Source: Hyaloraphidium curvatum SAG 235-1 (Eukaryota > Fungi > Monoblepharomycota). Taken from it: a stretch of DNA of 64,000 nt. Location of the stretch: the NCBI GenBank assembly GCA_025558095.1, contig JAIVFI010000014.1, positions 372,001 through 436,000 of the forward strand. The letters are read 5' to 3'. Both the position numbers and the translations under genes were made by a program. The notes under the pieces were generated by a model. The model was given only the letters and a program-made list of their open reading frames with translations, was not told the DNA's origin and searched no databases. Positions 1 through 64,000 of this stretch are shown piece after piece (positions within the stretch are counted from its first letter, which is position 1; the number at the start of each line of letters is the position of its first letter).

Positions 1-726
1 CTGGCGCCGCTCCGCATTTGCTGAACAGTGAAACAGAAAGTGTTGTTCGTCTCCAATGTGCTCAGGGTCATGCTTGCACGTTCTCTGCTGCACCTCAAGT
101 CCTTGGTGCCTGCCTATCTCCACCTCCAGGTCGTGGGTAGAGCACAGCAACTTTTGGACATCCCTCCGGTGCTTCTCCACCCGGATCAGGGACGGTCCGA
201 TGTGGCCAAAGGTCATGTCACACATCCTCCAAAAGTGCAGTTTGTCGTTGTCCTTGAGCCTCTGGGCATTGATCTCCCTGAACTTGCCCTCCACAAGATT
301 CTCCACAGTCTCCTTGGGCCATGAGACAGTGTCCTTCTCCCACATCTCCTTCCCATCTTCGCCACCATAGTATACAAGTAGTTCCCTCAGGAAGGCAGCC
401 CAGTTCCAGGACCCCTTCAGTGCCTCGATCTTGAGCTCTTTGTAAAGTAGGTACAGCGCAGGATCCGCTGTTTTGATGCGCATGAGGAACTTGAGTGCCG
501 ACTCGTGGTCATGAACTGCAAGGGGGTACTGGCCAGTGATCGCATACAGACAGGCCAGGGAGGTAGACTTGGGCAGATGAGTGACGGCACGAAGAGCCAT
601 GCATGTCACTTTGTCCCTGGTGCTTTCCCCGGCAAGGTACTCCTCCTTCGGCATCTCAACAATGAACGGGTTCCCATATTGGCCCACTGCCTTGACCTTC
701 ATGTTGTAGAGCTTGAGTTGGAGATC
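1..726 (-). mobile_element. LINE (non-LTR retrotransposon) 3' fragment, inverted; open frame encoding the ORF2 C-terminus with a zinc-knuckle-like motif; runs off the window
   Basis: Its reverse complement aligns by eye to 3684-4316. It reads without stops DLQLKLYNMKVKAVGQYGNPF...HDLEVEIGRH...RTCKHDPEHIGDEQHFLFHC, the typical LINE ORF2 C-terminal motif. Confidence 0.9.
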
Positions 727-1097
727 GTGGTGGACAAGTGGTACCTCACGGGAAGTCGCACCTTGACCTCCAGCTCACGTTCTCGACCGAGGAGGACCGC
801 GAGACGCTCATACGGCTCAACGAGGCTGGAGCCCTGAAGCACCTGGCTGCGTACGCGAGTCGCGAGAAGACGTGGATGCAGAAAAACCGGTCTACTGCGC
901 AGTACCACCTGGTCCAGCAGATGGAGAAGGATGGGATTCCCTTCCGCCGCGACGGCCCGAAGATCGTCTACACGCCGCCGGAAACAGGCCTGGAAACGAC
1001 GCTCACCATGGAAAAGATCGAAGCAAAGTCACGCGAGCTTTGGGAGACGCGCCAGACTGCACGCGCGAACGCTGGAGAGCGTGTTGCGCGCGGCTAG
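727..1097 (+). CDS. C-terminal remnant of LINE ORF1
   Basis: Open frame ending at TAG 1095-1097, directly upstream of and in frame with ORF2. ORF1 identity is inferred from position only. Confidence 0.55.
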
Positions 1098-3758
1098 GAA
1101 AACGAGACTCGGACATGCCTCAGGATACTGTACCAAAACGTCGAGCGGAAGCTCGAGAAGAGCCTCTTTATACGTGAGCTGCTGCTACACATTGTAGAGT
1201 ACGATATCGTCGTTTTCGCTGAAGCAAGGTGGACGGGCAAAGGCGAGAAGCGGACTTGGGAGGAGCATATGAGCAACAACGACATCCGCGCAGAGGTTGC
1301 CGCGGTACTGGAAACGTTCGAGGTTTATGAGAAGAGCTGCTCGGAGCATGGTGGAGGAGGGTTGACGGTCTTTGTGCGAAAGGAGCTACCGCACACCGTA
1401 CGGACAGACTTGGACCCGATCCTGGACGTCGTGCAGATCCAAGTCGGCGGAGTGAACGTGCTGGGGGCGTACATACCGCCAACGCCAACGCAGGACATAG
1501 TCACGCAGGACGAGATGTGGTCGAGGTTCTCAGGGATTGTGGCTGGGTGCGACATGCCGATCGTGATCGGGGACCTGAACGCACATGTGGGGATAAGCGA
1601 GGCAAACAGCGACGTGCGTGGCACGAGCTTCGGAAAGCGTGTAATCCGGTCGGAGCAGCGCACGGATCGGAGGGGGAAACAGCTACTTGCACTGTGCCAC
1701 GAGGAGGAGCTGGTGATCCTGAACAGGCGCCTTGAGCCGGGGGCAACAACTCGCGCAGGAAAGGATGGCGAGCGGGACAGCACCTTGGACTACGCAATCG
1801 TGCCGCAGAGCCCCTACGGGACGGTCACCCAGCTTGCATTTGTGAAGGAAGGCTGGGTCGTCACCTCAGACCACATGGCCCTGAGCCTGACCATCAAGGC
1901 CAACCTCGTGCGACCAGCTGCGAAGGAGAACAAGGCGCACTGCAAACCCGTGCCGTGCGACTTCCACTTCCTCGCAATAATGCGAAACCTCTACGACGAG
2001 CCCTGGGTCAAGGAGGCAATGCAAGAGTACGAGCAACTTCAAGCTGGATCCGACAAGTGCAACCGGCTCATCCAGATCATGGCAGCGGTGAACAAGGTCG
2101 CGAAGAAGGTCGCGAAGAAGGTCGCGAAGAAGAAGTACGACAAGGTCAGCGCACACGAAGAGGCGGACAAGTTCCTCAACGGCTTTGCGGACTCGGCGGA
2201 GAGGGCCGAGATCGATCGGAAGCTGTCACGCCTTCTTGAGCTGCGATCCCTCATGGAGAAGGACGAGTGGAAGAAGGAGTACCAGGGGAAGACGCGGGAG
2301 CTGGAGAAGGAGGGGAAGAAGTTGGAGAAGAGGATGCGGAGGGTTGCTGAGCGAGAGAACTCCAAGCTGCTAGAGCGACTCTTCAGGCGAGAGCCTAAGG
2401 GGCACTACCAGCTGCTTGGAAAGGCTCACGCAAGGCGCAAGGGCAACCCCGTGCCCTTTGCAGAGCTGGTGCGCCACATGGAGATGGTCTCCAGCGCCGA
2501 GTACGTGACCAAGATCGAGGAGGATCCAAGGCTCACGTTTCCACCACTTCCCAAGGCCACGATCACGCCTTCTGGAGACCTGCTGCGCCCCATCACCCTC
2601 AAGGAGCTGGAGAGGGTCTTGAAGAAGGCCCCCAACGGCAAGGCAAAGGACGAGGATGGGATCCGGCTCGAGTTCGTCAAGTACGGGACTGCAGTACTGA
2701 AGCAAGCTGTTGTCAACCTCCTCAACGACGTGCTCAATGGCGTCAAGATGGATGACTGGGGCCAGACACTGCTGGTGATGCTACACAAGAAGGGGCCCAA
2801 GAACGTGGCTGGCAACTACCGAGGCATCAGCATAGAGAGGACGCTGGAGAAGGTCTTCTCCCTGGTCTGGAACGCTCGGCTAGCTCCCTGGGCTGAGTGC
2901 AACAAGCTGCTGGAAGGCTCGCAGTTTGGATTCCGTGCACGGAGATCGACCCTTCATGCAGTGTTCCTTGCCGAGGCACTCTTCTCCTTGGCCAAAGCAC
3001 GCAAGGAGAAGCTGATCATGGTCTTTGTAGATTTCACAAAGGCTTTTGACGCGGTGGAGCGCCCCAGGTTATGGCAGAAGCTGGAGGAGATGGGTGTACC
3101 CAAGCAGGTTGTTGACATGTTCGAGATGGCGTTCGGGCGCGTGTGGGGACGGCTCCGGGATGAAGACGGGACCAAGTCAGACTTCATCAAGTTCCTGACC
3201 GGAGTGAAGCAGGGGGACCCTCTCTCGTCGCTGTTCTTTTTCTTGTTCATCAACGACATCACTGCTTTCATGGAGGCCAATGGTGCAAAAGGGATGGATC
3301 TGGGCATGGTGTCTGAGGAGGAAGAGGATCAGGAGCGGATGGTTAGCTTGCTGGCTTTGTTCTTTGCAGACGACACCACTTTGATCTCGAAGGCGGTGAA
3401 GAATGCCAAGATGCAGCTGGATCTTTTGTCTGCATATGCCAGTGCCAATGGGCTGGAGATCAACGTCAGCAAAACAGAGTGGATGGCCAGGAAGATACCT
3501 CATCGTGTAAAGCTCATGTACAGGGGCCACGAGCTGAAGAGGGTCGACAGCTTCAAGCTTCTGGGGTACCAGCTCACGTCATTTTGGCGGAGCAAGGACC
3601 ATGTGCATGGCAGGGAGGCTAAGATGAACGCTGCTTATGGGCTCTGGCTCCGCGACATCCGGGAGCAGCCTGGGATGAGTCCTGACCTCCAACTCAAGCT
3701 CTACAACATGAAGGTCAAGGCAGTGGGCCAAGACGCACGGGAACCCGTTCATTGTTGA
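1098..3758 (+). CDS. LINE ORF2 APE-RT, truncated by a frameshift near 3731
   Basis: The ORF track gives 1269..3758. The frame extends upstream to 1098 and includes the APE N-terminal motifs LRILYQNV and YDIVVFAE. Confidence 0.9.
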   Translation, partial: ENETRTCLRILYQNVERKLEKSLFIRELLLHIVEYDIVVFAEARWTGKGEKRTWEEHMSNNDIRAEVAAVLETFEVYEKSCSEHGGGGLTVFVRKELPHTVRTDLDPILDVVQIQVGGVNVLGAYIPPTPTQDIVTQDEMWSRFSGIVAGCDMPIVIGDLNAHVGISEANSDVRGTSFGKRVIRSEQRTDRRGKQLLALCHEEELVILNRRLEPGATTRAGKDGERDSTLDYAIVPQSPYGTVTQLAFVKEGWVVTSDHMALSLTIKANLVRPAAKENKAHCKPVPCDFHFLAIMRNLYDEPWVKEAMQEYEQLQAGSDKCNRLIQIMAAVNKVAKKVAKKVAKKKYDKVSAHEEADKFLNGFADSAERAEIDRKLSRLLELRSLMEKDEWKKEYQGKTRELEKEGKKLEKRMRRVAERENSKLLERLFRREPKGHYQLLGKAHARRKGNPVPFAELVRHMEMVSSAEYVTKIEEDPRLTFPPLPKATITPSGDLLRPITLKELERVLKKAPNGKAKDEDGIRLEFVKYGTAVLKQAVVNLLNDVLNGVKMDDWGQTLLVMLHKKGPKNVAGNYRGISIERTLEKVFSLVWNARLAPWAECNKLLEGSQFGFRARRSTLHAVFLAEALFSLAKARKEKLIMVFVDFTKAFDAVERPRLWQKLEEMGVPKQVVDMFEMAFGRVWGRLRDEDGTKSDFIKFLTGVKQGDPLSSLFFFLFINDITAFMEANGAKGMDLGMVSEEEEDQERMVSLLALFFADDTTLISKAVKNAKMQLDLLSAYASANGLEINVSKTEWMARKIPHRVKLMYRGHELKRVDSFKLLGYQLTSFWRSKDHVHGREAKMNAAYGLWLRDIREQPGMSPDLQLKLYNMKVKAVGQDAREPVHC
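2094..2129 (+). repeat. 12-bp tandem repeat AAGGTCGCGAAG x3 (KVAK x3) inside ORF2
   Basis: Read directly from the sequence; preserves the frame. Confidence 0.9.
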
Positions 3759-4316
3759 GATGCCGAAGGAGGAGTACCTTCCGGGGAAAGCACCAGGGAC
3801 AAAGCGACATGCATGGCTGTCCCTTCGTGTCTGTCACTCATCAGCCCAAGTCTACCTCGTTGGCTGCCCTGTATGCGATCACTAGCCAGTACCCTCTTGC
3901 AGTTCATGACCGCCATGATGAGTCGGCCCTCAAGTTCCTCATGCGCATCAAAACCGCTACCCCTGATTATACCTGCTCTACAAGGGGCTCAAGACCGAGG
4001 CACTGAAGGGATCGGAACTGGGGTGCCTTCCTGAGGGAACTACTTGTATACTACGGTGGAGAGGAGGGGAGGGAGATGTGGGAGAAGGACACTTTTTCAT
4101 GGGCCAAAGAGACTGTGAGAATCTTGTGAAGAGCAAGTAGGGAGATCAATAATGTCCAAAAGCTCAAGGACAACGACGAACTGCACGTCTGGAGGATGTG
4201 ACATGACCTTTGGTCACATTCCCACCGTCGTTGATCCGGGTGGAGAAGACGGGAGGGACATCCAGAAGCTGCTCTGCTCTACCCACGACCTGGAGGTGGA
4301 GACAGGCAGGCACCAC

Positions 4317-5493
4317 GGAGCGGGTACGCCACATGGAGATGGTGGCCAGCACCAAGTACGTGACCAAGATCGAGGAAGACCCCAGCAGGCTCACGTTCCC
4401 ACCACTTCCCAAGGCTATGGTCACGCCTCCTGGGAACCTGCTGCGCCCCATCACCCTCAAGGAGCTCGAGAAGGTCCTGAAGAAGGCTCCTAACGGCAGG
4501 GCAGCGGATGAGGATGGGATCAGGCTCGAGTTCAAGTACGGGACCACTGTGCTGAAGCAAGCTGTGGTCGATCTGCTCAACGACGTGCTCAATGGTCAAG
4601 ATGGATGACTGGGGCCAGACACTGCTGGTAATGCTACACAAGAAGGGGCCCAAGAACGTGGCTGGCAACTACAGGGGGATCAGCATAGAGAGGATGCTGG
4701 AGGAGGTCTTTTCCCTGGTCTGGAATGCTCGGCTAGCTCCCTGGGCCGAGTGCAACAGCTGCTGGAAGGCTCGCACTTTGGATTCTGTGCATGCAGGTCG
4801 ACCCTTCATGCAGCATTCCTTGCTGAGGCGCTCTTCTCCTTGGCCAAGTAAGGCACGCAAGGAGAAGCTGATCATAGTGTTTGTAGATTTCACAAAGGCT
4901 TTTGACACGGTGGAGCCCCCGAGGTTGTGGAAGAAACTGGAGGAGATGTGTGTGCCCAAACAGAGGTGTGGGAAGGCTCCGGGATGAGGACGGGACCAAG
5001 TCGGACTTCATCAAGTTCCTGACTGGAGTGAAGCAGGGGGACCCCATCTCATCACTGTTGTTCATCTTGTTCATCTATGACATCACTGCTTTCATGGAGG
5101 CCAATGGTGCAAAAGGGATGGATCTGGGCATGGTGATTGAGGAGCGGGAGGATCAGGAGCGGATGGTTAGCTTGCTGGCTTTGTTCTTTGCAGACGACAC
5201 CACTTTGATCTCGAAGGCGGTGAAGAATGCCAAGATGCAGCTGGATCTTTTGTCTGCATATGCCAGTGCCAATGGGCTGGAGATCAACGTCAGCAAAACA
5301 GAGTGGATGGCCAGGAAGATACCTCATCATGTAAAGCTCATGTACAGGGGCCACGAGCTGAAGAGGGTCGACAGCTTCAAGCTTCTGGGGTACCATGGCC
5401 AGCTCACGTCATTTTGGCGGAGCGAGGACCATGTGCATGGCAGGGAGGCTAAGATGAACGCTGCTTATGGGCCCTGGCCTCGGGGACATCAGG
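4317..5493 (+). pseudogene. Decayed tandem duplicate of the LINE RT region (equivalent to ~2462-3662)
   Basis: Same peptide segments (RHMEMV...NYRGIS...GVKQGDP...FFADD) split over three frames, with a deletion near 4960. Confidence 0.9.
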
Positions 5494-5656
5494 CATGCGC
5501 CTGTGATGAGTGTGAAAGATTTGGAGGAAACTACTGAGACTGGGTCATGCTAAGGCCAGGAATGAACCGCGTGCATTCCAGCATCGCAAGGACGCCTCTT
5601 GCACCAAATCACTGAGAAAGAGTGCCTCTACCAGGTAGCCAAAGAGCACAATCCGG

Positions 5657-6820
5657 CTATGGTGGATCAAGATCCTGTTTGCACCTCATTTCCCTCTCCG
5701 CCTTCCAATCAACTGCAAGCATGGCCTCTGCAACTGCACCTGCATCATTGAGGTCCGTGGCTGCACGGACATTGTCTGCCTCCAGGGTAAAAATGGAGTG
5801 GTATCTCATCACCTTGCCGTAGTTGTTGTCCAATAGCACGTGCGGAACATCCAGCAACAAGCTCAGAATGTGGCCGTGTAGCCGATCCGTGACCACAACC
5901 TTTGCCCTCGCGAGAAACTGCAGTCCTAAAGCAGTCCTTTCGTGGCTCGCACTGGGCGGGTCCGTGGTGCCCTTGGCAAGATGTTCGCCGTATAGCAACC
6001 AATCGTCCACCGTCACATTCCGGCCCGGGTGCCGGCTGGCCAGCGGCACGCTGATGTTGCGGCGGTGAACGGCCTCCTTGTCCGTGCGGAGGAAATAGAG
6101 CACGTCCACGGGCGGGAGGACGCTGGGCACCTCGAATTTTTCCCGGGCAAGGGGTCCCAGGGCAAAGGCCGAATCCGGAGAAAGAAAGACCCGGTGACGG
6201 GCGGAGAAGTGGTCGACTAGGAAGCGGAAGGACCACGCGTCCCGCGCGACGAGCGTCAGATCCGTCATGGTAGCAAAGGCAGCCACTGTCTCTGCTGCCG
6301 CCGCGTCCGACGAAAACTGGACGCTCTGCGGCAAGAGCACAGATCTCCTATGCCGCAGGCGCGACATCAGGCTCAAACGCATTCTGTGGGGCAGCGGCCA
6401 GACATCGCCAAGATTCCCTCCTCCATGGTACAGCACGGCCGCCGTAGTGTCATTGGGAAGCAAGCGGTCGATCAAGGCCGCTTCCTCGTCGTCGTTCGCG
6501 TTCTCGATGCCGTAGTGCACCACGTTGATGCCGAGCAGACGGAGCACCTCCACTTCCCCGGCCGCAATAGCGGAATCGCCTTTGTTCTGGTGCATCGGAA
6601 GCTTCACGAGGGCGGCATGCTTCACCCCCGCAAGAGCTTGCCGCATTGTGGCCAGGAGCTTGGCGCGCGTAGCGACCACCACATCGGGTGCGGGCGGCAA
6701 ATGTCCGGCACAGGATTCGCTGCCGTTTCCGCCGCGGTAGAATCGCGTCTGCAGCCATAGGAGCGAAGCAAGTGCAAAGAATGTCAGGACAATGAAGCTC
6801 GTCCTCAGCGCCGAAGGCAT
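5657..6820 (-). CDS. Polysaccharide pyruvyltransferase family protein (Pvg1/EpsO-like) with a type II membrane anchor; intronless
   Basis: 387-aa ORF with an N-terminal hydrophobic anchor; motifs NKGDSAI, GGGNLGDVW, LPQSVQF, ARD..S, PDSAF and VVTDRLHGHILSLLLDVPHVLLDNNYGK. Confidence 0.88.
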   Translation of the reverse strand: MPSALRTSFIVLTFFALASLLWLQTRFYRGGNGSESCAGHLPPAPDVVVATRAKLLATMRQALAGVKHAALVKLPMHQNKGDSAIAAGEVEVLRLLGINVVHYGIENANDDEEAALIDRLLPNDTTAAVLYHGGGNLGDVWPLPHRMRLSLMSRLRHRRSVLLPQSVQFSSDAAAAETVAAFATMTDLTLVARDAWSFRFLVDHFSARHRVFLSPDSAFALGPLAREKFEVPSVLPPVDVLYFLRTDKEAVHRRNISVPLASRHPGRNVTVDDWLLYGEHLAKGTTDPPSASHERTALGLQFLARAKVVVTDRLHGHILSLLLDVPHVLLDNNYGKVMRYHSIFTLEADNVRAATDLNDAGAVAEAMLAVDWKAEREMRCKQDLDPP

Positions 6821-6912
6821 GGGGTCATTGGCCCGACATGTTTCCCCGTGTGATGAGGAGAAAGCAAAGCAGGAAGAGAAATCTATCCAATCAACACCAT
6901 TACGCGAATGAT

Positions 6913-9725
6913 CTAATCCAGCAGCGCACGGAACCGCTCCTCGATCTCCTTGTTCAGTTTTGCGTACCTAGGGGCGGATATGATGAGCTGGGATTCGGCG
7001 AAAGCCAGTGCACGCCACCAACCTCTCCTTGATGGCCTCCTCGCCGTCGTTAGGGTCCTGAGGTGCAAATATGCGTCAGAGATGTTCTGGCAAGGGATGG
7101 AGCGCGCGCCGCATACCTCGAACTTCATGGAGCTGAGCTTGTACATGATGTCAGACATGCTCTCCCGGATCCTGTTCCAGGTGATCTGGTTCGAGGTTGC
7201 CTCAACGGCGTGCGTTGCCGCGTCGTAGAAGGCAACGATGTTCTTCATCATCCCGGACGACTTGTAGAAGGGGCAGTAACGGTCGTAGGTCGAGTACCCG
7301 TTCTGCTGCAGGAAGTCCTCCTTGATGATCTTGGCAATCTCAAGGGTGATCTTGTCCGTCTCGGCGAGTGCGGACTGGAGCAACAGGCGTGAAACGAGAT
7401 CCCCCGATCCTTGGACGCACGACCAACCTTCCCGACAAGCTGCACGATTTCGGAAAGATCGTCTTCCATCTGCAGAATCTCCTTGAACTTTGTCCGGAGA
7501 GCAACGAACTCGGAGTCGAAGGTGTCGTACCAAGGCTCGAGGGCCTTGACGTACTTGGAGTACGAAATGTTCCAGTTGACGGAGGGGAAGTGCTTGCGCT
7601 GGGCGAGCTTCTTGTCGAGACCCCAGAACACCTGCACGATACTGAGGGTGGAGGAAGTGACCGGGTCCGAGAAATCACCACCGGGGGGCGACACGCTGCG
7701 CAAAGAGCCCATTAAGCGCGCACGACGGGACGTACGGCGGAACCGGACTCACGCGCCGACGATGGTAACGGTGCCGTTCCGCTGGGGGTTGCCCAGGCAA
7801 GTGACCTTTCCGGCACGCTCGTAGAAGGAAGCAAGACGAGCACCGAGGTACGCAGGGTAGCCCGAGTCTGGGAAGCTGCGTTAGAACCCTCGCCGCGGCG
7901 CCAGGGAGCGCAGCACCGACCAGCAGGCATTTCAGCGAGACGACCCGAGATTTCACGCAGCGCCTCGGCCCAGCGCGAGGTCGAGTCCGCCATCATGGCG
8001 ACGTTGAGCCCCTGATCACGGAAGTACTCCGACAGCGTGATACCCGTGTAGATGGAAGCTTCGCGAGCCGCAACGGGCATGTTACTGGTGTTGGCGACGA
8101 GAGTCGTGCGCAACATGATGGACTCTTCGCGCCCATCGACCGTCATCTTCAGCTCCGGGAAGTCCATCAGCACCTCCGCCATTTCGTTGCCGCGCTCGCC
8201 GCAGCCGACGTAGACGATGATGTCCGAGTTCGAGTACTTGGAAAGCGACTGCGAAATGACAGTCTTTCCGCACCCGAAAGCACCAGGGATGGCTGTCGTA
8301 CCGCCCTGGACGCAACTAAAGACACGGGTGGCGTTTAGAACACGCCAAGCAGGATCCCCGTTTACAACTCACGGGAAGAGCGCGTCCAGCACACGCTGTC
8401 CAGTCAGCAGCGGGTTGTCGCCCGCAAGCTTCTCGGCCACGGGGCGGGGCGAACGGACGGGCCACACTTGGAGGAGGGTGAACTTCTCCTTCTGGCCCTC
8501 GAACTCCGTCTCCAGGATGGTGTCCTGAATAAGGTACTCATCAGCGAAGCCCACGAAAGCGTCAGAGGGCACTGATCTTGCCTTGAGAGTGTACTGTCCT
8601 TTGGGAGCGATGTAGGTGATGGTGCCCTTGGCACGGGGGGGTAGCATGATCCGGTGCTTGACGAGGGTGTTCTCCTGCACCATGCCGTAGATGTCGCCTC
8701 CGACGATGTGGTCTCCGACCTTCAACAAGAGGAAACCTGTCAGGGTCTGTATCGGCCGGCCACATAGAGTGCCTTCACCTTGAAAGTGGTGGGTTCAAAG
8801 TCCCACGACACCGACTGATCCAGCGCGGGGGTGTTGATACCACGCGGAATATAGATACTCCCGGAGATGTCTTGGATAGCCTGGAGGTACGGATCAGATG
8901 GTTCGACCGAAGAGGTTGGCTTCTGCCTCCGACCTTCAGCGGGCGCTGGATACCATCGAAGATGGTGTCCATGATACCGGGTCCGAGCTCGACAGACAGA
9001 GGCTTGCCAGACTTGAGCACGGGGTCTCCGACAGTGAGACCGGCTGCGACGACAGCGTAAGGGGACCGCAGAACAAGATGCCTGCCCACGCACAAGTTTC
9101 CTCGTACACCTGAATCGTCGCCTTGTCGCCCTCGATCCTGATGACCTCACCGACGAGCTCATCGTGCCCGACGCGCACCTGGGATGTACGCAATCATTAT
9201 GGCCTTGGGTGGCAACGGAACCGAAAGGCGGCGCCGTACCAGCTCGTACATGGCACATCCCGTCATGCCCTCAGCCACGACGACGGGGCCTGACACCGAG
9301 AAGATGTACCCCAGCCTCGATGCCCTGTCCTCGTCCGCAATCTTGGGAAGGTCCCTCTTCGCATTCTCCAGAGCCCCGGCCTATGAAGGCCCGACAGCAC
9401 GTTCGGCAGGGTCCATGCGAGCGTCCACAAAGCAGCCGTGCGGAATCCCGACGGGAGGGGCGCGGGAGGAGAGCAGGCGACGAGGTGGCGCAAGTCGGCG
9501 TGCGGCGTCATGCACCCGGCGGCCAGCCGCAGCCACATCGCGATGATCGCCGCGGGGACGAAAGGCATCATCAGAGGAACGATTGCGACGAAGTAGAGCC
9601 GCCGATGAGCGCGTGCGCGAGCCGCCGAGGTGATATCAGCACCGCGATAAGGCGAAGTCGACCGGTGGGAGGGCAATGCCGTCAGGGCGCGTCCCCAAAG
9701 CGACGCAGGAGGAGAAACGCACCAT
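6913..9725 (-). CDS. VMA1: V-type ATPase catalytic subunit A (multi-exon, no intein)
   Basis: Spliced sequence [15 protein letters not shown]...[10 protein letters not shown]...GAFGCGKT...[13 protein letters not shown]...[11 protein letters not shown]...FRALLD. The first coding exon is the ATG alone at 9723-9725, followed by the donor GTGCGT. Confidence 0.97.
9381..9722 (-). other. VMA1 intron 1 (342 nt) with no internal AG
   Basis: Donor GTGCGT, acceptor CATAG, CTGAC at 9681-9685. No CT dinucleotide on the + strand between 9384 and 9722. Confidence 0.8.
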
Positions 9726-9881
9726 TTCGTTGCTCTGTCCCTGGAAAGCAAGGTCTGGAGCAACGATGCGACGAGGGGCGTACGTGCGCCACTTGACTGC
9801 CCCGTGAGAGTATAATAAGGCCCGATCGCATTGAATGCAGAAACCCCTACTTAAAATAAAAAAAACCCCACCCGCGTAAAA

Positions 9882-12077
9882 ATGGACGCGTTGCTGGTCT
9901 TTCTGCAGGCGTTCCCGAACCTATCGCGTGTTCCCGGCAAAGCTGGGGACCTGAGCGACGGCCTGGTGTTTGGAGAGGTCCTCAAGGCGATGTGAGAGGG
10001 AGTTACGCCAACGAGCGGAACGGGGACCCCACGGAGCTATCCTTCCAGCGATCCGAGATGGTTCGGAGGCCTGAAGCTCGAGAAGGGCGACAACTGGGTC
10101 ATCAAGTTCAACAACCTGAGTCCGTACCGGCCTGCTCGGTCGTTCAAGCTGCACGCTGAACCCCACGAACCCAGAGAAGCTCTTCAAGCAGTTGACGTCG
10201 TTCTACGAAGAGAGCCTATACCAGAACCCCAACAACCTGGATTCCGTGAACCTCACGGCCATAGCGAAGGAGAACGACGAGGTTGAACTGGCCAAACTCG
10301 GGTTCCTGGTCGTGGCCGCCGCCGTCCAGTGCGAGGGGAACCAGGCGTACATATCCCTCATTCGGTCGCTCGACGAGGCATCGCAGCACGCGATCATGCT
10401 GGCCATCGAGAAGGTGCGCACGTGTGTGCCCTGGGAGCTCGATCGGGAAGCCAAATTTTACGCGAGCAGGTAATGACGAGCCTGGGCGGTGAGGACGCTC
10501 CGAGTGGACAGTCAAGGTTTGGCGCAATCGCGATGCCGCGAGCGTGAGGATCTCTAAGCACGGTCAATGGCTCAGGTTGGATGGTCCCGATCGCGTTTCG
10601 TCGGACCGAGCACGGGGGGAAGGCGGAGAGGACAGCAGGGTGCTGCAAGAGAAGCTCGCTGCCGTGCAAGGCCAATACGTTGGTTAACGCGGACGTCTCC
10701 ACACTGGGCTTGGCGCTGAACAAGTGCTTCAGGAGGACGTCCTCGCCAAAGTCGGGCAACTGCAGCTTGAACTCAAGGAAGCCCAGCAAAAGCTGTCGGC
10801 ACGGACAGATGCGAGCAAATCGGAAGTCGTCTTCCGTGCAGAGATTGATGCCCTGAAGCGCAATCTGTTGGTGCTTCCGCGCAGCTCCGGAGTCGATCCA
10901 TAACTGTCTCCGGCTTTGCAGGGAGATGAACGAGGCGAGGAGGCACGAGGCGGAAGGGTTGCTTGCCGAGGAACAAGAACAGGTGCAGATGCTCAATCGG
11001 AGATTGGAGGAGGCCGCGCGAAAGGCCGTCGAGGCCACGTCCCTTAAGGATCAGGTGGACGAGCTCCGACAGGTTTCCGAGAAGCTCGCGAAGGCGGAAG
11101 CCACGATTGAAAAGTATCGGAAACGCGGGGACGAAACCGTTGAACTGCGCAGGCAAATCAAGGTCATCCCTTGCGCGCAGTGCTGTTCAGCACGACGCTC
11201 ACGTTCCCTCGCTATGGCAGCTCCTGGAGGACGAGAACCGGGCCCTTGTCGAACGCAGCGGGCACGTTGAGGACGAGTATCGCAAGGTTGCGGACAGCAC
11301 TTCGCTGGCGGAAACGGTCCGGGAGGAACTGGGAGCTCTGCAGCAAGCAAAGTCACGCCTCACGGCGGATTTGGACGCCGCCAACGCGAAGCTGCGTGAG
11401 GCCGAGGACCGTGTGCGGAAGCTGGACGACGTGTGCGCCGGCCAATTGGACCAGATCCACAGTCTGGAAGGTCAATTGAGGGAGCTCGAGCTCGGTGGTG
11501 GGTGGCATGGAATGTTCAGCTGATTCTAGTGCTTATGCAACGCGGTCTGCAAGGCGGCATTCCGCTGGATGATGGGATCCGCGAACCAGGGGATCAAATT
11601 CCCGACTCGCAGCTCCGCGGCGCGCTGGAGCGCGATCAGAAGGCGCTCGCGGCGGCGACAGACAAGGTTGCCGACCTCCAGAAGGCGCTAAAGAAGGCCA
11701 AAGAGTTCATCTTGAACCAGGATCGAGAGATCAAGGAGCTCAAGGCCTCCAAATCGGCCGACCAGGCGGGTATCGAAGCACATTCGGCCAGAGTCTGCCA
11801 CTCAACCGGCAAAATCCAGATTGCCGTCAGGCCATCCGAACTCCAGGAGCTCCAAAACCAGGTGGCGTCCAAGCAGGCCGAGATAGACCAAGCGACCGCC
11901 GCCTTGAGAGACATGAGGGCCAGCGCCCGACGCGAACAGAAGCTGCTCCTGACCGCCTTCTACGAGCTGGGACTGCAGCTCCAGAAGCGGAATCTCGCTG
12001 GGCTTGGTGCGGCCGGCTCATCGCCAACATGGCTGAACACGCACAGACAAGCGATCGATGCGCGCTACCGAAAATAG
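9882..12077 (+). CDS. HOOK-family microtubule/dynein adaptor (hook domain + coiled coil)
   Basis: DLSDGLVFGEVLKAIDPRWF...NWVIKFNNLKKL...LVVAAAVQCE; coiled coil; C-terminal REQKLLLTAFYELG...WLNTHRQ. Confidence 0.85.
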
Positions 12078-12100
12078 TCGCTCCGGAGCGCTTTAGAAGC

Positions 12101-13889
12101 CTAGAAGTACTTCTTGAGGACCGGCGTTGCCACCCGCACGAACATGCCCGGCGGCGGGATGGAGCCGTACGCGACTAGCTCTCCGTCGCGGTAGATCGCG
12201 TCCCGCTCCTGCCGGTTTGGTGAGAATAGACCATCTGAAACCGAGCCGCTTGCCCACCTCGCCGACCTTGCTTCGCAGCGCGGGATTCATTGTTGCAATC
12301 AAGACCTCAGACTCGAGGTCCCGTGTCATGGACCGTTCCCCATAGTTTGTGGAACCGATCAGCGTGATGCACGGGTCGGCTTCGTCGGCTCTTTGGGCCC
12401 AGAGCCCTGCATGGCATGAGACGCGAATGGCATTCACCTGCGTGTTGCCACCGCACCTTTGCAATGAAATGTCCACCCTTGCTTGATCCATTCCGACACT
12501 TCGATCCTCCCCTGTATCCCGCGGCCCTCAACCTCTTGCAAAAAGTTGCGCTCCAGCAGGCGATACGCATCGGGAATGAATCGGGAAACACCCTTCGATG
12601 CAAACCAGCCATTAGCCTGTAAGAGATCATTAGCCGCCGAACAAAGGCGCTGCCACGGTGGCTGTACCATTGGAGAAGCAGTCAGCACCGCGTAGCGCGC
12701 GCTTTCTGACGACATGATCAAGTCCACGAAACGGCGCGGAAAGTTGAGGTATCCCGACGTAAAATGGACCATCCAACCGCGTCCCATGCCCTGAGCAAAC
12801 GCAGCCAACAGCGCCTCGATCATTGCTTCGTCATCACGAATGCCAAGCTGCCCTTGCTGAACGTAAGGGACCACCAGAGTATCTCCGGGAGGCGTGTGCT
12901 GCCCTCCTTCCTTCAGGTTTTCCCTCAGCGCCGCCGAAGAATCCATCCACTTGCGCTTCAGGGCATCCAGCTGCCTGGCAGCGTGCGACTTGAATTCGGC
13001 TGGCGATCGAGAAGGATCAGGTCCCTTCGGCTCCAGCTCGGCCACCCCAAGTCCATATGAGAAGGAGGCCACGGTGTGAACGAGGTCGCTATAGAAATCC
13101 GCGAGACCCGCACACCCTTCGAAACGCATGTAGCGATCCTGCCTGTTCTCAAAGTAGTCCGTGTTTAGATTTGCTCTGGACGACGGCCAAGGACGTGTCA
13201 ATACCGCGAAAGCATGCTTACAGACCGAGCATTACCCGCTCAGGATAAGATCGTCGTCGAAGAGGTAGATCTTCATGTGCTGCAGGCCGAATGCTTCGCG
13301 GAACCTGTCCGGCAAAGCGGCCTTCAGCGCCGGGCCCAGAGCCGGCGTGTGGTACAATGCAACAGAAGCGCGACGAGGAAACTCCTTGGCCAGCGGTCGA
13401 AGCAGGGAAACCGAGCTTTCTCCGCCCTTGGCTCGCGTCCCGCGCAGAGCATCGATCAATATCTGCACCTCAAGGGATGGGTTCTCCGCCAGTGAATCCC
13501 GGAGAGTTTGGATCTGTGAATCCGTGCCATGAGCTCGTATTGAGGCAACGACCCAAGACATCGCACAAGCTCATGCTGCTCGCTACCGATGTACAGCGAA
13601 CTCAGGACGACGCGCTTCCGGGCTCCACGAATCCCCGCCTGGCGACAAACGGGTAAGCGTGATGATTTTGAAGCCGCAGGGCAAGACTCGCCTTCAGTGC
13701 AGCACAGAAATCTCTCGGGGTCGCGATGGGGGACACCTTGTCCCCGTCCAGCCCGAAAACGGGGCTCGATGCCCACGTTTCCACAGGAACGAGAGCCGCC
13801 GCTTGCCGGAGTTCATTCCCCGCCACGCGACTCCCGCTTTGGAAGCTACGCCTGCATACCCGCCTGAAGGCGGGAAGCAGCACGCGCAT
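12101..13889 (-). CDS. PGS1: Phosphatidylglycerophosphate synthase (mitochondrial, PLD family)
   Basis: VVLSSLYIG, LIDALRGTR, GLQHMKIYLFDDDLILSGANL..DYFENRQDRY, ANGWFASKG, WTFHCKGLW, IGSTNYGERS..RDLE. Confidence 0.92.
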
Positions 13890-13950
13890 CGGTGGTCTCA
13901 AAAGGGATTCGGGGGGCGTTTGCTTACGGCCTCGAGGCTCTCCGTGTCAC

Positions 13951-15065
13951 TCAAAAGATGGCAACGTTCTTCCATTGAATGCGTCTTTCCAGGTGCAAAT
14001 CCGGGGTCGCAGTAAGCTGAAACGTCCAAGCGACCGACAGATCATTGATCGGACTCACCGCTTGTGATGGTGTAGCCTCGTCAACCACAGCGGGGCGGCA
14101 CCGTGGGCAACTAGCAAGGCAAAACTGAAGGATGCCGCCAGCGCCATGGAGACCGAACCGGCCAGCATGGCCGCCTGTCCCGCGATAGCGAACCATAGAA
14201 GCGATCGCGGCGCAGGCTTCTGATTGACCCAAAGCATCAGTGCCAGCCGCTTTCTGCGAACGTGAAGGCGCAATGAGGCTCACCAAGCTGCGGATAAGCC
14301 TGGGAAACAGCGCGAACCAAGCTATCGCGTTGGCGACCATGAAGAAGACCTCGAGGTTCGTTCTCAGCCGGGACGCCAGCACGACCGAGGCAAAGACGGC
14401 CGCGTTGATGGCCAGAGAATCAGGCAGCCTGCACGACAGTATTAGGCCGGCGAAGCGGGCCAGGTGCCATGAATACCTTGCTGCCCCGGAGATGGCGGTC
14501 CGGTAGTCACGGAAGCACACGCTCACGACAAAGAGTGCCGCAGACAGCGCCCAGATGCTGTCGTCCGTTGTATCCTTTGTCAAGGTCTGCAGAATGGGCG
14601 ACAGACCGAGCAAAGCGGCGGCGGAAAGAACCAAGCTGCGGCCCAGCTGCAGGGCGTCTGGCTCCGCATCAGAGCGCGGAGCAAATAGATTCCAAAGTTT
14701 GCTGACCTCTTCCCGGAAGGCAATGCCGCGGACCGTTGGCGACCGCGTAGACGGCCAGCACAGTTGCAGGAGATCCCGCGAGCGACCACGGCAGCCTGCT
14801 GTGCCTTTGGTGGTACACGTCGAAGAATCCGACGAGGAACACGACGATGCTCGAAAGATGGAACGTGATGGCGTCTCCCTTGAACAGAAGGGAGCCGAGA
14901 GCCGTCGGAGCGGGTGGTCCTGCAAGGACCTGGTTCGCAGGCCTGCGTGCCGCGCCGACACATGTACGCACTACATCGCAAGTCCCGGAGGAACGTCGGG
15001 TCCACATAGCTGTCAGGAAACCCCTGCCGGACGTACAGCTTCTTCTGGAACGCGGGAAGATTCAT
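13951..15065 (-). CDS. GPI2: GPI-GlcNAc transferase subunit PIG-C
   Basis: KKLYVRQGFPDSYVDPTFL; LLGLSPILQTLTKDTTDDSIWALS; AINAAVFASVVLASRL. Confidence 0.9.
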
Positions 15066-15118
15066 GCTTTCAACGTGTTGATCGATGCACCAGCAAACAT
15101 CGCTACCATCAATCTTCC

Positions 15119-16707
15119 CTAGATGAGATCCGCGACTGTAACCAACCTGTCAGACGCTGGCACCCATCCTGCAGGATCGAACTCACCGTTGATTGGCATT
15201 TCGTCAATCTGGGTCGAGTAGTATTGCTCTGCAACGCGGCGATTGTCAGACTCGACTTGTCGCGCCAAAGGGGCAACCCACCGATATCACGTAGGATCTT
15301 CACGTCGTCGCTCTTGACAAAGTTGATCGCCACACCCTTCCTGCCGAACCTGCCGGAACGCCCGATCCGGTGGATGTAGTTCTCACGGTTCGACGGCAGA
15401 TCGTAGTTGATGCTGCGACGAAGTCAGAACCGAAACGCCTCGGCTTCCTGCAAACAGCGCTTACACTAGCGAAACCTGCGCAACATCGATGCCGCGCGCC
15501 CAGACGTCGGTGGTGATCAGTACACGGCTCTTGCCCTGCCGGAACTCCTGCATGATGGCATCCCGTTCCTTCTGGGGCATCTCGCCGTGCATCGATGAAA
15601 CCGTAAAGTTGGCTTCCCTCATCTTTTCCGTCAACCAGTCGACCTGGTGGACCGCCGGTGAGCCAATGGAGGGCGGCCGGCTCGCAGCCTGCGAACCTTT
15701 CTCCGCGTATTGCAGAAGATCACCGCTTGCGTGATCGTCAACGTGTCGTAGAGGTCGCAAAGCGTGTCGAACTTCCACTCCTCCTTTTCGACCGCCACGA
15801 AGAACTGCTTGATGCCCTCGAGCGTCAGCTCATCGCGCTTCACAAGCACCCGGATCGGATCGGTCATGAACTTGGTCGTCATCTCCAGAACATCGTGCGG
15901 AAGGGTGGCGCTGACGAGCACGACCTGCGTGCTCGGCGGCAGGTAGCGGTAGATGTCGTAGATCTGCTCCTTGAATCCCCTCGACAGCATCTCGTCGGCC
16001 TCATCCAGGATCAGCATTTTGATGTGGCGAGTCCGCAAATGCCGCCGCCGGATCATGTCAAACACCCGTCCGGGGGTCCCGGACACCACGTGCTGACCAT
16101 AGTCCAGCTTTTTGATATCCTCCCCGACACTAGTGCCGCCAATGCAGGCGTGGCACTGAACGTTCATATAGTCCCCAAGGGCGAGCACGACGCTCTGAAT
16201 CTGCGTGGCCAGCTCCCGCGTCGGCGAGAGGACGAGAGCCTGGCATTCCCTCGATTGCGTGTCGATGTTTTGGAGGATGGCAATCGAAAAGGTTGCCGTC
16301 TTGCCCGTCCCCGACTGGGCTTGCGCGATGACATCGCGGCCCTTGATCATGGGAATAATGGACCGCTGCTGGATAGCACTGGGCTTCTCGAAGTCTGCAG
16401 TTCCACACCGGTGTCAGCCCGCGCGGGGGAGGGAAAGCAGAAACGGCCACCCACTGTACGCGTAGATGCCGCGCAGCAGATCCTCCTTGAGCCGCATGGC
16501 ATCAAAAGTGGGCACGACCTGCACATTCTCCGAGGTCTCAAATTCCTGGACGTGAGAGCCCGGTGGGAACGGGGGGAAAGGAAACCCGGGACGGCGCGTC
16601 AACCGCGAGCTCCCCAGACCGTCCTGCCACGCGATGCGAACCAGCTTCTCATCTTCCCCGCGGTCGATCTTCCCGCCGCCTTGCCTGGCGGTCCGTCCCT
16701 CGGCCAT
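15119..16707 (-). CDS. FAL1: DEAD-box helicase eIF4AIII (exon junction complex)
   Basis: [62 protein letters not shown] is diagnostic of eIF4AIII. Confidence 0.96.
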
Positions 16708-16777
16708 CTCGCGCAGAGGTAGCGACTTTCAAGTTCGAACGCACAATCCCTCGCAGGTCCGGAGACATAGACCCGTA

Positions 16778-18018
16778 ATGCTCGCGTTGGCAGAGGATCT
16801 TTCGCTTTTAGTTTTTCAAGTGCTCCGCGGCATCGTCGATGCCTCCAATCTTCATCCTGTCGTGGCCGTGCTCGCCCGGTGGGACGCCCTTGCTGAACGG
16901 GTAACACGGGAGGCCAACGCGCCCCGTTCCTTCCGACAAGGTCTCCTGCCATTCGGAACACGGTCTTGCGATGCATCGCTCTGAATGGCTTCATCTTTGT
17001 CGGGAGTCTGCTCGGCTACGAGAGGCTTCTGTTGCCGCTGGTCCGCCGCGTAATCGAGGCAACCGTTCGGACCCCTGGCATCGCAACGCACGCGGCCGTG
17101 ATCGTGGAGCTGACACTTGCCGCCGCTTACCATGTACGGCGCTCGTCGATGAGGATGCTCCGATCGCGGCGATCTCTTGACACGGGCTCCCAGGTCCTTT
17201 GGGTGTTGCCATTCTTCGCCCTGAGCTTCGCTCTGAGCGCAGCGTGGTACCAGGAGTTGGCAAATTCTGCGTACGAGCTGCAAGTTGGACCTCCCCCGAA
17301 GGCCCAACTCAATTACGACAAGTGGGCTGACGAAAGCCCGCCGCACCGGCATCCCTTTCACATGTGGCTGCAGATTGAGGCACCGGATCGCCCTGCTCCT
17401 CTATCGCCAGCTCCTCGTACTCCTCTACTTCCTGTTCAGCATTGCTCTCTACCACATCCCGGTGGTCGGTCGTCCCTTGAGCTTTCTCTACGAGTGTTGG
17501 ATCGCGTCGTTCTATGCCTTTGATTATAAGTGGGGCATCCTGGGGTTGAATCTGCACGATCGCATCCGGATGGTGGAAAGGTGCGGTGACTCGCTACAAA
17601 GTTATCTCGCTCGCACTGAACATCATTGTCAGCCACTGGGGTTACTTCTGCGGGTTCGGTGCGTCTCGTGAGGCGTCGCGGCAGATTCTTGTGCCTGACG
17701 CGCTCCGAAGGCCTCCCCTCTACCATGGCATCGTTCTTTCTACCACAGTTCGTTGGCTACGGCGTGTTCGCTGTGTTGTTTCCCGCGGTAGGTCACCGAT
17801 TGAGGGAGATCTGGGCTGGATTTCAATGCCGCGCCGATCAGTTCATCCTGATGGCAAACGTGGCCGAGCCGGCCCCTGGCAGGAGTCCGAGAAAAGGAAG
17901 CAAGTCCGAGAATGGAACGAACGAGTCGTTTCGGCAGCTGCCAGGTCGTTTGCCGTTCTTCGTGCCTCTCATTTCGATGAGCGACGCCTGTACGGGCTGG
18001 CGCAAACGCGCTGACTGA
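16778..18018 (+). CDS. EI24/etoposide-induced membrane protein family
   Basis: RCIALNG.IF.GS, LWVLPFF.LS..LS..WYQELA..AY, Y.FDYKW, HWGYF.GFG, YGVFAVLFP..ILMA. Confidence 0.82.
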
Positions 18019-18110
18019 ACCGAACTCCTCCACGGCCCCGCGCGACTGTCTTCTCGCCGGTCCATTAATTCCATTCCGCTGGTTGCCGTCGAGTGCGGGA
18101 TAGACGCGAG

Positions 18111-19972
<1,862 letters not shown>

Positions 19973-20025
19973 CGTGCTAGCTCTCTCGCCATGTACAGAT
20001 TTGGTTTAGATACCCCTCATCCGCA

Positions 20026-22195
20026 TCATTGTCCCCTGAAAAAGTCCACTACCTGCTCCGGCGTCATCTGGGTCTTTTCGTTGGTCTTCCGACGAATGAT
20101 GTCCACTTTGCCATTTGCAAGGAAGCCTTGACCGATAACAACAACAAAAGGGTATCCGACGAGGGTTGCTTCCTTGATCCGCTGGCCAAAGCTCATTGTA
20201 TCCCAACGGTCGTCTAGCACGACGTCTCTGGCGATTGTGCCTAGGAAGGCGTCCAGGGAATCGTACAAGGCGCTTGCAGCTGCCAAGACGGGTGGCTCCT
20301 CGGCGGCACGCCGCTTGAGGTTGAAGGTGGGAACGATGCACACCCTGTAGGGTGCTAAGCTCTCGGGCCAGATAATCCCCTCGACGTCGTGGCTGATCTG
20401 CACTACCGCACCGAGCACGCGCGACAATCCGATGCCGAAGCAGCCCATCGCGAACGGTACCATGGCCTGCTGGTTGCCTTCTTGCGCCTTGTACCCCGCA
20501 GACAAGGGCAGAGAGTATCGTTCGCCCAAGTAGAACGTGTGTCCAACCTCGATTGCCTGCACCTTTTGCAGCGACGCCCCTTGAACGCATGCTAGGCACC
20601 CATCGCCTTCCTCGGCGGTCAGAATGTCCTCCACCAATATCTCCAGGCCGCGGCCGGAGGGGAGTCCATTCTCAAGTGCCACATTCAAGGCCGCCTCTCC
20701 TTCGAGATCGGGCAATAGTTCCGAAACCGTGCTGTCCAAAATGAGGGCCGCCTTGCGCCCGTTGACCTTTCTCAGCACTTTCGTAGCCTTCGTCTCGTTC
20801 GCTTTGCGGCCTGCTGCCACCACACAAACAACATGCACGTCGCCATCTTGCAGGACTTCCGCACTCAAGCCGTCGCCTCGATACAGGTTCCGGGGGCCTC
20901 CAGATTCGAGCGACGCGAGGGCGCCCAGTATGTTCTCCAAGTCATTCCTTTCGCTCCCGGTTGGTCGGATGGCGGAGCTTGACCGGGCTCGTTCCTCGTT
21001 GGCTGTATAGCCGCAAGAGGGGCAGCTCAGGAGTTTATCTTCCCCAGCTAGAAGGGGTCAGTTAACGACCTTGGGTGTCCGGCACTACCTTACCGTCCGA
21101 GACGAAATGAAACTCGTGCGACTGTGTGCCCCCGATGTTGCCTGTGTCCGCTTCTGCCTAAGGAAAATGCCGTGGGCAGAGAGTGCAGCCATAAGCTCGA
21201 CAAATAGAGCTTACCACTGCAAACGGAAGTCCAATGCGTGAAAATATCCGTCTGTAAGCTTCCCTGACCACTTCGTAGGTTGCGAGCGCGTCGCTCTCGG
21301 TCGCATCAAAGGTGTACAGGTCTTTCATTACAAACTCCTTGCCACGAAGAAGTCCGGCGCGCGGTCGAGCTTCGTCCCTGAACTTCTTCCCTAGAACGTG
21401 GATCGGTTCAGCAGGCAGCGGCTGTAACCCGGCCGATGGCCCGCACCGATCTGGTACAATCGCACGGGCAGCTGCTTCGTGGAGACGACATCGCTGCCCA
21501 CCACCTGGGTTATCTCCTCCTCGTGCGTCGGTGCGAGAAGGAATGCCGCCCCTTTCCTGTCCTTGAGCCGGTAAAGCTATGGACGGCGATTGTAGGGTGC
21601 GATCCGCAAGCCGTGTCGCAACACACCTCCTGACCCGTTGATTCCCAGCGGCCCGTCTTCTTCCAAGCGTCGCTGGGGAGCACGTTGGGGAGCACCACTT
21701 TGTGGGCGTCTTACCAGACACGATGGTTTGTAGCGGCCGGAAGAAGAGGAACATCGTCACTTACCAATACCGCGCATTTCGTCGTCGATGATTCCTTCCA
21801 GCTTCTGCAGTGCCCGCAATCCGAAAGGGAGGAAGCTGTGAATCCCAGCCGACGACTGCAAGGACCACCGGATGAGCTTCGGACCGCCCGATCGTCCGGC
21901 TGAGGCGCACTTGTCGGATCAAGCCGGCTCGCAGCATGAGCGTGTGACTCTCCGATTCGGCAGCGAACGTCGGAGTGTCTTTCATGGTCGGCAAATACAT
22001 CTGCGATAGCCGCTGACGCCGATCTGGCCGCGAGCTGGTTGCCGACGTCTGGACCGCTGCTGGGGAGCCGCCGCTCGAACTGGCCATCGTGGCATGTCGG
22101 CGTGACGGCAGCCCCCGGAAAGGTTTCTGCTGGTCCAAATCGGCACATCGACGCGTACAGACGCGCCCCAGGCGGCGACAACCGCCGCGGAACAT
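20026..22195 (-). CDS. Mitochondrial (bacterial-type) prolyl-tRNA synthetase
   Basis: Arg-rich presequence [11 protein letters not shown]; [60 protein letters not shown]. Confidence 0.92.
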
Positions 22196-22251
22196 CCTCG
22201 TGAGCACTGGAGCCCAGTGCCCCGAAGTCCCTTGCTCTCTCTTACTGCGCG

Positions 22252-22960
22252 ATGGCCTCCGCCGAAGCAGGGCCGAGCAACGCGCCGGCCGAGGCCGCGG
22301 AAGCTCCTGCGGAGGGCACGGCGGAATCGGGGCCTCCCGCTCCCCAAATGCAGGAGCTCGAAGTGCGTGCCTTGCACGTTCGGTCTGCCGGGGCCTCCCT
22401 TCAACAGTCGAACAGAATGTCACTCTGAAGACCTTGGAAGAGGCGGAGGCACATCTTCAGGACCTCATTAGTCGGAAGAAATATGTGGACAGGCTGCTGG
22501 TGCGCTCGTCGGGCCTTCAATCCCGTCGCCCGGTAACCTGTTCCGCCAAAGGTCAATCTGGAGGGATCGATATACGCGTTTGAGGGCTCTTACTTGGAAG
22601 AGACGGCCGGGACCGGCAACATAATCAAAGGCTTCGACGGGTACCTCACCAACCGCAATGCGCCGGGTGCAGTGCGGCAGAAGGCGAAAGTCAACGAGGC
22701 GGACCGGCTTTTCTCCCAGAGCTCGACGACCTATTTGAAGGCAAGTTCGCTGCAGTACCCGTGTGTTCGTCGCTCTGACAAGTGGCTTCCAGGCACTCGA
22801 GATCAAGGAGAAGGAGCGGCACATCGATCCCATGAGGGATCATGCGAGGCCGCGGCCGATACCGCAGGAAATTCTTCGCCAGGAGCAGCTTGCCGCTTCG
22901 CTGAAGAAGAAGAAGAGGCCAACCGACTTTGGGGCCGATCTGGCGCCCAAGCGCCGGTAA
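22252..22960 (+). CDS. EAF6: NuA4/NuA3 histone acetyltransferase subunit Eaf6
   Basis: [31 protein letters not shown]...[10 protein letters not shown]. Confidence 0.9.
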
Positions 22961-23159
22961 TGAGGCGTTGGCTTTCTCGATGATACCCCTCCATCTGTAC
23001 CTGATTGGACTTGCTGATGATACACCCGGTTGACACTTGCTTTTCACTCTTACCGTCTTCCAAAGCGCTTGGTTGGGAGAAAGTGCTCCTGAGGCCCCTC
23101 TGCGCGAGCAACCCCGGCGGCATTGACTCCAATGATCAATCTCGCCCGCACGGGCTAGG

Positions 23160-25206
23160 ATGGTCGGATATGGGCTCGCCGATGGGGAGACGGATCTTTT
23201 TGTCTCCCCAAGGGCCTCACCCAGTAGCTTGCTGGGAAGGAGGGTGCCCGGCGGGCGGTCTGCCGGGGTCGCAGACGCGTCTTCTCCGCGCACAAGGCAT
23301 TCGCCGGAGTCGGAACCCGTCTCACGCCCGGACGACGACGTTTTGAGAATGGTCAAGCTGGTGGCCCTTGATTCTGCATCCGAGTTCGACGCGAGGAACT
23401 CCCTCCTGGACGCGCGGGTGAGAACGCCGGTGGAGATTGCAGACGCGTTCTGAGCAGTCTGCGCCGTCGGAAGGCTTTCATGAGTCTTAAAGCAAACGAA
23501 CTGGACACGTACAACATGCTGAGTCGTGGGGAACAGCCTCGGCCCGCCGTTCCTGTTGGCGAAACCTCCAGCCCCGGGCAACTCGAGAGGTCTGCCTCAG
23601 CTGTGGCTTGCACTGCAGCGAGACCCACCTGACTCGGGCACGGATTTGCCTTGCCTACATCAGAAATCGGAAGCGGAAAGCTGCGGAATGCCAGCGTCGC
23701 AACCAGGAAATGCTCCACAGCGTCGAATCCGCCATCAACACCACGGCGCTGGCCATCGCCGCGGAGCTCAACCGACAGGCAGCAGAGGCCAGGATGAAAG
23801 CTGCAGCCGCTGAAGCTCAGAGGAAGGCCGAGCTGGACGCCGAAGCGAGCCGGAAAGAGGCCGAGCAGGCGGCAAAAGCCGCAACGGAAGAGGCCGAAAA
23901 AAGGGCCGCGGAAGCAGAAAGAGCAGCCGCGGAAGAGCTTCGGAAGGCTGCCGAAGCGGAAGCGAAGCGCAAAGAAGCGGAAGAGGCATTGGTCAAGGCC
24001 GAGGCCGACAATCAGCGCAAACGGGAGGAGGCCTTGCGGTCACAAGCCGCGGCCGAGAAAGCCTCTGCAGTCGCACCGGTAGCGCCTGGTGTGGATCCAA
24101 ACGCATCCCAGAAGAAGGGAGGCTCTGGGGAGGCTCAGGCAGCCGTTCAGAGCATCCCTGGGAATCGAACTACCCCCGCTGCACTGGAGCAAGCTGGGCG
24201 GTACATGCAACTTCTCAAGGTGCGCGCCTTCCGGCACTTTTGCTTTCGGGTGCCGACCTCCCCTGTGCAGGACATCAAAGCAAACGTTAGGCCGGCCGTC
24301 AAGGCCGACCGCCAGCTTAATCAATTCTGCTTCAAATCCCGGATGACCGTCACGCTCAGGATCGGGCAGATCACAAACAGCCGGACCCAGGTCAGGCGGA
24401 TCTCGAATGACCTCATCACGTTACTGGCGGACGCCGGTCGCGTCTCTCCGCTGGCGCGCCAGTGGGTCATGGATTTCCTTGCCAAGCAAATGGCGAACCA
24501 GGCCGAGAAGGAAGTAGCGGTCTTCAAGCCGCTGGCCTTCCCCATGGCGCGAGTCGCGCAGAACGTGGTCGCCAAAAGCCCGGAGTTTTGCGAGATCCTC
24601 CTCGGCCGCCTCATGAAGCGAAACCCGTACCTAATTCCCAACTACCCGATTCGGCTCAAGGTGCTTCGCATGGACCTGGCCGGCGGCAATGGCTTACACG
24701 CCTCCTCCAGAGCGAGTCGTTGGACGAGTACTGTAAGCGGCTGGCCATGAAGAAGCGGGACGATGAGTGGGAGAAGGAGGCGCACTACGAGGAAAGGCTC
24801 GGCGGAACCGCCGCTCTTTTCGCAGGTCAGTACCACAACGTCGGTCGCTGTTCTGCCCTTGACAGATCATGCTCCAGCCTTCATGCAAACACTGCCGGAA
24901 GGAGCACCAGGAGGGTGCCTGACAATGGCGGACGCTTGGACGTGGCTGGCGCGGCTGCTCAATCTTCCGCCGCGAAAAATCACTCCGCAGCTGATCCTCA
25001 CATTCCTCGAGGTCGCGGGCCCGGAGCTTCTCCGAACGTATCGCAAGCAGGCCACGAAGCTGCTTCGGTTCATAGCCGAGAAGTGCCTGCCGCAGATGCC
25101 GAAGGAATCGGTGGCCGCCACGACCCGCCTCCGTCTGCATCTGGAGGGGACGCGGAACAAGGTCCATCTGCCCGAGCCCGACGGATTCCGATTTTCCGAA
25201 CCGTAG
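23160..25206 (+). CDS. GLE1: mRNA export factor Gle1
   Basis: Coiled-coil N-terminus; RIGQITNS, LAKQMANQAEKEV, Y.ERL.G..ALFA, AWTWLARLLN, FLEVAG...YRKQATKLL. The start codon is uncertain. Confidence 0.85.
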
Positions 25207-25233
25207 AGGCGCTTCACCGTAGAGGCGCTCCGC

Positions 25234-28200
25234 TCAAGTCGGCGACTGGCTGCGGCGCGGCATGCTCATGGGCGATGCGCTCCTGTTGCCGAGCGATTGG
25301 ACCGTTTTGTTGTTCACGGCAATCGTGAGCCTGTTTGAAGCGGGAGCAATGTCGTACACGCCCCCGAGCTCGGTGACGTAGAACTGCACGTCGGCGAGGA
25401 GCCGGTCTTTGCCAGCGCTCGACGTGACGGGCACGTTCTGGATCTCCTCTTCGAGCCGCTGGTTGTAGATGTCGGCGACTTGCGTGACGATTTGCTGCGC
25501 GGAACAGTGAGCTGCGGTTGCCCGCGGATGATCGCATCGCTTACCCGGAGAATGTCCTCCGACAGGTATTTCGACAGGACGCGGTGTAGCGTGACCAGGT
25601 CCTTGACGAGGCCCAGCATGTAGGCATTCGGCTTCCCCTCCGGAGCGGGCTGCGCCCACGTCGTAGCGTGCATGGCCTTGATGTGGATTGCCAGCCGATC
25701 GCTCATGATGGAAACCAGTTTGGCGTAAATCTGTTTCTGGTGCTCCGTGTAGTCCTGGTGATAAAGGGTCAGACACCGAAATCGCCCTGGTAGATTTCTA
25801 CCTACACCCAGCTTGCGATCGAAATCATTCAAAAGGACCATAGCTTGCCGCCCGTTTAGCTTGCTCTGGAGATTTTTGCGGATGGCCGGTATCAGAGCAA
25901 TGACGATGGCCAGGCTCTGCGAAGCCAGCGCTGCACGCAAATAGAGTCAACCACGTGTGCAGGCCCACAATTAAGCTCGTTCCCACCAAGGTGCTTGGCC
26001 GTGATGTTCTTGAGTCCCAGCGAAGCCACTGCACCGGCCCCGAGAATGACCTGGCAGATCCTTGAGTTGAAGAGCTGGAGGCGAGGTCAGGCAAGGCAAA
26101 ACCGAACTTGCGAAGCCCCTCTACAAACCGTCAGGATCTCCAGCAGGTCGTGAATCACCTCCGTCACGGCGATCGGCACGTCGTCGAGACATTGCAAGTA
26201 GTCCGCCAGCATCTTGACGAATATGAGAACGCACCCGACGGCATAGAACCGCTGCCCCCCGACGACGAGGAACTTGGTGCTGTTGCCGGAATCCGCGCCG
26301 AGAGCGGCGCCTGCGTCGTCCTCGCTCATCCGCACGGCGGACTCCTTGGGGAGCGAGGACACGGCCTGCGTGGGAGATCCGCTCAGGGCATCCGCGATTG
26401 CCTGAAACTCGAGGGGCACGGCGGCCTGGGTCCACGGCTCCGACTCGATCAGCAGCGCCAGCTGCTTGATCTTCTCCTCGTGGAAGTTGCGCAGGAACGA
26501 GCGGGACTGGTTGACGATGGCGCCCTTGAGGCCCAGAGTCGGCTTCCCGCAGACGGCCTCGGTGGCGGCGACAAAGGTCCAGGTCGCCGTGTACAGCCTC
26601 CGAAAGTCCTTGGCGTTGAGCTGCGCGTTGTGTTCGGACCGCACGGAAAGGAGCTTGGCGCAACGCGTGTGCGAGAGGTCGGCCAGGGCAGCAAGGATCG
26701 ACGACGCCTCCTTGGATGCCTGAGCCTGCAGGTCCGAGACGGTCCTGGCAACGGCCTGGGTCTGCTCCGCGCCTGCTCCCCCGCCAGACGGTTTGGCCAC
26801 GGCCCCGTTGGGACGCGCCTCGCCGTCAGCCCCCTGTTCCCCGCCGCCCTCGGGAACGTTGAGCGCGTCCACCTCGTCCATGTCGTCGGCGGCCCCATCG
26901 GGCCGCTGGCCGTCCTCGGCCGCGGGGGGCAGATCCCCGACGGGGTTGGGCGGCTGGAACTGCTCCAGGTCGAGCACGAGGGCGTCCCCGCCGCTGCGCT
27001 CGTCCACCTCGCCAATCTCGGCCACGATCGTCCGCAGTGCGAGCGCCGTGCGCCGCAGAAAGACCAGGTGCGACGCGTAGACGCGCGTCAGCAGCGAAAA
27101 AAAGGCGTCGAACGTCATTGTCCGGAGCTGCGTGGCGAGAGCGCTCTTTCCAGGCGCCGGCGGCCTATCCGCGGTGCCGGCAACCAGGCGGTAGTACTCC
27201 TTGGTCGCGGCCTTCAGGTCCTTCCTCGCCGTCTCCTTGAACGTCCTCATGGCGGCGACGACCTTGCGGGTGTGCACGAGTCCACGCAGCGTGGGCGAAA
27301 CACGGTCCGCCAGCGGTCCGACCCCGCCTCCCTCGGCAGCTAGCGCCGCGGCATCGGGCGGCGGATCGGCCGCGAGGCGGGCTGCAATCTCGGGTGCCGC
27401 AGCGAGCTCCGCAGGGTCCTTGACAAAGGAAGCCAGCACGCCGACGAACTCGGCCTCCATCACAAGCCCAATGGTGCGGTAGACTTCGGACAGCTGGCCG
27501 TAGGTATGGGCAATGGCCTTGACGGCACGGTAATCCAGGTCCGCCGCCTGCTGCGGCTGCGACTGGTCCGCGCGCGGCGTCGTCGCAGCCCGGGCCGTCT
27601 GGATGGTGGCAAAGGCGTCGCCGATGAGGTCCAGGGCCCCGACGTAGTCGTTCTGGCCCAGCAGCAGCTGCACCATGGGCTGGGTCTGGCGCAGCTCGCC
27701 GATCAGGGTCAGGGAGCGCAGCAGCTCGGCCAGGTTGGCGCGCCTGCGCTTGAGCTTGACCACGCGAAGGCCCTGCTTCGACGTCGACTGCGCCAGGCGG
27801 GCCAGGCGGGCTCGGACGGCCGAGATTTCCGAGACGCACTCGAGCGTGTCGGCGTGCAGCGACTGCAGGTTCGAGAGCGCGGCGAAAAAGGAGGACGAGC
27901 GCCGCGAGATCTCCTTGACGAGGTGGATCTCGACCGTGTCGAGGTAGTGCGACAGCTTCTCCTGCAGCACCGACGACGCGTAGACCAGCGGGTCGGGCGC
28001 CTTGCCGGCCGGTAGAGCCCCCGCGGCGCCGCCCTCGCACACGACGGCGAAGGTGTGCGGGTTCTCGAGCGAGAACCCCGGCTGGAAGAAGACCGGCGGC
28101 ACGGTCGACAGCGCGGGGCCACCGGGACCCGCGGCCGCGTTCCTGGCGCGCTGCAGCGCGTATGCATCGCGCCTGGGGGGTGCCGGGGCCAGGGCAGCCA

Positions 28201-28498
28201 GCTCGGGCAGCGAGCCCAGCGAGCCCGACGAGGCGGGGCCGCCCAGCGCGGGCGCGCCCTCGAGGCCGGCGGCGCGGTTGAACTCGTAGCGGCCGTAGGC
28301 GTCGCCGACGAGCGCGATGTACGGCTCGAAGTCCGCGTTCCGCACGCGGCGGATCGGCGCGGGGGCGGCGTCGGCCGGGGGCGGCGGGCGGCGGTCGGGC
28401 GCGTTGCCCGCCGTGACCGACGACACGGCGTTGCGGCCGATGTCGGCAAACGTCCACGCGCGCTCGCTGGACACCGCGGCCTCGAACGGGTTCGACAT
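25234..28498 (-). CDS. VPS54: GARP complex subunit Vps54
   Basis: LSTVPPVFFQPGFSLENPHTF, LQEKLSHYLDTVEIHLVKEISRRSSSFF.AL, LFNSRICQVILGAGA...GLKNITAKHL. Confidence 0.93.
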
Positions 28499-28511
28499 GG
28501 CTGCCGGACGA

Positions 28512-28527
28512 CCCCCCCCCCCCCCCC
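28512..28527. repeat. C16 homopolymer in the 80-nt VPS54/SAS6 divergent spacer
   Basis: Read directly from the sequence. Confidence 0.9.
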
Positions 28528-28578
28528 GATCCCTTTCCCGTTCACCCACTGGGACAGCCGTCCCCTCCCCCTCGCGAA

Positions 28579-30725
28579 ATGCCCCCGCTGTTCGCCAAGC
28601 GCGTGCCGCTGCTGGTGCGCGCGTCGGGCGCCCCGCCGCTGCCGCTGCCCGACGCGCAGAATGCGCCCGCCGCGCCGTTCGCCGCACGCGTGTCGGCGCA
28701 GCTGGCACCCGCCCGCGGCTCGTTCGGCCCCACCGCAGCACCCGCGCACCTGCCGCCCTCGCCCGCCTCGCCCGCGCCGTCGCCGGCCTCGGTGCCGCCC
28801 CCGGACGCGCCGTGCGTCGAGCACAGGCACCCCGGGATCACAGTCACCATGGCCCTGTCCGAGCGCGGCCAGATGCTGGCCGCAGGCGACTCGCCCCTGT
28901 CCTACCCCGCAAAACCGTTTGCAAAGGTTGCCCGCACCGGCTGCCGCTGTCTGCTGGACCGGGGCTCAATCCCGCTGCAACTCGCAGACCCTCACAATCA
29001 CCCTGACCGACGACGACAACCCGTTCTTCCTGCACGTGGCAGAGATCGGGGACGACGACTACCAGCTGCTGCGGGCGCAGCAAAACCTGCTCGTCGACTT
29101 TTCGCAGTTCCCCTACAAGGTCATTGAGCTGTTTGAGCTGTGCCTCGGCGAGGCCAGGGAGGCCTACCCAAAGTGGGTGCCCGAACACCCCCGGCGACCA
29201 CGGTCTCTCAACGTGCAACTCCTGCGCAGGTTCACGGCCCAGCTCGCGACCGACCACTCGTCGCGCCAGTCGACGCTGAGCATCGTCGAGAGCAACAGCT
29301 TCCGCAACATCGTGCACGTGGCGCTGCAGATGACGCCCGCCACAGACGCGATGCTGAAGCAGTTCCTAGCCGACTCCATCCGCGACTACAAGGTCCGTAG
29401 GGCGCGAAAAACCTCGAAGCTCACGCTCACGCTCCCGTTCCTCCAGCGCCAGCTCGCTTCCATGCAGTCCGAGCTCGCCTCCTCCCGTGCCCGACTGTCG
29501 ACGTCGATCGAGGAGTCGGGCTCCGTCGCCTCGCGCCTGACCCGGGACCTGGATCGGGAGCGGGCCGAGCACGCGGAGCAGGTCGCCGCGCTGCGGGCGG
29601 CACACGCGGACCAGATCGAGCGCGAGCGGGACGAGCGCGCGAGGGAACGGGAGGCCGCGAGGCGGGAACGAGAGCGGGATCGGGAGGAGGCGGAGGCCAG
29701 GGTCGAGGGACAGGCATGTCTCTTCCTTGCGGATCTGGCCCCAGGGAAGCTGACCCCGTTTGCCCTCCAGATAAAGTCGCTCACGACGCGGCTTTCCTCC
29801 CTGACGGCGGATCTGGCCGCCGCTTCCTCGCGGGCCGCGCTGCTCGACGCCTCCCTCGCGTCCACGCAGAAGCAGCTGGACGGCGCCCTCGCGGACCTGG
29901 CAGCGGCCCAGGCCGATGCGGATAGATACCAGGCCGAGGCCAGGCGCGCGGTTCGGGAGCGCCAAGAGACGGCGGAGGAGCTGGAAAGCGCGAGGGAGAA
30001 GGCGAGGGCGCTCCAGGCCCGGCTGGGCGAGGCCGTCGAAGCCGTCCGCGGGAGCGAGGGCGTTGCCGGCACCGCAACCGAGGAAAAGGTTGGGAATTGC
30101 TTTGCTCGCCGACCTCAGTAGGCTCACCGACGACCGGCTGCAGACCCAGCTTGCCGCCGCGCTGGCCGCGGAAAAGGTGCGCTGCGCCCGGCTCGAGGAG
30201 GACCTGGCCGTGCGCACGCAGGAGGTCTCCAAGGCCAACGACATCATCCGCCGGCTCCAGGCCGACCTGCGCGCCACAAAGACCAAGACAAAGACGAGGA
30301 ACACGGCCATCGTCCAGCAGGAGCGCGCGCTCGAGGAGCGCGAGGAGGAGGTGCGGGCCCTCAAGGAGGAGGTGGAGGAGCTGCGCTCCAAGCTGGATGC
30401 CGCGGAGGAGTCGCGGCGGAGGGCCAAGGGCAAGGTGGCGGACCTGGAAGGCCAGCTGGAGCAGGCCAAGAGGCAGCTGGATGACAAGTCGAACGGTGGG
30501 CCCCACGCTTCCCGAACGAGTCAACTTCACCCTAAACATCTCTCTCCCGAACCAGTGATTGCCTGGCTGCACAAGCGGAGCGCGGGCGGCGACCCGGGTC
30601 TGAAGGAGCGGACAGCGAACAGGGTCGGCGGCCTCGCGCACTCCGCGGGGACAGAAAACGTCCAGCCGACCCTGGGCGCGGGCATGGGACTCGACCAACG
30701 ATATGTACCGCGGTTCCTGGATTGA
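28579..30725 (+). CDS. SAS6: Centriole cartwheel protein SAS-6
   Basis: LTDDDNPFFLH....DDDYQLLRAQQNLLVDFSQFP, L.IVESNSFRNIVHVAL, coiled coil with EVSKANDIIRRLQ, VIAWLHK. Confidence 0.9.
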
Positions 30726-30817
30726 TTTGAAGCTGTCTTGAATGTCTTTTCGCGCCATGATTCGCAGATCGATTGGTGATCGCTGGCGCACAACACGAAG
30801 CGTCAACAACATCAAGC

Positions 30818-31270
30818 ATGGAGGTCGCGGTCGGCGAGCGGTTCGTGGACCGCTTCTACGCGGCCATGGACGGCCAGCGGACCACAGTCCGCGGCTTCTA
30901 CACCGACGCGTCGGCGATCCTGTGGAACGGCAACGCGATGATGCTGCCGCAGCTGGTCGAGTTCCTCGCGGCCTACCCCACGTCGACGCACACGGTGCAC
31001 TCGTTCGGTGAGCAACCAGGTCGTGCTATGATACAGCCGATGAACGCCGCTCCGCGTTGCAGACATCCAGCCCGTCTACGGGGGCTCCATCCTCGTCTCG
31101 GTCAAAGGTACTCGCGTCCCCGACGCGTCCGACAACGCTGACGTCCCGCAGGCGTCGTCAAACTCGGCGATCAGCACCCAAAGCAGTTTGCTCAGTCGTT
31201 CACGCTCGTCCCGGTGCCTGGGGCCGGGCAGGACTACGTGGTCGCGAATGACGCGTTCCGGTTCGTGTGA
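30818..31270 (+). CDS. NXT1: NTF2-like export factor Nxt1/p15
   Basis: FVDRFYAAMD..R....FY...S.ILWNGN; FAQSFTL; YVVANDAFRFV*. Confidence 0.82.
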
Positions 31271-31382
31271 ACCGCTCCACGGGACAACGGACGGCCGTTC
31301 GACGAAGGCGTCCAATTCACTCGGGCTCCACATCTTACACGATGGAGACCGAATCTGAATCCACAGCTGCTCCAATGCAGCC

Positions 31383-32543
31383 TCAGATTCCTGCCATCAG
31401 GCACCGCGCGAGCGCGACGCGGGATTTGTACGTCGAAATCTTGCGCTGCAGCGGGGGGTATGGCAAGGCGGGCTGGAGCACGAGCATGGAGTCTGTTGGT
31501 CGTGCAGACAGGGGACTGTCCATGAGGGCGGCTCGGCGAGCGCTTGGTTCGCGGGTGTTGAGGTCTGCGGGAGGAAGCATGGGTTAGCAGACGGCGCAGA
31601 GGGAGCAAAGAAAAGAAGAGCGTTGTCGATGAACACCCACCCGGTTTCCCTTTCCGGTTCTCCGCTTGCGCCCTTTCCAGAAGGTTCTGGAAGGTATCGC
31701 TCCGCCCCACGACGGCCCGCTTGTCCGCCTTGGAGTGGACCTTGCAGGCAAGAGATCGCGCACAGGGCTCGCCTCCGCTCATCACCCCGCATTGCTTGTC
31801 AAAGTCGATCGGGCCTGCAGCGGTCGTCAGATATCGCAGCACGGAGGGAGAGCCGGTAGGGAGGCACCTTTTGGCTGCTTCTTCACCGCAGGCTGCGGCT
31901 GCTTTTTCTTTTTGCTGTTGCCGCCCGCCGCCGGCGCGGGAACAGTCCCGTTGGGCGCCTCCGGATCGTCCCATGTGTCCGCGACCGTTCCCGGTTCTGA
32001 GCAGCCCGTTAGGACCTCGCAAATGATCCTCCGCGTGGCATCGTACCTTGCTTCCACACCGGTGCCTGCGACGCCTGGTTTGCCAGGGAGAGGTGCTCTT
32101 GTGCCTGGGCATTTTGGTGCCCCGCTGCCGTTGCGGCCGCACAGTTGTCTGCATTGGTCCCGCCGGAAACCGTGAGCCGGCGATCGTCGGCTCCAAGTGT
32201 TCCACACAAGCCCACCGATGTGCGTAGCGTATGCGCTCTGCAGGATCGGCTTGGAGCACACCTTGCAGAGTATGACTTCCTCAACCTCGAGCGGCAGACC
32301 AAACAGCTGCGGACGCCGCATCAGCGACTGGCGTGTCGCAGCCTATTAAGTGTATCCCACCTTCATGAATGAAGCATTCATGGGAATCGTCGCTGCGGTC
32401 GGGTTCTGCGAGCTCGTCCGCGGCGGGGGCTGCACGTCGTACACGGCTGCGGATTCGGGGCCTCAGACGACAGCGGGCGAATGCTCGGGTGCTTCCAACG
32501 CACCATCGAGCCCAATCTCTCTTGCGAAGGCCGACCAGGTCAT
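31383..32543 (-). CDS. SGF73: SAGA DUB-module subunit Sgf73/ataxin-7 (short form)
   Basis: N-terminal zinc finger LFGLP...CKVCSKPIL...H; SCA7 domain GPIDFDKQCGV...CARSLACKVHS...RAVVGRS. Confidence 0.85.
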
Positions 32544-32636
32544 ATAAGGGTGGGGGGAGGCCACAAGGTGATCGCGGTCGCCTTGGCTGTTGACTTGCCC
32601 CACTTCACATTCCCACCGGTCCTCCGATGACCGCGG

Positions 32637-35600
32637 ATGCGTGACGGCCGCTGGGACCGCCTGGTGTCGCGTCACGTCGATCAGCTGCTAGGCCGCGACG
32701 CGCCGGACGCCGCGGCGCTGCAGCGGGTGCGTGTGCCGCGGCCTTCGCTGCCGCAGCTGACGACGCGTCGCAGATCATCGACCGCGAGGGCCCGCAGACG
32801 CTGCTGCGCGCGCTCGCCCGCGCCCTCTCCGCGGGCACCCCGCGGCCGCCGCTGTGGTTCCTGGTCGCGCCGGCGCCCGGAGCTGACGCCGCCGCGTGGC
32901 CGCTGCTCGAGCGGGTCGACTGGCGGGACCCCGACGACGCCCTCCGCTGCGTCGACGCCCTTCGCACCGCCCTCGGGGGCGCTGATTGGGCATACCTGGG
33001 CCTCCTCGTCGGCACTCTCGGGCGCGGCTTTGCAGGCGGAGGTTGGACCGTCTGGCCTCGCCGTGAACCATTCTGACGCCCGCATCGCCCGATCGCAGAG
33101 TCCCCTCGGGCGTGGGACACCTTCAAGGCCCTCGCAGAAACACTCGCGGGCGCCGTCGCCGGTCTCCCGGACTCGGATCCGGTCAGGGACCGGTGCATCC
33201 GCCTCACCACCTGGCTGCACACGCAGCCGCAGCACCTGCCGCATCCCGCCCCGGAGGCCGAGGAACTCCTCGTGCGCCTCGGGCTAGTGGCCCCGGCAGA
33301 TACTTTGGACGCCGCGATGGACAATTCGGACCACGCGAGGGCCGGCGACGGCATCTCGCTCTCCAAGCTCATCGTGGACCTCGGCTACGCGTGCTGCGCC
33401 TCCGAGACAAACCTGCGGCATGTGCTGTCGCAGGCCGGCGTCTCGGCGGACAACGCGTCGACCGCCTTGAGCGATGCGGAAATCGCCCGGGTCCTGGGCC
33501 GGATGGCCCAGAGTCACTCCGGGCTCGAGGACACGGGCGCGCTTGCGGCGCTTGCGAGCGCGGCCGGCTGGACGGACGTAGATGTCGACGCCAGGCCAGA
33601 TTCGTGGAACGTCGAGTGCTTCGTTGGCGTAGTCAAGGAGCTCGTGAGTGATTTTCGTGTTGCCATTTCCACGTCCCCAACCGAGAACGACCACGCCTCA
33701 GCGGCCTGATGTCAACTGGTACGCGGTTGTCCGCGCTCTTGACTACGAAGGTTTTGGCGTTGGCGACCTGCAAGGGTTCGAGATCCTGAGGAAGGCCGTC
33801 ACTGTTGGATCGGACGTGGGTGGAGCTTATTCGCAGCGTGCGGTTCGACGCCAATCCGCCCTTTAGGAACCCAACGGGCGACCGCTGACTTCGGCTTTGG
33901 AACCGTGGCAAAACCGCGGTGGCCAGATTAGTCTGCTGAGGCAGGCAGTCTCGGCTCCGGTGGAGCTGTTCAGCTTCAGCAGGACCGGGGCGTCGCCGGT
34001 CATTTCGGAGGCTCCGGAACAGCTGCGGTACCTTTTGGACTCGACGTGGAACTGCCGCGCGCTTTTTGCGGCCATTGTCCACGACTCAGAAGGGAACGAA
34101 CCGGCGGTTCAGAACGTGAGGGAGACGCTGAGGCTGGGGCTCGGCTCCGTGCCGGAGCTCGTCGCCATCGGCCTGGCACAAGTACCGGTGAGCATCTTGG
34201 GTCTGCCTGCTGGGGTTTTGGTGCTGATGGATAGGCTTTCCAGCGACCCTGGAACCAGCTGCAGGAGGAGACCGCCTTGGCGGCATTTTCCGCCGCTCTG
34301 GACCGCCCGGGGGCGGCGTTCGTTGCGAAGCGCGTCTTCCAAGCCGACAGCGGGATTTTTGTGCAGAGCATCAGCGGCTACTTTGAACGCGACCCGTCAA
34401 GCATTGGCAAGGTCCTCGACTGGGCGTCGGAGGCAAACGTAGGTTACTCAGCACACCTGGTTGGCAAATGGTTGATTTGCTGCGGGTTGCGCGAACGACC
34501 CTGTGTAGGCATTGCCCGCCCTGCTCGAGTCCCCGAACAAGAGCCTGGCGCTCGCTCTGGCCACTTTGGCCGCTAGCCGCGACTCCATCAACATCGAATC
34601 ATGGCTGACGGATCGCTTAAGATCCTCCGGCGAATCTTTCGGCTTCGCATGCCTCGATTTCCTTGCCCATGCTGCAGGCCAAGACGCGCAAGCGCGGCCC
34701 ATGGGCATGTCGAGCGAAATTGCTGATGCTTTTCTGAGGGCCCTTCAGGCAGCTGCAAAGTGAGCGCTTGCCGCTGTCGCACGGCTTCATCGACCTTGCT
34801 CATTGGGGTGTCTTGCAGCTCTTCCGCGCGAGGAATCGCGCAGCGGCTCGAGGAGGTTACCGCTGCCATTGCGCAGAACCCCTTCCCCAGTGGGGCGGTC
34901 CAATCCGTATCGCCTGACGCGGGGCACGGTGCGCCGGTGTCGCCCAGTCGCACCTCGGCGGCGGACGAGTTTCAGCCCGGACAAGAAGTCACGTTCCCCC
35001 AAGACGTGGAAGACGAGGCAAACTCCAACTACGAGCGCGTCTACAAGGGAGACCTGACCGTGCCGGAGCTAATCGAGATCATGAAGCGTTACAAGCAATC
35101 CGGCGTCGCGCGCGAGGCGCAGATTTTCGCGTGCATGATCCACAGCCTCTTCGAGGAGTACAAGTTCTTTTCGCGCTACCCCGACAAGGAGCTCGGCATT
35201 ACTGCGACCCTCTTTGGTGGTCTGATCCAGGAGCAGGTCGTCAGCTCGACGTCTTTGGGGCTCGCCATGCAGAGCGTCCTCGACGCGCTGCGGCAGCCCG
35301 CGGACTCGAAGATGTTCCGCTTCGGCCTGCAGGCGCTTCAGCAGTTCCGGTCCCGCCTTCCGGAGTTTGCGCAGTTCAGCCTGCAGGCGCTCCAGACGCC
35401 GGGACTACAGCAGGCCAACGCGGAGCTGTTTGAGGCGCTGCGGAACGCCGCCAAGGGCGCGACGGGACCATCAAGCCCCACTTCGGCTTCGCTCCACATC
35501 TCCACGGTGTTGCCGGGGCTTGCGAACGACGTGGCCCAGACGGGCACCCCAAAGAGCGCGCAGGACGCGCCAGGACTGTTCAGCGCATTGAAGCTCGACA

Positions 35601-38600
35601 CGCTGCTCGAGCATGCGGAGAGCGAGCCGTACGAAACGCCGCCGGAGCACGTACAGGACAAGATCATGTTCATAATCAACAACCTGTCGTACACGAACGC
35701 GGACGCCAAGGTCAAGGAGCTGCGCGAGGTGCTGAAGGAAGAGTACTACCGCTGGCTCAGCAACTACCTCGTCGTCAAGCGGGCGAGCATCGAACCAAAC
35801 TTCCACGATCTCTACGTCAACGTCCTTGATTCCCTGAACCTCCCGGCTATCCACCGCTTCGTTCTCCTGGAGACCTTCTCCAACATCAGGATCCTGCTCA
35901 ATTCGGAAAAGACCCTGACGTCGTCCACGGAGCGGTCCCTGCTCAAGAACCTCGGGACTTGGCTGGGCTCCATCACGCTGGCGCGCAACAAGCCGATCAA
36001 GCACAAGAACCTGGCCTTCAAGGACCTGCTGTTGGAGGGCTACGATTCGAACAGGCTCATTGTTGTGATTCCCTTCGTGTGCAAGGTGCTGGAGCAGTGC
36101 GCGGGCAGCAAAGTCTTCCAACCGCCCAACCCGTGGCTCATTGCCATCATGCGGCTCCTTTCGGAGCTGTACCACTTTGCGGAGCTCAAGCTGAACCTCA
36201 AATTCGAAGTCGAGGTGCTGTGCAAGCGGCTGGACATCGACATCAAGGACCTGGAACCGTCGAGCCTGCTGAAGGACAGGCATCCCAAGGTCGCCCCGGC
36301 GGACGAAACCGCCCAGATGGCCAAGGACTTCGAGCGCATCAGCGCGGGTCCTTCCCCTGCAGTCCCGGCCGCCGGCCTTCCGATGACGATTCCGGGCGGG
36401 CTTTCAGGAGCGGGCGCCGGAGCTGGAGCCCTCGTTCCGCAGACGGACAAAATGGTGGACGACAACGTCATCGGATACCCGAGCCTGGCATCTTTCCTCA
36501 CGTTCAACCCGAGCATTCCCATGTTCAACGCTCAGCCATCGCTCAAGAGGATCGTGCACATCGCCATCGAACGGGCGATCAGGGAAATCATCGGACCCGT
36601 CGTCGAGAGAGCCGTCACCATCGCCTCGATTTCCACGCGGGAGATCATCATCAAGGACTTTGCACTCGAATCGAACGAGGAGAAGATGCGCAAGGCCGCG
36701 CATCTCATGGTGCAGAGTCTCGCCGGCAGCCTGGCGTCGGTTACGTGCAAGGAGCCCCTTCGGCTCAGCATGATTGCGCAGCTCCGGGCTCTTCTGGCGC
36801 AGAACGGAATCAGCGAGCAGGCGATTCCGGAGCAGGCCATCTTCTTGACGGTTGCCGACAACCTCGAGCTGGCCGTCTCGATCATCGAAAAGACGGCCGC
36901 CGAGAAGGCCCTGCCTGAGATCGACGAGGCGCTCGCCAATGCCTACACGAACCGCAGGAAGCACCGGGAAAGGACGGGTCAGCCTTACTTCGACGTCGCC
37001 GTTTTCACGGCGTCGCGCTATCCCAACACCTTGCCGGATATCCTTCGTCTGAAGCCCACGGGCTTGTCGGGACAACAGGTACTGTATGCCTCGTTTGCCG
37101 ACCCGTTTATTTTTCCTTACTTCGTCGCTCACAGCTGCGCGTTTACGAAGACTTCGCGAGGATCTCTCGCTACGTTGCCGTTCCCGGGCCGCAGGGTACG
37201 GAGACGTCGTCTCTACGTTGGTTGATTGCTCATCTGGTTTCCTTCCAGCGGATGGCGCGGATCGTGTGCCCCGTATTGCCGGACCCGCGTCGACGCCTGG
37301 CGCGCGTCCCGAGGCGAACTTCTATCCTCAGCAGCAGCTCATTGCGCCGCCGCCGGCGTTGCCCGCAGCGCAGCTCCCGCCCACGGCCCCGGCGGAAGAC
37401 GCTCCGATCCCTATGCAGCAAGCTCTGGACAAGATTGGGGTGAGTTCTTGCGCCTTGATTGTCTTGCTATCTGGTCCCTGACCTTTCGAGCAGCAATTCC
37501 TCATGGAGATGGACAAGGTCATAATGCAGAACGTTGCAACCACCAACACGATGGCCAACTCGCCCATCGAGCAAGACCTGAAGCTGTATCTGCGCCAGAT
37601 CATGCTTCTCGTTCAGCGCTGCATCGGGAAGGACGAGGCGGCGCTCGTGCTTTCCCAAAAGGTCGTGAGGCTCTTGTACCGCAACGAAGCCTCGCTCTCC
37701 CGCGAAGTCTACGTGTCCTTGCTGGAGCGTCTTTGCGAGGCGTCGCAGAAGGTTTCCAAGGAAGTCACGCAGTGGCTTTTGTACGCCGACGACGAGGTAG
37801 GCGACGATTGTGCTCCGCATATTCAATTTGTTCCTCACGTGCCATACAGCGCAAGTACAACGTCTCGCTGTACCAGATCATCCTCAAGACCCGGCTGCTC
37901 AACGTCGCGGAACTCGACATGCAGCTCGCCCGGCTCATGGAAGGAGGCCGCACGCCCGTCATGGACTTTGCTGCCAAGCTCATCAAGGCCTGCATCACCG
38001 ATGACCCACCGACGGCGACTCAGAACGACTTTATCAATTCGATCGAGGTGCTGAACCGGCTGGCGCAGCGTGGCAAGACCACCGAGAGGTTGGTTGCGGC
38101 GCCTACTTTAGGTTGCCAGCTTCCTGACGGATGTCCCGGCCGCAGCTTGCTCAGTCTGCTGGAGGAGTTCCGCAAGCGCAACCCCATGCTCACTGGAAAG
38201 GATCTCACCGTCAAGGAGAACGGCGAGGGGGTCGCCCTGCGCGACCAGCTTCAGTTCCTGTTCACGGAATGGGTGCGGCTCTATAATCATCCCGGCTCAA
38301 ACGAAAAGACGCAGGCGGCGTATATCCTGCAGCTACAACAGCAGGGGGTGCTGAAGGGCGAAGACGTGTCGTCGCTCTTCTTCCGCGTCTGCACGGAGTT
38401 GAGCGTCGAGCTCTACTTGAAGCACAAGTCGGTGCCCGGCGCCCCGCAGTACCTCGCGTACCAGGCCGTGGACGCGTTCGCGCGCCTGATCGTGCTGTTC
38501 GTCAAGTACCACGCGGACGGGCCGAACGTCAACAGCAACATCGCCCGGATCAACCTGACGACGAAGATCCTCTCCATCATTGTGCTGGTCCTCGTTCACG

Positions 38601-39946
38601 TTCACGAGCAGCGGCGCACTCAGTTCAACCAGAAGCCGTTCTTCCGGCTGTTCTCGAGCCTCCTCTACGACCTGAACACATTCCAGGACTCGTTGCAGCC
38701 CATTTATTTCCAGATCCTCTCGGCCTTGAGGTAGGCACGGGCCACGAGCGGTGCGAGTCAAGGCCACTCACTTTGCTTTCCTGCGCAGCAACACATTCCA
38801 CACCCTGCAGCCCATCTTCCTCCCCGCTTTCACCTTCTCGTGGCTGCAGCTGGTGTCGCACCGGCACTTCATGGCAAAGCTCCTGAGCCAGGAGGCGCAA
38901 AAGGGTTGGCCGTTTTTCCAGCGCCTTTTGGTGGATCTGTTCAAGTTCCTCGGGCCGTTCCTGCGCAACGACGTTGAGCTGAAGGACCACGTCCGGGTCC
39001 TGTACAAGGGGACGCTTCGCATCATGCTCGTGCTCCTCCACGACTTCCCCGAGTTTCTGAGCGGATACCACTTCAGCCTCACGGACGTCATCCCTCTTTC
39101 CTGCATCCAGCTGAGGAACCTTATCCTGAGCGCGTTCCCGAGGAACATGCGTTTGCCGGACCCCTTTACTCCAAACCTGAAGGTCGATCTGCTGCCTGAA
39201 ATCAACCAGTCGCCGGTGATCCTTTCGGAGTACACGGCCGCACTCATGCCCAACAATCTAAAGGGCGACATCGGTGGGTGGCTCGACGATGAAGCTTTCG
39301 CCGTTTCTCACCGTGCCTCGGCAGACAACTACCTCAGGAACAGGGGTCCGGTCAGCTTCCTGCTGGATCTCCGCAACAACCTCGCGGCCAACTCGAACGC
39401 GATCGACCCTACGCTCGCCCCGGGCAAGTTCAGCTTCCCGGTCATCAACTCCCTGGTCCTGTATGTCGGCGTGATGGCGATCGCCCAGCTGCAGAGCAAG
39501 ACCGTCCAGGGCGCCAGCCCGATTACGCACAGCGCGTACATGGACGTCTTCCAGCAGCTCATCATGGACCTGGACACCGAAGGACGCTACTACTTCCTCA
39601 GCGCCATTGCCAACCAGCTGCGGTACCCCAACAGCCACACCCACTACTTCAGCTGCGTCCTCCTCTACCTCTTTGCCGAAGCGAACCAGGAGGTCATCCA
39701 GGAACAAATCACGCGCGTTCTTCTCGAGAGGCTTATCGTGAACCGACCTCACCCGTGGTGAGTAGTTAGAAACGCAGGTCCTGTTGCACTCTCCTGACGG
39801 TAAAACCGTGCTGCAGGGGTCTGCTCATAACCTTCATCGAGCTGATCAAGAACCCCCGCTACAACTTCTGGAAGATATCCAACGTTTGGAGAAGCAGCTC
39901 TCGGGACGTGGAAAGGCTCTTTGAGAGCATCTCTCGCTTGGTGTAA
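32637..39946 (+). CDS. NOT1: CCR4-NOT scaffold subunit Not1
   Basis: [85 protein letters not shown]. Confidence 0.97.
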
Positions 39947-40007
39947 CCGATGCCCACGATACCACCTCGGGCGTGTAGATCTGTGACTTTGACGTACATA
40001 GATTGTA

Positions 40008-41834
40008 TTAGTCGCGTTTCGCGCCGGCCCCAACAGAGCACACGTCGTCGAAGGACAATTCGGCTATGTGCAGATCAGGCTCGAACTGAACCACCACGCG
40101 CTCTTTGTCCTTGTCCTTCTGGACGACGGTGCCCAGCTGACCCATGACGGCTCCGGCCTGCTTGCTGTTGGCCGCAACGACCATCACCCGCTCGTTCAGA
40201 CCGGGCACAACAGTCTCGAGGTCGCGCTCAGAGACATCCTCGTAGAGCTCGCCCGCATCCGACCGCAACGTAGCATAGCCTGGCCGCGTCACATCGGCGA
40301 CCGCCAGCTTCCGCTTGTACAGATCGCCGAACGCGAGCTTCTTGCTGATCACCCTGACGATGAGGTGGGGATGGAGCCAAGCCCGTCGACCTTCGCGGTC
40401 ACGATCCCTCGACGACGCAGCGGACGGCGCGGGAGAACCCCTCCCAGCGTCCTGTACCCGAGCCAACGACGGGTTGGAGGGGACAGGCTCACGTTTGGCC
40501 TTAGCATCGTCCAACGCAGGCCCCGAAGGAGTGGCGCTTCGAGACTGGCGCTCGTCCTTCCTGTCGGCATTGCCATGGCCGTTCGTCCGCCCGCCGGCTG
40601 ATGCCCGGTCCCTCGACCCTGATCGCGAGCGAGATCGCGAGCGGGGTCTCTCCACGACCTTGAGCTCGTCCTCGTAAAAGCGCTCCACCCTCCGTCCCCT
40701 CTCCAGCTCGACCGTGTACACGAGCTCCTTTCCCTTGGTTCGGAACCGCAGGACCGTGCCGCGCCACCCCTTGAACTGACCCGCGGTCGCCACAACCGTG
40801 GTGCCTTCCTTGTGCGCGCGGCTCTCCAGGGCACGCACTTCGTGGTCGACGCCGATTTCCCGGTAATGGCGCCTCCTCCCATCGTCGAGCTCGACCGGAG
40901 CATAGTCCTTGCCGCGCGGTTCGCGCGACTCGCCCGGCTTCGGAGGCCGCTTGGACTTTGTCGGCGGTGCCGGCAAATCCGCGGGCTGGGCCCCCAGACC
41001 GAGGAGCTCCGGGCGAGCAATGAACTCGATGGGGTTCAGCATGCTGCAGAACGAAGGACAGGCGAGGGTGAATGAGCAAACAGAACTCGGCAAAGAAGCA
41101 AACGGGAGGGCAACCCACGCGTTCTTCTTGTTGCGCCCGATTCCTTGGCCTTCCTTCCACCCCATGCCGCGCAGCAAAGCTGCACCAAACTGGTCCACGG
41201 GGACCTTTTCGTAGTCCTCCAACGTCGCCTCGTCTGGACGCAGCGCGACGTCGTGGCGGTACTTTTCCGCGTCCGTGAGGTGTTCCGTGAGTCCCGGCAC
41301 AGCATTTTGCTGCAGGATGGGGACAGGAATGCTGGAAACCACGATGGCGCTGCTGCCTTCGGGCTTGTCCAGGTCCGCGAGCAGGGCAGCAGCCGCAACT
41401 TCGTCCGTGACAGGTCCGTTGAAGCGCGGCTTGACGTCTTCCGGCTCCGCTACCGCCGCATCCGCAGACGGCTCTGCGTCTGGCAAGGCCCCAGCATCGC
41501 CCTCCGTTTGCTTGGACGACTTGCTCGGCAGCACGAGGCCGTAGGTCGTGAGCGCAGCCGCCTGTCGCGGCTGGGCCAGCGGCTGCTGCTCCGTGCGTCC
41601 GCGGACCTCAGCAATCCCCTCTGCCTGATCCTGCGTCCGCCACACGTTCGCGGCGATCAACGGGATCACCAGCGGCGCGGGAGCCTTCTTGCGCTCGCCC
41701 CCGAAGTCCGTCAGGGCCTCGTCCCGTTCCCCGCCCGCGTCCTCCTCGGCCTCGCTCAGCGCCGCACGTTTGCGCTTGGCACTCTGCCCGGCGGCGCCCC
41801 CGAGGACGAGCGATATCCGCGGGCCCGAGTCCAT
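40008..41834 (-). CDS. SPP2: G-patch/KOW splicing factor Spp2/GPKOW
   Basis: DYEKVPVDQFGAALLRGMGWKEGQGIG, RPELLGLGA; C-terminal KOW/KIN17-like WLHPHLIVRVI...LETVVP. Confidence 0.88.
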   Translation of the reverse strand: MDSGPRISLVLGGAAGQSAKRKRAALSEAEEDAGGERDEALTDFGGERKKAPAPLVIPLIAANVWRTQDQAEGIAEVRGRTEQQPLAQPRQAAALTTYGLVLPSKSSKQTEGDAGALPDAEPSADAAVAEPEDVKPRFNGPVTDEVAAAALLADLDKPEGSSAIVVSSIPVPILQQNAVPGLTEHLTDAEKYRHDVALRPDEATLEDYEKVPVDQFGAALLRGMGWKEGQGIGRNKKNAWVALPFASLPSSVCSFTLACPSFCSMLNPIEFIARPELLGLGAQPADLPAPPTKSKRPPKPGESREPRGKDYAPVELDDGRRRHYREIGVDHEVRALESRAHKEGTTVVATAGQFKGWRGTVLRFRTKGKELVYTVELERGRRVERFYEDELKVVERPRSRSRSRSGSRDRASAGGRTNGHGNADRKDERQSRSATPSGPALDDAKAKREPVPSNPSLARVQDAGRGSPAPSAASSRDRDREGRRAWLHPHLIVRVISKKLAFGDLYKRKLAVADVTRPGYATLRSDAGELYEDVSERDLETVVPGLNERVMVVAANSKQAGAVMGQLGTVVQKDKDKERVVVQFEPDLHIAELSFDDVCSVGAGAKRD

Positions 41835-41907
41835 ACTGCGCAGAAAGTTGGGACAAGTTGGGGCGCGGGGCGAGACGATCATCATGCAGCATCCCAACGC
41901 TTCGCAG

Positions 41908-43686
41908 ATGGCGGCCTCGGGCGGCTCGCCCGACCTCGAGCTGCTGATCAGATCGGCGGCCGATGCGCTGGGCATCAATCTCGCCGCCGGGGCCGCGTCG
42001 GCCGCGCCGGGGGATTCGCCGCTGCACGTTCTCCGCGGCGACCTCGAGTACCGGCTGAAGGAGCTCGTCAATGTGGATAGGCGTTTCCTGGGCCTATCGC
42101 GGCCTCGTATGGGATCTTTCTGACCGGAATTTCGCCCTCGTTGCTCCTTCCGATGGGTCTGCTGCGGGATCGTCGCGTCGGGACACCACCGGACATTGTC
42201 GTGACCGCACATAGGACGCTCACAAGTTCATGAGACACTCCAGGAGGAAACGGTTGACCGCTGCCGACATCAATAATGCGCTGCGCATGAGGAATGCCGA
42301 GGTGCGCCCGTCTCCACCGCGATTGGGCTGTGGAGGGACCTTGAGCCGCGATGGCCGCCTCCCAGCCCTTGTACGGTTTCGGCGCCCCTTCCGTGGAGCC
42401 GCCTGCCGCGGTAGCCGAAGGGAAAGAGGGAGAGCAGGTCTACCGGGTCCAAGACGAGGAAATCAACCTGGATGACCTCATCAACACCCCGCTCCCGGCC
42501 GTTCCCCTGGATGTCGTATACACGGGTGGGTTTCCGGTCTTGCTAGTGGAGTATTCGTGCCTCATCTTTCGCGGCATGGACAGCTCACTGGCTGGCCGTC
42601 GAGGGCGTTCAACCTGCCATTCCCCAGAACCCGTCCCGTGGGTCCTCTTCCGCGCTTTGTCCGATATACCTTCCCGACCAACGTCTCGCAGCTGCTCGAC
42701 CGTCAGAAAAAGCACCCGAAGTCCCGCTGGTCAAGCACGTGCTGTCGCGCTCCTTGATGGTGTACCACGACAAGATGACCGCTGCTCTCCTGGGCGACGA
42801 CCCCACGTTGAAAAACGAGGCATTCAAGCACCTGGCATCGGACACTGGGATCACAGAGCTGGCGCCTTACTTGGTGTCGATGGTAGGGGAGAAGGTGACG
42901 TCGGGCATCGGGAATCTGGACCTGCTGTGGCGCATGATGAAGCTCGTAGAGAGTCTGCTGGACAACCCGGAAATCGACCTGGAGCCCTACGTCGGTGTTG
43001 TGCCGGGCCTTCGATTGGTCTTTGATATTGACGGGACCGGCGCCGTTCTGCAGATCCACCAGCTGATGCCGACGGTGCTCACCTGCCTCGTCGGAAAGCG
43101 GTTATCGCCCCCGGAGGAGGACCATTGGGCCTTGCGGCGCCACGCCGCGAAGCTCGCCGCACGGATATGTCGCGATTACGGCGGCAAATACGCCAGTCTG
43201 CAGCCCCGGACGACGAAGACTCTGCTCCGTGCCTTCTTGGACATTCAGAAGCCGCGCCCAACCCACTACGGTGCGGTCATCGGACTTGGGGAGCTGGGGA
43301 AGGAAGCTGTCCGGCTGCTGGTTCTGCCGAACCTTCCCGTTTACGCTGTCGGGCTTCGGGAGACTTTGCCTGATCCCGCTGCGCCGCCGAGCGAAGGCTT
43401 TGACGAGGCTCGGGAGGAAGCCAGGAAGGTGTTTGAAGCGGTTGTGGTGCGCTCGTCGTTTGGCCGTATCTACGTTGCGGGCGGCTGATCGCCGCTTCCA
43501 CCGCAGACGGTTGCCGGCAACGTCATGAAGGATGATTTGGACCTTCCGACGGCGCCGCAAGACGTTCGGCAACATCTTCTGGACACGTATGGCGACTATT
43601 TTGGGGAGGCGCTCTATCACATGGTGCGTGGGCAGGGAAACGGACTGGATTCGAAGGGCCAAAACGTGGACATGATGGAGCATTGA
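41908..43686 (+). CDS. TAF6: TFIID/SAGA subunit Taf6
   Basis: DLEYRLKE...KFMRHSRRKRLT..DINNALR..N.EPLYG, HWLAVEGVQPAIPQNP, HQLMP.VLTCLVGK, THYGA..GL. Confidence 0.93.
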
Positions 43687-43773
43687 GGCTGGGATGGACG
43701 TAGCGATACCCGGATACCCCGTCGGCAAAAGCTGCCTCAATTGTCAATGTACATGGGTCTGCAGCAGCGTCCT

Positions 43774-44368
43774 CTAGAATCTGTCGAAGAAGCGACCGTG
43801 AGATACCGCGCACCGCTGAAATCGATCACCCTACCTCAGCTTCTTGAAGAACCAGCTGTTCTTGCCCGAAACGTAACGCTCCTCGAACGCCTTCTTCACC
43901 GCCTTTCGCGCCTCGACCCTCTTCGTCTCGTCCATCAGCGCCTCCGTCGTCACGATTTGCCGCAGACCGTCGGCGAGGTCAAGGGTGTACCTGTGCCAGC
44001 CACCCCATCAGGCCAGGCTCGATGGCAAAGCAGCAGTCCTCCTCACCGAGTCGGCATCAGGTGGTTGTAGTTCACCACCTTGATGAACGGCTTGACCCGC
44101 GACCGCTTCGCCACCTTCTTCTGCGACATCCGCTTGTGCACCTTCAGCGGGTAGCGGGCAATGCCGGCAACGATTGCGTGCGGGTATTGCCGGTCGTTCG
44201 AGCCATCGTCAAGGTCTGAATGACGGGAAGCAAGTGCCGAGACAACCGTAAGGAAGGCTCCCCACTCCAGACCGCGCATGACCTACTCTTGACGATCACG
44301 GCCTTCTTCCCCGCGTACCGCCCGTGAAGGATAAGCACCACCTTCGAGTTCTTGATGAACTTCGGCAT
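43774..44368 (-). CDS. RPL27: 60S ribosomal protein eL27
   Basis: [27 protein letters not shown]...[13 protein letters not shown]...[12 protein letters not shown]. Confidence 0.97.
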
Positions 44369-44371
44369 GGT

Positions 44372-44823
44372 CTGGGACGGGAGCCAGATGTGAGCCAATG
44401 AACGCTGGTCCGGGTCCCGTTGCCCTCCAAAGTGCGTCCCAGATCGCTGGGCATCGCTCCATATGCACCGGGCGAGATGCGTGTGGCTCGACGCCGGAAT
44501 GCCAGTATGGGCCCGCGACCGCGCGAGGACAGCAACACTGCTTCGCCGAGGGGATTCCCAGTCGCTCCGAACGCGTAGTCCGAGAGCGTCCTGGGTGTCC
44601 CTCGGTGTGAAGACACCACGATGCCGCCCTCCACGCCGGCGCCACCGTCCTCAGCTGTCTGCGGCCCAGGAACGGGAGCCGCCCGAGCATCCGACAGCCC
44701 GACTCGCGGCCCCTCCACCTCCACAGCTGGCCTTCCGAGCCCGGGAGACCCCACGTAGAAGAGAAAGGCGCCCAGGAACCCAAGACAATCGTCCCCGTGC
44801 CCTCCCGGTCCAGGGATACTCAC
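44372..44823 (-). other. Putative 5'-UTR intron of RPL27 (~452 nt)
   Basis: Branch GCTCAC and acceptor CCCAG lie 3 nt before the ATG. The candidate donor GTGAGT is at 44823; this donor is inferred. Confidence 0.5.
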
Positions 44824-44946
44824 GAGAGAGTGCGAAATGTACGGGAGGCGGTCAATGCTGTTTCCGGGTCAAAAGCTAGGACACTGCGTGACCTAGCGCG
44901 CGAAAATCCTTTCCCCAACACCCCCCACAGTGTGCCTTCCCCCACG

Positions 44947-46217
44947 ATGGCGCGGTCAAACGCGCCGGACCAGATCGTGATCCACCCGCTCGTCCTGCTC
45001 TCGGTGGTGGACCACTACAACCGCGTCGCCAAGAGCACAAAGAAGCGCGTCGTCGGCGTGCTCCTGGGCCAGTGGAAGGGCCGCACCGTGAACGTCGCCA
45101 ACAGCTACGCCCGTGGGCCTGCCACGATGTGCGTCCGGTGCCGTGCGGGCTGACGCGCCCGGGTGTTTTCGCAGTGCCGTTCGAGGAGGACGAGAAGGAC
45201 CCGTCGGTATGGTTCCTGGACCACAACTACCATGAGGCGATGTACGACATGTTCAAGAAGGTCAACGGTTGGTCGCAACCCGGGGCCCGGACGTGGAGGA
45301 CCGGGAGTGCTCACCGGGCGGCCCGGGCACGCTCCCGACGCGATCTACGCAGCCAAGGAGAAGATGGTCGGCTGGTACCACTCGGGCCCCAAGCTGCGAG
45401 CGTCCGATCTGGAGATCAACGAGATGTTCAAGCGGTATACCCCGAATCCCGTGCTGGTCGTCGTCGACGTGAAGCCGAAGGACCTGGGCATCCCGACGGA
45501 CGGCTACTTTGCGGTGGAAGAGGTCCACGACGTGGGTCCGAGCTCGCCGACGGATCTCGACCGGGGCTCACTCTGTTTCGCAGGACGGGACGGCCACGAC
45601 CAAGACCTTCAACCACGTGCCCTCTTCTATCGAGGCGGAGGAGGCAGAAGAGATCGGCGTGGAACACCTGCTCCGGGACATCAAGGACAACGCGGTCGGC
45701 ACCCTGTCCACGGAGATCACCAACCAGCTGAACTCGCTCAAGGGCCTGCACATCCGGCTGGAGGAGATCAAGGACTACCTCGGCCGGGTCGTTGCGGGCG
45801 AGCTCCCAATCAACCACCAGATCATCTACAACCTCCAGGACATCTTCAACCTCCTCCCGAATCTCAACGTCGCGGACCTCGCCCGGTCGTTCTCGGTGCA
45901 GACCAACGACCAGATGCTCATCATCTACGTGTCGGCCCTCATCCGGGCCGTGATTGCGATCCACAACCTCATCAACAACAAGGTGAGCAACCAGCGTCCG
46001 GCAATCCAAGAGCGTTCCGCCCGTTTGGGCACTGTGATGATCACGCCGATGCTGACTATGTCCGCCCCCGCAGATCGAGTTGAAGGAGTCTGAAAACAAG
46101 CCCGACGAGGCCAAGGAAAAGGCGAAGAAGGATGCAAAGGCGGAAGACGCGGGGAAGAAGGAGGAACCGAAGGAGTCCGACAAGAAGGCCGAGGGAGAGC
46201 GAAAGTCCGACCAATGA
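44947..46217 (+). CDS. RPN8: 26S proteasome lid subunit Rpn8/PSMD7
   Basis: [64 protein letters not shown]. Confidence 0.97.
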
Positions 46218-46324
46218 CGGAGCTGCCACCGTGCCAAAGCTTGTACACGCCTCTGATACCCAAGATACCCTCCCCGCCGCATCCTGGCGCCTCCAGAGGT
46301 CCGAACGCCTCGGTGAAATAGTTC

Positions 46325-46779
46325 CTACTTTGCTACCTTCTCGATCGCTACCCGGACCGCGTCACGCAGCTCGTCCGCGAGCTTTGGCGGCACTTTGTCC
46401 CTGCTGATCGGCAGCACCTCGTTCGCGAGCTGCTCTGCCGTAATGTTCTCAACTCCTCGGCGGTCCACGATGGCTGCAAGAGCCCATTCTCGGTTGAGCG
46501 CAGCGGGGAGTAGGCGACCCGGTCCACGTACTCCGGCATTCCTCTTCCACCTGCTCCCTCCAACCCGATTCTGCCAATCTTTGCCTAAAGTACTCCTTCA
46601 GCCTGACAGGCGTTGTCGCTCATTACTGGGTGTCCCCGTGTCCCAAGGCTCCCAGCCTACCTCTCCAGTTCCCCTAAACGCGTGCGCATGTCAGCAACAA
46701 CCCCCGGTACACGCCAAAATGCATCAAGCTGACCTTGCTCTGCCAGTTTCAGGGCTATTTCGTCTCCTTTGAACGCCAT
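46325..46779 (-). CDS. SUS1: Sus1/ENY2 (SAGA DUB and TREX-2); 4 small exons, missed by the ORF track
   Basis: Spliced sequence MAFKGDEIALKLAEQGELERLKEYFRQRLAESGWREQVEEECRTIVDRRGVENITAEQLANEVLPISRDKVPPKLADELRDAVR matches the ENY2 pattern. Confidence 0.82.
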
Positions 46780-46879
46780 GTCCGTGAAGCGTGAAGTCGG
46801 TTGCGTGACCGCCGGCTTGCCCCAGCGTGCGAGTCGCGCGTTAGCGCGCAGCAACATCTCACTCTTTCCTCGCACAAAG

Positions 46880-47428
46880 ATGACGAGGTTAGCACGGGGG
46901 CACCTTACGGAGCCTCAATTTCCAAGCTATGGAGCACGGCGCTGACGATGCATCGCGTTCCGCGACCGCCGCAGCGAGCTGAGGAGCAAGCCGAAGTCGG
47001 AGCTCACGGAGGCGGAAATCAAGAAGCTCGAGGAGGAGGAGTTCAATACCGGACCACTGTCCATGCTCACCATGGCGGTGAAGAACGGGAACCAGATCCT
47101 GGTTAGCTGCAGGAACAACAGGAAGCTGCTCGGGCGCGTCAAGGCGTTCGACCGGCATATGAACCTTGTCCTCGGTGCGCACACCGCAGCCAGACCGCGC
47201 GAACGCCACTGATGCTTCCTTTTCGATCAGAGAACGTGAAGGAAATGTGGACCGAGGTGCCCAAGACGGGCAAGGGGAAGAAGAAGGCGAAACCCGTCAA
47301 CCGCGATCGGTTCATCAGCAAACTCTTCCTCCGCGGCGATTCGGTGGGTTTTGGCGTGGTGTCTGCTTTTGTCCGATGTCTGACCGCTGCGTCGTCGGCA
47401 GGTGATCCTCATTCTTAGGAATTCGTAG
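46880..47428 (+). CDS. SMD2: Sm core protein D2
   Basis: KPKSELT...[13 protein letters not shown]...[31 protein letters not shown]...[20 protein letters not shown]. Confidence 0.97.
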
Positions 47429-47548
47429 CCCGTGGGAGAAGGAAGATCGCGGCCGACCGGGATGGCTATCGTATTCAGCTTACAACATGGAAATGTGCGA
47501 AATGTACAGGTGTCTAGATCAGGGTATCGTCAACCACGCGGCCCGCGT

Positions 47549-50500
47549 CTACTTGCGCTTCTTGGAGGGTCGATCGTCGTCGGAGCCCTGTCCTTTCCGC
47601 TTCGCCTCCTTCTTTTCGTCCGCTGGGAAGGTGTCGTCAGCATGATGACATCATGGGACCGCGACGAACCCACATTTGCGCGCCTTTGCCTCCAGCTCGT
47701 CCCAATCCTCGCCACTTTCGTCGTCCTCCGCAGGGCTCGAGTCATCCTCCGACTCGGCGTCAAAATCGCTCTCGGAGTCCTCCGACGACGATTCCTCCTC
47801 ATCGGAGCCCTCGGACATGTACTCGGACACGTCCGACTCGGAGTCGTTCTCGTGGTCGCTCTGCAAAAGGGCATTCAGGTCATACCATACCTCTCCCAAC
47901 CGGGGGGGGGGGGGCGAGCTCACGTGTTCCGTGTCCAAGAAGCTCCACCCGCCGTCGCGGAAAAAGGCCGCGGGGTCTTCGTTGACGGTTTTCATGATCT
48001 GAGTCCACACAAGGTTGACGGGACCCTCGGTGAAGGCAATGTCCATTTCGCTGGGTTCCAAAGTAAGCTCAAGGGTTCCCGAAACGGGCCAGCCGCAACA
48101 CTCACTCCAGCCACTCCTTCACGTGCTCCAGTTCCGCGATGGGGATGGAATTGATGTGAACGACCGGCCTGGCGTAGTCCTTGAAGATGAAGACCATGTC
48201 GAAGTTCTTCAGCCCGAACTGCACGCGCTCGAGGTGGACCTTTTCCACCTCGGCAATGTCGATGACCAGGTTCGGCAGCTCCGACAGCTGCACCAGGCAG
48301 TTCTCCGTCGGCATGAGCCTGACGAGCTCGCGGTGCGCCACGCCCTTGAAGCCCGCGCTTCGCAGAGGCACCTCGACGTCCAGGTCAAAGTTCTGCGACT
48401 TTGCCTGACGGGACGGAAACGGCACTGGATGAGCACATGCAGAAAGCAAGCCCAAAGCCGACGCACCTGCTCCCTGATCTTCTCCGAAAACTCCTTGAAC
48501 TCGCGGTTGAGCGCCTTCCGCCGCCTGCGCTCGTCCTCTTCCGCCTGCAGTTCGTCCTCGTCGCCGTACGTCGTCCGCCGCTTGCGGTTGCCCGTCTCGT
48601 CGAACGTGGCGTCCGAGACGTCGCGGTAGAACTGAACGTCCCGCGTCTTCTTCTTCCCGATCATGATGGGGTGCTTCAGGTGGCAGTGGATGAGGACGAA
48701 GAGCTCCTGCTCGCAAGGCTGGTAGAAGAGGTGCTTGATGTTGCTGAAGAGGATGTCGATCCGGTGGTCCTGCTTTAGAGTCGTCTGATACCGCAGCCCG
48801 TTGCTGTGGATCTCGAGGTCACCGGCGGTCCGCCGGCTTTCGGGCTGAGGCCGGATGTAGCAATCCTTCAGCAAGAAAGGCCTCCGGCCCCTCATTTCCT
48901 GCAGCTTGGCCTGCTCCACCAGATCGGCCCTCTCCTTCCGCTCCGCCTCGCTGCGCGGGCATAAAGTTAGCAGGCATCCACCGAGCTGCATCCCGTCTGC
49001 GCACCTCTTGGTAAAGTCCTTCTTCATCTCGGTGATCTGCCTGTGCACGTTCTCGAACCGCGCGCTGTCCGTACTGCGGAACGCGATCGCACGGATGAAG
49101 GACGCGGTGGGATCGTCGATGGCGTAGGGGACCTCGGTCTTCTTGCCCGCGAGACCAGGGCCGATGAAGTTGAAGCGAAGAACGGTGTAGTCGCCCTCGT
49201 CGGATTTCGTGACGTTCTTGATGACGGCGATGTGGAACGGCACCGGAATGCCGTAAATCGGAAGCAAGACGGTCTGGTGGCTCGCATCGACAGTGATCTG
49301 CGGAACACGGAGCCGAATCAGCGGCACGCACGCCGCGCGGCGAACCCCAAGACCGTACCCGGACCTCCTTGGAGGAAGGCACCTGCTCGACCCTCTTGTA
49401 GCTCTCGGGCTTGCGGACGACGACTTCTTCCCCCTTGTTCTTGTAGTCCCCGTCCTGGTACTTTTTCAGGCCGGCTTGCTGGATCGAGTCCGCAAGTTGC
49501 TTCTGGTGGGCACGCCGGCGCGCCTCGATGCTGGCATCCGCTTCCTGCACAGAGAATGAGCACGCCACGTTGGCCCCAGAAATGAGAACACCAACATCAC
49601 GCTTCTGTTCGTTGCGCGTCCGCGTGGGGAGGATGGCGGAAGCCTTGTTCTTGACGGGCGAGGCTTTGCTCCCGTTCGGCTGCTTGTTCTCCTTCTTCTC
49701 CTTCGGGTCGTCGTCCTCGAAGTAGTAGCACACGGCCTCCTCGTCCTTCTTGCTGTTGGAAGTCAAGACGGTGGAGTCGTCCTTGCCCACCACGACCGTG
49801 TCGGCGATGTACAATGAGTAGCTGGGTTGCAACAAATCAGTCAGCGATTACAACCATCGGCAGCCGAACCTGCCCACGTTTTGGACTTGGAGTCGCGCGC
49901 CGTCGGCTCCGGAATGTTCTGGAATCCGAGGGCCAAATTGAAGACCATGTTCGTCTTGAGTTTCCGGTCGACCTTGTTGTTGAGGACGTACGCGGCCTCG
50001 CGCATCTCCGCGCCCATCGAGAAACCGCAGGTCTTGAGGAAGTACTGCTCCAGCTCCGGCCGGTTCTGCTTTATGAAGGCGACGGCCTGGTCGTAGACCT
50101 CCTTGACGGGGACGTCGTTCTTCAGCACATTCTTGAGCAGATGGTCCTGCAGCTGGAGCAGGAAGTTGTAGTTGGCGACGCGATTCTGCATGGCGGACGG
50201 TTAGCGAGCCGACATTCCGCCAGCATAACGCCTCACCTTGTTGGGATCGATCATGAACGTCCTCGCGATGTTGGAGCAGAAGCTCTTGTAGCGGACACCA
50301 AGGGAGCAAACAATCGTGCCCGCGTGCAGGGTGTCTTTGGTCGGCTTGGCCGCGGCCTTCAGGTCGTAGACGCCGCCCGACTGGACGAAGGGGGAATAGC
50401 ATTCCTCCACGGCCTCCAGGTCAGCCTGCACTCGAGAGAGCGGTCAGAAATTGTTGGTCTTAAAAGCAAGTCCTTACGTGCCTCCTGCGGAAGCTTGAGC

Positions 50501-51509
50501 TTCTTGTCCTTGCCCTCGATAGCCGCCCCGATGGCGCTCGAGAGCTTCTCGTGGCTGACTTTGTCACCCTTGTCAATGACGTCGAGGATCCTGTCGATGG
50601 CAAACTTCTCCATGACAAGGCCCGAGAGCTTGGCGGCCATTCGAATGGATTCCTGGGAACGGGCGGCCCGTGAGAATGCTGTGCGCACGCCACTCAAGCA
50701 GAGTAATCCCACCAGCGCATCCTCGTCCTTGACAGCGAGAATCCCCGAAAAACCCATGCTGACATCCACGGTGTCAAGCGTGACACCGGAGGAGGACAGG
50801 AACTTCTGCCACTCCTTGATGACAAAGTCGTCCTTCGCGACGATGCCCACGCGAGACTAGGCGGCCCGCGTCAATCGCGGACGACGCTTGACAACAGCCT
50901 ACTGCCCACCTTCTCGCCCTCGCCCTGGATAAGCCGGAGGAAGGCCTCGAACGCAGGTTGGTTCTCCGCCGCGAAGCTCTGGTCCTTCTTGTCCTTCTTG
51001 TAGGCCAAGATCTCGAGGTCCAGCGGGTTCTCGACGTCGGCAGCCTTGAGCTGCTGGAGGACCTCGGCTGCGCGAGACGTAAGCCCACCGGCCGGCGCCC
51101 GACGGCGGACTGCTGCGGACCTTTCTTCGGGCTCGTCAGGAAGGCGACCTTGTCCTGGGTGAACAGGATCGCGGTCTCGTTGAACTCGAACCCCACCAGC
51201 CAGATCTGGAGCGCCGTGGTCTTGACGTAGCTGTTCGCATCCTCGTCCGTGGTCGGCCCGTTGACGATGAGGAGCCTGTCGGCGTTCTGCCAATCGTCGC
51301 CCACGCGGCCGGCCTGGCCCGATGCAAACAACAAAGGGGCGTCGCGAGAGATCGAAAGACGTGGATCCAGGGAGAAACCGGCGGCGAGGGTCCGGAAACG
51401 CGTCGTGAGCACTGGGACGGGCGGCCCAGCCGGCGAGCGGCACCTTCCACGCGGAAAGCAGGCCGCGCGCGCGCCTGTGGAACTGCTTCGGATTGAGGGT
51501 GACGGACAT
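47549..51509 (-). CDS. SPT16: FACT subunit Spt16
   Basis: [68 protein letters not shown], and an acidic tail. Confidence 0.97.
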
Positions 51510-51650
51510 CGCGGCGTCGCCGGTGCCGACTGTGGAGGGAGCGAAGGGGGGGGCCGGTGATGGGTGAGCCCTCGAACGCGCGGCAGGCGAGATCTCCAAG
51601 GCGAACACGCTCCATCTACATCGCCCGCTTCGGACACTTACGGCGCCTCG

Positions 51651-52156
51651 ATGAGCTCCGCGGGAGCAAAAGGCGCGTCGGCGGGGGCGCAGGCACCTGC
51701 TGCCGGGAAGGCCGGCCCGCCGACGCCGCAGGAAGTGCTGCAGCGCGCGTGGAAGGGCTACTCCCAATCCACCCCGAACCGGCTCAAGGCCGTGGACGTT
51801 TATCTCGTGTTTCTCATGATCACCGGCGCGGTGCAGTTCCTGTACTGCCTGCTGGTCGGCACGTACCCGTTCAACTCGATGCTCGCCGGCTTCATCTCCA
51901 CGGTCGGGAGCTTCGTCCTTGCCGGTTGGCGGTTCCTCGCTCTCGCTCGGGGACTTTTGCTGATTGCGGATGAACCGCCACAGTCTCGCTGCGGATGCAG
52001 GTCGCGGCCCCGGGCGACAGCAAATGGACCTCGCCCGAGGCGTAGGTGGCGTGGATCCGGCCGCGAGCGACGCTGACCGCCGCCTCCAGGGCCTTTGCCG
52101 AGTTCCTGTTTTGCACCGCAATATTCCAGATCTTTGTCGTCAACTTCCTGGGTTGA
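51651..52156 (+). CDS. OST2: Oligosaccharyltransferase subunit DAD1/Ost2
   Basis: [12 protein letters not shown]...[33 protein letters not shown]...AFAEF....VVNFLG*. Confidence 0.95.
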
Positions 52157-52257
52157 CTGGACAGACCTCCCTCTAGCTTATACCATGGTGTAGATACGAC
52201 CTCCCTAATCCAAGCACCCTCCCATGCCAGAGCGGCACCGTTCTTCCGGACGACGTC

Positions 52258-52537
52258 TCATCGTTTGGCGTTGTGCGCCTTGAGGGCCTTTTCCATGCAC
52301 TTCACGTAGGGTCCAAGGAACTCGGAGCACTCCGCGAGCGCCTTCCGTCCCACATCGGCGTCCTGTCATCAATTGGGCAATCAATCGGCGTGCAAAGTAC
52401 CCGGAAAGCGGCCCCACCTGGCCGTTGGCCTTGCCCTTGACCGAAAAGCACGTCAGGAAGTCGTCCGCCTCGGTCTTGCACGCGCTCAGGCGCAGCGGGA
52501 AGAAATCCGGCAGCCGCTCCGGCGGTGCCGCGCTCAT
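52258..52537 (-). CDS. Small twin CX9C (CHCH) protein, likely in the mitochondrial intermembrane space
   Basis: Two exons: MSAAPPERLPDFFPLRLSA-CKTEADDFLTC-FSVKGKANGQ|DADVGRKALAE-CSEFLGPYVKC-MEKALKAHNAKR*. Confidence 0.7.
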
Positions 52538-52750
52538 CGCCAACGGGAGGGTCCGGAGAATCGGGAGTAGCTCAGAGGTTACCGAACGACGCTGCAGCAG
52601 GAACCGGAGTTGGATCGAGGTAAAAATCCTTTTAAAATCAGCCTCAGGGTTTGATTTTAGGTTATTGGCGGGGCCCGCCAAGCCCGAGTCCCGCATCACA
52701 ACTCTTCCCTCTCTTTCCTCCTCTCGTCGTCCTCTCCTCTCTCAGAAACC

Positions 52751-53498
52751 ATGTCGAAGCGGGGCAAGTTGCAGCTCTCGTCTGCATTTCGCGCTCCGCT
52801 TACCGGCGTACTGCTGCTTCCTGGCCTCGATTCTCCCCTCGCGCCGGCGACTGGTCCCTCCCTGCGGTTCCGCCCTTGCTCCTGCTCGTGACCTCCTGCC
52901 CTTCTCCGCACATTCCGCTCCCTGTTCTCCTTCTCGCGATTGCTTGCTGGACGGCGGGGTGTGCAGGCGCTGGTGTTTCGGGCAACAAGTACCGGATGAC
53001 CCTCGGTCTCCCGGTCGGCGCGGTCATGAACTGCGCCGACAACTCGGGGGCCAAGAACCTGTACATCATTTCGGTCGTGGGCTTCGGTGCGCGCCTCAAC
53101 AGGCTGCCCGCCGCCGCTGCCGGCGACATGGTGCTCGCGACGGTGAAGAAGGGGAAGCCGGATCTTCGCAAGAAGGGTACGCGTCTCGGCGGGCGGCCCG
53201 GGCGTTTGGAGGACGGAAGCTCATGGTCCCTGCGCGACAGTGATGCCCGCGGTCGTCATCCGGCAACGGAGAGCATGGAGGCGGAAAGACGGCGTGTTCC
53301 TCTACTTCGAGGACAACGCCGGCGTCATCGTCAACCCGAAGGGCGAGATGAAGGGCTCGGCCATCACGGGACCCGTGGCGAAGGAGTGCGCGGACCTGTG
53401 GCCCAAGATCGCTTCCAGGTTTGTGCTCTCGATGTGAGAGCAGCTTCGAGTACTCAGACTCTGACACGTGCGCCCTCAGCTCCGGCACCGTCGTCTAA
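52751..53498 (+). CDS. RPL23: 60S ribosomal protein uL14 (L23)
   Basis: MSKRG|[32 protein letters not shown]...[34 protein letters not shown]. Confidence 0.98.
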
Positions 53499-53661
53499 GC
53501 GGAGCTACGACTGGAACTGATGTACAATAGCAAAGATGAATGATTGATGGACTCCCAGCAATCCAGTGCAGTCCGCGTCGGGTAAAGGTTCGGATGACTG
53601 GAGGAGCTGCAAACGACAAAACACCTATCCCCCCGGCTCGTGTGCTCCGCCACGGCACAAG

Positions 53662-54003
53662 ATGGGGTGCGCGGCGCCGCGGTTGTCGAGCCTGTCCTCG
53701 TCGGCTAACGGAGAGACCAGGAACGGCGCCAAGGCCGCGAGCAAGAGGGAGCGGAAGGCCGAAGGGGGGCCGAAAGAAGCCAAGAGCCAGCTGAAAGTGA
53801 ACGAAGCGGCGAAAAACATCGTGTGCCAAGTGTGCCGCTCGAACTTCCTCTGCACGACCCGGCTTCCGGCGGTGATTTGGTCTGCATTCCCGGCGTTCTT
53901 CGTCTGACTCGTCGGACCGATCCAGCTGGAGGAACACGCCGCGAACAAACACTCGAAGACCGCCGCGGAGTGCTTCCCTGGCTTCAAGGAGATGGCAAAG
54001 TGA
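53662..54003 (+). CDS. Small C2H2 zinc-finger protein (ZNF706/4F5-like)
   Basis: MGNGAKAASKRERK...KSQLKVNEAAKNIVCQVCRSNF....LEEHAANKHSK....CFP. Confidence 0.85.
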
Positions 54004-54063
54004 CGGACTCGCGGCGGGAGGCGGCCTCGTCTATGTCACTGGTTGCCAGTGCGGCACTTTCGA

Positions 54064-57000
54064 CTACAATTGAGCCTCGCCCTCCATCGCGACGATCTTT
54101 GCGTACGTCTCGTTCATGGTCGACTCGTACTTGCTCTTTGTGCTCGTGAGATGTGGGAGGCACTTCATGGCGATCTCGCTGGAGGGCGGCGTGGGAGGGC
54201 GAGTGGGCGCCCACGACGATGTTCCACCAACCTCCACGTCTTTGCCTTGCGCCGGTCGCCGGCCACCATGGCGTCACACCCTATGTTCCAGGCCTTTATC
54301 AGGAGCCACTCGATTTCGGTTTCCGGGTATTCCACGTCTTCCAGGACTTCCAGGACCTGACTGGAAACGCAAACGAAAGCGAAATCGACGTTGAGACCGG
54401 ATTTTGAATGCGTCCCGTACCCTTACCTGAAGAACTGGAGCGCGGCACTTTGGTTCCGGTTGCACGCCGTGATCTTGCGTGCGATTCAGCCCCAAAGGTC
54501 TCGGGCGTGGCCGTGCAACGCGCAACTCACGATGAGCACCCGCATCCACGTCGCAAGCCTGCTCACGTCAATTTCGTCTTGCCTGAGGACGGCGTCCAGT
54601 GTCGACTGGATCACCAGGAACTGGAGCCCCGAAGGGCACTCGTCCGATTTGACCGCGGCGTCCACCATCAACTCGAGCGTCGACCAGTGAACGTCTTCGG
54701 GGAGGTTCCGGAGGAACTTCTCGAGGTCATTGAACCGCTTCAGTCCGAGGAGGCACTCGAACTCGATCAGCAGGAGCTCCCTTCCCGGTAGTTCGCCCGT
54801 TCCAGAGTCCGTGCCGAGCGATTCCTTGCAGCGCTCGACTTCTTCGAGCGCAAACTCGAGCGCCTCGGCCTTGCGGTCGGCGCCGACTGCCGCTTTGGCT
54901 TCGCGCAGACGGGCAGCCGCCGTCATGGTGTGTCCCACAACCGATCGCTTGAGGTAATCGCCGCGATCCTCCTCCTTGCAGCCTTGGCTCGCCACGTTGC
55001 ACAGCGCGCAAGCGATTTGAAGGTATCGCGCGACCATGCTCATGTCGTTGCCTGATTCCAGGGCCACGGCTGCATTCCAGCAGTTCCGGGCGAGCCACTC
55101 AGTTTCATGCTGCTGGTCGTCGGAATCACCGGTGGCACTGGGGGCTTGGCAGAGATCAAGAACCTCCTGGAAGATCGGAAAGTTGGATCTTGAAGGATCA
55201 GCGAGTCAGTTTGTCGTGACGTGTCGGAGTACCGATCACACACCTCGCGGCGGCTTCCTCAGTCATGTTCGCCTTGTTGATGTCCAGCAGCTTTCGGTAC
55301 AGAGAGAGGAGTCTGCCTCTCGCGAGCAAGGGATCTTGCTTGACGATCGGGATGAGGTTCTTTATCGCAATCGACACGAGGTCCGAGCCTGCGCTGTGGT
55401 CCGCTGCGAAGCTTGCCACTTGGCCCAGCGCAGAGGCCGCCGCCGCGGAATCCGGGGCGGCGGCGATTGCTTCGATGTCGGAGACACAATCTGATACTCG
55501 GTTCTGGAGGAAGTCTGCCTCGAACAGCAACCGCAACGTCGCAGGATGCTTGGACAGGGCCGGATCGAGGGAATCCGTGATGGTCTTGCGCGCCGCTTCC
55601 GGATTCCCAAGCTTCAGGTGGCAATCTGCAATTCGTCTGCGCCACACGAATAAGTAGTGCACACCCGAGCGCAGAGATGGCGTCAAACCTGTTCAGGATC
55701 TGTTGGTTGTGCATGTCGAAGGAATCGAGACGCATCTCCATGCTCGTCGTGAAGAACGCCAGTGCATCCGCAATCTTCCCTGCCTGCAGGGCAAATGAGC
55801 ACTCCTTTCTCTTCGCCTGACAAGCCACGGGCTCACCGCGAAACTATCGTCTCCGGACCGCCAGAACATTAGCTAAGCCGATGAGTGAGCACATCACCCC
55901 GATCGGCTTTACATGGCATCCCACCTGACACGAAGACGCGGTGGTCGCCGAAATGACGAGGCCGGTGTTGGCCAGGGACTCGTAGATCTGCCTAAATGCG
56001 TGGCAGCTTTCATTCGCGGGCACATCGTCGTCCCCCGGGCCAGTGAGCACATTGCCGATGGCGCAAAGGAGACGTTCGATCCAAACGACGTGATTCGTGC
56101 CGCGCAAGCGGCTCAGCAGGTTCTGGTAGCATCGGAGCACGTGCTGTTTGGCGCATCTCTCGGAGCAGGAATGAATCATCGACGCCAGTACGGAGATCGT
56201 AGCTTCGTCGCCCAAATCCGATGCCTGGATCGCTTTGGAGCAGAGTTCGATCAGGTTCTTTTCTTCCGCAGTTTCTTCCAGCAACCGCTTTTGCAGATCC
56301 AGGTGGAAAAGGCCAGCGTCGTTGGACTTGAGCTGGGGCCCGGAGATCAAGGCCCGTTCCAAGATCATTCTGTGCCTCTCCTACCTGTTGCGCGAGCTCG
56401 ATTGCATTTCCCGCAAGCTCCAAGTTTGAAGGCACCTTGCTGTAGATGTAGGCCGTTGCGAGCAGTTTCAGACAAGTTGTCCTCAGACCCGCAGTCGTCT
56501 GTCGTGACAGCTTGCGGTTCTGTGCACTATTGCTCTCCTCGTCCGTATCCATGAGGGCCAACGCTTTCCTTGCCCATTTTGCAGCGTCCAAATGCTCATT
56601 CTGTTCGATCAAGCGGCGAGCAAACTCGATCTCGGATCGGATCACCGCCTCCAGGAAGGTCGGTTTGGCGAATGAGGTTACTTCGCGATCAAGCGCCCGC
56701 CCGATGAGGTGGTGAGCTGTCGACATGAATTAAGCAAGTGAAGAATACGGAGAGATAGGGAGCAATGTACCATTGTTGTTGTTACCCAGCTCGAATGCAA
56801 GTTCGGCTCGCCAGAGACAGAGCTGCATGAACGGTTGGTGCACATTGGCCAAGGAGCTCTCGCTGCCTTTTGAAGAGTTTGTTCGCGCGAGCAGCTTGTC
56901 GTATATCTGCCCAGATGGAATTGGAGAGGGTGGTGGACCGCCAGCCTAAGAGTTTCACCTGTCCTGCTCTTTGGTACGCGTCCTGGGCACTCTTGAAGTC

Positions 57001-57666
57001 GGCATTGGAGAAAAATGCCTTGCCGACAAGCGCACCGAGCGTCAGAAGCTTCAACAGTGCTGATTGGTTGAGGCTTCAATTCGACAAGCTCGCTGGAACT
57101 TGCGACCCGAACGATCGCACCGTTGCTGTCGCTGTTCATGTTCTCGCTGATCTCGATCAGCGTGTACGCAGAGGATCGCACTGCAGGGCTGATCAATGAG
57201 GGACATTGGAGCCTTAGGTATACCAACGCTGAGCTAAGACGAATCGGGCGTCGGTCTGTCTGGGCGGTCCTTCCTCGGTCTTGACATTGACCGCCAGGTT
57301 CCAAACGCCTGACGCGACTGCATCAATCTCATCGAGTCGGCTCTCGCACTCGTGTGTGTGGCGCCAAAGAATGGCGATCTGAGCGACGTCCGCCTTGAGC
57401 TGCTCCAGCAGGTCCTTCGCGCCGGGAGAAGGCACCAGCCCGCCGGGGTCCTTCGCAATCCTCTTGAGGTCGTTGAAAATCGCGTTAGCAGACTTGATAG
57501 CCTGGTCCAGCGCCCCCTGGTCGAGCGGTTCCTGTGTGGCCGGGTCCTCCCCGAGGCGGCGCTTCTTCGGACGCGGCGGCGCCGAGGCAGACAAAAGCTC
57601 GGCTGGCGGACCGCTATCTCTCCCCGCGGATCGCCGCGAGGAGCCGTTGCTCTCGTTTCCGAGCAT
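54064..57666 (-). CDS. SPO22: Meiotic TPR protein Spo22/Zip4/TEX11 (many exons)
   Basis: Long TPR-like helical protein. IDAVASGVWNLA, VRSSAYTLIE, LVGKAF, AAKWARKALAL, CLKLLATAY and RRIADCHLKL resemble the SPO22/TEX11 layout. Exon structure is only partly resolved. Confidence 0.65.
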
Positions 57667-57754
57667 TATGGTATGCTCTACGCGACCGTTTTCCAACCGC
57701 CCGATCGCTGGCAGTCTGACGAATTCACGCGATCGCTGCGTGCAAGAAACCCAT

Positions 57755-59158
57755 CTATGCCGATTCACCGACGTCATCTACACGTTTCAGCTCAGGTATT
57801 GCTTCAAAAAGCGACTGCGGTGGCGGATCTTGACCCGGTTCCCAAAATTCGTCTGCGCGATCTCTGAGTCATGCTGACTGATCACGCCCGAACGACCCAC
57901 CAATGGCCTCATCTATCCGGAGCTTGCGCATGATCTGCTCGTACGTGTCTTCGTAGATGTCTGCATCCGCGCGATTGTATGTCAGTATGGCCGCCTCCGT
58001 CAGCGCAGCACACAAGCGCACTGAAGACTCCAAATGACATCATTTTGTCGGCGATTGCGGTGATCGCCTCCATTTCCACCCTGTTTCTTCTGGCCTCCGG
58101 ATCGGCATCGTCCGCGGCCTCCGCAGCCTGTTTCGCCTTCGTCTTCTCCGCCCAGGACATTTTCTTCTTGCCTTGCTTTGCTCCCCCTAGACGCCGCAAA
58201 GCCTGTCGAATAGGAGGTCACTGACGAGTCCGGAAGCTGCGACTGCGCTAGAACTCTACCGCAAGGATATTTTCGCCCGGCTTCAGCAGGGTCAGCAAGT
58301 GCTTCCACACGTCCGTTTGGTTGACGGCTTTGTTCGTCTCCTGCACCCGCCTGTTCTCGACCTTTGCACGCTCTTCTTGACGTTGCCGTGCCACTCGTGC
58401 CTAGTCGACGATCGTTCGGTCAATCGCTCGCGGTGTTGACGAGGTCTTCGGTTTCACCTTCTCAATGTCCTCCTTCGTGGTACCTTGAAGCCAGTTGTCA
58501 TGATGTGCAAACTCGTCTTTCTTGCGAATGTACATTCCGGCCTCGTCGAAGGCTCTGCGGGCACCCCCTTATGGTGAGTGACGGGCGCGAGAAGCACAGG
58601 TCCGAGACCGACCCTTCCTCCAGCTCCTCGTCCATGTTGAAGGGCTCGATCTTCGTGCCATCGTCCTCGTACTCCGCCGCCGCCGCGTCCCATTCCTGTC
58701 CCTCAATGTCGCCACGCCGCATGAACTTGACTTCCTTCTTGTCCTTCTTCTTGTCTTCCGCGTCGCCTTCGCCGAACATGTCGTCCACTTCCGCCCCAGC
58801 GCCTCGTTTAGCGGCCTTTCCGTCGTCCGAATCGTCGCTTTGGTAGCCATCTGGAAGGCATGGGCGTGGAAACTCAGGTGACAGGCCACGGGACGCGGTC
58901 GGGAAGCCAACCCATGCGGAACCTTCGGTTCCGTTTCGAGCCTGCACAGAAGCGAAATGTTAGCCTGATCTGCTGCTTGAGCAAGGCTATAAGGCCCGAA
59001 CCCTGCTGCAGATCGTCGGCGAGGTCGTCCTCGTCTCCCTCCTCGCCATAGTCTCTCTCGAAATGGTCCTCATCGTCCCCATCGTCCGTCCGGGCCCGTT
59101 TCTTCTGCGCGAGTTCATCCTCGCCCGCTTCTTCGGCAAATGCCACGCGTTTCGACAT
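57755..59158 (-). CDS. LIN1: U5 snRNP 52K/Lin1 (CD2BP2) homolog
   Basis: DGYQSDDSD, KFMRRGDIEGQE, KIEPFNMDEELEEG.FDE.G.Y, D.WL, LKPGE....ALRRLG, DIYEDTYE. The 3' end is approximate. Confidence 0.8.
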
Positions 59159-59282
59159 GGCCCGGAGTGTCCACGGTGGAAGTGAAGATGCTGCGCGTTC
59201 CGAACTGCTCGCGCGTCCCCCAAACACCGTTCGAATCTCGCACTCGGCGATCGGCGGGTATCAACCGTGTTGCTACCATGAG

Positions 59283-62200
59283 CTACCAATCAAGTCTAGC
59301 TGATCTCAAATCCTTCGCGGCGCTGACCAATTTGTCCGCTTGGTGCATCTTCAGGCCCGCACGGACACGCGAGTACATGATCGGGCAGTCGAGGGAATCG
59401 CACGCAACGTCGGCGCCCAGGTCGGGAGAGCGGTGTCCTGTGCATGCTTTGCAGATTTTGAGCAGCTGACTGTACGCTCGTGCCGCGGCTGAAGCCTCTT
59501 CGAAAAGGTGAAAGCCCGCCGTTTGCGGCCGAGACAGACAATCCGAACAGAAGGCTGGCGTTTGCGTGAGAAAGAGACGAAAACGGGGTCCAATCAGACG
59601 GCTTACGGGTGTTTGCAATCTCGCCGCAAACGAGGCAGTGCTTGGAGAGGTAAAACTGATCGATCGTTGCTGTCTTGCGCTCTTTGCGCGCTCCACGCTG
59701 CTGTCTTCCGGGAGGGGCCTCCGACGCCTGTGACGACGTAAACCTGATTGCTCTGTCCACCTTAGGCATTTCGTCGTACCAAGAGCGCACGTCTGGAGGG
59801 ATCCCGTGAGCTGAAGCGGCGCGCGAAAGCATGCAACGCCCACCGGCACCCATCAGGTCAAACACCCGACTCAACGCAGGTATGATCTGCTTAGTGATGT
59901 AGTAAAACCCGTGGATGCGGATTGATCTACGGAGGGCGACGGGCGATGAGAGCACTCGCAGCATGGGACTGCGCAATCACGCACCGGTTGTGAACGAGTT
60001 CTTGCGGCGATACGATGCAATCAATTAGGCGCGCGCCCGGTCCAGTGTGGGCCACGCAGTAAGGAACGCGCTCGCCGTACTGAGGCTCGGCTCGTGGGTC
60101 TTCCTCCATGTGACGTGTGGACAGCCAAACGCCAGGGGGCGGTATACCGTTCTCACTGACAAACGACGTCAGACATGCGCCAACAAAACAAGGGAGCCGC
60201 TAACCTGTAGTTCCCTAGCTTGACTTCCTTGGCGATGATGAGGTCCTGAACAGAGACGCGGCCTTCAAGGATCTTGCGGAACTGGCGTTGCACATAGGCC
60301 TTGATGGGCGAAAGGTCCGACGAAGTGAAGAGCATCCTTCGCGCATGCATGTCAGGCGCCGAAGTCTGACGATCTGCAGTCGCCTACCGGAGACACTTCT
60401 CTAATGTCTTGGCCACCGCTGGGCATCCATCCCGCCGAACCGTTTCGATGCCTTTAGCGTCAAATGCAAACGAGGGCTGGTCAGGCGTCTCGAACATCGC
60501 TCCGACGTAGCGCTTCTTGGCGAGCAAAACACAAGGATGGTACACCTACGGCACGAGTAGTTGGATCACGGTTGCCGCCCGCAGAGATAATGACGAACTA
60601 CCTTCTCGAACTTCAGCTTGACGGGGAAAGGGTGGCGGCGGGTGACTTCGTCCACGATCTCCTTGCCAATCTGGAAAGCCTTCTTGAATGCGCAGCCCTC
60701 GAGATTCACGAACACGCTGTCGGTGTCGCCGTAGACCACCCGCGCGCCCCAACGATCCGTCGAGTTGATCAGTTGAACTGCCTAGGAACTATTGTTATAG
60801 CCACCAGCAACGACACGTGCAATCGCCGTACCTTTTCCAGGGTCTCGCGGCCGGTTTGTACGATGCTGTCGGCGATTTCAACTGCGGGTGATCGGTGAGA
60901 AAGATTTGTAAACCTGCTCAAAGGCAACGCACCACACGGCATCCTGCCGGAGAAGCTTGCGCTGGTGTAGCCGTATGTCACGTTGGCAAGATACTTCAGT
61001 CCTAGTTGACGAGCGTCAAGAAGGCGGGAAAGAGCCTGCGCGCGAGCTAGTTAGCCGCCAATGCATGGTGTGCTTAAGCCTCCCGTTCTCACGCGATCCA
61101 ACTTGTGCAGCTTCATTGATTGCTTCACCATGACTCGCGTGTCCAGAAGGGCCATGAGCATCTTCCGGAGGACACCCTCACGAACATGAGGCTTGACAAA
61201 GACCAGGCCATTCGGCGCGACTGAAAGCCACATGAGCTCCGCAAAACTGTCGCATCGACACCTTGACCGCACCATTGATGTGGTCACGCAAAGCTTCAAC
61301 CGTTTCGGGCGCAATCTCGAGCAAGGAAGCTCCAAACTGATGTTCTCGACCTATGCTCGAGGTGCGTCCGAGGCATGTCGAGAAGCTTCATTGGAAGTGA
61401 GCAAGTCAACGTCCGCCCAAGTGCATTCGACTCACCAGTAATTGTAGGCAATCATGACCGAGGGGTAAAGCGATTGGAAGTCAAGGACGACCAAGGGGCT
61501 TGGGTAGAAGGCGGATTCAGGTTCCATTATCAGCGGCAGAGCCTCCGCGGCACGTTGATTCGCGACCTATTAGGGAGCAATCACTCGCAAGCCGGGTGCG
61601 AAAGTGGAGCAAACACGCACCTGCTTCCTGCTAGGCGAAAAGAGGACAAAGTTCCTGGGTTTGGCGATCCTTGCCATCACGGATTCCACCTTGAACTGGG
61701 AGCCCCTTGATATCACGGAGTAGAACTCCACGCCGAAAACACGGGCAAACTCGCTCGTTCGACCTATGAGGTCGGTGTCTTCCAGAAGCTCCAGGTTCTT
61801 CTGCACGCGATCCCAGTAGTACACCATGGTGCGTCCCTTGAGGCCATGAGGACCGTTGTACCATTGCGTGAGCTTCGCAAAGCTAAAGTGAGGTATCCTG
61901 CAAGTCATGGTCCAGCGTCATGCGGTTCGGGAACCCTTGCGCCGCTCACCGCTGATGCAGGATATGGTAAACCAGGTTTTCGAGGGTGTATGAAGTCAGA
62001 TTCAGCTCCGCTCGCATGAGGCGCCAGATGTTGAGGACGATCCTGCCATCGACGTGCACGCTGGAGGCCTTTCTGAAGCCCCAGTTATCGTCCTCTCGGG
62101 TGTAGCGCGTCCTTCCAACCTTGTCCCGCACGCGGGACATCTCGGCGCACAGGTCGATGTCTAAAGTGATTACTGTGAGACATCAGTAGGAAAGCGATCA

Positions 62201-64000
62201 GCCAGCACCGACCGTAGATCTTGGCCGCACGCTCGATCAGATAGCCCCAGCTTTCGGACTGCAGCTCGTAACCTACTATGATGTCCGGATCGAACTCAAG
62301 CACGAGCTCGATGAAACGGCGGAAAAGATCCTCCTCCGTCGGCACCAGTTCCTCGACCAAGTGGCCGAGTCCCATCCTTCGAAGGCTGAAGTTCCGGTCG
62401 ACTCTCAGGAAGCCCACATGGTATCCCTGGCGGTGGCCGTTGTCCGGATAGAAGCGGTGGTTTTGCGTCTGCAGGCAGAAGACGATGAACTCCACCGGGT
62501 CGTGCGCAGGATCGGGACGCAGCAGGTCCCGTGTCGTCACTGCCAGAGGGTCAGCACCCGACACGATGTGTGACACGGGTACCTACCGTGGCACTCTGCG
62601 CTCATGATCGTAAGGTACTGCTGTGCATGAGTCACGGAATCGGTCTTGTTCTGATCGAACTTGAATCCGTACTTATTCGACGGCGTCGGACCTTCGACCT
62701 GGGAGATGTCGCGCGGATTCGGGACTGTGATCAATCCGGCTCCGTTCTCGCTCACTGAAACGTCTTTCGGTCAGACGGGGGCGGCTTTGCGGTGAATGAC
62801 GTACCGCGCGGGGCGGTCGCTTCCGAGATGTCGGCCTGACCGCCCTGTCGCTCGCCTTTCGCCCTCTGGAGATCCTGCAACCACGTTGCAACGTCCTCCG
62901 GATGCGGAGGCGGCTTCAGCGGAGTCCAGAAGCGCGACGTCGGGCGAAGGCCATCTCTCGAACGCGAGCCCATCCTTCCGTCCCCAGAACCGAAGTTCGA
63001 GTCGAAGGGCTTGAGCCACTCCAACCCCTGCCCCGGAATGCGGAAATCCCTCCCTGCAATGTTTCGGGTCCTCGCCGGCACGTCCTTTGGGTTGGAATAG
63101 TGCGGGGGTTGGTAAACGAATTCTGGGACGCCGAACTCCGGAAGCGTGGAAAGCAGCGCAGCAGCGCTGGGCGGTGGCTTTGCAGGGGTAAAGCAGCGCG
63201 AGGCTTCTGTCCGATCTGCCCCAGGTGTAGCTCCTGCGGCAACCATAGGCTCGTCCGACGCATGATCCGCCCCCGGCGCACTGGGTTGCATTGCAAGTGC
63301 TTCAGCGGCATCTGCACGACGTCCGGGGGAACTGATCTTTGGAGGAGAGCCGAACATCGCCTTTGGATCCGGCGGCGGAACATCGTCACCCGCACTGGAA
63401 GGCGTGGACCAAAGGCCCAAATTGCGGGCAAACTCAGGATCCATGCTCGACTGCAGCGCGCGATCGATCGGCACCTCGATTGGGATGTCTTGAGACCTCG
63501 AGGAAACTGGCCCTTCTTCCAACTGGGGCCCGTCCAGATCCATCGGTTGAGTCCCGGTGTCCAGTCCAAGGCCACCAGCGGCCGTGCTGTGCAGTACGGA
63601 GCCCGAGCCAGCCCCGCTTCCGGCGTCTGTCCGGGCCTTTTTCCGAGCCGCTCCCCTGCCGTGCGACGTAACCACGTCTTGGCTGTTTGATGCGCGGGCA
63701 AAACCGTGGGAGCCGCGACGAATGCCATCGACGACCCCGCTGATCGATTTCATTCGCCGCGACTTGCGTTCGGCGACCGAATTGCTCAGGTCAACCTCAT
63801 CGTCGTCCTCGACGTCCTCGGGGCCGGGGCCGTCGTACTGCGGCAGGCGTATCTTCCACCCGTCGACGTTGCCTTCCTGCGAGTCCCCGGAAACTTCTTC
63901 GTCCGAGTCGGGCGGCGGCTCCGGGTCGGGTCGGTCAGCACCGTTCCCTCCGTTGGGCGTCGGTGCGTACGAGAAAACGGAGGAGTAGTGCTCCGCCACA
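59283..64000 (-). CDS. REV3: DNA polymerase zeta catalytic subunit (5' part outside the window)
   Basis: LDFQSLYPSVMIAYNYC, QLGLKYLANVTYGY..ASFSGRMPC, YGDTDS, KGIETVRRDGC, PQYGERVPY, and C-terminal CysA/CysB (C..C, C.SLDCPI.YSR). Confidence 0.96.

Follow-up and report, generated by a model that had tools for sequence, protein, structure and literature searches.

Most verified long introns of the fungus Hyaloraphidium curvatum combine a branch-like motif near the 5' splice site with an AG-free tail and resemble distant-branch-point introns

Human introns with distant branch points and AG exclusion zones have already been described (PMC1431707, Gooding et al. 2006), and a scanning model for the choice of the acceptor goes back to Smith et al. 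1993, as cited in PMC3239191. Such introns make up about 0.6% of human introns, are often found beside regulated exons and have unstructured spacers (PMC3239191). In intron 4a of vertebrate OGDH the branch points are located 25–41 nt from the 5' splice site and are followed by an AG exclusion zone of about 280 nt; the short donor-to-branch distance of this type blocks the adjacent donor, which enforces mutually exclusive exons (PMC7969005). In the COF1 and UBC13 introns of Saccharomycotina the branch-to-acceptor distance ranges from 50 nt to over 150 nt; stable stems in the spacers cut this distance and conceal silent AGs, and the authors of that work dispute scanning (PMC3239191). In addition, AG avoidance was reported in the 3' segment of short introns of Drosophila (PMC10946897). 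The principle of a distant branch point combined with an AG exclusion zone is not new.

Here we analysed a 64-kb window, the whole stretch of DNA under study, within 264 kb of its contig from Hyaloraphidium curvatum SAG 235-1, a GC-rich zoosporic (chytrid-like) fungus. Based on sequence motifs and tail composition we consider it probable that the long introns described below are of the distant-branch-point type with an AG exclusion zone, similar to those of mammals and unlike the structured introns of yeasts. They share with the mammalian introns a long AG-free span, a putative branch site far upstream and the use of the first AG, as well as a pyrimidine-rich spacer for which a stable structure appears to be unneeded (mean folding z-score here +0.47). 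However, in H. curvatum they amount to approximately 5% of all introns predicted and to 9 of 11 verified long ones and occur in housekeeping genes, their tract is C-rich instead of U-rich, and the branch site is a putative one, recognised by its motif. The likeness to OGDH intron 4a and the alpha-tropomyosin type lies in a putative branch site not more than about 40 nt past the donor, behind which a pyrimidine tract stays free of AG over a very long distance, and the OGDH geometry is nearly equal to that of the first intron of VMA1 (+41, 301 nt). In contrast to that type, about 39 nt is the normal short-intron distance in this genome and the adjacent donor itself is spliced; no homologous pair of alternative exons was found around the six introns of the window, where every neighbouring exon is single and aligns collinearly with its homologues. 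As in the Saccharomycotina, these are fungal introns with a long branch-to-acceptor distance, but the spacers are free of AG and fold no better than shuffles, so no masked AGs are present. Ordinary short fungal introns have the same branch consensus, first-AG rule and A- and AG-poor 3' segment, whereas the 3' segment measures 39–301 nt here, compared to a median length of 16 nt and a maximum of 35 nt in the short introns.

In the window six introns have this layout (+1 is the first base of the intron). The first intron of VMA1 (9381–9722, minus strand) is 342 nt long, runs from GTGCGT to TAG and is directly preceded by an exon 1 that consists of the ATG only (9723–9725). Its branch-like CTGAC (9681–9685, minus strand; 6.6 bits) has the A at 9682 (+41), which leaves 301 nt to the 3' end, and the intron has 14 GA and no internal AG. 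The first intron of eIF4AIII (16546–16641, minus strand; 96 nt, GTTCGC...CAG) has internal AGs at +17 and +31 and a branch-like TTGAC (16598–16602, minus strand; 6.2 bits) with the A at 16599 (+43), 53 nt from the 3' end. A second motif, CTCAC, is present 7 nt from the 3' end, nearer to the acceptor than about 95% of the sites of short introns (5th percentile 11 nt). In the first intron of TAF6 (42073–42214, plus strand; 142 nt, GTGGAT...TAG; 9 GA) the sole internal AG is at +7, and the A of the CTGAC at 42120–42124 (plus strand; 8.5 bits) is at 42123 (+51), 91 nt from the 3' end. The second intron of RPN8 (45268–45352, plus strand; GTTGGT...CAG) has internal AGs only at +30 and +39, and its CTCAC (45310–45314, plus strand; 7.9 bits) has the A at 45313 (+46), 39 nt from the 3' end. 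The first intron of SPT16 (51314–51443, minus strand; 130 nt, GTGCCG...CAG) has its sole internal AG at +31 and a CTCAC within GCTCAC (51405–51409, minus strand; 7.3 bits) with the A at 51406 (+38), 92 nt from the 3' end. Finally, the first intron of RPL23 (52764–52966, plus strand; 203 nt) is a GC-AG intron (GCAAGT...CAG), and the first coding exon before it measures 13 nt; its two internal AGs are at +4 and +10, and the A of its CTTAC (52799–52803, plus strand; 6.1 bits) is at 52802 (+39), 164 nt from the 3' end. In all six the motif A lies at +38 to +51 and is followed by AG-free sequence up to the acceptor, 39–301 nt further on. Apart from the GCAAGT of RPL23 the donors are GT (5 of 6), and all six 3' ends are YAG or TAG.

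The introns were predicted in 264 kb of contig with a two-strand gene finder, based on coding potential, base composition and matrices for donors (12 nt) and acceptors (10 nt); neither a branch-site nor an AG-free criterion was applied. It gave five of the six introns with exact ends, four of them as placed before, and TAF6 intron 1, which was absent from this recovery, was added manually. Positions in Pfam profiles are contiguous over the intron junctions of TAF6, SPT16 and RPN8. In alignments with PDB structures, exon 2 of VMA1 aligns to yeast Vma1 from residue 2 and exon 2 of RPL23 to uL14 from residue 5–8, and the VMA1 acceptor carries an in-frame TAG. The eIF4AIII intron has a length that is a multiple of three and is open in frame, but its 32 residues are missing from homologues, and chytrid eIF4AIII proteins read DEKL-(V/E)FETS with no insert. 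By their terminal dinucleotides and the collinearity of the frame with homologues, the sequences identify all six as U2-type spliceosomal introns (GT-AG or GC-AG). The preliminary description had claimed these six introns, and gene finder and homology agree that all are real and in place; only the end of RPN8 intron 2, which it had put at about 45268–45351, lies one base later, at 45352 (85 nt). Its statement that internal AGs occur only upstream of the motif holds for all six.

In the short introns the A of the branch motif is found 39.4 ± 3.0 nt from the donor and, in the median, 16 nt (at most 35) from the 3' end, and the acceptor is the first AG past this A in 187 of 191. Over the 264 kb, 17 introns of at least 85 nt carry a motif scoring 5.3 bits or more between +38 and +51, and in each the first AG, 39–301 nt further on, is the acceptor; junctions of 9 of these 17 are backed by collinearity with homologues or profiles. 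The donor-to-motif distance (S1) was 42.2 ± 3.2 nt in these long introns, which bears out the earlier claim that the motif sits at the short-intron distance from the donor. When long introns were picked solely by an AG-free tail, the donor-side motif was found in 17 of 23 compared to 2.4 expected (P ~1e-12), and when picked by the donor-side motif, 17 of 43 had AG-free tails where 5.5 would be expected given their own base composition. The last 45 nt held a site scoring 5.3 bits or more in just 1 of 16, whereas 74% of short introns have one (P ~2e-8), and in most of these long introns the donor-side motif is the sole branch-like site. The first AG at least 8 nt past the motif serves as acceptor; four introns have an AG 2–7 nt past the motif A and none later, which fits a blind zone of about 8–12 nt (PMC7969005). 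The layout of donor-side motif and AG-free tail is real and non-random. Among the long introns verified by homology most, 9 of 11, appear from their sequence to have it, with the donor-side motif followed by 40–300 nt free of AG.

We infer from these positions that the donor-side motif would be the branch site in use, that the acceptor would be found by a long-range search for the first AG, and that small lariats with long tails would result. In this mechanism the branch site would be a consensus-like gCTGAC, CTCAC or CTTAC about 40 nt past the 5' splice site, at a donor-to-branch distance equal to that of the 50–65-nt introns of the genome, and the extra length would sit between branch site and acceptor. 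Once the first step of catalysis is complete, the spliceosome would select the nearest AG that is at least 8 nt downstream. Any AG within the spacer would then capture splicing and hence be removed by selection, and the outcome would be an A-poor, C-rich AG exclusion zone of 39–301 nt. The preliminary description had further proposed that intron definition would fix the donor-to-branch distance and that regulation may act between the two splicing steps.

Alternatively, the branch could be formed near the acceptor at a weak non-consensus site, with the motif around +40 being incidental, a relic or a non-catalytic site of early U2 binding. About a quarter of the short introns also have no site of at least 5.3 bits, VMA1 intron 1 has a 3.0-bit TGCCGAACG 22 nt from the acceptor, and the orthologous introns of two related species would, by motif, branch 32–39 nt from the acceptor. 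However, such a choice would leave unaccounted for the presence of the motif at +38 to +51 in 17 of the 23 AG-free-tailed introns and the near lack of good sites close to the acceptor, and likewise the tolerance of AG before the motif but not after it, and we regard it as unlikely.

The AG-free tails could also be a by-product of composition, if 5'-proximal introns are A-poor and C-rich for other reasons (promoter-proximal or expression-enhancing) and AG is absent by chance, with no special search for the 3' splice site. The tails are indeed A-poor, with 8% A, 44% C, 25% G and 23% T (67% pyrimidine). In favour of the exclusion-zone reading, this composition matches the part between branch and acceptor of short introns (9% A, 45% C, 21% G, 24% T). 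In shuffles, the zero-AG probability per intron was 0.02–0.87, with 0.2–0.87 for many, and less than 0.001 for VMA1; only the VMA1 and TAF6 tails are individually significant. Low A content, raised earlier as a possible full explanation of the AG depletion, accounts for much of it in the shorter tails, but not for the tails summed (1362 nt), where AG occurs 0 times compared to 26.7 expected and GA 49 times, 1.8 times the expectation. In the part before the motif, AG occurs at nearly its normal frequency (12 compared to 14.9 expected). Predicted first introns are enriched, with 12 of 17 in the donor-side-motif set compared to 99 of 351 overall; the earlier claim that the layout concerns mostly first introns stands to this extent, although at least one case, in CCT4, is not truly first.

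In tests independent of gene models, AG-free runs of at least 100 nt are frequent genome-wide, and those of at least 150 nt are no more frequent than CA-free or GT-free runs. Random branch-like 9-mers are followed by at least 50 nt free of AG in 8.8% and by at least 100 nt in 0.7%, and the distance to the first AG was the same for modules of donor plus branch motif as for random branch-like sites. From these run and distance tests, "AG-free" by itself is weak evidence, and the case rests on the coincidence of AG-free tails with acceptors and with the motif around +40. Of the AG-free runs of at least 100 nt, 14 of 149 end precisely at an acceptor, compared to 1.1% expected, and the sole run of at least 300 nt on either strand of the 264 kb coincides with VMA1 intron 1. 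As composition also leaves the position of the branch motif unaccounted for, we find this explanation improbable.

That the layout is an artefact of the gene models, with wrong intron bounds, hidden microexons or false first exons, is very improbable: the gene finder did err elsewhere (a 200-nt 'intron' of VPS54 and a 151-nt one of GLE1 each conceal about 40 profile positions) and some first exons are tiny (3, 13 and 66 nt), but an AG-free interior makes an internal acceptor or microexon impossible, profile and structure alignments cross the junctions with no gap, four of the six lengths are not multiples of three while, of the remaining two, one carries an in-frame TAG at its end and one would add the 32 residues that homologues lack, and the ATG-only exon of VMA1 is kept in a related species. 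In these home-made gene models of the 264 kb several predicted long introns with internal AGs proved false. Automatic splitting of AG-containing long predictions into canonical short introns and in-frame exons worked for 2 of 62, mostly failing because the outer ends of those predictions were often wrong too. The share of ordinary long introns is therefore uncountable from the predictions, and we relied on the 11 homology-checked junctions. A one-strand gene finder was discarded because it fused genes and tracked antisense shadows, and a heavy penalty on long introns was rejected as it over-split genes and gave a wrong VMA1 model.

Other origins of the extra length were considered. RNA folding of the 17 tails showed no stability beyond shuffles, and the effective branch-to-acceptor distances after folding were also like those of shuffles, and a shortening of the distance by RNA structure was rejected. 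An intron-hosted small RNA was rejected, as an Rfam scan of the whole 64-kb window gave zero matches at the gathering score. An origin from a repeat or introner was dismissed because the 5' region of VMA1 is single-copy in the genome.

The layout is not universal among long introns. ATG8 intron 3 (124 nt) and CRM1 intron 1 (122 nt), both verified, are lengthened on the 5' side and have CTAAC or CTGAC 22–24 nt from the acceptor. The preliminary description had proposed one layout common to the long introns, which is true for the six of the window but not contig-wide, where these two are ordinary, and its rule that introns grow on the 3' side fails for the same two introns. In two related species, both GC-poorer than H. 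curvatum, the orthologues of VMA1 intron 1 and eIF4AIII intron 1 are 190 nt long; AGs are present in their 5' half, and a strong CTGAC precedes the acceptor by 32 or 39 nt. An A-poor zone free of AG extends there to about 65–75 nt upstream of the CTGAC, so that an AG-free C-rich zone alone cannot place a branch point. Given the acceptor-side sites of the relatives, the layout is lineage-specific and not set by a conserved ruler. Alignment of the H. curvatum VMA1 intron with that of one relative (L023) gave no convincing homology, and a search for the orthologous SPT16 intron in the relatives yielded distant fragments only.

Going beyond the distant-branch-point assignment, it is possible, though only tentatively so, that in this lineage the branch would be chosen by a ruler of about 39–42 nt taken over from very short introns, after which the first AG would be sought, with no RNA structure involved, over as much as 300 nt. 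Introns could then grow on the 3' side only, with selection throughout the genome acting against AG and A in their spacers, and the system would have arisen after the split from the GC-poorer relatives. If true, this would provide a natural fungal system for long-range 3' splice-site choice, in which the second step may be under control where introns lie close to the 5' ends of genes.

For annotation, gene finders that are tuned to short introns, or that expect branch sites close to the acceptor, will place these first introns and the tiny exons before them incorrectly. Vertebrate introns with AG exclusion zones are rare and mostly regulated, and yeasts manage long distances by RNA structure. 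If the donor-side motif is the true branch site, an early-diverging fungus would routinely use the vertebrate-like, unstructured solution over distances of up to 300 nt, and would do so in housekeeping genes such as VMA1, RPL23, SPT16, TAF6, CCT4 and ATG8, with close relatives of ordinary layout existing for comparison. It would then offer a test, in a small genome, of how the second-step active site reaches a distant AG, and would make testable both what sets the minimal donor-to-branch distance and how intron length evolves under a first-AG rule.

All six long introns for which the preliminary description had reported a branch-like motif about 40 nt from the donor and an AG-free tail up to the acceptor were found to exist, as gene prediction, hand tracing and homology agreed, and the motif and AG positions were as described in each of them. 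The gene finder returned exactly the same ends for VMA1 intron 1 (9381-9722, minus strand), eIF4AIII intron 1 (16546-16641, minus strand), SPT16 intron 1 (51314-51443) and RPL23 intron 1 (52764-52966), and only RPN8 intron 2 (45268-45352) had an end shifted, being 1 base longer. TAF6 intron 1 (42073-42214) was traced by hand since the gene finder split TAF6, and this also gave the same ends. The junctions of TAF6 intron 1 (Pfam profile position 41, then 43) and SPT16 intron 1 (18, then 19 by extrapolation) are gapless, and so is that of RPN8 intron 2, where one split codon and the first residue of exon 3, which is unaligned, fall between positions 82 and 85. The alignment of RPL23 exon 2 to uL14 begins at residue 5-8. 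For VMA1 exon 2, the alignment to yeast Vma1 begins at residue 2 and the acceptor bears an in-frame TAG; upstream of it there can only be room for an ATG, and the first coding exon (9723-9725) consists of the ATG alone, with the intron directly after the start codon. Chytrid eIF4AIII proteins read ...DEKL(V/E)FETSE..., without the 32 residues that read-through of the 96-nt intron would give. The length of this intron is a multiple of 3 and it has no in-frame stop, meaning that retention would add 32 residues instead of truncating the protein. Two details had been missed: the donor of RPL23 intron 1 is GC (GCAAGT, 52764-52769), in the usual consensus of GC-AG introns, and eIF4AIII intron 1 has an additional CTCAC 7 nt from its end, a spacing that about 95% of short introns exceed (5th percentile 11 nt).

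The sample comprised 264 kb, namely the window and the 200 kb upstream of it on the same contig, from a genome of 31.9 Mb in 55 contigs. Genes were predicted with a self-trained, two-strand gene finder, in which a 3-periodic fourth-order coding model was combined with a 12-nt donor matrix, a 10-nt acceptor matrix and an intron base-composition term, without a branch-site term or any rule on internal AGs. In the homology searches exons were queried singly and not as joined models. The window, with a GC content of about 60%, codes for the housekeeping proteins VMA1, eIF4AIII, VPS54, NOT1, TAF6, RPN8, SPT16 and RPL23, and also for a SAS-6 N-terminal domain protein and a LINE-type reverse transcriptase. 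The best protein matches of eIF4AIII are from chytrid fungi, and its local sequence variant is found in Gonapodya too; on these grounds the organism is taken as a zoosporic fungus of an early-diverging branch. The VMA1 5' region is single-copy in the genome, and no Rfam family was matched anywhere in the window. The LINE-like retroelement (876-3755, plus strand) has a long open reading frame with endonuclease/exonuclease/phosphatase and reverse-transcriptase domains. An identical 244-nt intron, equal in length and in AG and GA counts, was predicted twice, at 4732-4975 and again some 7 kb further upstream, so that this element may be surrounded by a direct repeat of about 7 kb. The gene of the SAS-6 domain protein (centriole cartwheel; 28016-30722, plus strand) adjoins VPS54 (25237-28837, minus strand) in a stretch of 65-72% GC, where their long open frames overlap on opposite strands; the presence of SAS-6 suggests that the lineage is flagellated (zoosporic).

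Predicted introns of at most 75 nt (n = 261) had a median length of 58 nt, and an iteratively refined 9-nt matrix gave the branch consensus g-C-T-(G/C)-A-(C/T). The acceptor was the first AG at least 8 nt past the branch A in 187 of 191 short introns. In those that obey this rule the donor-to-branch-A distance was 39.4 ± 3.0 nt, and the branch A lay a median of 16 nt from the 3' end (5-95%: 11-27, maximum 35).

In the 264 kb, 17 introns of at least 85 nt carry a site scoring 5.3 bits or more between +38 and +51 and have as their acceptor the first AG that follows, with 39-301 nt from site to acceptor. Besides the six introns, they include ATG8 intron 2 and introns of CCT4, a mitochondrial carrier (two introns), eIF4A, a cyclin, a MAT1-like gene and others; the ATG8, CCT4 and carrier junctions were supported by profile collinearity. 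When all long introns that lack AG downstream of +50, or of a still earlier position, were collected blind to the motif, 17 of the 23 had a donor-side site as compared to 2.4 expected from shuffles (P ~1e-12). Conversely, the tail was AG-free in 17 of 43 long predictions with such a site, where their own composition would give 5.5. A branch-like site within the last 45 nt was seen in 1/16, compared to 74% of short introns (P ~2e-8). The suggestion that these are mostly first introns held in the predictions (12/17 versus 28% overall), but the case of CCT4 indicates that some of these labels are gene-finder errors.

Low A content was considered as the full cause of the missing AGs. The tails contain 8% A, their base composition is that of the branch-to-acceptor segment in short introns, and for many single tails this explanation suffices (shuffle probability 0.2-0.87), VMA1 (<0.001) and TAF6 (0.02) being the only two that were individually notable. 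It does not cover the tails taken together, since over 1362 nt there was no AG against 26.7 expected, whereas GA, made of the same bases, occurred 49 times. In the part before the motif, AG reached 0.8 of expectation, and four introns had an AG 2-7 nt past the branch A and none beyond. On the other side, the genome is patchy: the 31 AG-free runs of at least 150 nt are no great excess over the CA/TG-free (21) and GT/AC-free ones (23), and a first AG at least 50 nt away followed random branch-like 9-mers at the same rate, 8.8%, as donor-plus-branch modules. By itself, an AG-free tail is therefore weak evidence, and the argument rests on the places in which such runs fall, together with the motif at +40. 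Only one AG-free run of at least 300 nt exists on either strand of the sample, and it coincides with VMA1 intron 1, while 14 of 149 runs of at least 100 nt ended exactly at an acceptor (1.1% expected).

As a universal rule for long introns the layout was too strongly put. ATG8 intron 3 (124 nt, CTAAC 22 nt from the end; profile 90, then 91) and CRM1 intron 1 (122 nt, CTGAC 24 nt from the end, GC donor GCGAGT) have verified junctions and the ordinary layout. The donor-side layout was present in 9 of 11 long introns with verified junctions, which is a majority and not a rule. Many other AG-containing long predictions were gene-finder errors. Those of 200 nt in VPS54 (25755-25954) and 151 nt in GLE1 (24840-24990) each skip about 40 profile positions, one of 187 nt in VMA1 (8747-8933) holds a block conserved in a relative, and one of 181 nt in TAF6 (42526-42706) reads as two short introns flanking a 54-nt exon, in-frame HWLAVEGVQPAIPQNP. 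To a coding-potential model each of the four looks like one long intron, yet it conceals a small exon flanked by two short introns, and small exons of 50-100 nt seem to be common here and easily missed.

Bridging of the tails by stable folds found no support: compared with dinucleotide shuffles, there was no excess folding stability in VMA1 intron 1 (z = 0.4) or the 17 tails (mean z = +0.47), and their effective branch-to-acceptor paths through folds were like those of shuffles. In VMA1 intron 1, both the minimum-energy and the centroid fold pair the branch-motif segment (CCUGACGGCAU, positions 37-47) with 323-333, immediately upstream of the acceptor, so that the entire tail forms a single closed domain, with an overall stability no better than shuffles.

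For about 0.6% of human introns, a distant branch point followed by an AG exclusion zone, with choice of the first AG, is established, and the spacers are reported as unstructured (PMC1431707; PMC3239191). In vertebrate OGDH intron 4a the branch points lie 25-41 nt from the donor and the AG exclusion zone measures about 280 nt, an arrangement that enforces mutually exclusive exons (PMC7969005), while yeasts span 150-470 nt via stems that hide silent AGs (PMC3239191). In the literature searched, the coverage of which is incomplete, no description of a regular fungal architecture of this kind was found. The observation of the layout is confirmed, and its best-supported mechanism, which we regard as fairly probable from the sequence patterns, would be a donor-side branch followed by long-range choice of the first AG. 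Its working would resemble the vertebrate type and differ from the yeast stem type; in contrast to the vertebrate type, the layout here is common and constitutive, has a C-rich tract and is joined to the adjacent donor.

In two different related species, Logan contigs L022 (SRR23967301) and L023 (SRR26194948) are syntenic with positions 7-26 kb of the window, with about 52% GC compared to about 60% in the window and exons 70-85% identical. Their eIF4AIII and VMA1 first introns occupy the same codon positions, and the ATG-only exon of VMA1 with the intron after the start codon is kept in L023 (4856-4858). These introns are 190 nt each; their first 85 nt contain 4-8 AGs, and a strong CGCTGAC precedes the acceptor by 39 or 32 nt. 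The eIF4AIII intron of L022 likewise lacks an in-frame stop, but its 190 nt are not divisible by 3. The AG-free, A-poor zone of about 105 nt starts well upstream of CGCTGAC, so that composition alone cannot locate the branch point. The acceptor-side position of CGCTGAC in these orthologous introns indicates that the donor-side layout is specific to the present lineage, whose genome has turned GC-richer than those of its relatives, a shift that may be linked to its A-poor introns.
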